This document shows positions 1 to 64,000 of a stretch of 64,000 nucleotides of DNA, in pieces. How positions within the stretch are numbered: the first letter of the stretch is position 1; each line of letters starts with the position of its first letter. Origin of the DNA: Trichoplax adhaerens (Eukaryota; Animalia; Placozoa). The position numbers and the translations under genes are program-made. The notes beneath the pieces were generated by a model. It saw only the letters and a program-made list of their open reading frames with translations, searched no databases and was not told where the DNA came from. The stretch covers positions 5,353,096 through 5,417,095 of the forward strand of contig NW_002060944.1 of the NCBI RefSeq assembly GCF_000150275.1, in the 5' to 3' direction.

Positions 1-489
1 AACTAATACCAAACTTTATTGAAAAAATCACTCAATTTATAGTAAATCCACTTAAATATTAATTGCTTAATTATCAATTTATAGGTAATATTATATAACT
101 ATGCAGTTATGTATTAAGACATGTAAAGTTATCTTATGGAAATTATACTACGATAACTATGCAAAAATTACTCTGTAACAACTTTATAGCCTAATAATTC
201 CTCAGCAGTATTTTCAGATCGATCGAGCAACCGTGAAATATTTTTATCTATCTACAGTTCATTCCACATCCACTCCTCATTTCCAAATCGATCAATTACT
301 AGTCATGATTTGAGTATTCAGCCACTACTTTATGAAATCGACTTCATTTCATATCATATAACAACCATTTCCTAAACATAGCTAACTATTAGTAATTTAT
401 AATTTTGATATTGGATGAAGTCTGATTAGAATAGTTGCAGAATGTAACTATAAGAGCAAGCAATATTCATTGATCTTTATTGTGGGTAG

Positions 490-3400
490 ATGTTGATGTC
501 AGAGGTATCGATGAAATTGCTCCTCTTCACGTGGCTGCCAGGCATAACCATAGTGAAGCAGCAAAGACACTATTATCTTTACAAGCAAAATCTGATATTG
601 GAGATGATGATGGTGATACTCCATTGCATGTCGCTGCCAAGTTAGGCTATCCTAACGTTTGTAAGGTTAGTAAAGAAACAAATTCGAAAAATGATAACTA
701 TACAGTAGGTATAGTTTTGCTTCAAATCATAGACAGCTTACCTAGAGTAGTCTAATAACAATATTGCTGATATCATCTCAATGATATACATTTGTCGCTT
801 GATATATCCCATTTTTTATCAGATCTTGATTGAACATAATCCATCGCTGATCAACAAAGTCAACAAGGATAAAGTAACCCCGTTACATATAGCATGCAGG
901 AGGAATAGACTCTTAGTCTGTCAACTATTGGTAATTTTTAATAACAGATAATGTTGAAAAATATTCCAATAAAGCAAACATAAACTTGCTTGATAATATT
1001 AAATAGGCATTTGTATATTTAAAATCGATGATACTGAAATAGATTGGTAATGCTGCTAATGCTATGCTCAAATCGGTGGATGGTAGTTTACCTATTCACT
1101 TTGCAGCATCTAAAGGCAGTTGCGAAATTATCGAACTATTGCTGGACATTGCTGCTTCTCGTAGCGAGCCTAAAACCAACCATTTAGCTATGCAGGATAA
1201 TGAGGGGAAAACTGCTCTACATAGGGCTGTTCAAGGTGGACATGTAAAAGTAAGGAAACATCATTATGAATTTCTACTACTATAATGATTGACCAACTTA
1301 CTTATTGCGGTACATAGTTAAACTTAAAATGCCATATAGATCTAAATTGAAATTTTCCTTAGCTCAATAGCAGTAAATATCTGCTGACAATGTTGCTAAC
1401 TTGACTACTATTTTTCCCTTAGGCAGCAATTACATGTCTGCATAGTGGATCTGATATCATGGCTACTATGGTAATAAAAGTTATTTTGAAGATCTTGAGT
1501 CTAAGATACAGACAATTTTACCACAACCGCTATTCAGTCTAAATTCTTTTTGTAAAATTAATTGCAGAATGATGGGCTTACACCTTTACACGTAGCAGCC
1601 AGTATTGGATCACCAACCCTAACTAGAATTCTGCTAAAAGATGGAGCACAAATCAATGCCAAGTGTGTCATAGGCCGAACTCCAATTCATTTAGCATCTT
1701 CGTTTGGTCATACTTCTGTAATCAAAATTTTATTAAATCAGGTAGTTTATGTAGACTAATGAAGATTATCATGCTGCTGTTTCAATATAAGCTTCTATTT
1801 ACATATTTGCATGAAAATATTCAAGAAATAAGTATAGTAGCCTCGTTGCTACTACGTTAGGTTCGTAGTTTAAAGATATTACAGTATTAGACGGACTTAG
1901 ATTACTTCAGCGTTTCATCATCACAATAATCATAAAAATAAGCGATTGCGAAGGGATGATAGATTAAAACCTTGAGATGCATGCAATCTTTCACAAATAT
2001 CTTTCATCAGAAATGATAGAGATGGCATTGGCTTAAGCACGCTTTTCAGTTAAATATTAGCAAGTTACAGTCTAAATTGTGCAGCATTTTTTCATCGAAA
2101 GAGATGAAGTAAAATTCTTAATGCAAATTTTCATTCCTGTATGTTTAATTCCAATCTTTTTAAAAAGTTTTCACCAAACTAAATCTGCTTTTTAAACCAC
2201 AATATCATAAATACAAGAAAAAAATTACTGAGATTGTCATTCTCGCATCAAACCAGACTTTACTGCACTCATAAGAAATCATATCTGATTCGGATAAGCA
2301 ATCATGTTGACTAAATCAAACTTAATTCTTCTTATTTTTAGGGAGCTGAAATCAACATTGTCGATGATAAATTTCAAACTCCGCTCATGGTTGCCACAGA
2401 AAATGGAAATTTATCATCCATTAATGAACTAATTTATCAAGGTGCAGATGTTTCAGTGGTAGACGATCAAAATAGAAACTGTTTACATCTAGCTAGTCGA
2501 GCAGGTCATCTAGAAGCTCTAATTGCTATTTTTAAGGTGATGGAACGATGATATCCACTTTTAAAGTTGCTATGAATGGGTTCTATTAGAACTAAGAATC
2601 TTTATCGTCGCATTTACAGAATTAGCTCATAGTTTGTGTTGATTTCTATCAATATTTATAGCATGGTGGACAAGGCTATGTCGATATTTTAGATAGCTTA
2701 GACAGAACTCCAATCCATTATGCAGCTGAAGCTGGCCATCATAGAGTAAGATAATTAAATATCATATTTGCACATGAAATTTTTTCCTGCTCTCACGTCC
2801 TTTTCTGGTAATACGTTAAAACTTTTAATTTAAATGTTTCTTGTTTTTAAATCCTCTCTCGATAGATCATTGAACTATTGCTAGCCAATGATGCTGGATT
2901 AGAATTTTCTGATGCAGACGATAACTTACCAATCCATTTAGCATGCAAGTAAGTTCCTGAAATGATCATTAGCCAAATGAAATAGACTGCATTTTGCCTT
3001 GACTTTAATGCTACCTGAATCTAAAGGTAGAAAAGAAAGATGTAGCCTAATAATGTCATTAGAATACAATTGAAGATGTTTCTGCCAAATTATATGAGAA
3101 AATGGCTTCCTTTTAATTATGCAGATGCAGTCTATGTAGATTTCAGCTGTAAATCAGTTCAATATTTGTATTTACCTCAATTGCGCATAATTCTAATTCA
3201 GTATCTCAATCTATCTGTTATGGCCATATAGGTCTGCTAATATCGCAAGTGTTAAAGTTTTATGCGATAAAAGCTTAACACATTTAAACAGTCCTGGAGA
3301 GCGCTCACGCACACCTCTTCACCATGCCATCGTCAATAATCTTATTCCTATTGTTGATTTTTTGATCAAATATGGAGCAAACGTTAATAAAAGGTAATTT

Positions 3401-6400
3401 TATGAAGTTATAATCTCGTTTGCCAGCGTTACTATATAGAATTAAAATTACCACTAGTTATTTGCTTGAGCCACGATTGAATATTGTACGTAAAATAGAT
3501 GTTCTAAGCAGTACTAATCAATTATAAAAATCAAGATATTTAATTAAGCTTAGTATTAGATGACTCGCGTCTATCAATTTCTTAGTATATTTATTGAATC
3601 TCTTTATTTCTACCAGAGATGGCAGCTATCGAACGCCACTATTATTAGCTGCTGAAAGGGGTTATTTTGATATCACCAAAATACTTCTGGAAAATAATGC
3701 TGCTATTAATGATCGAGCATCGGATGGTGTAAGTAAAATACTTTAATTCCTACTCTCAAGCTGACATATTCGAAGATAGCTAAATCTATTTTTCATAATA
3801 ATTTTTTTATAAATCTGATATAATAATGTTACATTTAAAATATCCCTATAGAAAACCGCTCTACATGCTGCTGCGACTTCAGATAACATTGAAATTACTG
3901 AGTTTCTACTCGCTAATGGAGCTGAAATTCTTAATGATAATGACAATAGAACTTGTCTTGATATTGCAATTGAAAATCAAAGCAAGAATGTTGCTATGGC
4001 TATCGTGAAGCAAAAAAAGTAAATGCAATCTGTTTACTCAATATTAAAATAGTAATTTGAGCTACAATATCCAATGATATATAACTTTACAAGAATTAAA
4101 GCCTAAAATTTTCAATCCTTACCCCGGAATTTACACGGTATATTATAAGCTGCCCTATTAATCAAAAGTATTTGTTTACTACCATGCTAAAAAGAATTAA
4201 AGATCTATTTATGAAAGTAGATGAAGAAGGTAGAACAGTAATGCAACGATTAGTTGAACAGCTTCCCGATGCAGCTCAGGTATGCTTACGAAATTAGCCA
4301 ATATTTTTCAACTCCATGCAGCATTTCTAATTATAATCCAATAGTTACGATTTTTCAACATAAGAGACTTTTACAGTTATTTATAAATATTCTATTACCA
4401 ATGATGATCATTTCTACTATTCTAATCCTATTAATTATGGTGCATTAGATGGTCATGGATCGCTGCATTACTCGATCCAAACATTTTAAAGGGCGCCAAA
4501 GTCGCGAAGTAAGTCAAATAAACTAATTATAAAGAGTTGGTTAAGATCTTGTTCACAAAATTTTACGCCATACATGTGTGCAGTTCTGATTTAGCCACTG
4601 AAAGCTACGGTATGCAAATATCTCTTACTAGGTTACATACGATTTCTCTTTCATTGATCCCGGGCCAACATTTGAAGAAGAAAATTTTTTAGTAAATCAA
4701 GATGACAAAAAGACATCAATTAATTGCAATGCTGTACAGGTAATTGCAGATAATTATAATTACAGCTTTAAGGCAGCTGCTTAAATATGGAGATCGTTCT
4801 ATTAGTCTTAGCAAGGTTGTTTTTATAATTATTTTCAATTCTACCGTCTCATAATCATATAATTGCTTACGAATGAATTTTTTCCTCAACTCTAACATCT
4901 CGATAACACAGTAGTTTCGAATGCCATCAATTAATGATTTATCATACTAAACAAGCAGAATAATAATTTCTTCCCAATTTTAGACTATGAGAAAATTGAA
5001 AAGAGGCAATTTAGTGAATCATGAACTATCAAAAGCCTTACTAGACTACAAATGGTAAGAGGATAAATAATATCTCCTCCTTAATCGGTTTTAGCTTTAA
5101 ATCAGCTTATCATTCCGCTTATTGCTAAATATAATTCCGGTATACCCATTTCATAGGAGAAAGTTTGGTGCTTACGTATTCTACGCCAATCTATCCATCT
5201 ATGTTATCTACTTGAGTTTATTAACTCATTTCACCGTCAGCCTGAAAGCTAGTCCAAAGAATAATTCTTTTAGCTCGGCTTTTAATCCAGCTCCAGTAAC
5301 AGTCGCTCCAACGACATCTTCGATAACATTGCCAGACAACAGTAGCATTTTTTCCACTATTACTACCGATCGGGTTTGTACTCTCATCACAAAGATTTCT
5401 AAAGTTACTTGACACCTTTTGCAATAGCTGATTGAATTATATCCTTAACTACTTGCTTAATTGCTATAGTTCCGCATAAATCTTTATTTTAGTATTGTAT
5501 GTACACAATTCATATAGCCAGTAACCGATTTTCTAATTACCTTTCGCACTCATAATCTTAGCCCCACTTATCAACACTTAAGATGATCTGTGATAGTATT
5601 TGAGAGCATCGCACGCATAAGTTGAACTTGGAACAGTATAACTAATTATTGTTTTTCTAAAACACTCTTACGGATTATAATTTGAGGATACCCTTGAAAT
5701 CCTACTATAATGAACTGCAAAGATATCTCAATCTTCCTTTCACCAAACTTGAATCTGTAATAGTTCATTTCTAGCCACTCTTAAAATACTTTAAATTGAA
5801 AACTACCTTCAGGATCTGCTACAGTGATTCACTATGATATCTTATTTCAATTTGGCACAAACTGAAACTAAACAGTCCATTTACTGTACTAGCATTTACT
5901 TCAGCAGTTATCGTTTAACTCTTTGAAAATAAGCTATAATGACCTATGATAAACAATTAACGTATCATGTGCACTATTTGAGCCTTATGCCACAGATATT
6001 TTCTGTAATTATTTCCAATAATGTCCTGTTCTATCTTATATTCAGATCAAATCTATAGCCAATTTGTTTATTTAACTTCATTTGAACTTTTAGAATTTGA
6101 GCCACCAACAATATTTGCAGTATAAATGTGGCATTCCATATTATCTAATGCAGATCTTAAAATCGCCGTAAAATAATCTTTAGAATCTTTTCTACGATTA
6201 TAATTTAACTTACATTATTGGCTTTAATGATACATATTCGATTTTTGGGGGATGATAAGGACATCTTAAAACCTAAAATAATTCATTAAGTTACATTTTT
6301 TACCTTCTTTGATAATTATTGCCTTTAATTTAAATCATTTTCAAAAATGGTGTAAATTATAAACTATGATATCTTAGTGTAACTCATGTGCAAACATTGA

Positions 6401-9400
6401 TCAATTAGGTTCCAAGGCCGTTCAATATAGTTATTCAAGTATCTGTCCTCGTTTTTTCTATTATCAACTTACTAAAGGAATGCTATCAACTATTACATTT
6501 GGTAAGTTAAACAACTAGTATATATTTAAATATTTTTGAATTTCATTCAATTTTATTTCTCCCCTGCAAGTAACCGTCAGACGATGATTATTCATTTTTT
6601 AATTTACTTTTTCAAGTATATTATTGGGACGCTAATTTGACATATGAGTTTTGCATTAAAGCAGACTTAAGTTCAAAAATTTAAGAAATGCTAAAGTTCC
6701 TATCGTTATGCACGATAACAGGTCAAACTACCATCCTTAGGGTTATAAGGGGGCACAGAACCCATTCACTACTATTACTATAACTGAAGTAATAATAAAT
6801 AGAATCTGAAATGGATATATATGTAGTAACAGTCGTAAATATAACTATTTCTTATACAGTACCAATGAATTTGAAGAGAATCGAGTAGGCACTAATTCAT
6901 GTACTTGACACTGGTATGTTTTCAGGACTTGAATTTGCCTTACGGGTATATGTTCTATAATTCATTTGCAACGTTATAGTCGATAGTAAGTTGAATCGAA
7001 GCATTACCCACGCTGTAAATGTCATGAGGGTTTAAAAGACATATTAAAATTAAATCAGATATGATCAAATGCTTTTACTATAAATTAAAGCTTTGCTAAG
7101 AAAGTCAACTTTGTATGCAATTGCTTATCGTTTAGTAGATTAACAGAAATATCTATAAAATAAAGAAATTAGCTTTATCTGTTTTGATCTATTTCGATTA
7201 TTTGATTTGAAAAGTAGCATCTAAACGATTAGAGTTTTATAAAAATAGAACTTTCATGTGCTATAATTTGCACAAGAATAGGTATAAATGGGCCAAAGAT
7301 ATAGTTTAGACTGCATTGAAAAGTGTTTGATATTTCTGATCTTTGGAATACAGGGTTTTGCCTATTTTAAGAATATTGGTAACTACATGGAAATATTTAT
7401 GTATATTTCAACGTTGATATTGATTACTCCACCTGGAAGAGTTCCAAATGATTGGCAATGGCTATTTGGATCATTTGCACTCTTTCTATCATGGATTAAC
7501 CTTTTGCTTTTCATGGAAAGGTATCCTTTAGAATTATTTTTACCAAATATTATCTACGCCTATAAGAATTACTTAATCAGCTAAAAACTTTGCCGCAATT
7601 GATAAATAACATAACTATTGAAGTAAATTTTTAAGATTTGCTTTTATAATCATAATGAGATTGAATTTCGTTTAGGATATCTGCTTTAGGTATCTATGTT
7701 ATCATGTTAAAGTCCGTACTGTTGACCTTTCTGCGGGTAATTGAATCAATATTAGAATTAAGCTAACACCTACAATGACTGCTTCAAACCTGCAACTATT
7801 CATTTGAAATTATAATTAACTATCCAATTGGATCATTAAACTCTTTGGGTAACATAGATCCTCGTTGTTCTTACCATTTTTATGGTGGCCTTTGCATTTG
7901 CATTTACAATCTTAGCAGGATCAGAAGTAAGCAGAAACATTTTAAAATAAATTGAATAATATTACATACAATATGATCTATATCCCGTAAGCATCACATC
8001 AATATTATTTATAATACTCTTACGTTATATTGATAATATTACTAAGGTATAAAGTCTTTTATATAATTCTAGGATGTTTTTAGCACTATTTCATTAGCTA
8101 TGATTAAGGTTTTGGACATGATGGTGGGAGAAATTGATTACAAAGATGTCTTTGTGACTGCTATTAGTGGTAGAACTATTAAATATCCGGATAATTATGT
8201 TCTCGTTGCTTTTCTCGTCATCTTTATCTTCCTCATGCCAATCTTACTGATGAATTTAATGGTAAAAGCTTAAATATTATAGATATATATATATAAAAGT
8301 AATTTGCTATATATGAGATTATGCAAAAAAGTTATAAAATGAAAACTGACACTTTCTTAATGGTTATAACTATTTGTTTATGGAAAATGTAGATTGGTTT
8401 AGCAATTGGAGATATCGACAAAATTCAAAGAAATGCAAATATAAGGCGCTTAGGCATTCAGATTGATTTTTTAGACGATTTAGAGCGATCATTACCAAGA
8501 TGGTTACGGAAAAAATTTCACTGCGTCAAAGATATACGGAATACCCAAAAATATTTATATAAGGTATTGGTCTAATGTAAAACTAGCTAGGAGAATACTT
8601 GTAGAGTAACTTGATGGAAAAAGGAGCTACTTAATGTAAAATACTTGTAAAATTAATGGAAAGAATATTAAGTAATGCTTATGGGCAGTTATAAGCAGCC
8701 AGTGTGGGATATCAGTTGCAATTCAATCTTAACATAGCGAGGGAAATGTATGTAAGCATTGTTGATAGATAAGAGATACTAGTACAAACTCACGTCGCTT
8801 TGCTGACGGTTTACGATAATGTACCCATTTGTTAATAATTAACAGATACATATATGAAATATTTAGCAAACTATAAGTATTACATGATATTAGGTGCAAA
8901 CATGATCGAAACGATGGTTATGATATCAATAGATAGAAATAATAAATTGTTGTAAAGTATAATAGTAATTTGATATTAAAGGAACGGAAACCTTGCTAGT
9001 AATTGCAGCTTTTATAATTATTAATTGATTCTACTATAGCAGTTAGTATCTTGACTAATTTTAAATTGGAATGAAATCTTTTTATCATTTTAGTTCTACG
9101 CTTACGTTTATGGTGAAGTTACTTCTAAAAATGAGGAGGATGTAGAGGAATTTTATATTGAGCAAATTGATCGAGTTTTAACAGAGTTGGATTGGCAAAA
9201 GAAGCAGTAAATTCAACATAAGAATAGATTATAAAATAAGTACTAGGATTACTATAATATTATTATCATCCATGACCTATTTGACTATTTTCTTGATATA
9301 GAATAAGAGGAATATTTACAGAAATGGATAAAATGATGGAGACTATACTCGAAATTCAAAGCTTTCAAGAATTCTCACATCATGCACCAAAGGGAGGATC

Positions 9401-9494
9401 AATGCAGTCTGAAGACTCTAAAAAATCAGAAGGCCCTAAGGCGTTACTAAGTCCTGAAGCATCAGATACTTCGGATGAGAAGACCTACTTGTAG
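490..9494 (+). CDS. TRPA1: TRPA1-like ankyrin-repeat cation channel, copy A (5'-partial; exons 3-26 of 26)
   Basis: Manually joined GT-AG exons keep an open frame: 490-665, 823-930, 1043-1249, 1423-1470, 1568-1741, 2342-2536, 2662-2745, 2866-2948, 3232-3393, 3617-3728, 3852-4018, 4195-4279, 4449-4508, 4632-4739, 4984-5054, 5157-5373, 6409-6501, 7354-7520, 7676-7736, 7858-7926, 8073-8261, 8393-8563, 9094-9206, 9302-9494 (TAG). Serial TPLH-type ankyrin repeats, pre-S1 LDYKW, six TM helices, pore MMVGEIDY, S6 MPILLMNLMIGLAIGDI, TRP-like helix; ends EKTYL*. Confidence 0.93.
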
Positions 9495-12400
9495 AAATTC
9501 AATTTTCCAATACCCTATATATGTGATGCACCAAGTATCTAGCTTATACTTTCATTACAATTACAGTACCAATCACAAGATCTTTAATTTATATTTGGCT
9601 TCCATAAACGTAATGTTAAATTCTAGCAATTGGACTTATAAACATCACTTGTATTATGTGTAATTATTATTTGAAACAGATAAATATTTTACTTGGTCTA
9701 TTACAACGACATTTATTTGTCTTAGGCGGAGCTTTACTGAATGATAGATTAAAATATCTGCACCTCCGATATTTTAGAAATCTCGTTTCGTGTTGTGATT
9801 TATAATTTTTGCTATAAGAAATTAAGCGTACGTATAATTAGAAAGGTTGTCTATACGTTTTATACTAAATCGATCTATATTTTAGCCAATATGAAATTTA
9901 CTTCAGCAACTTTGCAATTCTTCAATCATTTTTCATCTTTACTACCATAAATAGATATACGCGTGTTCATGGATTTAGTAGCATACTCTGACTTAATAAT
10001 AATGGAGTGTTGAGAAAATGAGGGCAATCTAATAGCTTTCAATCTTAATTTAATCTTTAAATGGATACATATTTGCTATGGTATTACATTATTCTTATTA
10101 CAATTACCTAAAGCTATATAACATGCATAAATATACTGCAGCTCGTTATGAAAGTAACGTAGAAAAGGACTGTTATTAGTACTCGAATCTAAGGAAAGAA
10201 ATATCAAAAGATTCGCTCAAAAGGGAATAATATCTGTTATTGGCAAAATGATAAATAGGCGCGGACACTGAACGAGCTATATGCCCGATCTCGTAGTCCC
10301 TTTGATTATTTATGTTGAATATAATATGTATGCAAAAGATGTTCTTTCAAATAGCAATAGAGTAGACTAGCAGCGATAGGCTAGATATAACATCCCTTCG
10401 ATCGTTTGCTTTCAGAATCGGTTTTCTATATAGCTATTAACATAGATGGCTGTAGAATGTGCAGTCTGGCTATTGTACGTCTTTGATTCTGTATTTTCCT
10501 CGTTACCTTCTTAAAATCACTAACATAAATCTCTACGTACTGATTTAAACAAATAATAAGGCTCCTAGAACAGGTATACGCATCTGTTATTAATTTCATC
10601 GTCATTTAAATGCAACGATCTCAATATGACGAATTATCTAAGATAAATCTTAAAGAAATAGCAATTATTCGCTTTTATCATCATCTACGCCTAGCAAATA
10701 TAACCTAGGCTTACAAATATAAGTTAGATCAATGTCGAATTAAGCCAGTGCAAGTTACAGTACGTACTATTCCTTCAGTCATTTATTTTTGTAGTCTCCA
10801 TTTATATGCTCTAGCTGTTGAAATAGATTACAGCATTACAAGAGAGATTTTACCATTTCCGCTAATACAAGCTGTAGGGAACCGTAGTTAGTGGAAAGGG
10901 AAGGGTGTGTCAGATTAGGGAGGAATTTTTTTGATAATTTTGTGATAGAATTGTAGAAGTTTAGAGATAGTATCGCGGGTTTTACTGCTCTACTACTATA
11001 GACTAGCTTACACGGACCTTTTAAAATATTGTAATAAAAGCAGATTTTATCTTCAGTTCGTAGGCCTAACTTTATTATGGCCTAGTAAACTTATACAGAA
11101 TAAAATGTAGTCAACCGCAATACACAAGCAAATATCCTTGACCAATAGCTGCTAATAGAGAATTTAGAAGCATATTATTTACGCTAGGTGATTTATGCTA
11201 GATAATTTAATATATGTAATGGTAGAGTTGGGTACAATCATTGCTGTGGTATCACTCATGATGGATAACAATTGAAGTATGGGATGCAATAAGTTGTGTA
11301 ATATGAAAACGGCAAAGATTGGAATTTTAAGCTGGATAAATTAAACAGTTGCAGTGTAGGTTGAAAAATAAAGGACAGCTAGAGATTAAGAATATTATTA
11401 TTCAGCACCGCAATAATAATGTAGTATAGTGACACTATGAATTAGTGTAAATTGATATTGAATAAGAAGAATTCTATTTCATCCTTTCCTTCCACAGGCG
11501 GTATTTCTGTATCAAATGGTACATTATACTGCGAGCTAATTCTAATTAATCTGCCTACATGAAGAGTGACGTGCCTTGATAACCTGCAGTTATTTTTGGT
11601 TCTTATAATTTTATAATTGCCACTTATACCTTAAAGTAAGCCAAGAACATAACTTATAACAAGGTATAGTTCGTTATGGGCCTATGATGCTCATAATATC
11701 AACAGTTTACTACTCGAAATATGACTACCATACTGTAACTGCTTTTCAGTTATTTCTAGTTCAAGATCTAGTTTTTTGTTCTTTGTCAGTGTATAAAGTA
11801 TGATTAGATCATTAATTAATTTTATGCATTGATCGAAAACAAAAGAAATATCATTAACAAATAGCATTGTCAGCTATTGCAATTTTTTGTTCTTATCTAT
11901 GGGCGAATCTATGCGAATATAAATTATGCATTTCTACTGCCTTTTTGATTATTTCTGAACTGCGGTACTAAATTAATAAGTTGACGAAGAGACAGGATCG
12001 ATAAACTAATGACCATTTCCAATCATTCAGCTCTAAAATAATTGCAATAAAGTACTATTTGGATTAAATTATCATAAGTGATATGACTCTAGCTTCTTGG
12101 ATGAAAGATTTATTAGTAATTAGTTAGCAGAGTATTTAAAATCAATTACCGCCTTGTTACAGTGTATTAGTTAGCTATCTATTAATTTAGAGGGCTATAT
12201 AAACTGTCTTCGTGCATCATTCCGTAAATTTGGATTCAATTATTGAGCTGAGAATTTCGAATATTGACACGTTCTGACGGTTCATTTCTTGGCTGCCATG
12301 AAATTAAAAGTACATTAATTGCAAAAATTTTATAGTTAATCAGCTTAACTTTATAATATTAAAAAAATATTGTAAATAAAGCTGGAATAAAACGGAGATG

Positions 12401-12548
12401 TTGCGATTGCTGGTATAATTTTATTATTTTATCGCCCGATTGCAATTTTTTTCCATTTAACCTTCAATTACATAATTATGCTTGTCAAATAATCGGAAAT
12501 TTGAATACGTTGATAGATCTCAGAAATTAGAAAGTAAAAAAAGCCAAA

Positions 12549-12660
12549 ATGAAATCACGAGAGGAACTAGAGTGCTTAGTTCTCATGATATTTTTCGAGC
12601 AAGGTCATAAAGCAAGAGAAACGATTTAAAATTTAGCGAAAAAGTTCTCTTCGATAGACG
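12549..12660 (+). mobile_element. Possible relic of a mariner transposase N-terminus
   Basis: Translates MKSREELECLVLMIFFEQGHKARETI*NLAKKF (TAA 12627-12629), resembling the first HTH region of mariner transposases (Hsmar1-type FEFKMGRKAAETTRNINNAF). No catalytic domain or clear TIRs seen. Confidence 0.4.
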
Positions 12661-15211
12661 ATTTTGTCATTGAATTACATTAGAAACTAGTTACTATCTT
12701 CTAGCCTTGCTTACGTTAACTTAGTTCGGATTAGGTTTTCGATTTCCTGTTCCTGCCCAAAATTGTGCTTTTTAAGAAAGATGGTGTAGATGCAATCATG
12801 ATCGTTATATAATGGTACAGTACTTCCTATCGCTTTCAATGCACATTATTCCGTGTCTTTTAGAATAAGTCACTTAATTTGAATGTATTAGAGTTTGGCT
12901 TCCTATTTCAGTCGAATTAAATGTTAGAAATGAAGAATAATAACGTATTAAATCCAAAATTTATTGACTCAATTCAAACGCTGAAGTAGAATTAGACTGA
13001 TAAATCAGATCGGAATTACCTTATGTAGCTAACATTCTATCTATGGTAAATAATTATGTTACCATAATTTTCACAGTAATATTATAGGCAGCATGTGTAT
13101 ACTGATTATTTATAATTATAAGAACCATTACAATAAAATTCAAGTCATTCAGTCATCCTCTAAATCTAACTGGTACACCATCAATGTACTTTTTAATAAG
13201 CATTTACTGCTCATAGTCAGTAAGCTAACTTTTTGCATGGATTCAAAATGAAAAAGTAATATTGCTTCAATCTCAACTATATTTTAATAACTTACAATCA
13301 TTTTTTAATCCAGAAAGCTGCGCTATAATTAATGAATATGGTTTGCACTAACTGAGGCGATATTTTAGCTTGCGTACACTCCTTAGTTTGTGACTTGACA
13401 TTTAACAACGTTGACTAAATCTTTCTAATGACACCCTAACGATATATCCAGCAAATATTAGCCACATAAACTGCATATACCTGCTTGATCGGAATTTGCT
13501 ATTAAAATAATACAATATCTTCATACTTTGTGACTAGACATTAAGCCAGGCCTATTAAGTCCTCCTAGGATATTCTAATTGTGCATGAAAGATAGCAATG
13601 TACGTACAAAAACCAATTTTAACCTAACTTTTTAATATACTAATTTCAATTCCATCAGGCTGCTAGGTCTAGTGATATCGAATTGCTTAGGGAACGCTTT
13701 AATGCAGTGGTTAATCATGAAAAAGATTATTACAACTGGACTGATCATTAGGGATACGCTCCGTCACATTACGCAGCCCAGTATAATGAAATCGACATGG
13801 TTAACTTCATGATCAATGATACTGCAAGTAAATGAAATATTAAAAGCTAACGTAGCTATTTCTTTTCTGCTTTAATCTATAGGTGGTTTAGTTTATTAGA
13901 TGTGTAGAGAAAGAAACAAGCCAGAGAACTGATCTACTATACCTTTCAGAGTTAAATGATAGACATTTTTCTGATAAGTTATAATGTTGTCGTTTTACGA
14001 CAGTTAGATATCAATATTCAAAGCAGTAAAGGAAAGACGCCACTTCACATAGCTGCTAAATACAACAGCTTAGAAGTAGCACAGATCTTACTTGATCATG
14101 GAGCCATCATAGATGCCAAAGATACAGATAGTTTTACCCAACTACATGATGCCGTAAAAATTGGCAACGTAAGTCTTTGCTAGGTGACCTATAATCTTTC
14201 TTTATAAGTATTTTCCCAAATATTTGTGAAAGAACTGAAAGTATATCAACAAATGCGGCCTAGTTGCTTGCATCGATTGGTATCTAGACCTTAATAAAAT
14301 ATTTAATCCAATACCTAAATAGCTTTATAATAATTCCAACAGTTATATATATTTTATTGCTTTTGATAGGAATTATTAAATCGTATGTCATCCTTAACAA
14401 AAGCTCTAAATAAGGATTTAATATCACCTCTTCATCTTGCTTGTCTACGGGAGAAACTGAAAATTAGCCTGTTACAAATCTCTAAAACAGTAACTACAAG
14501 TATAAATGCATAGCTTGCAGTTTCTCATATTAAATTAGCTTTAATATATCTTGGGGAATGATATCGATCTTATGCTGTAGGTTAATTCTATTCAATTCAA
14601 TTTGCCAATTTGGTTATTGCTAATCATTTGTTTAGATACCTATTTCTAATATATTCTAATCATTCTAGATAATTTACTTACGTACATTGTGTTATAGTCA
14701 AAATATATCGAAAGAAATAATTTCCAAATGAGGGTTTGCATTTCAAAACAACCGATTGATTGATTCCAACAGGTCACAAGCTCGGAAGGTGTTGTAAGCA
14801 AAGCTATTGATGGTTTTCACTACTTCATTATACTGCTAAACAAGGGAATGTAGCTATATTACGAAGAGTAGCTCCGTAAATTATAAATTAGGCAATAATA
14901 ATTGATTAACCCGGTTGTTTACCATTTTGGTAGACAACCATGGGGCATTAGTGCTGGTTGTTTACAATTATTATAAATGGAGCAATCAACAAAAATTTAA
15001 TTATATTTAGCTAGATATAATATTGTTTAATATAGGATTAGCTTATGGGAGCGCACTGCTCCAACAATTAATTACTCATATTGGTGCTGAGCTCAGGCTC
15101 GTTGATTGGCACGATAATTGGTTGTTTTTCATTAGTGTTGTTTACTACCCAAGCTCATACTAAGTTATGTTAATTATCTGGGAGTAACTCCCTATAGTAA
15201 CATATGCAATT

Positions 15212-15452
15212 TGTAGAAGGAGCAACTTACTAGTATGCCCCACAAATGAGTGGGGATGGTATAAAAGACCGAGCGAATTACCATTCGCTAGTAGTAGTCC
15301 CTACGGGCTAGGACAAGCTAGTAGAGACTAGAAATCGGATGGCCGAATGAAAAGTACTAGTGGTTTGAAAGAAACCTGAGCAGTTGTGTGACTGTGAGGA
15401 AAGAGTTGGTTTTCCCTTAGTAGAAGACTCGCAAGTCAGTGGAAGCCTTACA
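15212..15452 (+). mobile_element. Putative solo LTR (241 bp)
   Basis: Starts TGTA and ends TACA, flanked by the direct repeat CAATT (15207-15211 and 15453-15457). Internal TATAAAAG at 15260; more GC-rich than its flanks. Confidence 0.7.
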
Positions 15453-15866
15453 CAATTACCTAACATTACCTGACATAACCAAATCACAAGCGGGATTTGT
15501 GACAAGCTATTATGCAAAGTTTACTGCATACAGGTAGTTCGCAGGAAGTGGCTTATGATGTCCATTTAGATTAAGAAGATAATGAAAATTTAACGGTTCT
15601 CCATCGAGCTGTGCAGGGCGGACATAAATTGATGTAATTTCAGTTTGCTCTGTCAAACTCTTCTCGATTAAATTTGAGATACAATTATTATACAGTATTG
15701 CCGGTATCACAGTTTTTTGAATCTAGCATCTATTTAATTAGTGTCGGTTTATATAAAAATATAAGCTGGCCGATATTTGCAATTTCTGTCCCATTAATTT
15801 ATACTCAGGCGGTTTGGCTTATCTTCATCATGGAGCCAATATTGCGGCTGAAAAGGTACACATTCC

Positions 15867-16200
15867 GTAGGTTATTAAGTTCTAATATGCAAGATTACTA
15901 GTTATAATTTAGCGGATATCAATAAAGTTTTCGCCCAAATACTATAGTAATTTATCTAATCATAACAATATTTCGTAGGATATTAATTTCGATTATGCAA
16001 AACTGCAAATTTTAATTTAGTGGATACCTATATATATAAGTTTCAAGTTTTAGTGCAAATGCTTTAGTAATTTTCTAATCATACCTATATTTGTAGGATA
16101 TTAATTTCTAATATGCAAGATTACTAGTTATAATTTAGCGAATATTTGTAAAGTTTAAGGTTTTAGTGCAGGTGCTATAGCATTTTATCTACTCATATCA
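15867..16200. repeat. Degenerate tandem repeat, ~110-120 bp x3
   Basis: Units begin GTAGG(A/T)TATTAA at ~15867, ~15975 and ~16093 and share the TATGCAA...TAATTTAG and AAGTTT...TAGTAATTT blocks. Confidence 0.75.
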
Positions 16201-19200
16201 CGATAAATTACTGTATATCATGTATGGTAGTTCATAATATTATTCTTATAAATTAATACGACGGATAGGCAGATGATAGGACTCCACTTCACCTTGCTGC
16301 AGCCATCAAGTAAATGGAAATTATCAGAATATTATTATCAAATTAGGCACCCATCAATTATCAAGATGCAAAAGGAAGGACAGCTCTACACATAGCTGCT
16401 TCTTTCGGACATGAAAACGTCATGGAAGTCCTGATCAAAGCTGTACTACAGTCTATAAATTTTGCAGTCACCAGTTAGCTGCTAAATGGTCTAAGCAGAT
16501 CTACTCAATCATTTGTATTGAAAATTTGCTCAATTTAGTAGCGTAATTTTCTGAAATATTACGAATATCTAGCTATTAACAACTTTGCAATACTCCGTTG
16601 TATCCTTAGCTACTCAAATGGACTATACTCACAGCAGTCGAGTTAGAAATATCATAGTTAATAGTTGAATCTGAGTTGGGAAATTAGACTTTGCCATTTC
16701 TGTTTACTTTTGTGATACTACAACAGTGTAATAAGCCACTTAGTAATCATGTGCAAATCTATCCAACAAGTGTTAGAATTAATCAGTGATAAATTGGCTA
16801 TGTTCTTGCCGGTCAAACGGATGAACCATTTTCAAATCAGTACTAATATTTGAGCTAAACGATTTTAGGGGGCAGACTAACAGGTTACTGATTATAGAAT
16901 GTAACCTACATTTTTGTATGCTGTGAGAAAAGGCCAGTTACAGGCAATTAAGTTCTTGCTTGATAAAGAAATTAACATCGAAATAGTTAATAATCAGCTC
17001 AAGACTTGCTTATACTTGGCAGCAATTCTTGATAATGAAGACATTTTAATTACTTTCGATAAATTTATGCCGAATGTCACCGATTTTAAAATTAAATGCA
17101 AAAAGGTCTATAAAATCAACTGTTGATATATTAATTATAGAATGGAGGTAAAATTTGTATTAATAGAAACGACATTTGGCCAACACCAAATCATTATGCA
17201 CCTAAAGATGGAAATGATAAAGTATTTCTTTAAAGATTTCGTACTGTTACAAATATAAAAAATATCGATTTTATTTACCATTTATGTAGCCATGAAATTA
17301 ATATCAATAAGAATCTGAAGTGCAGTACTACAGAGATTAGACTAATCAACTAGCAACATGTTATAACCGGTCAACCTTCCTTTCTTCACTGTAGTAAAAT
17401 TCTATTTACGGCACTTTACTACAAATTTAGCAGAGCAGAATTTTCTAGCAAATAAGTTTTAATCTTCTAAACCTCTATATGTATATTAGAAGCTTCTATT
17501 AGCATAGTCTAGTATTTATGATTGGAATCGTATTCATTTCTGACCAAGGTCGTAAAAATCTTAATCTCTAATGGAGCGAACGCTATTGATTTAGATGGCA
17601 ATGCAAATATACCATTTCATTTAGCATGCAGGTAAGTTATACTGTATATTTATAATTGCGCAAAACTACTAAAAATTATATTTAGTGCGCGTAGAAAATA
17701 GTTAATATAACACACGTATTTATCAATAAGATTTTAACTGCCAACGTACAGTTCATGTAAGTCGCCGGAAACTGCAGTGGATAATTTAATTACTGTGAAT
17801 CAATCTTACTGCCATAAGACCATGTCATAATTTCATAGTAATTAATGTAATCATAATCTAAGATGATTAAATAATCATATATGGGGACCGCTAGTATACC
17901 TGTAACTTGTAATCTTAGTAATGTAATAGCATTCTGGTTTAGAAGATAAATAACACTTAGAGGACGTATCAAGTCTTGTATACATACGCACATATCATTG
18001 CGAGTACTAATATTTAAATAGTCAGTATTCGAGTACTCGGGACTCGGTTATTTTTTCAGTACTTGGACCCGAGCGTTCACGATTGTTAAATTCGAGTTTC
18101 TCTCAGGAGATTACAAGTCCTAAATTACCAGCTAAAGAACTTTAGATCTACGCGTATTACGTTACTCCTAGCATTTAATTCCGTTCAGTGCTGTAAGTAG
18201 TGAAATAAAGTAGTAGTAAAACAGAGGTTGCTAAGTTTGTTTATGATTCAGTAGAGCGAGTACCTCGTGAGCTATCTCGGCTCCGTCTACTTAATATACA
18301 AGTATACGGAACATTAGCATCTGTGTCATAAATTATTCTTAATGTTGAAATGACTCCCGGCTAAGATAAACCAGACAATTATCCTGATACGTGGACTGTA
18401 GAATTATCGTGCAGATTACTAATATTTTCTATAGTACCAAGTACTTATGATTAGATAATCCCTTTTTTGGTTAATTCTGAAAGAATCTTAAAATTTACGC
18501 GACACTACAAGCATACATTTCATTACATAAATAGCCAACCTCAATAGTAAGTTCATACAAATGAATACTCATTATAATAACATGATATTTTATAATATTT
18601 ATCATGTGTCCTATTAAAGTCATCTTAAAGATCAGTAACGTCTACATCTATTTCTTTATTCAATCGTTCAACCAAATTTTTTGTGTACGATACTGTACTT
18701 TCGTAAATATAGTATGTCAATATTTTAATTAGCAACAACATTGATTGTTGTTCTTTCTAAGACTGTAGCTATTATCGTACAAAATCAATCCCCTAATGCC
18801 CATCCGTACATGGCACCTTGTGAATAGTAATTCTGGTCACGACATTGCATATTTTTCTACTCTAAAATTGCAGCTATTGCAGCGTTAGTTAATCTCTAAC
18901 GTTTATCTAAATATTATTTTGTTGCTTTAGTAAAGTATAATTATCTATCTATCATTATTCTATCAAGAGACTGTACTATAGTTTAATTGTGCTACCAATT
19001 TATAATAGGCCTTTACAAATTGACAGACTGCTCATCTTAAATGATAATTCGTACTGATCATAATTAAAGGCTCTTCACATACAGTATATTCCTTTTAATC
19101 TAGAATTAAAAACCATATCCAATTAATTAAATAAATCGATCAAGTTAACACTGCAGCAGCATGGTCGATCAAGACTAAATATTAAATAATTACTATCAAG

Positions 19201-21358
19201 AAAATTTAAATATTCCTTTCTTCGTAAATTATATAAACATCCTGTGCATTGAGTCTAATACGAGTACAGTCAAACTTCATCATAATTCATTGACATGTCG
19301 TTCAATAATTACTTTAATATTTCACTTCTTGATACAAATCAAACTTTGGGCCATCATTGAATCAATGACTTATAAGACAGATTAATTAACCTAATACTTC
19401 TATTTTGGGTAAATTTTATGTACTTAAAATGATTTTTCCTAGTCGATCCTTTGCAGAATAAAATTGATAAACTCATATAAACAATTTTTTTATAATAATG
19501 TTGGTTACAATCAACTTCATTATTCCATAAATAATTTTAAGATTCTTAACATTTTTTATTGACTCTCTTTCAATAAAACCAGCTCTATAAACTAGCAAGT
19601 TGGTCTTTAATTAATTTTATAGGATGGTAACTTTACAATACCTTGACCTAGTTATCAGAGTTTCTAATAATATGGAGAATGTTGTCTTAATATCGGATAA
19701 TATTAATCCATTTCACCACGTATACCAAGATCAAAATTCGGTTGTACATCGTAGTATTCAGCAAACTTAATTCTTCTCATGTATCGAAAGCTTTATATCA
19801 ATGGCGTTTAGCACACATTATGATACAACTTTAGTGTTATCAGATATTTACATTGTTGCAGCTTAATAATTGCTGCATCATAGTATAATGAGTAAATAAA
19901 AGTCATCGACTTATTAAGTCATCATTTTAGAGCAAAGCGTAATTAATCTCAAATAAATGTAATACAACCAGCTGTGACACAGTTCTAAAATGCATTCGAT
20001 GTAACAATTAGCAAGTTAAAGTATTAAAATAAATCCTTTCTTTTGATTCACGATCAATTCTATTGCTGCAAATCAATATTTTCTGATACTAGGCTTTGTT
20101 TTTTAAATACAAATTGATAACTAAACAATCAATGGCTGATTTTATTACTGACTCGTACAACCTTACGAATGTTAAAAATATCGCGGATTAATTTAATATA
20201 AAGCAATAGAAATTGTCTACTGATTTATCCTTTTCGTTGCATTGCATCAGTGCTAAATTTGTCCTAGTTGAAACTATCCATTAAGGGTGGAACAGATTTA
20301 AATCTGTATCTGTCTAACATGATTATTCCTTTATGCAGCAGATTAATTAAGATATCGATTTTAAATTTAGCAGACCAAGAGTTAGCAACAATCAGTTAGC
20401 CGTCCCGTTCTTTACCATTTACATCGATCATAAGGCACTGTTGTCTAAAATGAATACCGTCCTCGATATCCATTTCTTTTAACAGAATAGTCTTGTGAAT
20501 TAGCTGAACAATTTCTGATTGTATGTTGCTTTGGATTTTAGCTCAGTTAGATGGTTAATGATGGCCCAGAGGTACCATTACAATAAATCTATGTTACAAC
20601 TATAACATAAGACATGATCAGTCAAAAGTAGTTAACCGATAACACCGATTAATTCAAATCCATAACAAAGAATTCATTCTTTTTTATGAAATCACGTTCT
20701 GAGTTATTCATTAAATCAACGGTTGATTATAATTATCACTACCAATCTAAATTTACATAAGGTTATATGAATAAAGGCCTTAAATCATCAACAGAGAGCG
20801 CTTCCATAGCCCTGTGTGTTAGGATTGTTTTGATAGGCGATCAGAACACACCTCACGATTGGAGACAATCGAGTAAAAAAAGAAAATCAATAGCCATGAC
20901 GGCCATAGCGTGCATCCATATTGAAGACTTCATTATTTCTATTATGTCGGCAGCTTGATTAATTCAAGTTTGTTACGTAAGCTGTATTGTTTTTTTTAAA
21001 AGAAGGCTAGTATTTACTGGTCATGTTTTGGTTTACTTCGACATATTAGTTGAGTAGATGGCAGCAAGAGAGTGATATATTTAGGCTTGGTTCTAACATA
21101 GTGTCAAAAGCAAATGCCTGTTGATCCAGTAAATCCAGACTACCACAGCTTGAGATCTATTTTGCATTATCAGATGACGATTTAAGATAATTTTCTCTAA
21201 TATAGGTTACAAATAATCGAATGCTTGAATAAGTTTGCAATAAAGTGCATTTAGACTGATTCAATATATTCTGTAAAAGATCAAGATTGAAGATCTTCAA
21301 CTTATTTTCAATTGATCTTTATTCATGGATTAATCTGGCATTAACTTGATATATCAAG

Positions 21359-24300
21359 ATGATGAAGTATAGAAAGAAATTCAGCGTGGCTAGTAAATTA
21401 TCAAGTTCTCACAGTGTCTTTAATGTAAGAAAATGATTTATAGCATTTTATATTAAATCACTATTTTCAATTTAACCGGAAGAAATAGATACGAGTCGTA
21501 TTGAATTAGGATAAGAATTTCGTTCTGATCACAACGTTAAGACATATTGTTTATTTTTTATTTGCAATCAAAGTAATCTTGAAATCTTACTAGTACAGAC
21601 TAAGTTATAGTCGAACAAGATATTCATTGTTTTTAATAAATTTATCTATTTTACCGTTATCAAATTATGATTCGATGGCCATCGATGATTTAAAGTGGAA
21701 GGTTACGATTGAAATTGGTAGTTTATTAACTCAGTGTTATACTAGTTTAGCGTTATCGAAAATTTGAATTCTAATATAGTCACAAACTTACGTTGCGAAT
21801 TACTACACTAAACTAATAGATTACTTATGCCTTGCTCCACTACACCTGGAGATCTACTGTATGGTAGTTCTTAACTACTTACGGTCACACAGGGATAAGA
21901 CTGTTCTAAAAGATTAGTATAGTTTTTATTAGTACCAATATGATCCATTAGATAAATACTAACAAAATCTATTTAATTGGCAAGTACGGTGCTTTGCTCC
22001 GTAGCAATTATGTACTAGATTGAGAGAGTAACTGCTTGCTTACCTCTGCAACATGTTTTTATTGCGACTTAAGGTTATGATTGTAATCAGTAGCTTATTA
22101 ACTCAGTACTATAATGGCAAATACTAGTTCAGCGACACAGATTTAAATTTAAATGCAATGGATTAAGATGGTAACTGCTTGCTCGCTCCTGTAATATGTT
22201 ATTATGGGAACTAACCGTTACGATTAGAATCAGTAGTTTATTAACTGAGTGATACGGTGGTAAATAATAGTTTAATGATACAGATTCGAGCTCAAATATT
22301 ACGTATTGAGATAGCAGATCTTTTTTTTACCCTTTTAATAATAGTAACTAAAGGTTACGGTTTGAATTGATGGTTTATTAACTCAGCATAACGATGGAAA
22401 ATATTCGTTTAGCGATATAGGTTTAAATTAAAATATTATAGATTGAGATACTAGCCGCTTATTAACTCCTGTAACTACTATCCGCTGTTATACAGTCGCT
22501 CCTTTAACGCAATACAGTGCATTACTAGGTCAAGCGATAGTTTAGCGGTATAGACTAGGACAGCTATTGGTGGCTTTTAAACTTTATATGATAATATGGC
22601 TAGAATTAATTTAATGCTTCATGTATAATAGTAACTTATAATTAGACATTCTCGTTATGACAACAATCATCAGTTGAATCGTAATTGCAATAACAGTTTG
22701 AAATAGTTAAATGTTATCTGATGGTATTATCGTCAGTTTAACGCCGTGCGCGATGAAAGAAAGATATAGTTTAATCCTTTGTGTCGTATTCACAAGTAGT
22801 AGTATTTTGCAACTAAGCGCATATATGACGGCATTTAGTAGTTTAGCACCAGACGTGGTAAAAATAGTTTATTAATTAATAATGTTTTGGGTCTGGTAGC
22901 AATTGATAGCGTTTTTCTTGTAATGGTTATCGATAGTTTATGTCTTAATAGTTAGGCGAACGACTGTTGATAGCCATAGCAAATGTCATCGTGATAATTA
23001 TATATATATATAATCAATACGGTAATTAAAACTATCTGCAGCCAGTGCAAGTGGAAATTTGATTCCATATGCTTAGCAATAGTTGTATCTACTTGATTAA
23101 CCCTTTATAGGATAATTAGAAGGGGGTTTGGGAATACTATATATGCTATAATTGCAATCAGTAGTTTAACATTATTTATTTTGGTAGTACCGTATGGGAT
23201 AATTTTGATGCCATCGGCATAGATTATGATAGCAGCCGATAAGTCTGACTACTTGCTTTACCGCACAAAGATACCGTAAGTTAATTAAATGCATAATATA
23301 CAGTAAACAGTTATTGCTATTTCTAGATACGCAGTGATTACAATTCCTAGTTTATAGAAAACTATAATTGGCTATATATAAGAATAGCAATGGCTAGTTC
23401 AATGCTCTATGTAATGAATAAAATGCCTGAAGATCTCGTTAAAAAGTCCTGTATCTTTGCTTAACACAGTATGCACATAACGGTAACAATCGATACTTCA
23501 GCGCTATACCTATATTATGGTAATAGTTGGTGATTTGAAATCATTATTTTGGTCATAGACCATAAAATAATGCACTTTTCTCATTTAATAATAACTTACA
23601 TCTATGTCATCTTACATAATACTCGTATACATGCTGAAATATCGCGTCTACAAAGTTTGGTCTGATGTTAAATTGACTTACGAGCATATTTGCTGATACT
23701 CTTTTGTCATCCTATTTAGGCGGCTAAATCAGGCGATGTCAGTCTGATCCAGCTATGTAATATCCCTTCATCGGATTATTCAATCCTTAATTCTGAACAG
23801 GATGAATATGGATTAACGCCGTTGCATTATGCAGCCAAATTTAACAATATCAATGCAATAGAACACTTTCTAAACCGTGGAGCAGGTTAGTAAAAATAAG
23901 TAGTAAATATAAATCGAAACATTAACTATTTTTTATATACCATAACTTACTTCGTTGATACAATAAGATGGAGTATACAGTAGCAATAAACAATTTTAAG
24001 TATCGTATATAAAATAATATAGGTGAATTTAGATTTATTAGATAAACGTTGAGTAGCCAAACGGCATTTGTGGATGCATTCATAGCTCTATGCCTGGTAT
24101 CTTAATTTATGGACTAGTAGTTATAGAGCGAGCCATTAAATACTGATACGCTTAGCTTAGCTTTAGCGGATAGAACCCATTGATGATCTTAAAATAATAA
24201 TTAAGTGTCTGCACGCATAGATAAATTGAATTGGCTAGGATTGTAAACGTTTTGTAGATCAGTAACAGAGCAGGTCCACTTTAATATTGATGGATAGGAA

Positions 24301-27300
24301 GTGTATCTAGGAAAATAAACATAGCTTAAACTAAATTGATGCTAAGACTCTCTAGCTACTGTGAATTCTTCCCTTATTTACTGTAATACTTTAATTCTCT
24401 TCTTGGTCAATCTTTCCGTATGTCAATATTTTAGATGTCAATATTAGGGGACATTATGAAGTTACTCCACTTTATATGTCTGCTAGATATAATCATATCG
24501 AAGCTGTAGAAGTTCTTCTCAAACATGGTGCAAATCCAGAGATCAAAGATAGCGAAGGGGATACTGCACTTCATATTGCGGCCAAATTAGGATTCCCTGA
24601 CGTCTGCAAAGTGAGTACTTATTCGTAACTAGATGATCTTGATCTATCGTGATATCTCTATATTTTTAACTGATTTTGGCGCATAGGCTCATTTACTATT
24701 AATTCATGCAACGTTTAGATACTGATCAATAAGAAACCTTCCTTAGTTAATGAAGATAATAACGATATGTTATCGCCTTTACATCTTGCTTGTAAAAGAA
24801 ATCGGTTTCTAGTTTGCCAATTGTTGGTAAGTTCATTAGTTAATGAAAGAAAATTACGGTCTAGTATAGCCTTCGCATCTTACATGTAAAAGAAATCGAT
24901 ATTTAGTCTGTCAGTTGTTTTTAAGTACTACTAAAGCAGACAGAATTGAAAGTCAGCAGTGCTGATGCTATTTTAAGATCAAAAGAAAACTATTTCTTTC
25001 CATCTTTTTTACTCTATGACAATTTACTGGCTTAGATTGAAAATGCTGCTAATGTAACTCATCGATCCGTTGATGGTAGTCTACCCATTCATTTTGCAGC
25101 AGCCAAAGGTGGTAAAGATATCATCAACTTGCTATTAGATGTTGCAGCGTTAAGAAATATACGCGAAGAAGACCATTTAGGTCTGATGGACTATGATGGT
25201 AGAACAGTGCTACATAAAGTTGTCACTAGTGGTAACATATCCGTGAGTTTAGCTTCCAATTTATCTTTAAACATGTTTACTAATGCATGTTCAAGCCTTG
25301 CCAAGCATTAATTATAAGTTAAAATTTAGCTAGTTCGTTGTAAAATGTTATAACATCATCGTTCAAATCTTCACCTAAGCATTTCTCCGATATTTTGCAG
25401 TTAATTTAACCAATCGTAAGCAAATCGATATGACTGGTCATTAATATTGCAACTAAATTTATAGTTTGATACTTAGTTTATTATTAAATTGGCCGATTGC
25501 AAATTTAGACGAAGAATAGTACTTAGTAGAGAATCATATCAAAAGGATAGACGATAATATAAAATAATTAACTTCTATCTAATTGCGACACCGTGTAATG
25601 ATATTTCACACGTTCATGTCGAATTTCTACTGGTCAGAGTATTTTGATCATTTTTAAAATAGTACAATACTTATTTCTATTAATTTAGGCTATTCTAATA
25701 TGCATTAGGAGAGGTGCAAACATAATGGCATCACAGGTAAGGAAAATAACCTTGAAATGTCGCTTATTGAGCTTACCGCAGAGCAACAAATTACATGCTG
25801 GCCTATTCTTGGATTTATCATTTTGCCTTCTATTTTAAATATTCATTCTAATTTGAGCCTATTTCAAGATCGGCTAGTATTAACCATCCAACATTATTCA
25901 TTAATTGCAAAATTTTGAATAGGCTATATCAACTATACTGATACATATTAACTAAACTTATAATAATCAATTCTTACTTGTAGAACAACGGAAGTACGCC
26001 GTTACACCTTGCTGCCAGTGGCGGATGTCACGTAGTCTCTAAGGTCCTTATTCGTCATGGAGCTAAAGTCAATGCGAAATGCGAGTTAGGAATAACTCCA
26101 TTGCACTTAGCTTCTTCCTTTGGTCACATTGAAGTCATTAAGATACTGTTAGCGGAAGTAAGTACCGGTAGTTTATAATATTATGAAATAAGGGTATAGA
26201 GTAGGCGATGTGCAGGCCTCATTTCGCCTTCGTGAAGTTTGATCGACTGGGTATGATCTTTTGATAAAATTTTTCATTTACTGCAACATTTCTCTTGTAG
26301 GGAGCTGATATCAACGCGGTCGATAACAAATTTCAAACACCATTAATGTTTGCCACTGAAAACGGCAGTCTAGAAGCGATTAAACACCTTATTAGCCAAG
26401 GAGCTGATACTACCAAGGTCGATGATCAAAATAGAAACTGCTTACATTTAACCTGTCGCGGAGGACATGATATTATACTTCCATATATTCTTCAGGTACA
26501 GGCATTTAAAATCTGCAGTTTCTACTCTAACAGTTTAGAATTAGAAGTTTATGAGTAAATCGAAAGATAATCCTAAAAAATTACGTTAGTTAAATTATTA
26601 AGTCGTGGAGGACATGATATAAGATTTCCATATATTCTCCAAGTATTGGTATTTGAAAACCTGCAATTTTAATTCTTAGAGATTATAGTCAGAACTTGAT
26701 AAGTAAATCGAAAGGCAATCATAAGAAATTACGTTAATTAAATTATTGATCATCGAAAATGGATGTTACATAATAGTTTCTTTAATTCAATTTCGATGGA
26801 TATCGGTGCCGACAGGCTGAAGGAAAAGATCATATCAATGACACAGATTGCCTAGATAGGACTGCGCTCCATTATGCTGCAGAAGAAGGTTATCGCAAGG
26901 TAAACAAGGATACGAAATACCACTTGAAAAGTCTCAATAATATCGACAAGATTTGATATAAATGACCAAATCTTCCTTTACATTCCCTATCAAACTGCAA
27001 ATAGATAATAGCAACTTTGTTATCCAGTGGAGCTACATTTGAAATCTCTGATGCAGATGATAATCTACCAATTCATTTAGCGTGTCGGTACGTTAGAAAA
27101 CAATTAGATTGCTTATTCTATCAAATATTTTCCGGCATAGGTTACATTAGTGGCTAAATACTATAATAAACGTCTTGAAAGATGTCTATAACTATAATTG
27201 ATGGCACAATCTTAATGAATTGACGTTGGGAGTATTGTGTTATCCAATGCTGCTAGAATATCAGATCTCAGTCAGAACATCAACAGTACTGTTGTCGTCT

Positions 27301-30300
27301 TTGAACTATAGCTATTTTGTGATTGATCTTCAATTAATAGAAATGCTGATCTTGCAAGTGTGAAGGTCCTATGTGCTAAGTCGCTAACACATTTAAACAG
27401 TCCTGGTGAAAGATCACGAACACCTTTACATCAAGCCATCGTCAATAACAATATTCCTGTAGTTCATTTCTTGATCAAATTCGGAGCAAATATTAACAAA
27501 AGGTACGGCATCTAAATAGCATCGTGATTAATAATACCGGCTAATTAATTATAAATGTGAATTTCATAACTGATTTTCCGAAACGAATACTACTATAACA
27601 GTCCAGATTGAATCGGCTATCTCTCGTCTATTTCACATCTATCACATGATTCATAGTTTATACGTATATTATTTTAAATTGTAAATTCTAGGTGATTTGC
27701 AGTAAGCCAGCCATTTTCATAAGATATTGACTTCATTTTAAAGCACCGTAAATAGTACATTTTATCAATTTTCGTTATACTGTACATCATTTAATGTTGA
27801 ACATGATTGAACAGAGTTAGAATGCTTGATTAATTTGATAATTATTAAATCCTTTATAACTTTACTAGACGAGATTTATGCATGCAAATATCTTGCATGT
27901 TGTCATCATAATTAATATTTATTTCATGTTACTACTGTATATTAAAAATTGTTGGATTACATTCTGATATTAGCTAATTATAATTGCAATAGGGACGGTA
28001 GCTATCATACACCATTATATCTGGCGGCAGAAAGAGGGTTTTTCGATATTGCAAAAGCATTAATTGATGCTGGAGCCTGCATTAATGCAAAGCTAATCGA
28101 CGGTGTATGTAATATTTTATGAAGATACCATCTAGAAAACAATTATGTGAAATATTACACTGTTCATGATTCTATGACTAGCTCATTCAATGAATTATCA
28201 TTCACCTTTAAATGACAATATATTGTTATTTATCGATTAGCAAACGGCATTACATGCTGCTGCAAGAAAGGATGATGTAGAAATTACAGAGTTATTGCTC
28301 TCTAGCGGTGCAGATATAACCCGAGATTTAAATAATCGGACATGTTTAGATGTGGCCATTAAACATCAAAGTAAAAATGCTGCTCTAGTTATCGTTAAGC
28401 AAGCTAAGTAAGGATAACATGACAACCATTATTGTATTTAAGTCGAAGTTATTTCTATCAATAGGGAATGATAAGGCTAAAATCTGAGTTCTTAGCTAAA
28501 TTAATGCGTAAAGCAGTCATTTAAATCTAAATTTATGATATTTTACATCTTAGAATTGCGAATATCTTACAAAAAGTTGATAACGAAGGCAAAACTGTTT
28601 TCCAACGATTAGTTGAAGTTTTACCTGAAGTTGCGGAAGTAAGCAGAACTGCACGTGGTTATTCAATACTTTAAAGCTTTACCAAGCCCTATTTTACTTA
28701 GATTACCTATGATATCTTTTATCCAATATAGGTTGTGATGGATCGCTGTATAATTCGTCCTAAATTTAAAGAGAAATATCAACATTACACGGTAAGTTGG
28801 ATTACGCTATTCTCCATTCTTCTATAATTTTGATATCTTGCTAAAATAAGTCAAAATTAGGTGCATGCATATAGCGGATAGTTCATTATTTTGGTTTATA
28901 TCCCGCCCTACCACCCCATAATTTTAGTTCGCTTACATTTTTAATTATTTAAACAATTGCTGTCCGTATTTTTTAGATTAGTAATTCTCGAACTATTTTT
29001 AGGTCAAATATGATTTCTCATACATCGATCCAGGACCAGCTTTCGAGGAAGAACATAGCACTACAGACATAGAAACCGATAAAATTATTTCTATCAGATG
29101 CAATGCATTACAAGTATGCCACGTGTTGCTTAAGATACCTATGTACCGATGAGAATGATAGATAAGATACCTTATAAATTTGAAAGACTTAGCGATACAT
29201 AAATAAAATGGGCGATATTATACAGTTGAATGGAATGAGCATCCTTATATAAATACGTAGAAGATACGAATTCAGTAATATATTTTATATCTTGCTTATT
29301 TACGCATTATTCTGATTCATTTTATAGACTATGAAGAAGCTCAAACGAAGCAATCTTGTTAGTCATGAACTATCCCGAGCTGTTCTTGATCATAAATGGT
29401 AAAGAAAGATATTGACAATCATATTAATGCCAGTTAATCTGATCATGTTAATATACTGATTAACGGAACATTAATTAAATTTACTTACATTTATAGTCAT
29501 ATATATATGTTACACATATATTGACATATGATGCAAATTTTTGAATGCATATAAAACACGTTATTCATAAGTAACATTTTACATGAATTTGGATAGCTAA
29601 TGCAGTTGTTAATTAACATTTACTTTACTACATAAGTCATTTTATGACTCTTCTATTATAGAATGACTCAAGCTATTTATTACTATTGACAAAACTAGGA
29701 GAACCTTTGGCGCCTACTTTTTCTTTCTCAATTTGGCCATTTATTTGACCTATCTATTTCTTCTGACTTACTTTGCCATTCAATTGAAGGCAGCTCCTAG
29801 AGCGAATAATTATAGTTCAGCCTTTGCTGCACCTACCATATCAACTCGGTCCAGACTACTAGTAACAACTATGACGAGTCTATTGAAAACTAGTAATCCG
29901 GCAATAAATACATCTCAAATTACAACAACGATTGAGCCACTAGATAAGGTAGAATTGCTAGATTCGTTCTCTGATACTAACAAAAATATGCGGACGACCT
30001 TAACTCTATTTAAAGAATGCTAACTAACTTCTTTATTTAGCGTATCAATAAATGTAAGTAGTTCTTCTATCTACCAACTATGCATTCCTAAATGATGAGA
30101 TAGGAATAGTACGATACGTATAGAGAACCCATAAATGTATACATGGAATGTACAGTAAAATATAACCATCGTCATTACCAATCATAACAAGAATTATTTC
30201 CTATTATTCTTTACTGAATTTACACTTCAAGGTGATAGCTTTAATGTCGATCTATAATTTAACGGAAATATTTTATGACGTTAATAATTATAAGTTTTAT

Positions 30301-32757
30301 TCTATGATGGCAGCATAATCAGATAGACTTGCTTTTTCTAAATCTTTTGTAGTTAAAATTAATCTTGCTTCGTTGATTTCATTTCAATTTCTTCTGCACA
30401 AGATCTTGTCTGGTTATTGATGAAGTATCTGTTTATATCATTGCACATATAGGTCTCTTCCACTTTCCACATCGTTCTACAAGTTGTAGTTCTAATCTTT
30501 GTAGTAATCAATCTCGTTAAGGAAGTATATCAAATATTTCATTCGGTAAGTTTAGTATTATATTTACTTCGACTGTAGGATTTTAGCAAAATTAGATATT
30601 TCATCCAACTTGGCTATTAATATTGCTAACGAAAACATAACAAAGGCTTGGCGTAATGACTATTTAGTACAAGTTTTATGCTACGACACTTAATTTTGCC
30701 AGTGATTTGCTTGACTAGTACATTTCAATTTGTTTTGAGCGATTGCGGCTGTATTGTAACGAAAGGTTTGAATAACTTTAAGAAATTATTGATATATTAT
30801 TCTATCCATCGCTTGATTGATGATTAAATTCAGGCTTTCTTTAAAAACTGTATTTAAAAATATATGCTAACTAAAGCATTAAACAGCACGAGAAAATGGT
30901 CTAGAATAGTGAGAGAAAATTTTATAATCTAATGCGAGTATCTTTATTTCGCCGTATCATATAGGGTTATATTTATTTTACCAGCTTTAGCAACTATATG
31001 GAGATTATCATGTATTGCTTGGTTATATTAATGTTAATCCCACCCAATATGACACCAAACGATTGGCAATGGAAGATAGGTTCAGTAGCATTGTTTCTAG
31101 CTTGGATTAACTTGTTACTATTCATGGAAAGGTAGATTAAGGCATCGTCTAAATTTGAGTTAATCAAAAAATATATTCTTTAGAGTCGGTGATAAAAATG
31201 TTCTATAGATACTGATTTTCTACCTTAAATATCATTCTTATTTAAAGGATCTCTTTCTTGGGCCTTTACGTGATCATGCTGAGGAACGTCTTAGTGACAT
31301 TTTTGAAAGTAAGATTTCCTCATTTCTTATTAATATAAATTAAGGTCATAATTAAATAACTAGTCTCTCATCAAATGTATACTTCATTGATTTTTGATAT
31401 TAAAATGGTAATTTTGAACTAATACATAATTTCAATCTCCTTTCGATTAGATTATTACCGTTGTTGTAATTTTTATCGTTGCCTTTTCTTTCGTATTTAT
31501 CATTTTGGCTAAAACGGAGGTAAATCATTAATTATCAAACTTTAGCATATACTACGAATGAACCAATTCTAATCATATTTATATTACTTTATTGAATCGT
31601 AAAGTTAACGACTTCAACTGCAAATAATTATATAAATTACTGAAGAGAGCTACATATTAGTAGTGTATTTATTAGAACTTTGAATTTTATATAGGATGTT
31701 TTCAGCACTTTTCCACTAACTATGGTCAAAGTCTTGGTTATGATGGTTGGAGAATTAGATTATAATGATACGATCGTGAAAGCTATTTCCAGTGGCCGGA
31801 TTAGCTATCCCAATAATATCTTGCTACTGCTTATGTTTGTCATATTTATATTCCTAATGCCGATTCTGCTCATGAATTTGATGGTAATGCATATCAATGC
31901 ACTCAATTGTGATTAATACTTGATGTATTGATAAATGTTACTGTTCATGTGCAAGCTATGGTAATCTACGAAATGAATTTTATATAGATTGGTTTGGCTA
32001 TTGGAGATATCGATAAAATTCAAAAGAATGCTATTTTGGGACGTTTAGCAATACAGATTGATTTCTTAGATGATCTGGAAAGATCGCTACCTACCTGGCT
32101 TAGAAAGAAACTTTACTCAAGTTCTGTTGTACGAAGACCTCATACATTTGGATATAAGGTAGCTTCAGTAGCACGGCTTATAAATGCGAAGCGAATAACT
32201 AGGAAGTAATCTAAATTCTGTAATTTTAGTGTATTTAAGTAGAAAATGAAAACATGGTCTATGACTTGTCATTAAAATTATTGAGTAATCCTCTAGAGTA
32301 AAAATTTATTGGAGTAACATCATAACTATCTTTGAGAGCAGTTCAAGCGTGAGTTAAATTACATTTCTTTCTTTTCAGCTCTATTCAGTATTCTATGGCG
32401 ATATAGCCCAACATGAAGACGATGATAATGAATTATGGGTGGAGGAATTTGAGAAACTTCATCGCGAAAGCGATTGGCAGAGAAAACAGTTCGTTCACTA
32501 AATTTGTAACAACACTAGAACTGCTACTTGCCTCAGTATGTATAATAAGTATCTTTATAAACACTTAATCTAATATAACATACATTTTTCTTAGGATTAG
32601 AGCGCTATTTCATGAAATTGAAAAGATAACTATTGCATTAACGGATATCCAAAATAGCAATAGAAATGATCAGATTTTGCCAGTTGCACAAGACCCTGCA
32701 TCACTGGATAGCCATTTGGCAAGAGAAGATAATCTAGATAATACCTCACAATTTTAA
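21359..32757 (+). CDS. TRPA1: TRPA1-like ankyrin-repeat cation channel, copy C (~1115 aa, 26 coding exons)
   Basis: Exons: 21359-21424 (putative first exon MMKYRKKFSVASKLSSSHSVFN, least certain), 23720-23885, 24435-24610, 24719-24826, 25036-25242, 25689-25736, 25984-26157, 26301-26495, 26816-26899, 27005-27087, 27341-27502, 27993-28104, 28241-28407, 28554-28638, 28732-28791, 29003-29113, 29328-29398, 29699-29948, 30453-30545, 30965-31131, 31248-31308, 31451-31519, 31695-31883, 31988-32158, 32379-32488, 32595-32757; total 3348 nt. Pore MMVGELDY; ends NTSQF*. Closest to copy A. Confidence 0.92.
21700..22475. repeat. Degenerate ~140 bp intronic tandem repeat
   Basis: A motif like AAGGTTACGATTGxAATCAGTAGTTTATTAACTCAG recurs at ~21700, ~22071, ~22213 and ~22351 in intron 1 of copy C. 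Confidence 0.75.
26455..26749 (+). repeat. ~147 bp tandem duplication spanning the exon 8 donor of copy C
   Basis: GTCGCGGAGGACATGATATT...AAATTACGTTAGTTAAATTATT (26455-26601) is repeated as GTCGTGGAGGACATGATATA...AAATTACGTTAATTAAATTATT (26602-26749). Confidence 0.85.
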
Positions 32758-34505
32758 ATCAATTACAGACCATAACAAACAAGGGATGCTATTACCGCAT
32801 AACTTTGCGTCTAAATTAGTAGGTTGATTCGAAAAATTTATTCTTATTCAAGTACACGATAAATATAGTTTAAAGTAGAAATTGCATTCATCTCTCATCT
32901 CTAACACTTCGTCTGCTAAAACTAACTTGAAAGTAGGATAATAACTTATTAGGACGGTAATGAATATTGGTACGCTTCGTAAATATAAACTTAATTAATA
33001 TTGGTTCTAATGTTGAATCTACTAAATAATTAGATATCAAACTAGTAGCAAAGATCAGATATCTATTTTAAATAAATCCTGTTCTACAAACATTATTTTT
33101 AACAAATGTATGTGGCCTATATTGCTCATAATGTATAATGAGAAAAATTAGCTAGTTATGATTATGTATTGGTATTTAGCTTTATATTCTATCTCACAGA
33201 TTACTTGTAACATTAACAATGCCTTTACTTCACATTACATATTTCAAAGAAGTAGAGACGATATTTCCATACTCATATATTAATTTAGTTAAAATGAGTT
33301 ACAAACAGCGGTACATTGGCATACCTGTGCATGTTTTATATCATACAAAATTGATAAAAGCGACCAATGTATTAACGGTCCATCATGCTAGGGCAAATGC
33401 TTACTTTCCTCTACCTCTAATCCAGTAATAAATGAACATAGTTATCGATAGAATATTTGAGTTAGCCTGATAGCTAATTGGCACGAAAAAGAAAGCATCT
33501 ACAATTCATCAATTTTTTAATTATTATGCAACAGCGATTAAGTAGCTATAGCCCTGCAATTCTGTATTTACAAGCGATATTTTTACAATTATTGTACATA
33601 TCTATTATATGAAGGCTTATAATCAATACTAGGAATAAGTTACATATGCTCTAGTGCGTCCCAAGCATATCGATGGAGTATTGCGTACGGTAGTTATACT
33701 GCATTTATGCAGGATATCATGATATAAATATTTTTGATAGAAAAATTATAAAGTTAAGATTTGCCCCTGATTGATAATGAAAATCGTTTGATTATTAGCA
33801 GATATTGTAAACATTTAGACTACCAATCCTTTATAACGTTTAATGAGCTTGCTCATGTTGATTGGATATATAAGACCTCCATCATTTTTAGTAATTACAT
33901 TAAATGAAGTTTCTGCAAGTTAAACTAATACACTCAATACCATAATAATTCTTGCATTCAGATTACGTAGGATGGATGAAAAACTGTAGATAAAGGTATA
34001 TTGCCGATTTACCACATCTTTCAATAAAAATACCTTACTTACATAGTCGATCCTTGCTACTCTATGATTCTACCTGTCTATTTCTAAAATGGAAGAATGC
34101 TATAAAGCATCAGCTTACTAGAAATTAGATATAACGATACTTAATAGACAGAGTCAAATTATCTGCATCATTACAATTAACAATCTGTTGATCATATTGT
34201 GACATGGAAATAATTCATTTATCTCTGTTGTTGCTATGGCTTAGGACAACAGATTGATTTATAATTGAATAGGGCTTTATTTTATCAGTATCATCCAAAT
34301 AAAGCACGGGTTATATCAAGTGACCTTTTACGTCAGTCTGCAACCTTATGCATTATTTAGCAAAGTAAATTTGGATAATATTTTGGTGCAGTAAGAATGT
34401 AATATGACTATAGTTTACAATTTTAATTGGAATGCCATTAGAAGATCTTGTCGATGTCTGAAATTAATCCATTCTTGAATCAGTCAAATCAACAGTAACA
34501 GTAAA

Positions 34506-37500
34506 ATGCCAAGAAAGCCTACAATTACTAGAAATGGGAGTATCTTTGATGCAGCAAAGGTGAATCCTGCTCATGACATAATTCAGGTAGGAAATCAATC
34601 ATTTTTATGAGTAGTTAATGCAATCGTTTCGTATTAACATCATCACAATTCGCGATTGATCTTGATACGTATAATCTAATCCTAGTGATAGCTATGTGTC
34701 TAATTAAATATCTTTGCTTAAATCTTTTTAGAATAAAGTTAGTAATATTTTCTCTATTATTCCTGTAATTAAATTAATGTTCGCATACGAGATTTTATTG
34801 AGTAGTATTTTTAGCAGATTAAGCGCTACAGAACTGTCATAGTAATACACCTGATTACAGTTATCTTTTATTACACTATGAATCTACCAGGTGAAATTTT
34901 CCTATTTCAAATTGACTATAGTGCGCTATCTCCATATTATTAGTTTTACTTTTACTATGTAACGCTAATTTTAATTAGTAATGGTGTTGATCACGTTGGA
35001 TATTTACCATATTATACATTGAAAAGTAGCTATAATTTATTTAATAATTGTGTGTTGCTTAGCCAATTCATCAAAAGTGGCTATTGTTCACATTTACGAT
35101 GACATTTATCTGGAAAACAAAAATTAACCAATTGTATTAATCGAACTATATTTTTCTGCCTACTAGGCATCGAAAAATAGCGATATGCTGCTTTTACAGC
35201 ACTATTTACCCCGCAGAGGTACAAATATCAGTAATAACTCTATTGACCGCAATCATTTATCATCGTTACACTATGCTGCAAGAAACGATGACGTGGAAAG
35301 GATTGAAGCAATCATTTCTCATAGTTCAAGCGGTATGTCCAATTGGATACAGACTACTAAGACTTTGTTAACAGTTTTAGCATCAGTGTTCTTCTGCGTA
35401 ATGATTTTACTGATTTCAATTTCACAACTTGTGCATTACCGTATAGTATAAATTACAAAAGATGCTAAACATTTTAATGCAATTAAACTTAGAAACACCA
35501 AGTTGTAGTCCAACTATTGCATATTGTTATGTTTTTAGTAATGAGTTCACTCCGTGAGTAAGATTTGTAACTAATATTTATTATTGATGATCGGTATTTA
35601 TAGCTACATCAGGTTACATATCAATACGATTACAATTTATACTTCCTACTACAATTAGTAAATTATCAGTCCGTCTTTTACAATGTTATCCCTTACAGTA
35701 TTAATTGACCGTATCATCATGCGCCGATCAATTTATTAGACTTTTGGACGTCTTCGTATCAATATTAACGTGACTTAACGTCACTTTTCTACAATGATGT
35801 TTTACTGATTCATAATAATTTGATGAATTGTATTAGATGTAAATATCAAAGGGCTCGATAACATGACTCCATTACATTTAGCAGCTACATCTAATAAAGT
35901 TGCTGCTTTAAGGACGTTACAAATGTATAATGCAGATTCTTGTGCCCAAAATTCTGAAGGTAATATACCACTACATTGTGCAGCAAAAGCAGGAAGTTTA
36001 GATGGTTGCAGGGTTAGTAACTCCTTTTACTGACACCCTCACGTAAATTTATTTTTTTCTTGCCTAAAAAGGTGTAAATTTAACGGAAAAGTCTAAGTTT
36101 CTTATCGTTTACTCTTAAATTCATACCCAATTACTTTGTAAATAAGAGTAACAGTTTTGCTGACAGCATTTAAATATTAGATTTAGCAAGTACGTATCTC
36201 GAACATGTTAGATAGATTTATATGTACGGAAGTAGAAAGATAAAGGAAACAAACATAAATAATAAATTAAACTTTATTTAATGACAGCCTTTCATTTAAT
36301 CACGCCTCTAAATGATAGTATTTGCTAAATACTTTTATATCGATTTTACTAGTAGTATCGCATCGCATGTAAGATCAATCTCATCTAGGCATTCTAACTA
36401 TTCTAAGATTTCGATTTTATTGATTGATACATAAAAGGTCTAAGAAAATAGAAATATCGGAGCTCATTGTGTCGTAATGGATAGTAGCTAGCTAAGATTC
36501 CTTTTTAGTTAGTTAGTCGGTTGAATGGTCAACTAGTTTTTCAATTGATATTTAATTGTAAAGACTATAATCTTGGGTGCCAAGATTCCTTCAGTAATAA
36601 ATGATAGTAAATCTCTAACTATCTCGTCTACATCATCTGTGACGCTATAATTATACCATAGTATTCGGTCGTTAGAACTGAATTATTTGGTGATATAGCT
36701 AATCTTGCCTCTTTAAGTTAGTAAGTGGTGTTCTCCGCAAGGATTGGCGTGTGTAGACTACTTTGTCACTAGTGGTGTGTGACACCACCTAAGTTAATAA
36801 CAGATCTAGATCGTAATAACTGTTCAGTGCCCTCACTTTAAGTTATTGTTTCTTACAGATATTGCAATTAGTCTATTTATCTTAGACTAATAACATCACT
36901 TATGAATTTCTATTACAGGAATTACTTAGCAAACAGCCATTTACGATAGATTGCATAAATAGAAACGAAGCAACGCCATTACATATGGCTTGTATCGGCG
37001 GTCATGCATCGGTTTGCCTAGAATTAGTAAGCTAAAAGTACCTTTGAAATTATAGAAAGAGGTCTCACTTAGTTGTATTTTGTTTTAGCATAAAATGGTA
37101 ACTAACCAATAGGAGTTTTACAGATTAATCGTGGGGCTGATATTATGGCTAAAACTGCTGATGGTAGTTTACCAATTCACATAGTAGCTAAGCAAGGTAA
37201 TGTAAAAATTATGGAGCTATTACTTTCAGCTTACACAGCGAAATATTCTCGCCGAGAAGATTACATCATGGAATGCAATTATGATGGTGCTTCAGTTTTA
37301 CATCGAGCCGTACAAGGGCGTCAAGAAATGGTATAATCAATATTTCATTCTTTGCGACTTGCTTATATGTTATTATAGCAACATTAGCGAATTACTTCAC
37401 TATTCATTTTTTCGTGGTCTTAAGTCTTTTCATTTCGATTAGATATAAGTTTATGCAATATTCTGAGTATTGTTTATTTATTCTTGCCATAACTGTTATA

Positions 37501-40500
37501 TTATAACAAAAAGTGATAAAATGGATTTGCTGACTCATAACTTATCATCTATAAATCTTAAACATACTCGATTAAATACGAGAATGGCAGCATCTACTAC
37601 ATTCCAGATAGAATACAGTGCATGTTCCTACTTTTTCCAGCCGATTCTATACATAAGTACATTCTATCATACAGTTAAATCAATTGCGATACTGTCAAAT
37701 TATAAAATCCCTGTACTCCATCATATCGATAAAATCTTATATTTAAAACAGCTAATAGCTTTCCTACGTAAATAATTTTAGGCTATTCAGTTTTGCTTAG
37801 ACAATGGTGCAGATACTTCTGTTCGTGATGTAAGTTCAAGAAATCTGTAGTTGCTATCGGACTCATTTTGTTATCCTAATGATAGACTTATTTGCAAAAA
37901 ATAGCAAATTAACGCATATCTGATAATTGCCTACTAAAATATTTAGATATAGATTCTTTGGATTAATTAGGGACTTCTTTTCTTCCATATCATTAATTAG
38001 AAGCGTGGATTTACTCCTTTACACTATGCCGCAATCAGTAATCACAGCTCATTAATGCAACTACTAATACAAACAAAACCTGCAATCGATGCACGCGATG
38101 ATGATCACCGAACCCCATTACACCAAGCAGCAATATTTAGTTTTATCGACATTATGGAAATATTAATCAAGGCGGTAGGTATTTAAAATCAAGCAGAATC
38201 CTTGGCATATTAATTGCGCTATTTGGTATAGTATTGGGCTTCGTATATTCTCTTTGTGTATGTGAGCCAAAAAACTTCTGGATTCCTTTATTTTTATAAT
38301 ATAGTAAAATAGATTTCTATTTGATCACAAGTGACCGCGTAAATGATTTCTCCTAATGAAGTAGCGTGGAATTAGATTCTAGCTTAATTTCAGACCATTA
38401 TCTTCTTATATGTATTGAATTGATGTACTTTAAACTGTTTATGGCAACTAATGCTAAAAAATTTTGTAAACAGTCATTTAATGATATCCTAATTCAGTAG
38501 TTTGCTCTTATTTTGATAGGGAGCTAGTATCGATGCTAGTGACAAAGAACAAAATACACCATTGCTCCTAGCTGCTTATAGAAATAAGATTGAAGCAGTA
38601 CAATATCTAATCGACCTCCATTGCAATATTCACGCTAATGATATTAAAGGAAGAAATTGTCTGCACTTAGCTATTGCCGGAAGCAACGATGAATTGGAGT
38701 TACTAAATTATTTATTATCAGTAAATCGATATCTAGTTATCCTAATGTTCTCGATGCTGCCTAAGCAATTCTAATTACAGCATATGTAAACATTTGGGGA
38801 AAGATGTCTACTATTAAAGAAAATAGTCATGGTGTAATCTATCATCTCTATTTTAGATTTATAAAGTACCATATCTTGAATCCACTGATAACTACGGGAA
38901 AACTCCGTTACATTATGCTTGCCAAGATGGAAAATACAAGGTATGTTCATTTCAGAAATTTTCTAGTGTATCAATTTTTAAATTTTATTCTAAGTGAGCC
39001 GTTAAAAATTCGCTTAATGATGGCTATGGCTAACCATTTATTATGACAGATTGTTAATTTACTATTAAAGTATGAAATAAATGTTTACCTGGTCGATCAA
39101 GATGGCAATAACTGCTTCCATTTAGCATGCAAGTAAGTTTATTATAAGTAATAAGTAGCTGTTAATGCTATGATAATTGTGTTACGTATCTTAAGATTTA
39201 ATGTAACCATTAAAATAATATAGGAATAGTTATCCTGATATTGCAGAGCTGCTATTAAACCATTCAGCTGGTCTATTGAATAGTGAAAATGCAGATAACT
39301 GCAATGGCTTGCATATCTCCGTGATTAAAGGATGTCCTAGTACCGTTAGATTGCTACTTCAACATGGGGCTGAAATTGATCGAAGGTTAAACCAAGAAAA
39401 TTTAGCTTAGCAACTTTGTGCTTACTATTCGTAATTTTAATCTTATCGATTATTTTTGTGATAGAAATGCTAGCTATAGCACGCCACTAGATACAGCTTG
39501 TATGAATGGTTCTCACCAGATTGTTCAATTATTAATTGATCATGGTGCAGCTCTCAATACATTAAATCGATCTGGGGTACAAATTGTTTAAACAACAATA
39601 ATTACAGGGCGATCGATAATCCAGTTCTGCATTCTACAACTGTATATTGCTAAACTGATAATTTACAAACATAAATTTTCTCGTATTCCCGGATATTTCT
39701 TTTAGGAATCAGCATTGCACATTGCAGCAAGACATGGCAAAGCAGATATTGTTAAACTTTTATTAAATTGTGGAGCGGACTGCACAATTGAAAATAACCG
39801 TCAAAAAAATAGTCTAGAGATTGCAATCCAGCACGATCAACAAGGTGTAGCCATTGAAATCGCCACCAAGCCCAAGTAAGAAATTATAGAAATAAACGTA
39901 GGAATTGATTTTGCCGAAGATTTGAACACATCATCATCTCTTCTATATAAGCAAATAAATTTAGTATCAAATTCTAGTAACTAAAATTAAATAGGAGCAA
40001 TTTTTTCAGCACCAGAATTGATTTTGCTAAAGATATAAGTGTATAAGCAGCTTATGCTAATGTAGCTATTTGATTTATTAATAAATTTCAGTACATATAT
40101 TTAAAAATAAGTAATCCATCTGGTGTAGTTATAGATGGTACTTAAGCATCTACGTAGACCATCAACTCATCCAAGATAACTGTATAAATAAAAGTGCCAT
40201 CGAACTTCAGCATGTATAATCAATATTGAACTGGTTTAGTTTTAGGAATGACTTTGCTAACAATTCCGAGAGAATAACAAGTTCACATATCTGCAGTGTT
40301 TGACTTTGCTATCTAATATAAAGGAAACAAGTATTGCATATTCATTTAATGGTCAGAATTAATTTCTCTACCATACTTCACAAATAAGCAAACCAGTTAA
40401 ATTTTAGCCGTATACTGATTTTATTCCATCACCTGCCATTTCTAACTAATGGAAACGCAAGGTATATTTGAACTTTGCTACTGTAAGTGACCTACTGCCT

Positions 40501-43500
40501 ACTCAATCATCAGATTTCCAAAGTCTCATGGTCAAATTAAATTTTAGATCTATAGGATGACATTCAATTATATTACAATTCTTATTCATTTATCCCGTAG
40601 CAGGATGAAAGGGAACCCGTTCTGCTAAGTGTAATTAGTGTGTAGATCATGCAAAGAAATTTATAACAGCGGATTTTATTACTGATTCTCTACCGATTGA
40701 GATACCGTACTATGTAAAAGTAAAACAAGCTCTGGCAAGTAATGAAAACTTCTTACAATAGTAGATCATAGGAATAAAGGACTAAAAACTATAATAACAG
40801 AAAAACTTAGATACGTAAATATGTTATCTAACTTGTTTACAATATGACTATGGCGAACAACATCATTAAACACTTATGGAACTTAATATGAGAATAAAAT
40901 TCTATGATTAGTATTACATTCTACGAAGCTGAAATCAATATATTTGAATCATCACAAATGTTACTTAAATATACCCTATTATTGTCAACAACCTAAGATT
41001 TTGGTATTATTTTTAAGTTATGCCTAATTTACTTCTACATAAAATTTGACAACATTAGCTTGTCTAATAACTTCACTACACAGGAATATAAATTCTACTA
41101 CAAAATGAGATTATGCAATATTTCTTTTAGCGTATATGTTTACACCAATTTCTAGGTCTTATTTTCTTGTTCTTGTTAATAGAAATCGCGATCTTTTGCT
41201 TAAAGTTGGTAAAGAGAACATAACAACAATGCAATCAATTATCCAAAAGATGCCAAAAGTTGCTTCGGTTAGTTAGAATCGTCACCAGCTTAAATATTTT
41301 CTTTTATAGCACATATACCGTACATATAACCTAGACCAAGTTAGTTAAGAAGGATCCCTACTATCGGCAATTTTTACGAATTTTTTTCCATCAGCTCAAT
41401 TTTAAAGCATCAATCTATACTTTTTCAAACCTAAAATATTTCATCAACTTTATACATCGCATTATTTCGATATTGTATCCCACTATGTAGGAAGTGATGA
41501 ATACCTGCATTAAGAAATCGTCAACATTTGATCGCGAAGGCAAGAATATCTATACAGTGAGTTAATTTCATTATTTTGGCTGTTTTTCCTTTAGAGTAGA
41601 AAAGATAGGATGGAGAAATATACTTTAAGAATAATTTAGAGAATGAAATAAAAAGACCGCATTAAACTAGATACCAATGATAACCTTAAACTGAATATGT
41701 TCTTATTCTCTATAAGCTAATGAGAAGTAAACTGCATGGTAGCTAATGACAACTCAAATTTCATATAGCGCTATCATTTTATATTTATGAAATTACAGAT
41801 AGTATATGATTTTACTCTGCTTGAACCTGGAGAGGAATTGGAAGAGATGTACAATTTACCCAAAGGAATACATAACTTAAATGCACTAACAGTAACGTAT
41901 CAGCATATAGAATTATTTCGTAGAATAGGGACAAAAATATGATGATAAACCGTCAGAACGACTAGTCGTCTCTCACAGCATGCTAGCTAGAACGATCAGC
42001 GTAACTTTAGTCATATCATAATTGGTTTTTGCGTATACTTTTGCAACTAAGCCACTTCTACAATTTAGAATTTGACACTATTTAAACTATATACGATTTT
42101 CAATATGCAGAAAAATGACTGTTTAAAATGTCCTACCCGTATTTATTACCTATAGTCTACTAATACGACAACATCAAGTTTTATTAATAAGCTTAGCTTA
42201 TAACAAAAACTTGAAGCGTAAGGAAAAGCTTTCCCAGTACAAAGCATTTCTTAGCAAGCTGAGAGTTTATTTTATTTCGAAAGGAATTAATATGACAATT
42301 AATATCAGTTTTACGTTCTTTGTACAAGATTTGTGAAATCGTTATAGCTATATTTAGTCCATTAGCCTAATTATCTCATATATTATCTTATCACTATTGC
42401 AACAGACAATCGTCTCATCTAATCACGTCGGTCTCCTCGAACATCCACTTTCTGCAAGATTGTTAGATACTAAATGGTTAATTTACTATGCTTGTAATCT
42501 GTTAATGGTCATCTAATATATAGTGATATTGACGTTGTTGGTTTAATACGTGATCCGTCATCAATCTTAGGTCGCATTTTGGTCGAAGAGTCTACGTATT
42601 CAACTTAATGATTAATATCTTATTCATCGTGGCTTTGACAGCTTATGTTCTCAATATTGAAGATTATTTTAATTCAGCTTATAGTAAAGTCCACCTAATA
42701 GGACTTCAGCCATCGAATGCTTTTTCAGGAAATGGCAAACCCGCTAGTCGTTCAATTTCTGCCTTTTCTAATTCAACCAGTAATGGTACCGTAATTGATG
42801 TAAGCGAAAAGAGTAGAAATGTTATACTGTTTTAACTATTTTAGTAACTACTCGGCAACATATCTTTACAGTCATCAAATCTTTACAATCTTTATGAAAA
42901 TCTATAATTTAAATGTATTTAACCGAAATTTAAAATATCTAACTTATTAGGATATTGCGAGAAACCATTCGTCAATTCCTATTCTTAAAGCTCTTATTCT
43001 AGTATTTTCGATCGTTAATTTGATTCGTGAGATTTTTCAGCTCTATCATGAGGTAATGTAATCTATCACCAAATCACTAGTATTGAAAATGTACTCCCTT
43101 TTCTAAGTAGTTTATCGGTCTATCCATCACTTTTTCTCGTATTCTTCACTATTATTTACTATTTTAAGTCACCTTGACTTAATCGACGAATTAATCTACT
43201 TTGACATCTCTAGAAGTGGAAATATTTCCTTTCCTATGAGAATTATTTTGAAATCGCCCTGCATACCAGTGTAATTGCCTTTGCCGTAGGTCCCGGAACA
43301 AGTTCTTATTTTTGGGCAATTGGAACATTTTCAGTTCAATTAGCATACATAGAATTAGTGATGTTCTTAAGAAAGTGTGTTGGATAGTTAATTTAATTTA
43401 ACCACCATCTTAGACATCTCACGGTTAATGTATATATATATATATATACTTGGGACAATTATCAGTAATATTCTGTATTCTATATATTGAATCTTTGCAT

Positions 43501-45547
43501 TCTTTGATGGATACAACAGACTTCCAGTTATAGGAAAATATGTCCTTATGATACGATCTATGGTAAACACTATTCTGAAGGTATCCATAATGCAAGTAGA
43601 ATGTAACTATAGAATACTACAATCATTCACCTGATCTACAGCGTTTAGGCGATAAATTATGGCGATTAAATCATATATGATATCTTATTTATCTACGAGT
43701 TTTCACTGTATTTTCATATGTCCCAAAGAGTAAAATATTTTATTACTTTCCTTAGGTCATGATTATCGTATTTATCTTTGTTATGGGTTTTGCTATCGGC
43801 TTTGGGATGCAATGCCTCCATGAGGTCGGACAACATGGTGAAAGTTGAACTTGATTAACTATTCCTTTCCAAACTTTAAAAGCATATTGATTATTCTAAT
43901 TGTTACTTAACTGTATATTTTGTTAAATAAAATTATGTTTCAAGCTCGTATAAAGAGATTAAATAATGTATTAAACACTGAAGTAAACTTTTCTAAATAC
44001 TAAGATATCTTAAGTATTCTGGTCGTTTCTTATTTGTATTTCTCTAATTTATAAGTTTATAAGAGGTATTATATAGAAGCTCTATACCTCTCTATAGCAA
44101 TTAGTTTGACTTTACTGCTGTAAAAATTTTAAGTATTATATTGATTAAATTTACTTAGGATATATTTGCATTAAACATTTCCCTAGGTGGCGTTCAGTAA
44201 CATCTTCCTGTCTGTTATTAAAGTAATTGATATGATGGTTGGGGAAATTGATTACAAAGATGTATTTCTATCTGGAATTCAAAATGGCGATATAGCCTAT
44301 CCTGGAAGTTATGCAGTTTTAGTCATTTTACTTATATTCATTTTTATTATGTCGATCTTAGTCATGAATTTGATGGTACGTATGAATTAACAATTGTTTC
44401 TACTAAATTAGAAGTTACTTCTATAATTATTTATTGGAAAATTTTGTTGATGCTAATATATTAACCAGTACAGTACGAAAGTTGATTTATCACGTAGAAG
44501 CAAGGCATAATTATGGTAGTTTCTTTACCTTTTTTACATAATATAGCGCGTATACCTGTATGCTATGTTTTCATTAGTCTTACTTAGTATCTTAATATAA
44601 TAAAGAAACTAGTAAAATGTAATGACCGATCGAATATTTGCTGTAAAATCTTTTAAACTATGGATTTCAGTTGCCCCAAAAATTTATTATATATTTAATG
44701 ATCAGAAGAAATTCTTTATTAGCTATTATTAATACAGGAATATGTAAATGTACTCTAGTAAATGCTACACCTGGCAGCTAGTCAAATAGGAACGCAGGAG
44801 GTGTATTTATTTTGCAATATAATACAGGAAATATACTCCGCATTCAATATTAGTATGAATTCTGGATTCTTCTTAATTTTATTTTAGATTGGCCTAGCTG
44901 TTGGTGATATAGCCGAAATGGAAAAGAAAGCTAAACTTCGACGTTTAGCAGATTTAACTGACTACTTCTACAATATTGATAAAATTATGTCACGTCATCT
45001 TCGTAAGCAATATAAAATTGACAAGATTACATGTACTGAAGTAGAACGGATTACAGTAAGTATCGTAAAAACGAATATTCATAAAATCGTCAATAATTCA
45101 AAAAACTTGCTATGTAAATTAACGGTTAAAATAAGATATTAACTACTTAAAATTACTCATTTTCGAAACATCAGATAGTACATTTTGTTTTCTAGCAGTA
45201 AAGAAAGCTAATTCTCACAATTCTATTAATTAGACTGTAGATAAATCAAATTCAAACGAATGCCTGTTTGAATCGCACAATTCTGAAATAAGCTCTCAGA
45301 TGCAAGAAATGGTTCGTCAATTTGAATCTCAAAGAATGAGGTATTCGATATTTTACATAAATGTTTTTTAAATTGAAGATATTGAGCATTTTTGATGAGA
45401 TCTCTTTAACAGTACCCTCAAGTTTATTCTGTGAATATGATCTCATTACGCTGCCATTTTCTGTTACATCAATTTAATAGGCTGATCGCAATGGAAGAAA
45501 AGCTTAGATTTATATGCCAAAATATGGATGATACAAGCACTTCTTAA
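34506..45547 (+). CDS. TRPA1: TRPA1-like ankyrin-repeat cation channel, copy D (~1079 aa, 26 coding exons)
   Basis: Exons: 34506-34586, 35167-35332, 35837-36012, 36919-37026, 37124-37330, 37782-37829, 38001-38174, 38520-38720, 38857-38940, 39050-39132, 39224-39385, 39465-39576, 39706-39875, 41183-41267, 41491-41556, 41799-41891, 42406-42476, 42571-42799, 42951-43052, 43214-43374, 43520-43580, 43756-43824, 44187-44375, 44888-45055, 45234-45340, 45481-45547; total 3240 nt. Pore MMVGEIDY; S6 MNLMIGLAVGDIAEM. Confidence 0.93.
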
Positions 45548-46900
45548 TAATTCAATCATTAAAAGTACCGAATAGAATAGCAAAATGAAAATAGGATTGA
45601 AATACTTATTACGACTTCTGCTTCTTTAAGTTATCACGTATACCAGGTTAATAAGAAAATTATGAATATTTTTATTATTACAGTATTAAAATTTATAAAG
45701 CTGGCTTCAAGTAATCTATCTAGAATAAAGGACTACTAAAAATATATCGATATTTATAGCATTCCATTAAACCTACTGGAAAATTATTAATTCTTAAATG
45801 CTTTTAATACAGTATAGTCCAAGTAATTTATTGCTAGTGTGCTGAATTTCTGAGCTATCTTTTAATTAAGAAATATCTATGGATATTAATGCGAATAATA
45901 TAAATTCGAAAGCTGTGATAGTCTATTTACCGGTGTTTACGCAAAATTCATTTATGCTTTGCCTTAAAATATCCCTTCATAATAGTCTCTTATCGTAAAA
46001 ATAAATTAATCCACTTGTGAAGCAATCTGATTCAAGGTCATGTGTTCATTTTCAATATGAATGTATCTTCCTAATTTGTCATTAGTTGTAATGAACAAAA
46101 TGGGCATTTTTCTATTGATTAGTGGTGAACAAGGGTAAGCTGTCGTAAAGTAAAATGAGAAATACTAACACTGCAACTATTACGACTAAAGAAGCCAATG
46201 ATCAAAATCGTCATCTAAAACCAGTATCTATTAATACTTATTTTAAAACAATTTATGGCCCATACCATAGTCCATAACTTGCGAATAGGTCCGTTCCTGA
46301 ACCAATTAGGGATGAGATAAGACGTGAAATGCATGATCTAATGACTGTTAATTAGCCAAAGCAAAATCCATGTTTCAATCTGAAGCAACAGTGGTAAAAT
46401 TTCACTTCTAACTTTCACATCATTTAATTTTCAATCAGAACTTGCTTGGCCAAATTATCAAGGACGCCAGTGAAGAGCGTGCAGATATAGTTTGCTGGCC
46501 TAAAATACAGTACATAACGAGCGTATTTCATGTTCATGCGACAGTAATAGTAATAATATTTTTGTTATATAGCTATAATCTTGAAAATAACAGCAACATC
46601 ATTACTTACATATAAAGTGGAACGGTAGTAACTGTTATTACTAGTAGAGTTAATCGATTTCGGTGATATGCAGCGGTTGAGATTGATATGATACTTATAA
46701 TTTAGTATATTGCCTGAGTGTACAGTGCACATGCAGTAGTTAGAAAGCGACAGCGGCCCACGGTTAGTACTGTACAATGTAATCCAATTCTGGTTGGTTA
46801 CAATACTTGAAATGTTTTAACTAACAGTATATAGCATATATATAATTGTAGCCCATCAAAATTATATTATAATTCTACTGCAACCTACCAGTACATTATC

Positions 46901-46908
46901 TATAAATA
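46901..46908 (+). promoter_or_regulatory. Candidate TATA box of copy E (counterpart at 59350 for copy F)
   Basis: TATAAATA, conserved as TATAAA in the duplicated upstream region of copy F. Each is followed by an aligned donor-like site (GTTAG 46958; GTAAG 59421). Confidence 0.45.
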
Positions 46909-47062
46909 GTTTAGGATAATATCACCTGTTTGCACTACCAAGACAGAAATATCTGTGGTTAGAAAGTAGTTGCACTTATTATAGAACGATCATCTATTCA
47001 CTATTTGAGATCATAAACAATTATACTAGCAATAAAAAGCAGCATGAGCTAATTTCGACGTC

Positions 47063-47322
47063 ATAGCTAATAAACATATGACATAAGTCTCTCAGATTAC
47101 AAGCATGCAACAACATGAAAAACTAGAAATAACGTCTGGATTACTTGAGTTAAATTGCGTGTATTACCTGTTCTTAATATTATTTATTAATGCATAGCAA
47201 ATAAACATATGACATACGCCTCTCAAATTACGAGCATGCAACAATATAAAAATCTAGATATAACGTCAGAATTAGTTGAGTTTGGTTGCGTGTTTAACCT
47301 ATTCTTAATATTGTTCATCAAT
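47063..47322. repeat. ~130 bp tandem duplication upstream of copy E
   Basis: ATAGC(T/A)AATAAACATATGACATA...TTCTTAATATT occurs twice (~47063 and ~47194). The matching region upstream of copy F (~59511) has one copy. Confidence 0.8.
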
Positions 47323-47633
47323 AGTGGCATAGTGTGAAATAGAATTAGACATAATTAGTAAAGGCTTAATTGAAAAATATCATGATGTAAAAGGAATATT
47401 TTCAGTTGTATATCCAAGCCATGTAAATGCGCCTATATACGTGATCAAATTTGTTTACAATCTGTTACCTTATGGAGGTAAAAGATAATTAAATTAAAGT
47501 TCTATCTATAATCATAAAAAATAGCAATTTCAAACTATGATTTCATAATAAAATTTAATTATTAAAATTCTCCTTTCGGATAATACTATTTTGGTTCAAG
47601 TTTTGTATTTTGATGCACTAAAGTTGTACAGCA

Positions 47634-50600
47634 ATGGAAATGCTTAGAAGATCAGATTGGTCGAAAACTTCGGTTTTATTTAGTAAAGCAAAGAATGTAG
47701 ACGCTCACGATATACTACAAGTAAGATCAAATACTAAATACTTTCACTCTTATTGTAGCTTACTTCTTATACAGTAAATAAACTAAAGTACAAATACGCG
47801 CTGTCTGAAATAAAGCTATCTATAACACCGGGAGAGTATCTTTGCCCATTTAATTGCAATTTTTATTCGACTTTTCTAGACTTATTTGCTAGAATTTGAT
47901 TTACTATTAAGTTAATCGTCTCTTAACATACAATACTTTCACAAAATTTCGAGTACTTCAATCGTTTTATGACATGAAATTATTACGGTATATATCATCG
48001 ATTTAAATAACTCCCTACCATTTAATTAAAGTTTTTAGTTACTAATTCTTTACTAAAACATGCCATCTCACCTTCTTTTCTATCACATGAAAAATTTATC
48101 AATCTACATTTTATTCACTATCCTAATATTAATGTTAGGCTGCAAAAAGTAACGATATGCTGCTTTTGCAACAAGCTCTACCAAATGAGGAAATTGAAAC
48201 ACTTGCTAACCAACTGGATCGCGATCGTTTAGCCCCATTGCACTATGCGGCAAGATGTGGTAATGCTGAAGTCATTGAATGTTTAATCGCAAAGGGTGCA
48301 GGTTCGTTAATCATCCAGTAGCAACTACTTACAATGCAAAAGATTTGATGATATCTACAGTAATTATTGTTATTAATTTTGATTTAATACCCATTATAAT
48401 TATCGAATTCCTGACTGCAAATACCGTCAGATCTCATTATTGCTGTGTTATTTCATCTTAGACATTAATATTAAAGGCCTAAACAATGTAACACCACTAC
48501 ATTTGGCAGCAAGGTATAACAGATATACAGCTGTAAAAGTATTACTAATGTTCAATGCTGATATCGGCGTTAAAGATATCGACTCTAATACGGCACTGCA
48601 CTATGCAGCAAAAGGTGGGAATCAGAAGATTTGTGAGGTAAAACTGAAAAAGATTGGAGATATTCTACTCTGCTAGTTTATGTCTTCATTTCTTACTAAA
48701 GTTACTAATGTCAATCATAATAAGAAGCGCATTACTTGAAATCCAAGAATTATAGTAATTATTATAAAGAAGACATAATATAGATGTAGAAGACGACAGT
48801 TTAATTAGACAAAATTACAAAGCAAATCAATTGCCACAAATATTTTTGATACATTTTTGTTCTAATGAGTGCTTTATGGTAATGGGAATAAAAGTACTTA
48901 GATTAGAATATGATACCAGTAGCACCGAAGCCAGTTATTTATTTTTGTCCATAGGTATGCTTTGCTTAAAATTACATTACATCATCCTCTAAAGTCTTAA
49001 CATATTCGATTTCAAGTGATTTAAAAGATGCAGCAATACTATTGTACAGTATTATTGTCACAAACAGTAAAAAAAATACTTAATTAATTCGAGTTTTACT
49101 CATCATCAATTACCTTACAGGAATTACTCAACAAGCGCCCATCGTTAATTGATAGTGTAAATGCAGATGAAATGACACCTTTACATTTCGCTTGCAATAC
49201 CAATCATGAAGCAGTTTGCGTCTGTCTGGTAATATATTGAATCAAATATCTAATGCAATAGACAGTCGAGTATCTACTTCGAGAGAGGTAGCAATATAAT
49301 TCGATGTTATGTCTCATCCGCTATTATTGCAGATTGAAAGAGGAGCAGATATCTTACGTAGAACTGCTGATGGCAGTTTGCCGATTCACTTGGCTGCTAG
49401 TAAAGGAAATACAAGTCTAATGGAATTATTATTGACTACTGGGGAGGCAAGATATGAACGTCGTGAAAACCATATTGTAGAGTGCAATCACGATGGTGCC
49501 TCCGTTTTACATCGAGCTACTCAATGTGGCCAAAAAGAGGTCAGGATTTCTTTCAAAAATCTATAGATTAATAATGAGAATATTTCATTTACTGTAGAAC
49601 TTGCTATTTTTTGTTGAATCATTTCAAAACTTAGCACTTAACCAAACTAATCTTACTCAATTCAACTTCATAGGCTGTCATTTTTGCCTTAGATGCTGGT
49701 GCCGATGCCTCCTTAAGAGATGTAAGTGTGTCTTGATTGAATTTTTACTGGAAAAGTTTCTATACTATGCATTCTTAAGACAATTGTACTACAACGATAT
49801 ACTGGAATGCCATAAAGTTAGTTAGCTTAGCCAATCAAACTGCGAATGATAATAGTGGTATTGCTCTGTAAAGATTGTTTTAATTTACAGCAAGTTAGGA
49901 CGTCTCTTAATAGTTATCCTTTCTTTTCAATTCGCTAACAGAAAAATGGCTATACACCCTTACATGTTTTAGCTATTACAGGCAATTGTGAGATTTGTCA
50001 AATTTTGATTGATAGAAGAGCTGCTATTGATGCTCGTGACAACGAACAACAAACTCCATTGCATCATGCAGCATCATTGAACAATTGCCAAATAGGAGAA
50101 CTTTTGGTCAAAGCTGTAAGTCAGGGTTTTAATTTGCTACTATAAATAGATATCAGGCTGCATTGCCAACTACAGAATAAAGTAGTAACACTCGCTGGCG
50201 GTAAATCGATCACGAAACCCCAAATTTGTATAAAATAAGGACTTTATTCAATCTTTATAAAAAGAATAATCTGCACCTGACTTTAGTCTAGCTATATACA
50301 ACTACTAGAAAGACTTATAGGGAAAAAACTGCTAGAATAAACTAAAATTGCCTATTTATATACTTTTCGTAGCGTTTGTAGCTACAATTATCATAGCAAC
50401 ATCCTACCTAATTTTGCCCGCATGCAAATTATTATTAGTAAAAAAAATTTTGCAGCGATCTATAATCTAATGTCGTTACAACTACAGTACACATTATTGC
50501 TGCTAGCCAAAGTACGATGAAGTAAACATTTCCTAATATATGAGTTACATATGTATTTTTACCTCTAACACTAATAGTAACTCAGTACCCTAATGTACGA

Positions 50601-53600
50601 ATATAGTTATAGGTACTCTACCATAGAATCTTCAATTACAGTCTACGGTTATGAGCTACTAAATATGCCTAAGACAAACATAGATAGCGCTATTGTACAT
50701 CATGCTAGACATGCCTAATAATCTACAATCCAATATAAAATTACGTTGTACTGCTATTCTACATAATTTAAATTGAATTTGTGAGAGTTTGGCTGCTATA
50801 ATCTCTATTCAGGTACGATATTTCAGCGAGCAATAAAATTTTCAATCAAAGTTACGAATGATAATAAAAAAACTGCTTCATTCCCTTCCTACAGTACCGT
50901 TCTTGGTTTAAAATAAAATGGAAAAATGTTGACTATTCTCTACTTAAATCGTCATTTCAACTAGGGAGCTAATATTGATGTGGTAGATGCAAAGGGTAAA
51001 ACACCTTTAATTTGTGGAATCTCTAGAGGTCGTACAGAAATAGTTCGATATTTGCTTTTGTCTGGCAGCAAAGTTGAAGGAACTGATACAGAAGGAAAAA
51101 ATTGCCTACACTTAGCTGTAGAAGGATCCTATGAAGATTTTGATGTAATAAATTGTCTACTGACAGTAAGATGATCCACTAACTCATAATAAAATTTCAT
51201 CGTATTTACTTTATTCTGATCTCTAATCGGAAACTTTATACCAGTAATAAATTTAAATTTACTCTTGGCTTCTTGTTAAGAGAAAATCGTCGGAGCTTTT
51301 AAATACCACAGATCATCACCGTAGAACACCCTTTTATTATGCATGCAATAAGGGAGACTACAAGGTAACTAGAGAGTATCAATTTATGTGTTTTATCATT
51401 ACTATTATGATAACTTACGCTTTTTGACATTTCGAGTTAGTAAGGTAATTTATTAAATTGGATTAGATTTTCGAGAAAATGCTCCAATTTCAGCCCGATT
51501 TATATATCACCGATGAAGATGGCAACAACTGCTTTCATGCGGCATGCATGTAATTTTATAGCAAACTAGTAGTACTTTGCTACAGCATTGTATAAAGAAT
51601 TTTAAGTCGCTTATATCCTGAATTATTTATGATATAAATTATCATTATGATAGTGGTATAGTATAATTAATTTTCTACCAGCTTAAAATTATGGTAAACT
51701 ACACCTTATAACAAATAACAACCTACTTTTTCTGAGATATTTGTGTCTATCGTTCTGCTAAGAAATTTTATTGATATTTCTATCTAATATTAACAGAGCT
51801 GGAAGATATGAAATTATTAAAACATTGATCTGCCGATTTCCTGGTCTACTATGTAGCGAAGGCGAACGTAATTATACTGCTTTACATATGGCTGTGGCTA
51901 ACGGTTGTCCATTTACAGTGGAAACTCTACTAGATCGGGGAGCTGATACTTATAGAAGGTAAGTATCCATAATCAGATTATCTTTTTCCGTTTTTGAATT
52001 ATTGGTACTATTGATATTCAAGACATAGAGGTTATAGCATTACTAACGATTATAATTTTTCTATTGGTTATTCATACATTTATTGACAAATTAACCAGGG
52101 ATTGCAGCTATTCCACGCCTCTAGATATCGCTTGTATGAAAGGTTTTTCTCATATTGTTGAAATTTTAATCAACTATGGAGTGGATATAAACTCCGTTAA
52201 CAAAGCTGGGGTAATATTCGCCATAGCCATGATATTACATTAATTATGTGTATGATAACACACTATTTTTAAGCCAATTCATACGATTGCTAAATTTTAC
52301 TCAATATCTAAAATACGCCAGCAATCTTTACTAGATAGTATTTTTTATCTAAATTACCTCAGATTATATCGCTACCTGAAGTCTAACCCTACTAGCGGTT
52401 AGATTTCGATCAATATAAATCAAAATATTTTGATTGCACTACAATTTTCTTCATGATAGGAATCAGGGTTGCACATAGCCGCTCAGTACGGTCATACTGA
52501 AATTATGAAACAACTTATTGATAGCGGAGGTGATTTATCAAAAGAAACAGTCAGAGGAGAAAATCCTTTAGAAGTTGCTATCCGATATTGTCAACAAGAT
52601 GTTGTTACCGCAATAGTAACCTTATTAAGGTATACATTATAACAAAATAAAAAATTCATTTTAAATGTTCTAACTATATTCGCATAATAAACAAATTTCA
52701 CTAAGATATTTATATTTGAAACTATCGACAGTAATTGTTGCATGTTATTCGATAGCGAGCTAAAGGATCAATATAACAGAAGTAGATTAGACTGAATGGA
52801 GTGTTATCTATAACAAACTACGAACCTTAACCGTAGTGATAGAAAAGTCATTGCAATCTGCATTAAATTTCTGATAATTATTTCACTTAATACTAATTGC
52901 AAGGATTGCTTTTATAATCAATTAGTGCGAAAAATAACGAGAACACAGATATAGTATCTTACGCGCACAATTTCAGCATTACCCGTATCAAATTGATAGC
53001 AGAATAAATCTTTAAATCGTTTACGCTTGCAACCAACCGTTAGGGAAAAGGATCTTTTATTAAAAGTTGGAGAAGAAGGCATAACAACATTTCAATCTAT
53101 CGCCCTAGCTATGCCAGAAGTAGCAGAGGTTATATCTACTACATAATGATTTTTTCAATAAAAAACAGTGTCAGTAATGAAATATTCAATATATTATGGC
53201 TGCGATGTATGATAAATATCAAATTGAGATAATCCTCAACGGAATTCACTTTTGGTAATCATTTTCGAAATTCATGGATGGCATTAGCTAACCAATTTTG
53301 TTATATTACAGAGTATTATGGACAGATGCATTACAAAGATCGCCACATCAGATATTAAAAACAAAGAGAAAATTTTAGTAAGTTTTATTAACTGTTGTTT
53401 ACGTAAGCATTATTTATCCGTAATCGAATCAAATGATGCTTATTGCCCCTAAAAGATAAAGTTATTATGAAATTGCATAGGGCTTAGAGGTGTACTAAAA
53501 TAGAATTAGATTTAGCAAAATTATACTCGAGATCTATGGATAATTATTTGTTTCTTTACAATGAAATTATTAACTATCAAAATGTTAGCAATTTATTTCA

Positions 53601-56600
53601 TCAGAGCTTAACCTAATTTTTGTCAGTATTTTTGCTAAGGTGGAATATGACTGTACATTACTTGAACCTGGTGTTACGTTTGAATATGCACATGGAGCTC
53701 CAAATGGAATTGGTAGCTTTAACGCTTTACTGGTGAATATAAGATTTTACGTCCGGTGTACACGCATTACTATAATTTTAAATTTTTATTAATTAATACT
53801 CTTCAGTTTAAATCATGACACGCTATAGCAATAGTATAGCCAATATACATGGAGGATAGTTTAAGTTTGTAATTTTGGACGACATTCCAAGTTAAATACG
53901 AATCGCACAAGCCTAGTGTTAACTCACGATCGAATAATATCATCTGTATTTCTATACAGTATCTACCAATATTAGATGTAAAATTAAGTATATATCATAT
54001 GAACAGATTGTTACGTATTATATTTGAAAAAGAATTTCCAATCTGACTGGAAAACAATTAAGAATATTAAAGACTATCGGTGAAAAAAGTTGTAAAATTG
54101 CTATAAATGACTATCATCAGAGCACGTACTGCATATGCATATGTAGTATGCTTACCAAAAAATAGATGGCTAGTAAAATAATGTCAAGAGCCGTAGCTTA
54201 TACTGAAAGCCACACAAGCTGAAAATTGATTGTAAAATTAAGCCCTCGTTTGACTACAATCTATAATCCGGTACTTCGAAAATAGCCTAGTATAAAATAA
54301 AACTAAAGAGCAATGCTACTGTACATTTGAGTGCACAATTCTTTGTAGTTCAGCGGTATTTTAACATATTTCGTAAGTAAAAGTAAAGGTTCAGAAGAAT
54401 GATCATACCTAGTAACATTCGTCGCATTAGTTCATAGCGATATAAATAAATTACAGTGCTAACTGTAGATCTTATTTTCGTAGACAATAGCAAAATCGAA
54501 CCGTATTAACTTATTAGAGCATCCACTTAGCAGCAAACTCTTAAATGTTAAATGGTAAATATTAAATATAGAACTGATAACCCTGATTTCCTACGCATAT
54601 AAGTTTAGTACGACATAACTATTAGTAATTTATAAATGTATTGTTTACTATAGCGTCTATCAGATCCATTCATCAGATTTGTATTTTTTACCTTTTTATA
54701 GGAGGCAATTTGGTCGATATGTGTATTATCTAAACCTGTTCACCTATATCCTTTTTGTTGCATCCTTAGTGACATACGTGCTTATTATAGAACAATTCTA
54801 TAAAAACAATTCTGGAAATACAATCACGTTTAAAGGGCTTAGCCCACAATCAAGTATTACAAATTCATTCGAGGTATCATCCACGACTGTAACTGCTTCT
54901 TTTGAAAATAGCACAAATAGTAATGCGACTACTCCGCCAAATGTAAGTTTATGAGGAAGATATCTACTGCAGTTAGTTATACATAAGTTTATCTTTTAAG
55001 TACATTAGAGTATACGAAACAGCTTTAAAGCTGTTTCGTTTTCATGAATGTTAGTATATTGATATAACTGTAATTATTTAGTAAATAGTAAAACTATACT
55101 GTTAATACCTAATTTGTTGAATTATATTAAACATCATGTTATAATGTTTCTAAAGTAATAATTTACACTCACGTACCTAATGGGGCTACCAGAAATGAAT
55201 GCAGCGAAGCATACTATACCATGCATTTATAAATTTTGACACATACGAAATCAATTCGACGACATTTTCTAGCTTTAATAAACTAAATATGATCTTATAA
55301 ATGGGCAATTCCCCTTAAACTGCGCTATATTAAATTAAAATTATTTATTAGTGGTCAAATAATATGTCCTAAAATTATTTCACCTAAGTGTATGTTAAGG
55401 ACTAAAATTTCACGAAGTACAGTAACACAATGAGAAGAGACACTTTCTCTTCCTATCACTTTTACTGTTATACCGCTACTCCGGTAATAAAGACTAGAAT
55501 CATTCTAGAGTAAAATCACTAGGTAATCTGCTATAAAAGAACCACGCTTCCTTTGGCGATCCCTAACCAACTATGTATAGTAGTCAGTGTAACCCACGAA
55601 GAACTCGGAGAAATCACTAAAAAGCACTTTATTCATCATTGACGCGGTCTTAAACAGATATTTAATATTATGATAACTCCAACCGCATCCAGAGTTATAA
55701 TGTTAGTAAATTTTCTAATGGATGCCAGCGCATCTAAAATGTATCATTCAGGACTTCTTAAAAATCCGGTCTAGCTCTGGCAATTACAACATTTCTATCG
55801 CATGAATTACTATTACAATTTAGCATAATTTTGTGTTAAATCTCCATAGTTGACATGTAAGCTATAATTAGTAATTTTACATAACAATCTGTGTTAGCAC
55901 CTACGAATAATTCAAGTACTGTAGACAGACTATTTTCAATCCTAAGACGTTCAAATTTAGGTATAATCTAAATATAATCAGGGCTTAATTTACTACAGTC
56001 TTTACGATAAATTTCCTATTAAGTCAAATACGAACTTATCTTTCTAAAAATTAACAGTTGATTATCTTTCAAGGTATTTTACTACCGTTGACAGTGTGTA
56101 ATTAAGTTTTCCATTGTGTATTACTCATTTCTGGATTAAAGTATATTATAGTTCTTAGTTCATACATGTTCCATATCAGCAACACCGCTTAGTCATATCG
56201 TTATCATACGTATGAAGATATTGATATTCTAACAGCAATTAATAACAATATTCTATGTAGCATGTTGTTCTTTTCCTATTGTTGTATATAAGTTACGGAT
56301 TCTATGAAAGCGACTTATCTTACTAAAAGTGTGTTCTACTATTCACCCGTTCTTGAGTAGGTCATTCTCTTCAATAAACTACATTAATAACTTCTTTGTC
56401 GTCAGTGCCATTATGTGTGGCCGATCAATTATAACATTTCCCAAGAAAGTTAGCGAACGGCTTAAGATGATATGATTACTGTCAGATAGAGAAGACCTAG
56501 GTCTTCTCTATCTACTGTCATTATTTCTTGTGTATTCCTCAAAGTAACGCTGTTTGATGTCCCAATCCAAAAAAGAATCTTGTTCTGCACCATTGTCTCT

Positions 56601-58718
56601 TAATTTTTACATACAAATTAAACTTTTTATATAATAAAGATTTATAATATATCTTATAAGTATATAAGATATTGCCGCCTAGTCATCAGAAATAGTAATA
56701 GAGAAAAATATTGATTTGCAATAGTTTTAATGCACTGCATAAAAGTGGAAATTCGATTGAAATTATCGCAAGATTTCCAAGAATTCATAGTTTAATTCCG
56801 CTAAAATGTAGGACGTGGTATCATTTATCCAGTCTTTATTGATCTTCCGAATTCTCATTGCCTTCTTCTCAATACTGAATGTAATTCGCGAGCTATTTCA
56901 ATTAATTCAAGAGGTAAGACAATATATGCTTATCATTGTTACATTATTTAAGTGCTGTAATTTTAGGATCATTCATTTAAGACTCTGTCTAGACTGATTT
57001 CAAACTGTGTCGTACTATGTTCTTTTTTTAATAAGCGAGGACGCTATTTTATGTGCTTCGAAAACTATTTTGAGCTAGCTCTTCATGTTATGGTCATCAT
57101 TTTTATTGCGGATGGTAGCACTAATCCAACTACATGGTCCATTGGTAGCATCGCCATTCAAATGGCAGTTTTCGAATTAGTCATATTTCTAAGAAAGTAA
57201 ATTATCAGCATATTTCTAGCAGCGTTTTAAATGTAATGTGTATTTAATTTACTGCATTATCTTGAACTGATGCAACAATAACGTAATAAATTCATTTACA
57301 GATGTAGTTATAATTTAAAATAGTATTGCAATTGGATTAATTTAATAAAAGAAGGATTAATATTTATCGCATTATTGAAGTAACAAATATCCATTTACAG
57401 GCTACCAGTTATTGGAAAGTATGTACTTATGGTTCGAACTATGACTCGTACCATTGTAAAGGTATAGTTATAAACGGTCATAGCTAAGATAGCATTACCA
57501 CCGTAATTTGATTTTATCGTTTTATCTTAGTAGCAGACATCCATATTTTTACGAAATAAAAATATATGCCCATGGCTCACCATTAAAATATTAATCATTT
57601 TCAATTAGGTACTCGTTATTGTACTTATATTGGTATTTGGTTATGCTATTAGCTTTAATATGCTATGCAATCGTCAGGTTTGTAAAGTAGACATGTAAGA
57701 TTTCAATTTCAATATCTATGCTTATGGTTAATCTGATAAATCCATCTTTCTCGTTATTACCGCAATTATAATTAAAATAACATAAACTTCGATCTAATCT
57801 GTAAAATTACAGGACTTTAAACAATCATCATTAATACTCAAAATTTATTAATAATATCAGGCAGCATTCTACAATATGCCTCTATCGTTTATTAAAGTTA
57901 TCGATATGATGATCGGTGAGGTCGACTATAAAGATCTCTTTCTAGATGGCGTTAAAAGCGGAAAAATTCCTTTCCCAGCTGGCATCGTGACATTTTTTCT
58001 GCTAATGATTTTTATCTTAATGATGCCGATATTAATCATGAATTTGATGGTAATCTGTTTAATTTATTATACATGGTAATAAAGGCAAATAGGAATGGAA
58101 TTAATATGATTTTCATTTTATTTATATGCAGATCGGTTTAGCTGTAGGAGACATCGCTGAAATGGAAAGGGAAGCTTCACGACGTCGATTAGTTGATTTG
58201 ATTCTTTTTTTTAATAGTATCGAAAAGGGTGTACCCAAATTTTTACGTAAAAACTGTAAATTAATCAAATTTACTTGCACTGAAAAAGGAAATGTAGAGG
58301 TATCATACATTGCTTGATATTAGCAGTCACAATCTTAAGCCTTAATATCATTTCGCGAATTTCTAAACCTAATTTAGTCTTAGATAGCTACTTACTAGCT
58401 GCATTTATTGAAAGTTACCGAAAAATTTTATCATTATCTTAAACGTAAATAGGTCAATAAATTAGATGCAAACGAAGCTAAGCAAAAACAATACTATGAA
58501 TCTATCGAGCAGCACATGAACAAAATCGAGCGTATACTATTAGACCAGCAATCAAGGTTTAGCGAATAAATTCTTGGTTATCGCTTTAGCTGTATTATTA
58601 ATTTACATCTAAACCATAATATTATTGTCAATCTCCTAAATATTGCAGACTAGAAACTATCGAAGCTAAATTGGAATCTGCAGGAAAATCTGAAACACCA
58701 CCATTAAATGAAGAATGA
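47634..58718 (+). CDS. TRPA1: TRPA1-like ankyrin-repeat cation channel, copy E (~1084 aa, 26 coding exons, ~17 ankyrin repeats)
   Basis: Exons: 47634-47720, 48139-48301, 48462-48637, 49121-49228, 49333-49539, 49674-49721, 49942-50115, 50965-51165, 51281-51364, 51467-51549, 51797-51958, 52099-52210, 52460-52629, 53044-53128, 53312-53377, 53640-53732, 54484-54554, 54702-54942, 56812-56913, 57036-57196, 57401-57461, 57609-57677, 57861-58049, 58132-58299, 58453-58556, 58649-58718; total 3255 nt. Pore MMIGEVDY. Closer to D than to A/C. Confidence 0.93.
56477..56520. mobile_element. Perfect 28-bp palindrome between 8-bp direct repeats (minimal DNA-transposon remnant)
   Basis: TACTGTCA [GATAGAGAAGACCT AGGTCTTCTCTATC] TACTGTCA in intron 18 of copy E. 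Confidence 0.7.
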
Positions 58719-59944
58719 AGTTTTTAATTTTGTATTTTTATAACCATACAGTACAATAATTATAGTATATTGTACTTGTATGTATATACGCATGAATCTT
58801 TAGAATTTGCCTCATATCTAAGTGTGCTATGGAAATAAAATAGGAACTACTTATATGCAGTACAGTATGATGCTACAAACGCCATATTCTGGATTATTGG
58901 ATATTCTTAGTTTGTTAGTTTCGTAGATTAAATTAAATGTATTAGATTTGATCATGCAGATGTTGGGTATATTTTTTAACATACAGTCGAATATTGACAT
59001 ACTAAGCCTTCTAAGTATGTTAGATTAAATAATATATACGCACTCTTTATAATTTAGCAGCATTGTGAAATCAGTAAAATCTTAATGCTACTCTGTAACA
59101 AATAGACTAAACTACCATATCGACGTTAACTACCGTATATCACTGAAATCGGTTTGTTCGGTATGTTCTACTAACGATCACTGCTATTGATCATTTCACT
59201 GCTTACACAAGTAATATTATTTTTAACTTCGAGAATATGGATATGTAACGAACTATCACTCTTAATACGATGGCAAAACATGGAATACATCATACTTTTT
59301 AGACTAGCAAAATATATTGGTACACCTATGAAACGACAAGTATTATACCTATAAATTGTCAATTAACAGGCTATGATAATATCATCTATTAATGTGCATT
59401 ATTAAGACAAAATATCTGCAGTAAGAAAGCAATTTTGCTCATTCTAGAATGAGATCTATATGCTGTTTGAGTACTTGCAAAGAAAAGTAGCAAGAGCTAA
59501 TTTCAACGTCATAGCAAATAAATATATGACGTACATCATCCAAATTACCAGCATGAAATATAATGAAGAACTAGAAGTAATATCAGAATGAGTTGAGATT
59601 AAATTAATACCTATTCGTTAGCATTGTTTGTTTATAGTACCATATTGTGAAATATAATTAGACGAAATTGATAAAAGCTTAATTGAAAAAGATCATGATG
59701 TAAAGGAGAACGTTTTCAGTTGCGCACTTGGGCAATGTGAATGTGTAAACAGTCATATTTATTTACAATCTGTTGCCTTATGGTAATAAACAATAATTGA
59801 ATTAAAATTCTGTCAATAATCCCAAGAAATAGCGATTTCAAGCGATAACTTTAAAATAAAATCCAGCTATTAAAATCCTTTCTTTCGACAATATTATTAT
59901 CGGTTCAAGTTTACTTGTATTTTGATGCACTAAGTTGTACAGTA

Positions 59945-60631
59945 ATGGAGATGTTTAGAAGATCTGATTGGTCAAAAACTTCGGTTTTATTTAGTAAAAC
60001 AAGAAATACAGCTGCTCACGATATACTGCAAGTAAGATCAAATACCAAGTTGTTTTATTGTCTATTACTTTTAATACAATAACTAAACTAAACTAAGCGC
60101 GAATGCTAGTAGTCTGAAATGAGGCTATCTGAGATATCAAGAGAGCATTTCTGCTCATTTAAATGCAGTTTATATTCAACTTTTCCAGGCCTGCTTGCCA
60201 CTGTTTTATGTATTATTATTAACTTAGTCGTCTCTTAGCATACAATACTTTCATAAAATTTTAAGTCTTTTGCTGGTTTAATGATGTAAAGTTAGCATAA
60301 ATATCTTTAATTTTTATAATCTCTACCGATTAATCAAAAATTCTCAGTGACCACGATAGCAATTCCTTACTAAAATCATGATCATGCAAACATATCGTCT
60401 TGCCTTTGCTATCATATCGAAAATTTCATCAACCTATTCATCACTCTCTATGCTAACGCTAATATTAGGCTGCAAAAAGTAGTGATATGCTGCTTTTACA
60501 GCAAGTTCTACCAAATGAAGGAATCGAAATATTTGCTAACCAACTAGATCGCGATCGTTTAGCCCCATTACACTATGCGGCTAGAGGTGGTAATGTTGAA
60601 CTCATTGAAGGCTTAATTGCAAGAGGTGCAG
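59945..60631 (+). CDS. TRPA1: TRPA1-like copy F, exons 1-2 only (young duplicate of copy E, interrupted by a gap)
   Basis: Exons 59945-60031 (MEMFRRSDWSKTSVLFSKTRNTAAHDILQ) and 60469-60631 (AAKSSDMLLLQQVLPNEG...APLHYAARGGN) match the sizes of E exons 1-2. Introns and upstream DNA align with ~46900-48420 up to the gap at 60748. Confidence 0.8.
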
Positions 60632-60747
60632 GTTCGTTAATCATTCACTAGTAGCTACTTACAATGCAAAAGATTTGATAATATTGACAGTATTTGTAAT
60701 AATTAATTATGAATCAATATGCATTATAATTATCAAATCCTAGACTA

Positions 60748-60797
60748 NNNNNNNNNNNNNNNNNNNNNNNNNNNNNNNNNNNNNNNNNNNNNNNNNN
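60748..60797. other. Assembly gap (50 N)
   Basis: Run of N. Confidence 0.99.
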
Positions 60798-61427
60798 ACA
60801 GTATTCAATAGAGTTAACGGTAAATGCAGTAACTCCAACAGAATATTATTTCCTGATTCTTAGTTTTAGTTTTAATGATAGACATAAGTAATCTTCTCGA
60901 TTGCAGAGTCTGTATCTTTATTAATGAAGTAATACCATGGAAATTGATTGCACCATACAGTATTCAATAGAGTTAACGGTAAATGCAGTAACTCCAATAG
61001 AATATTATTTCCTGATTCTTAGTTTTAGTTTTAATGATAGACATAAGTAATCTTCTCGATTGCAGAGTCTGTATCTTTATTAATGAAGTAGTACCATGGA
61101 AATTGATTGCACCATACAGTATCCAATAGAGTTAACGGTAAATGCAGTAACTCCAATAGGATATTTCCTGATTCTTAGTTTTAGTTTTAAAGATAGACAT
61201 AAGTAATCTTCTCGATTGCAGAGTCTGTATCTTTATTAATGAAGTAATACCATGGAAATTGATTGCACCATACAGTATTCAATAGAGTTAACGGTAAATG
61301 CAGTAACTCCAATAGGATATTTCCTGATTCTTAGTTTTAGTTTTAAAGATAGACATAAGTAATCTTCTCGATTGCAGAGTCTGTATCTTTATTAATGAAG
61401 TAATACCATGGAAACTGATTGCGCCAT
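60798..61427. repeat. Near-perfect tandem repeat, at least 4 units of 159/159/156/156 bp
   Basis: Units start ACAGTA(T/C)CAATAGAGTTAACGG-like at 60798, 60957, 61116 and 61272, with only a few substitutions and one 3-bp indel. The array abuts the gap. Confidence 0.95.
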
Positions 61428-61515
61428 GCAATCATACGCTCGTATATAGGGCTAGTGGTACAGTCAATACTCCAAACATAGGGAGAGGCAGTCGAAATGT
61501 ATTTCGATGGAGCGA

Positions 61516-61751
61516 TGACGTCATATCTGCCTGTCAAGTGCTGATCGAGTTTTTCTTTCTTTTGATCTCAGTTGTTGTCAGTATACTGTACCGGCGTCCA
61601 GTCCTGTCCAATACCAGTGTAACAGTTCAATACTGAGTTGTGAGTATCCGTGTTATGGAGTGCCACTCCATAGCACAGTACTGTAGAGTGGAGCTGTCTG
61701 GAAAATCGTCATGTGAGCTGCGTACGGCCTTACGTATGGAATGTCTATAAA
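61516..61751 (+). promoter_or_regulatory. Putative promoter of the ependymin-related gene
   Basis: TGACGTCA (CRE consensus) at 61516, an inverted repeat at 61650-61676, TCATGTGA (M-box) at 61709 and TATAAA at 61746; locally GC-richer, ATG at 61805. Confidence 0.5.
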
Positions 61752-61804
61752 TTCAAACGAGCAGCAAGGTCAGGACATTATTCGTTATTCGTTCCAGCTG
61801 GAAA

Positions 61805-62465
61805 ATGTTGCGTTCGTTGATATTCTTAGCTATCCTGTGCTCTGCAGTATATGCCTCGAAAAAGCCTTGCTGTGTGCCTGGCCAATGGTCTGGTATGATA
61901 TTGCAAGGAGGCTTTGATTCTATGGGAAAGGGTAAAGCTCAAAAAAATATTACTTTCGCTGCTAAATTACATGTCTACCTCGATGCCAAAATGGGCAAAT
62001 ACAGGGTTGACGAGAGCATCACCACTTCCAAAAGCAATATCACCGTCATTTCCGACTATAAGGCTGGTCTTCAATACCTTGTGATTGGTAAGAAGTGTAC
62101 TACTAGCAAGTTGATGGGAAAATTCCCCAATCTGTGTATTCCGAAGACTGCAAATTTCCTTGGAAGTGGAGTACTTGGCTTAAAATTAAATTATGATTTA
62201 TTCAGCTTTTCGTCTACTGATCGAAAAACTGCTGGTATTGTGGCTGTAACCGACAAAGGCTGTCTACCTGTTTTTGAATCGATAACCTTGCCTGTTGCTG
62301 GTAAGACACCACAGCAAGTAGCTGTTTCTCAGATCTTTAGCAACATCAAGCCTGGAATTAAAGATGATTCAATATTTAAAAAGCCTTCAAACTGCCCTTC
62401 TCAACCTGAAAAGGTCATTCAAGGCTTGGATCCTCTAACTTATCTTCATGAGAGATTGGTACAGC
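61805..62465 (+). CDS. EPDR: Ependymin-related protein (EPDR family), secreted or lysosomal; 3' end lies in the gap
   Basis: Signal peptide MLRSLIFLAILCSAVYA, then family motifs CCVPGQWSG, DYKAGLQY...KKCT, CIPKTANFLG, VTDKGCLPV and FSNIKPGIKDDSIFKKPSNC. 220 uninterrupted codons; stop codon not visible. Confidence 0.88.
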
Positions 62466-62846
62466 NNNNNNNNNNNNNNNNNNNNNNNNNNNNNNNNNNN
62501 NNNNNNNNNNNNNNNNNNNNNNNNNNNNNNNNNNNNNNNNNNNNNNNNNNNNNNNNNNNNNNNNNNNNNNNNNNNNNNNNNNNNNNNNNNNNNNNNNNNN
62601 NNNNNNNNNNNNNNNNNNNNNNNNNNNNNNNNNNNNNNNNNNNNNNNNNNNNNNNNNNNNNNNNNNNNNNNNNNNNNNNNNNNNNNNNNNNNNNNNNNNN
62701 NNNNNNNNNNNNNNNNNNNNNNNNNNNNNNNNNNNNNNNNNNNNNNNNNNNNNNNNNNNNNNNNNNNNNNNNNNNNNNNNNNNNNNNNNNNNNNNNNNNN
62801 NNNNNNNNNNNNNNNNNNNNNNNNNNNNNNNNNNNNNNNNNNNNNN
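62466..62846. other. Assembly gap (381 N)
   Basis: Run of N. Confidence 0.99.
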
Positions 62847-64000
62847 TATCAGAGACTAAGTAAAAAATTGACAACATGTACTAATGGTGAAACAAGTAAG
62901 ACGGCAGTTGTTCGCGTAATTAGCACATAATAGTCATTATACGTTGATTAATATGATCTTAGGCAATATCGATTGATTCATATCAGGCTTTATCATTGTC
63001 ACAATTATATTGCACTCTAATGATGAGAAGATGAGCCAATTTCAGAATGGTACCTTTCTACCTTGACAGTTCAATTTAATGAGAAATTGCAAGCAGCACC
63101 TTCGGTACACCTAAGCTTCAAGTTTTCACCTTGCAATATTATTTGTTATTATCAGTGCATCAAACAGACCGTCAAGAAAGAATTCTTTTTATTACTTTTA
63201 TCATGCAAAGCGGTTGACAAAAATCAAAGGTTAGAACAGTACATGACATCATCTAATTCAGTTCACCAATATTTAAAAAGTGATTTGTTGAAAGATGCTT
63301 CAGCATTGAAGAATTACGCTTTGCGTCAATATCGCTTTGAGATATGAACGGTAATTACAATACTTTAATGAAATAATTAAGAGAAATATTTGATTCTGAT
63401 ATCTGCCTATACAGAAACGACAGTCTTGACGATTAAAGTCAAAGGGTAGCTTGATTAAATGACTAAAATCTGCTTTACTTGCATGTTAAACTATTGATCA
63501 AATTAGCATCTAGTTTAATCGTCTTCTTTCTGATACTTTGTACTTGTAAGATAAATAATAACCGTAGCAACAATATCACATGATATTGGAATGATTGGCC
63601 TCTTATTAAAATATCAATTGGATACTGTACGTATCTATTAATACATATCATACTATTGTCTTCCAATAGGATATAAACAATGGCGTTTATTAATTTCAGT
63701 AGAACAGCTCTATATGTATGACTTATACTTCTTTTGCGATCGATTTTTAGTGGAATGGCATAGAACTTTTTTAATGCTGAGCTATCGTATTGATAAATGA
63801 ATTCATTTACCATATGTTACTAGATGATTAACTGTAAAAATTAAAACAGACTATTACATCGACTTTACTCAATTACTTGTAAAGGCTATCAGTTGAGTAT
63901 TTTTCATATACAGCAGTGCTACTTATGGCCAATAACTGATCTCTGTCGCAGAACAGGATTTAATCTTATATATTTTTTACCTTCTTTCTTCAGTAATGGA

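What the first reader, a model, noticed from the sequence alone, without database searches (positions are those of the whole stretch)
490..60631. Tandem array of at least six TRPA1-like channel genes evolving like a sensory-receptor repertoire
Seen: four intact, strongly diverged paralogs, one dead copy and one young duplicate sit head-to-tail with the same exon scaffold. Known: TRPA1 is usually single- or low-copy, while tandem birth-and-death arrays are typical of chemoreceptor families. Inferred: an expanded TRPA-based chemo-, thermo- or mechanosensory system, possibly forming heterotetramers, and possibly in a nerveless animal if the placozoan guess is right. The array extends beyond the left edge.
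Basis: partly seen in the sequence, partly recalled or inferred. Interest (0 to 1): 0.85.

Follow-up and report, generated by a model that had tools for sequence, protein, structure and literature searches.

The report
Tandem TRPA channel genes in Trichoplax
The window holds a real head-to-tail row of TRPA-type ion channel genes in the nerveless animal Trichoplax adhaerens, part of a family of about 40 such genes that formal TRP surveys of this species seem to have missed, although their sensory role is still untested.

Summary
The genome is Trichoplax adhaerens.

**What is in the window**
- Four intact 26-exon genes sit on the + strand: A, C, D and E, of 1074-1128 aa. Each encodes about 16 ankyrin repeats and a six-helix TRP channel.
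- B is a decayed copy that keeps only ankyrin exons.
- F is represented by its first two exons only.

- F is not a stray duplicate. It is the 5' end of a fifth intact gene.
- F's exons 3-26 lie 204 kb downstream in this scaffold, behind runs of N. They are contiguous with exon 2 in Trichoplax sp. H2 and in an unplaced contig of this genome.
- To the left, only exons 1-2 of A lie beyond the edge, next to a QSOX-like gene.
- The array continues to the right instead, with five more pore exons after F.

**Family**
- The channel half alone matches TRPA1 structures at E about 1e-35, against 6e-6 for TRPV1.
- In an unrooted tree the genes fall in a placozoan-only clade outside bilaterian TRPA1.
- They lack C621 and C665 but keep C641, K710 and the Ca2+ site.

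**Selection and expression**
- dN/dS is below 1 everywhere it could be measured.
- Spliced RNA contigs confirm eight introns of E and one of F.
- The genome has 41 pore-exon matches, mostly in clusters.

The sensory-repertoire and heterotetramer ideas remain untested. The scan had not noted this array on other DNA.

The parts
490..9494 (+). Gene A, exons 3-26 plus stop codon. Exons 1-2 lie left of the window at L001:7251-7319 and 8832-8997. 1115 aa, TRPA-family channel. The old JGI model TRIADDRAFT_53526 / XP_002109464 covers only its last 309 aa.
   Evidence: Spliced alignment gives 26 exons, ATG to TAG, no internal stops, 1114/1115 identical to Trichoplax sp. H2 RDD38695. P0001 is the same as its C-terminus.
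8073..8261 (+). Gene A exon 23: pore helix, selectivity filter (GEIDY) and S6.
   Evidence: Aligned with the other pore exons, 23 of 63 columns invariant. The equivalent exon of C matches Pfam Ion_trans and only TRPA1 chains in the PDB.
13667..17631 (+). Pseudogene B: remnants of ankyrin exons 2-10 of an A/C-type copy. Recognisable pieces lie at 13752-13827, 14008-14183, 14370-14499, 16269-16442, 16869-17075, 17141-17221 and 17549-17631.
   Evidence: Alignment with A, C, D and E as guides gives 9-11 in-frame stops with the A, C and E guides, plus frameshifts, and covers only residues about 50-440. It scores best with A and C as guides. No pore exon lies here. The same remnant exists in H2, annotated as a 118-aa ankyrin protein.
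22753..32757 (+). Gene C, 26 exons plus stop, 1128 aa. Pore exon at 31695-31883.
   Evidence: Spliced alignment runs ATG to TAA with no stops, 1127/1128 identical to H2 protein P0095. Pfam finds Ank on exons 2-13 and Ion_trans on 31695-31913.
34506..45547 (+). Gene D, 26 exons plus stop, 1074 aa (1079 aa with the canonical exon 4/5 alternative). Pore exon at 44187-44375. The old JGI model TRIADDRAFT_53529 covers only the last 517 aa.
   Evidence: Spliced alignment is 1065/1074 identical to H2 RDD38685. P0015 maps to its 3' half. The alternative exon 4/5 boundaries are 36919-37026 and 37124-37330.
47640..58718 (+). Gene E, 26 exons plus stop, 1082 aa. Pore exon at 57861-58049.
   Evidence: Model built with paralogues as guides, all 25 introns GT-AG. 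It matches the H2 annotated protein P0214 apart from an H2-specific exon-7 duplication. Spliced RNA contigs from three studies confirm introns 18-25 exactly.
59951..60631 (+). Gene F, exon 1 (59951-60031) and exon 2 (60469-60631). This is the 5' end of an intact 26-exon gene, about 1078 aa to its stop codon with about 6 codons of exon 3 in the gap. Exons 3-26 are at C1413:5617102-5627611 in this assembly.
   Evidence: 24 further exons in frame, one GC-AG intron. Exon 2 and exon 3 are contiguous in the H2 contig and in unplaced contig C1157 of this genome. RNA contigs splice 60031 to 60469, and at 60631 they run on into exon 3 sequence.
60748..60797 (.). Run of 50 N. This is the point where collinearity with Trichoplax sp. 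H2 ends and gene F is interrupted in this scaffold.
   Evidence: N runs listed. The H1-H2 alignment stops at window 60745 and resumes at C1413:5617102, directly after at least 8.1 kb of N.

Best explanation
**What it is.** The window holds the left part of one tandem array of placozoan-specific TRPA-family cation channel genes in Trichoplax adhaerens. The order is A, pseudogene B, C, D, E and the start of F. Five more pore exons follow F on the far side of a gap-flanked 204-kb block of this scaffold.

**The proteins.** Each intact gene has 26 exons. It encodes about 16 N-terminal ankyrin repeats, a linker, six transmembrane helices with a pore loop, and a TRP-like helix with a C-terminal tail.

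**How the array arose.** It grew by repeated duplication of the whole unit of about 11-12 kb. E and F are the youngest pair and their introns still align. A/C and D/(E,F) are older. B is a copy that died.

**Shown here.** Gene structures, TRPA family assignment, intactness in two lineages, purifying selection, and transcription with correct splicing of E and F.

**Inferred.** The proteins form tetrameric, Ca2+-modulated, non-selective cation channels. This rests on the conserved filter (GE-x-DY), the S6 gate motif and the four residues of the TRPA1 Ca2+ site. They do not use the C621/C665 electrophile mechanism. The paralogues probably serve as differently tuned detectors of thermal, chemical or mechanical stimuli in different cell types, because they differ most in S1-S4 and the C-terminal tail.
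For: **Species.** P0001 is XP_002109464 of T. adhaerens, on a contig of 9,739,543 bases, which is the length of C1413.

**Structures.**

**Family.**
- The pore exon hits only TRPA1 chains in the PDB.
- The full-length orthologue of A aligns in one stretch with Drosophila TRPA1 (E 4.7e-120) and human TRPA1 (about 1e-115), residues 47-1000 against 56-999.
- The channel half of D alone gives TRPA1 at 6e-38 to 7e-34, with TRPV1 next at 5.7e-6.
- The best full-length database hits outside placozoans are TRPA1-like proteins at 29-34% identity.
- Pfam finds Ank over residues about 50-590 and Ion_trans over about 763-972.

**Conserved residues.**

**Selection.**
- E-F: dN 0.12, dS 0.43, omega 0.28. 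Every 100-codon window gives 0.10-0.56.
- H1 against H2 orthologues: 39 synonymous and 23 non-synonymous codon differences, omega 0.07-0.23.

**Expression.** Spliced contigs in runs X5, X6 and X10, from three studies, match eight modelled introns of E and F intron 1, and read from F exon 2 into exon 3.

**Lineage-specific radiation.** All window genes sit in a starred clade of 10 placozoan proteins.

**Family size.** The genome has 41 pore-exon matches, mostly in clusters with spacing of about 11-17 kb.
Against: - No functional or cell-type data were available, so the sensory role is inference from family membership.
- No window reaches dN/dS of 1, so there is no sign of the positive selection often seen in ligand-binding parts of chemoreceptors.
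- The tree has no outgroup, so placement inside TRPA relative to the basal TRPAs is unresolved.
- RNA evidence covers only E exons 18-26 and F exons 1-3. A, C and D rest on the H2 annotation and on conservation.
- Contigs cannot give expression levels.
- The five genes after F were not modelled.
Confidence: 0.6

Rival explanations
1. The genes are working TRPA-family channels, but they are not an environmental sensor repertoire. They would serve general epithelial or intracellular jobs such as Ca2+ entry, control of ciliary beating, contraction or secretion, and the copy number would reflect dosage or neutral tandem duplication.
For: Purifying selection acts everywhere and no window has omega above 1. 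The pore, gate and Ca2+ site are invariant among paralogues. TRP families expand in many phyla regardless of nervous-system complexity (bioRxiv 10.1101/2021.11.14.466824).
Against: Paralogues are only 33-56% identical, and the strongest divergence is in S1-S4 and the tails. That fits functional diversification better than dosage. All characterised TRPA channels are stimulus detectors (PMC11526382).
Confidence: 0.25
2. The array is mostly a graveyard. The apparently intact copies would be untranscribed or decaying, and only one or two genes would function.
For: B is dead. F has a GC donor in this genome and a second one in H2. The old JGI models are fragments.
Against: Five full ORFs of about 3.2-3.4 kb over 26 exons each have no stops. 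A, C, D and E are also intact in H2, with omega 0.07-0.23. E and F give correctly spliced RNA contigs in three studies.
Confidence: 0.04
3. The genes belong to another ankyrin-bearing TRP group, either TRPN/NOMPC-like or the ankyrin-TRPM type noted elsewhere in this genome, and only look like TRPA because of the ankyrin repeats.
For: Ankyrin repeats dominate full-length scores, and NOMPC and ankyrins score highly with the full-length query. An ankyrin-TRPM gene was noted on another piece of this genome.
Against: The channel half without ankyrin repeats matches only TRPA1 strongly, by 30 orders of magnitude over TRPV1, and matches neither NOMPC nor TRPM at E up to 1. The pore exon alone hits only TRPA1. 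There are about 16 repeats, not 29.
Confidence: 0.03

Closest known systems
TRPA1 (human, PDB 6V9V/3J9P; Drosophila, PDB 7YKR)
   Same: - Collinear over ankyrin domain, linker, S1-S6 and TRP-like helix.
- About 16 ankyrin repeats.
- Acidic residue in the filter and the S6 motif MNLMIGLA(V/I)GDI.
- C641 and K710 equivalents kept.
- Ca2+ site E788/Q791/N805/E808 kept in all five genes.
   Different: - About 30% identity.
- Outside the bilaterian TRPA1 clade in the tree.
- C621 is Thr and C665 is Pro in all five genes.
- About 40 family members rather than one.
'TRPA1-like' second TRPA clade of cnidarians, hemichordates, echinoderms and molluscs (PMC11526382; PMC12980990)
   Same: - Closest non-placozoan hits are hemichordate and coral TRPA1-like proteins at 32-34% identity over 85-94% of the length.
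- These proteins have not been characterised functionally.
- They are multi-copy in many invertebrates.
   Different: The placozoan genes form their own clade or clades. Orthology to any particular cnidarian or bilaterian TRPA1-like gene is not shown.
Lineage-specific TRP expansions in local genomic clusters (Hsiao et al., bioRxiv 10.1101/2021.11.14.466824) and cnidarian TRPN multiplications (PMC4494053)
   Same: Tandem and local duplication of a TRP subfamily within one phylum. Old gene models are split and hide the family.
   Different: The text of that preprint held here names neither placozoans nor this array.
Tandem birth-and-death chemoreceptor families (olfactory, gustatory and ionotropic receptors)
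   Same: Clusters of head-to-tail paralogues of mixed ages with pseudogenes.
   Different: - A different protein fold.
- 26 exons per gene.
- No window with dN/dS above 1.
- No evidence on ligand binding or on one receptor per cell.

Membership tests
TRPA subfamily of TRP channels | Long N-terminal ankyrin repeat domain of about 14-18 repeats | tested here: met
   Pfam Ank families cover residues about 50-590 of the H2 orthologues of A, C, D and E, and exons 2-13 of C one by one. This region is collinear with human TRPA1 residues 56 to about 600.
TRPA subfamily of TRP channels | Six-helix channel domain with a pore loop, followed by a TRP-like helix | tested here: met
   Ion_trans at 763-972 of P0091. 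The alignment to human TRPA1 runs through S6 and the TRP-like helix to residue 999. The filter and S6 motifs are conserved in all five genes.
TRPA subfamily of TRP channels | Channel domain closer to TRPA than to any other TRP subfamily | tested here: met
   P0015, the channel half of D with no ankyrin repeats, gives TRPA1 at 6.2e-38 to 7.2e-34, TRPV1 next at 5.7e-6, and no NOMPC, TRPC or TRPM at E up to 1. The pore exon matches only TRPA1 chains.
TRPA subfamily of TRP channels | C-terminal coiled coil | tested here: inconclusive
   The alignment with Drosophila TRPA1 extends to residue 1063 of 1115. No coiled-coil prediction or structure was made.
TRPA subfamily of TRP channels | Placement inside TRPA in a tree rooted with other TRP subfamilies | not tested
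   The tree has only TRPA-type sequences and is rooted at its midpoint.
TRPA1 in the strict sense (orthologue of human and Drosophila TRPA1) | Falls inside the clade of vertebrate, insect and mollusc TRPA1 | tested here: not met
   That clade is starred (SH-aLRT 100) and holds no placozoan row. The window genes sit in a starred clade of 10 placozoan proteins.
TRPA1 in the strict sense (orthologue of human and Drosophila TRPA1) | Electrophile-sensing residues C621, C641, C665 and K710 | tested here: not met
   In A, C, D, E and F, C621 is Thr and C665 is Pro. C641 and K710 are kept.
TRPA1 in the strict sense (orthologue of human and Drosophila TRPA1) | Ca2+ site E788, Q791, N805 and E808 in S2-S3 | tested here: met
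   All four residues are conserved in all five genes.
Birth-and-death sensory receptor repertoire | Many paralogues in tandem clusters, of mixed ages, with pseudogenes | tested here: met
   41 pore-exon matches, mostly clustered. Identities range from 33% to 78%. Pseudogene B.
Birth-and-death sensory receptor repertoire | Diversifying selection on stimulus-sensing parts | tested here: inconclusive
   E-F omega is 0.10-0.56 in all windows, highest in the S1-S2 region (0.42) and the C-terminal tail (0.56). Only one pair is young enough to measure, and no site models were run.
Birth-and-death sensory receptor repertoire | Paralogue-specific expression in sensory cells | not testable with these tools
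   Only contigs of bulk runs were available.
TRPN (NOMPC) | About 29 ankyrin repeats and a TRPN-type channel domain | tested here: not met
   There are about 16 repeats. NOMPC (5VKQ) matches only through ankyrin repeats with the full-length query and not at all with the channel half.

The most novel reading that the evidence does not exclude
The roughly 40 TRPA-like genes of Trichoplax, mostly in tandem arrays such as this one, are the animal's main repertoire of primary environmental sensors for temperature, chemicals or touch. Differently tuned paralogues would be deployed in different cell types, giving an ion-channel counterpart of a chemoreceptor family in an animal without neurons.
Probability: 0.2. 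Interest if true: 0.8.

Novelty: new member of a known kind. Interest (0 to 1): 0.5.

Why it matters
**A gap in the literature.** Trichoplax shows thermotaxis, chemotaxis and coordinated behaviour without neurons, and its sensors are unknown. A recent thermotaxis paper (PMC10498350) states that earlier surveys listed only TRPM, TRPML, TRPP and TRPV for this species. It also states that XP_002109464, which is the tail of gene A here, had not been recognised as a TRP homologue.

**What this work adds.**
- The old gene models are fragments of full 26-exon TRPA-family genes.
- There are about 40 such loci, mostly in arrays.
- Those tested are constrained and expressed.

This gives a concrete, corrected candidate list for heterologous assays and for re-reading single-cell atlases.

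**A practical correction.** The reference scaffold splits gene F with a 204-kb block. Anyone using that assembly would mis-annotate the array.

Tried and rejected
- **PDB search with the 118-aa exon 18 region of C (29667-30020):** no hit. This S1-S2 region is too divergent to use.
- **Representative-library search with one pore exon:** mostly short fragments. It was useful only for reaching the Trichoplax and H2 proteins.
- **Peng et al. 2015 (TRP classification):** not held in the library, so the claim that TRPA was absent from earlier Trichoplax surveys rests on PMC10498350's summary.
- **Full-text searches for a described placozoan TRPA array:** none found. Najle et al. 2023 list gene D (TriadG53529) in a broad orthogroup with Drosophila TrpA1, pain, pyx and wtrw. 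That group also holds many sponge ankyrin proteins, so it was not used for counting.
- **dN/dS for A-C, D-E and the cross pairs:** synonymous sites are saturated, so these were rejected as uninformative.
- **F as a pseudogene with two frameshifts:** rejected. The apparent frameshifts are GT-to-GC donor changes, one in this genome and two in H2.
- **First tree run:** timed out and was resumed.
- Database searches used single exons by reference or database protein ids. Searching the joined E and F models was left out. The joined models were used only in local scripts for alignment, dN/dS and the tree.
Full report
**Source.** The window is G000:C1413:5353096-5417095 of a 105.6-Mb assembly in 1414 contigs. 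A protein identical to the end of gene A is XP_002109464 / TRIADDRAFT_53526 of Trichoplax adhaerens. It sits on a contig of 9,739,543 bases, which is the length of C1413. The placozoan guess was right.

**Observation.** G+C is about 31% throughout. Long open frames lie mostly on the + strand. A blastp of all stop-free segments against each other shows one series of short exons repeated at about 474-9491, 13956-17632, 23720-32754, 35167-45544 and 48139-58314. A short extra copy lies at 59448-60740.

Pfam finds ankyrin repeats on the first twelve or so exons of copy C, and Ion_trans on the exon at 31695-31913.

**Gene models.** The pore exon led to Trichoplax and Trichoplax sp. H2 proteins. I wrote a protein-to-genome spliced aligner and used the H2 proteins as guides.
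- A has 26 exons from window -2750 to 9491 and encodes 1115 aa. Exons 1-2 are in the left flank L001.
- C has 26 exons at 22753-32754 and encodes 1128 aa.
- D has 26 exons at 34506-45544 and encodes 1074 aa.
- All three run ATG to stop without internal stops. They are 1114/1115, 1127/1128 and 1065/1074 identical to the H2 proteins.
- E was built with D and C as guides. It has 26 exons at 47640-58715, encodes 1082 aa, and all 25 introns are GT-AG.
- E later proved to match the H2 annotated protein P0214, apart from an H2-specific duplicated piece.

Exon lengths and intron phases are the same in all four genes. The only deviation is D exons 4/5 in the H2-guided model. A canonical alternative (36919-37026 and 37124-37330) fits the paralogues better.

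Protein identities are A-C 56%, D-E 47%, and 33-35% between the pairs.

**The dead copy.** B (13667-17631) aligns only to residues about 50-440 of the guides. It has at least 9 stops and frameshifts, scores best with A and C, and has no channel exons. The same remnant is in H2.

**The 'young duplicate'.** Window 59951-60031 and 60469-60631 copy exons 1-2 of E.

The H2 contig NOWV01000165 is collinear with the window from the left flank to 60745. Identity is 99.3% up to 50257 and 97.1% after it. Collinearity stops exactly at the 50-N run at 60748-60797.

In H2 the gene simply goes on. Its continuation maps in this genome to C1413:5617102-5625378 at 96-98% identity, 204 kb downstream and directly after at least 8.1 kb of N. 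Those N may be an assembly gap or a withheld stretch.

There I find exons 3-26 in frame with one GC-AG intron.

An unplaced contig of this same genome, C1157, joins window 59466-60747 to C1413:5617102-5618000 with 61 bases between. RNA contigs also read from 60631 straight into exon 3.

So F is a fifth intact gene. The 204-kb block that splits it is most likely a scaffolding error or specific to one haplotype. That block begins with the 156-bp tandem repeat and the Ependymin-like ORF of this window.

After F, five more pore exons follow, with consecutive pore exons 11.6-13.9 kb apart, at 5639077-5690948. To the left, the next gene is a QSOX-like gene on the other strand. The array therefore ends there.

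**Family.**
- The pore exon hits only TRPA1 chains in the PDB.
- The H2 orthologue of A aligns as one stretch with Drosophila TRPA1 (E 4.7e-120, 10-1063 against 50-1135) and with human TRPA1 (about 1e-115, 47-1000 against 56-999). NOMPC matches only by ankyrin repeats.
- The channel half of D alone (P0015) gives TRPA1 at 6e-38 to 7e-34. TRPV1 is next at 5.7e-6, with no TRPN, TRPC or TRPM.
- Outside placozoans the best full-length hits are TRPA1-like proteins of hemichordates, corals and molluscs at 29-34% identity.

Assignment to TRPA is therefore secure.

Orthology to TRPA1 is not. In an unrooted maximum-likelihood tree of 50 proteins, the vertebrate, insect and mollusc TRPA1 clade is starred and holds no placozoan row. 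All five window genes lie in a starred clade of ten placozoan proteins, as (A,C) and (D,(E,F)).

In all five genes the equivalents of human C621 and C665 are Thr and Pro. C641, K710, the Ca2+ site E788/Q791/N805/E808, the filter glutamate and the S6 motif are kept.

**Selection.** E and F are 78% identical in protein and 84% in coding DNA, with dN 0.12, dS 0.43 and omega 0.28. Their introns still align at 69-84%.

By region, omega is:
- 0.22 in the ankyrin domain
- 0.14 in the linker
- 0.36 in S1-S4
- 0.33 in S5-S6
- 0.54 in the tail

No 100-codon window exceeds 0.56. Older pairs are saturated.

Between this genome and H2, the synonymous and non-synonymous codon differences are:

| Gene | Synonymous | Non-synonymous |
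|---|---|---|
| A | 4 | 1 |
| C | 4 | 1 |
| D | 16 | 9 |
| E | 15 | 12 |

All four are intact in both lineages.

**Expression.** One read-laying run was allowed, and I used window 54701-60700. Contigs of runs X5, X6 and X10, from three studies, carry joints at:
- 54942/56812
- 56913/57036
- 57196/57401
- 57461/57609
- 57677/57861
- 58049/58132
- 58299/58453
- 58556/58649
- 60031/60469

X10 is on record as RNA. These are exactly the modelled introns 18-25 of E and intron 1 of F. All four runs have a loose end at 60631 that reads into F exon 3. Contigs cannot give expression levels. A, C and D were not tested.

**Family size.** A profile of the five pore exons finds 41 matches in the genome, 26 of them at E of 1e-11 or better. 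Most are in clusters:

| Contig | Position (Mb) | Matches |
|---|---|---|
| C1413 | 0.56-0.65 | 8 |
| C1413 | 1.46-1.50 | 4 |
| C1413 | 5.36-5.41 | 4 |
| C1413 | 5.63-5.69 | 6 |
| C1413 | 6.91-6.95 | 3 |
| C1410 | 6.68-6.85 | 9 |

**Literature.**
- I found no text describing this array.
- PMC10498350 says earlier surveys listed only TRPM, TRPML, TRPP and TRPV for T. adhaerens. It picked up XP_002109464 by reciprocal BLAST.
- GenBank names the H2 proteins 'TRPA1'.
- Najle et al. place gene D in a broad orthogroup with the Drosophila TRPA genes.
- TRP expansions in local clusters are reported in general terms.

**Verdict.** It is a new member of a known kind. The sensory-repertoire and heteromer ideas are reasonable but untested.

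Searching them against the databases was left out.

Noticed in passing
window 60748-64000 and on to C1413:5617101: A block of about 204 kb, flanked by N runs on both sides, splits gene F in this scaffold. The block is absent at this place in the Trichoplax sp. H2 contig and in unplaced contig C1157. It is probably a scaffolding error or specific to one haplotype.
   Followed up: partly
window 60798-61427: Tandem repeat of a 156-bp unit, 4.0 copies, 97% matches, directly after the N run.
   Followed up: no
window 61805-62863: A 352-aa ORF interrupted by an N run (62466-62846). Its first 220 aa match Pfam Ependymin at E 1.2e-14. It is not part of the array.
   Followed up: no
window 49934-50560, against H2 record 81011-81638: In Trichoplax sp. 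H2, a 1.3-kb insertion in intron 7 of gene E carries a second copy of exon 7. The annotated H2 protein has 49 extra residues, about 1.5 ankyrin repeats. The two lineages therefore differ in repeat number.
   Followed up: partly
L009/L010 (contig C1157) against window 55430-56974 and 59466-60747: The unplaced contig C1157 is 93-95% identical to the main scaffold but 97-99% identical to Trichoplax sp. H2. The sequenced strain seems to carry an H2-like second haplotype here.
   Followed up: no
window 50257: Identity between this genome and H2 drops from 99.3% left of this point to 97.1% right of it. This is a mosaic pattern of divergence along the array.
   Followed up: no
L005:26487-26986 (intron of gene F in H2; about C1413:5619500 here): A dispersed repeat of about 500 bp, with some 40 copies across the genome at 73-89% identity. 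It is probably a transposable element.
   Followed up: no
L001:1970-2257 (-), left flank of the window: First exon of a QSOX-like sulfhydryl oxidase gene (thioredoxin, FAD_SOX and Evr1_Alr domains in the H2 annotation). It marks the left end of the array.
   Followed up: partly
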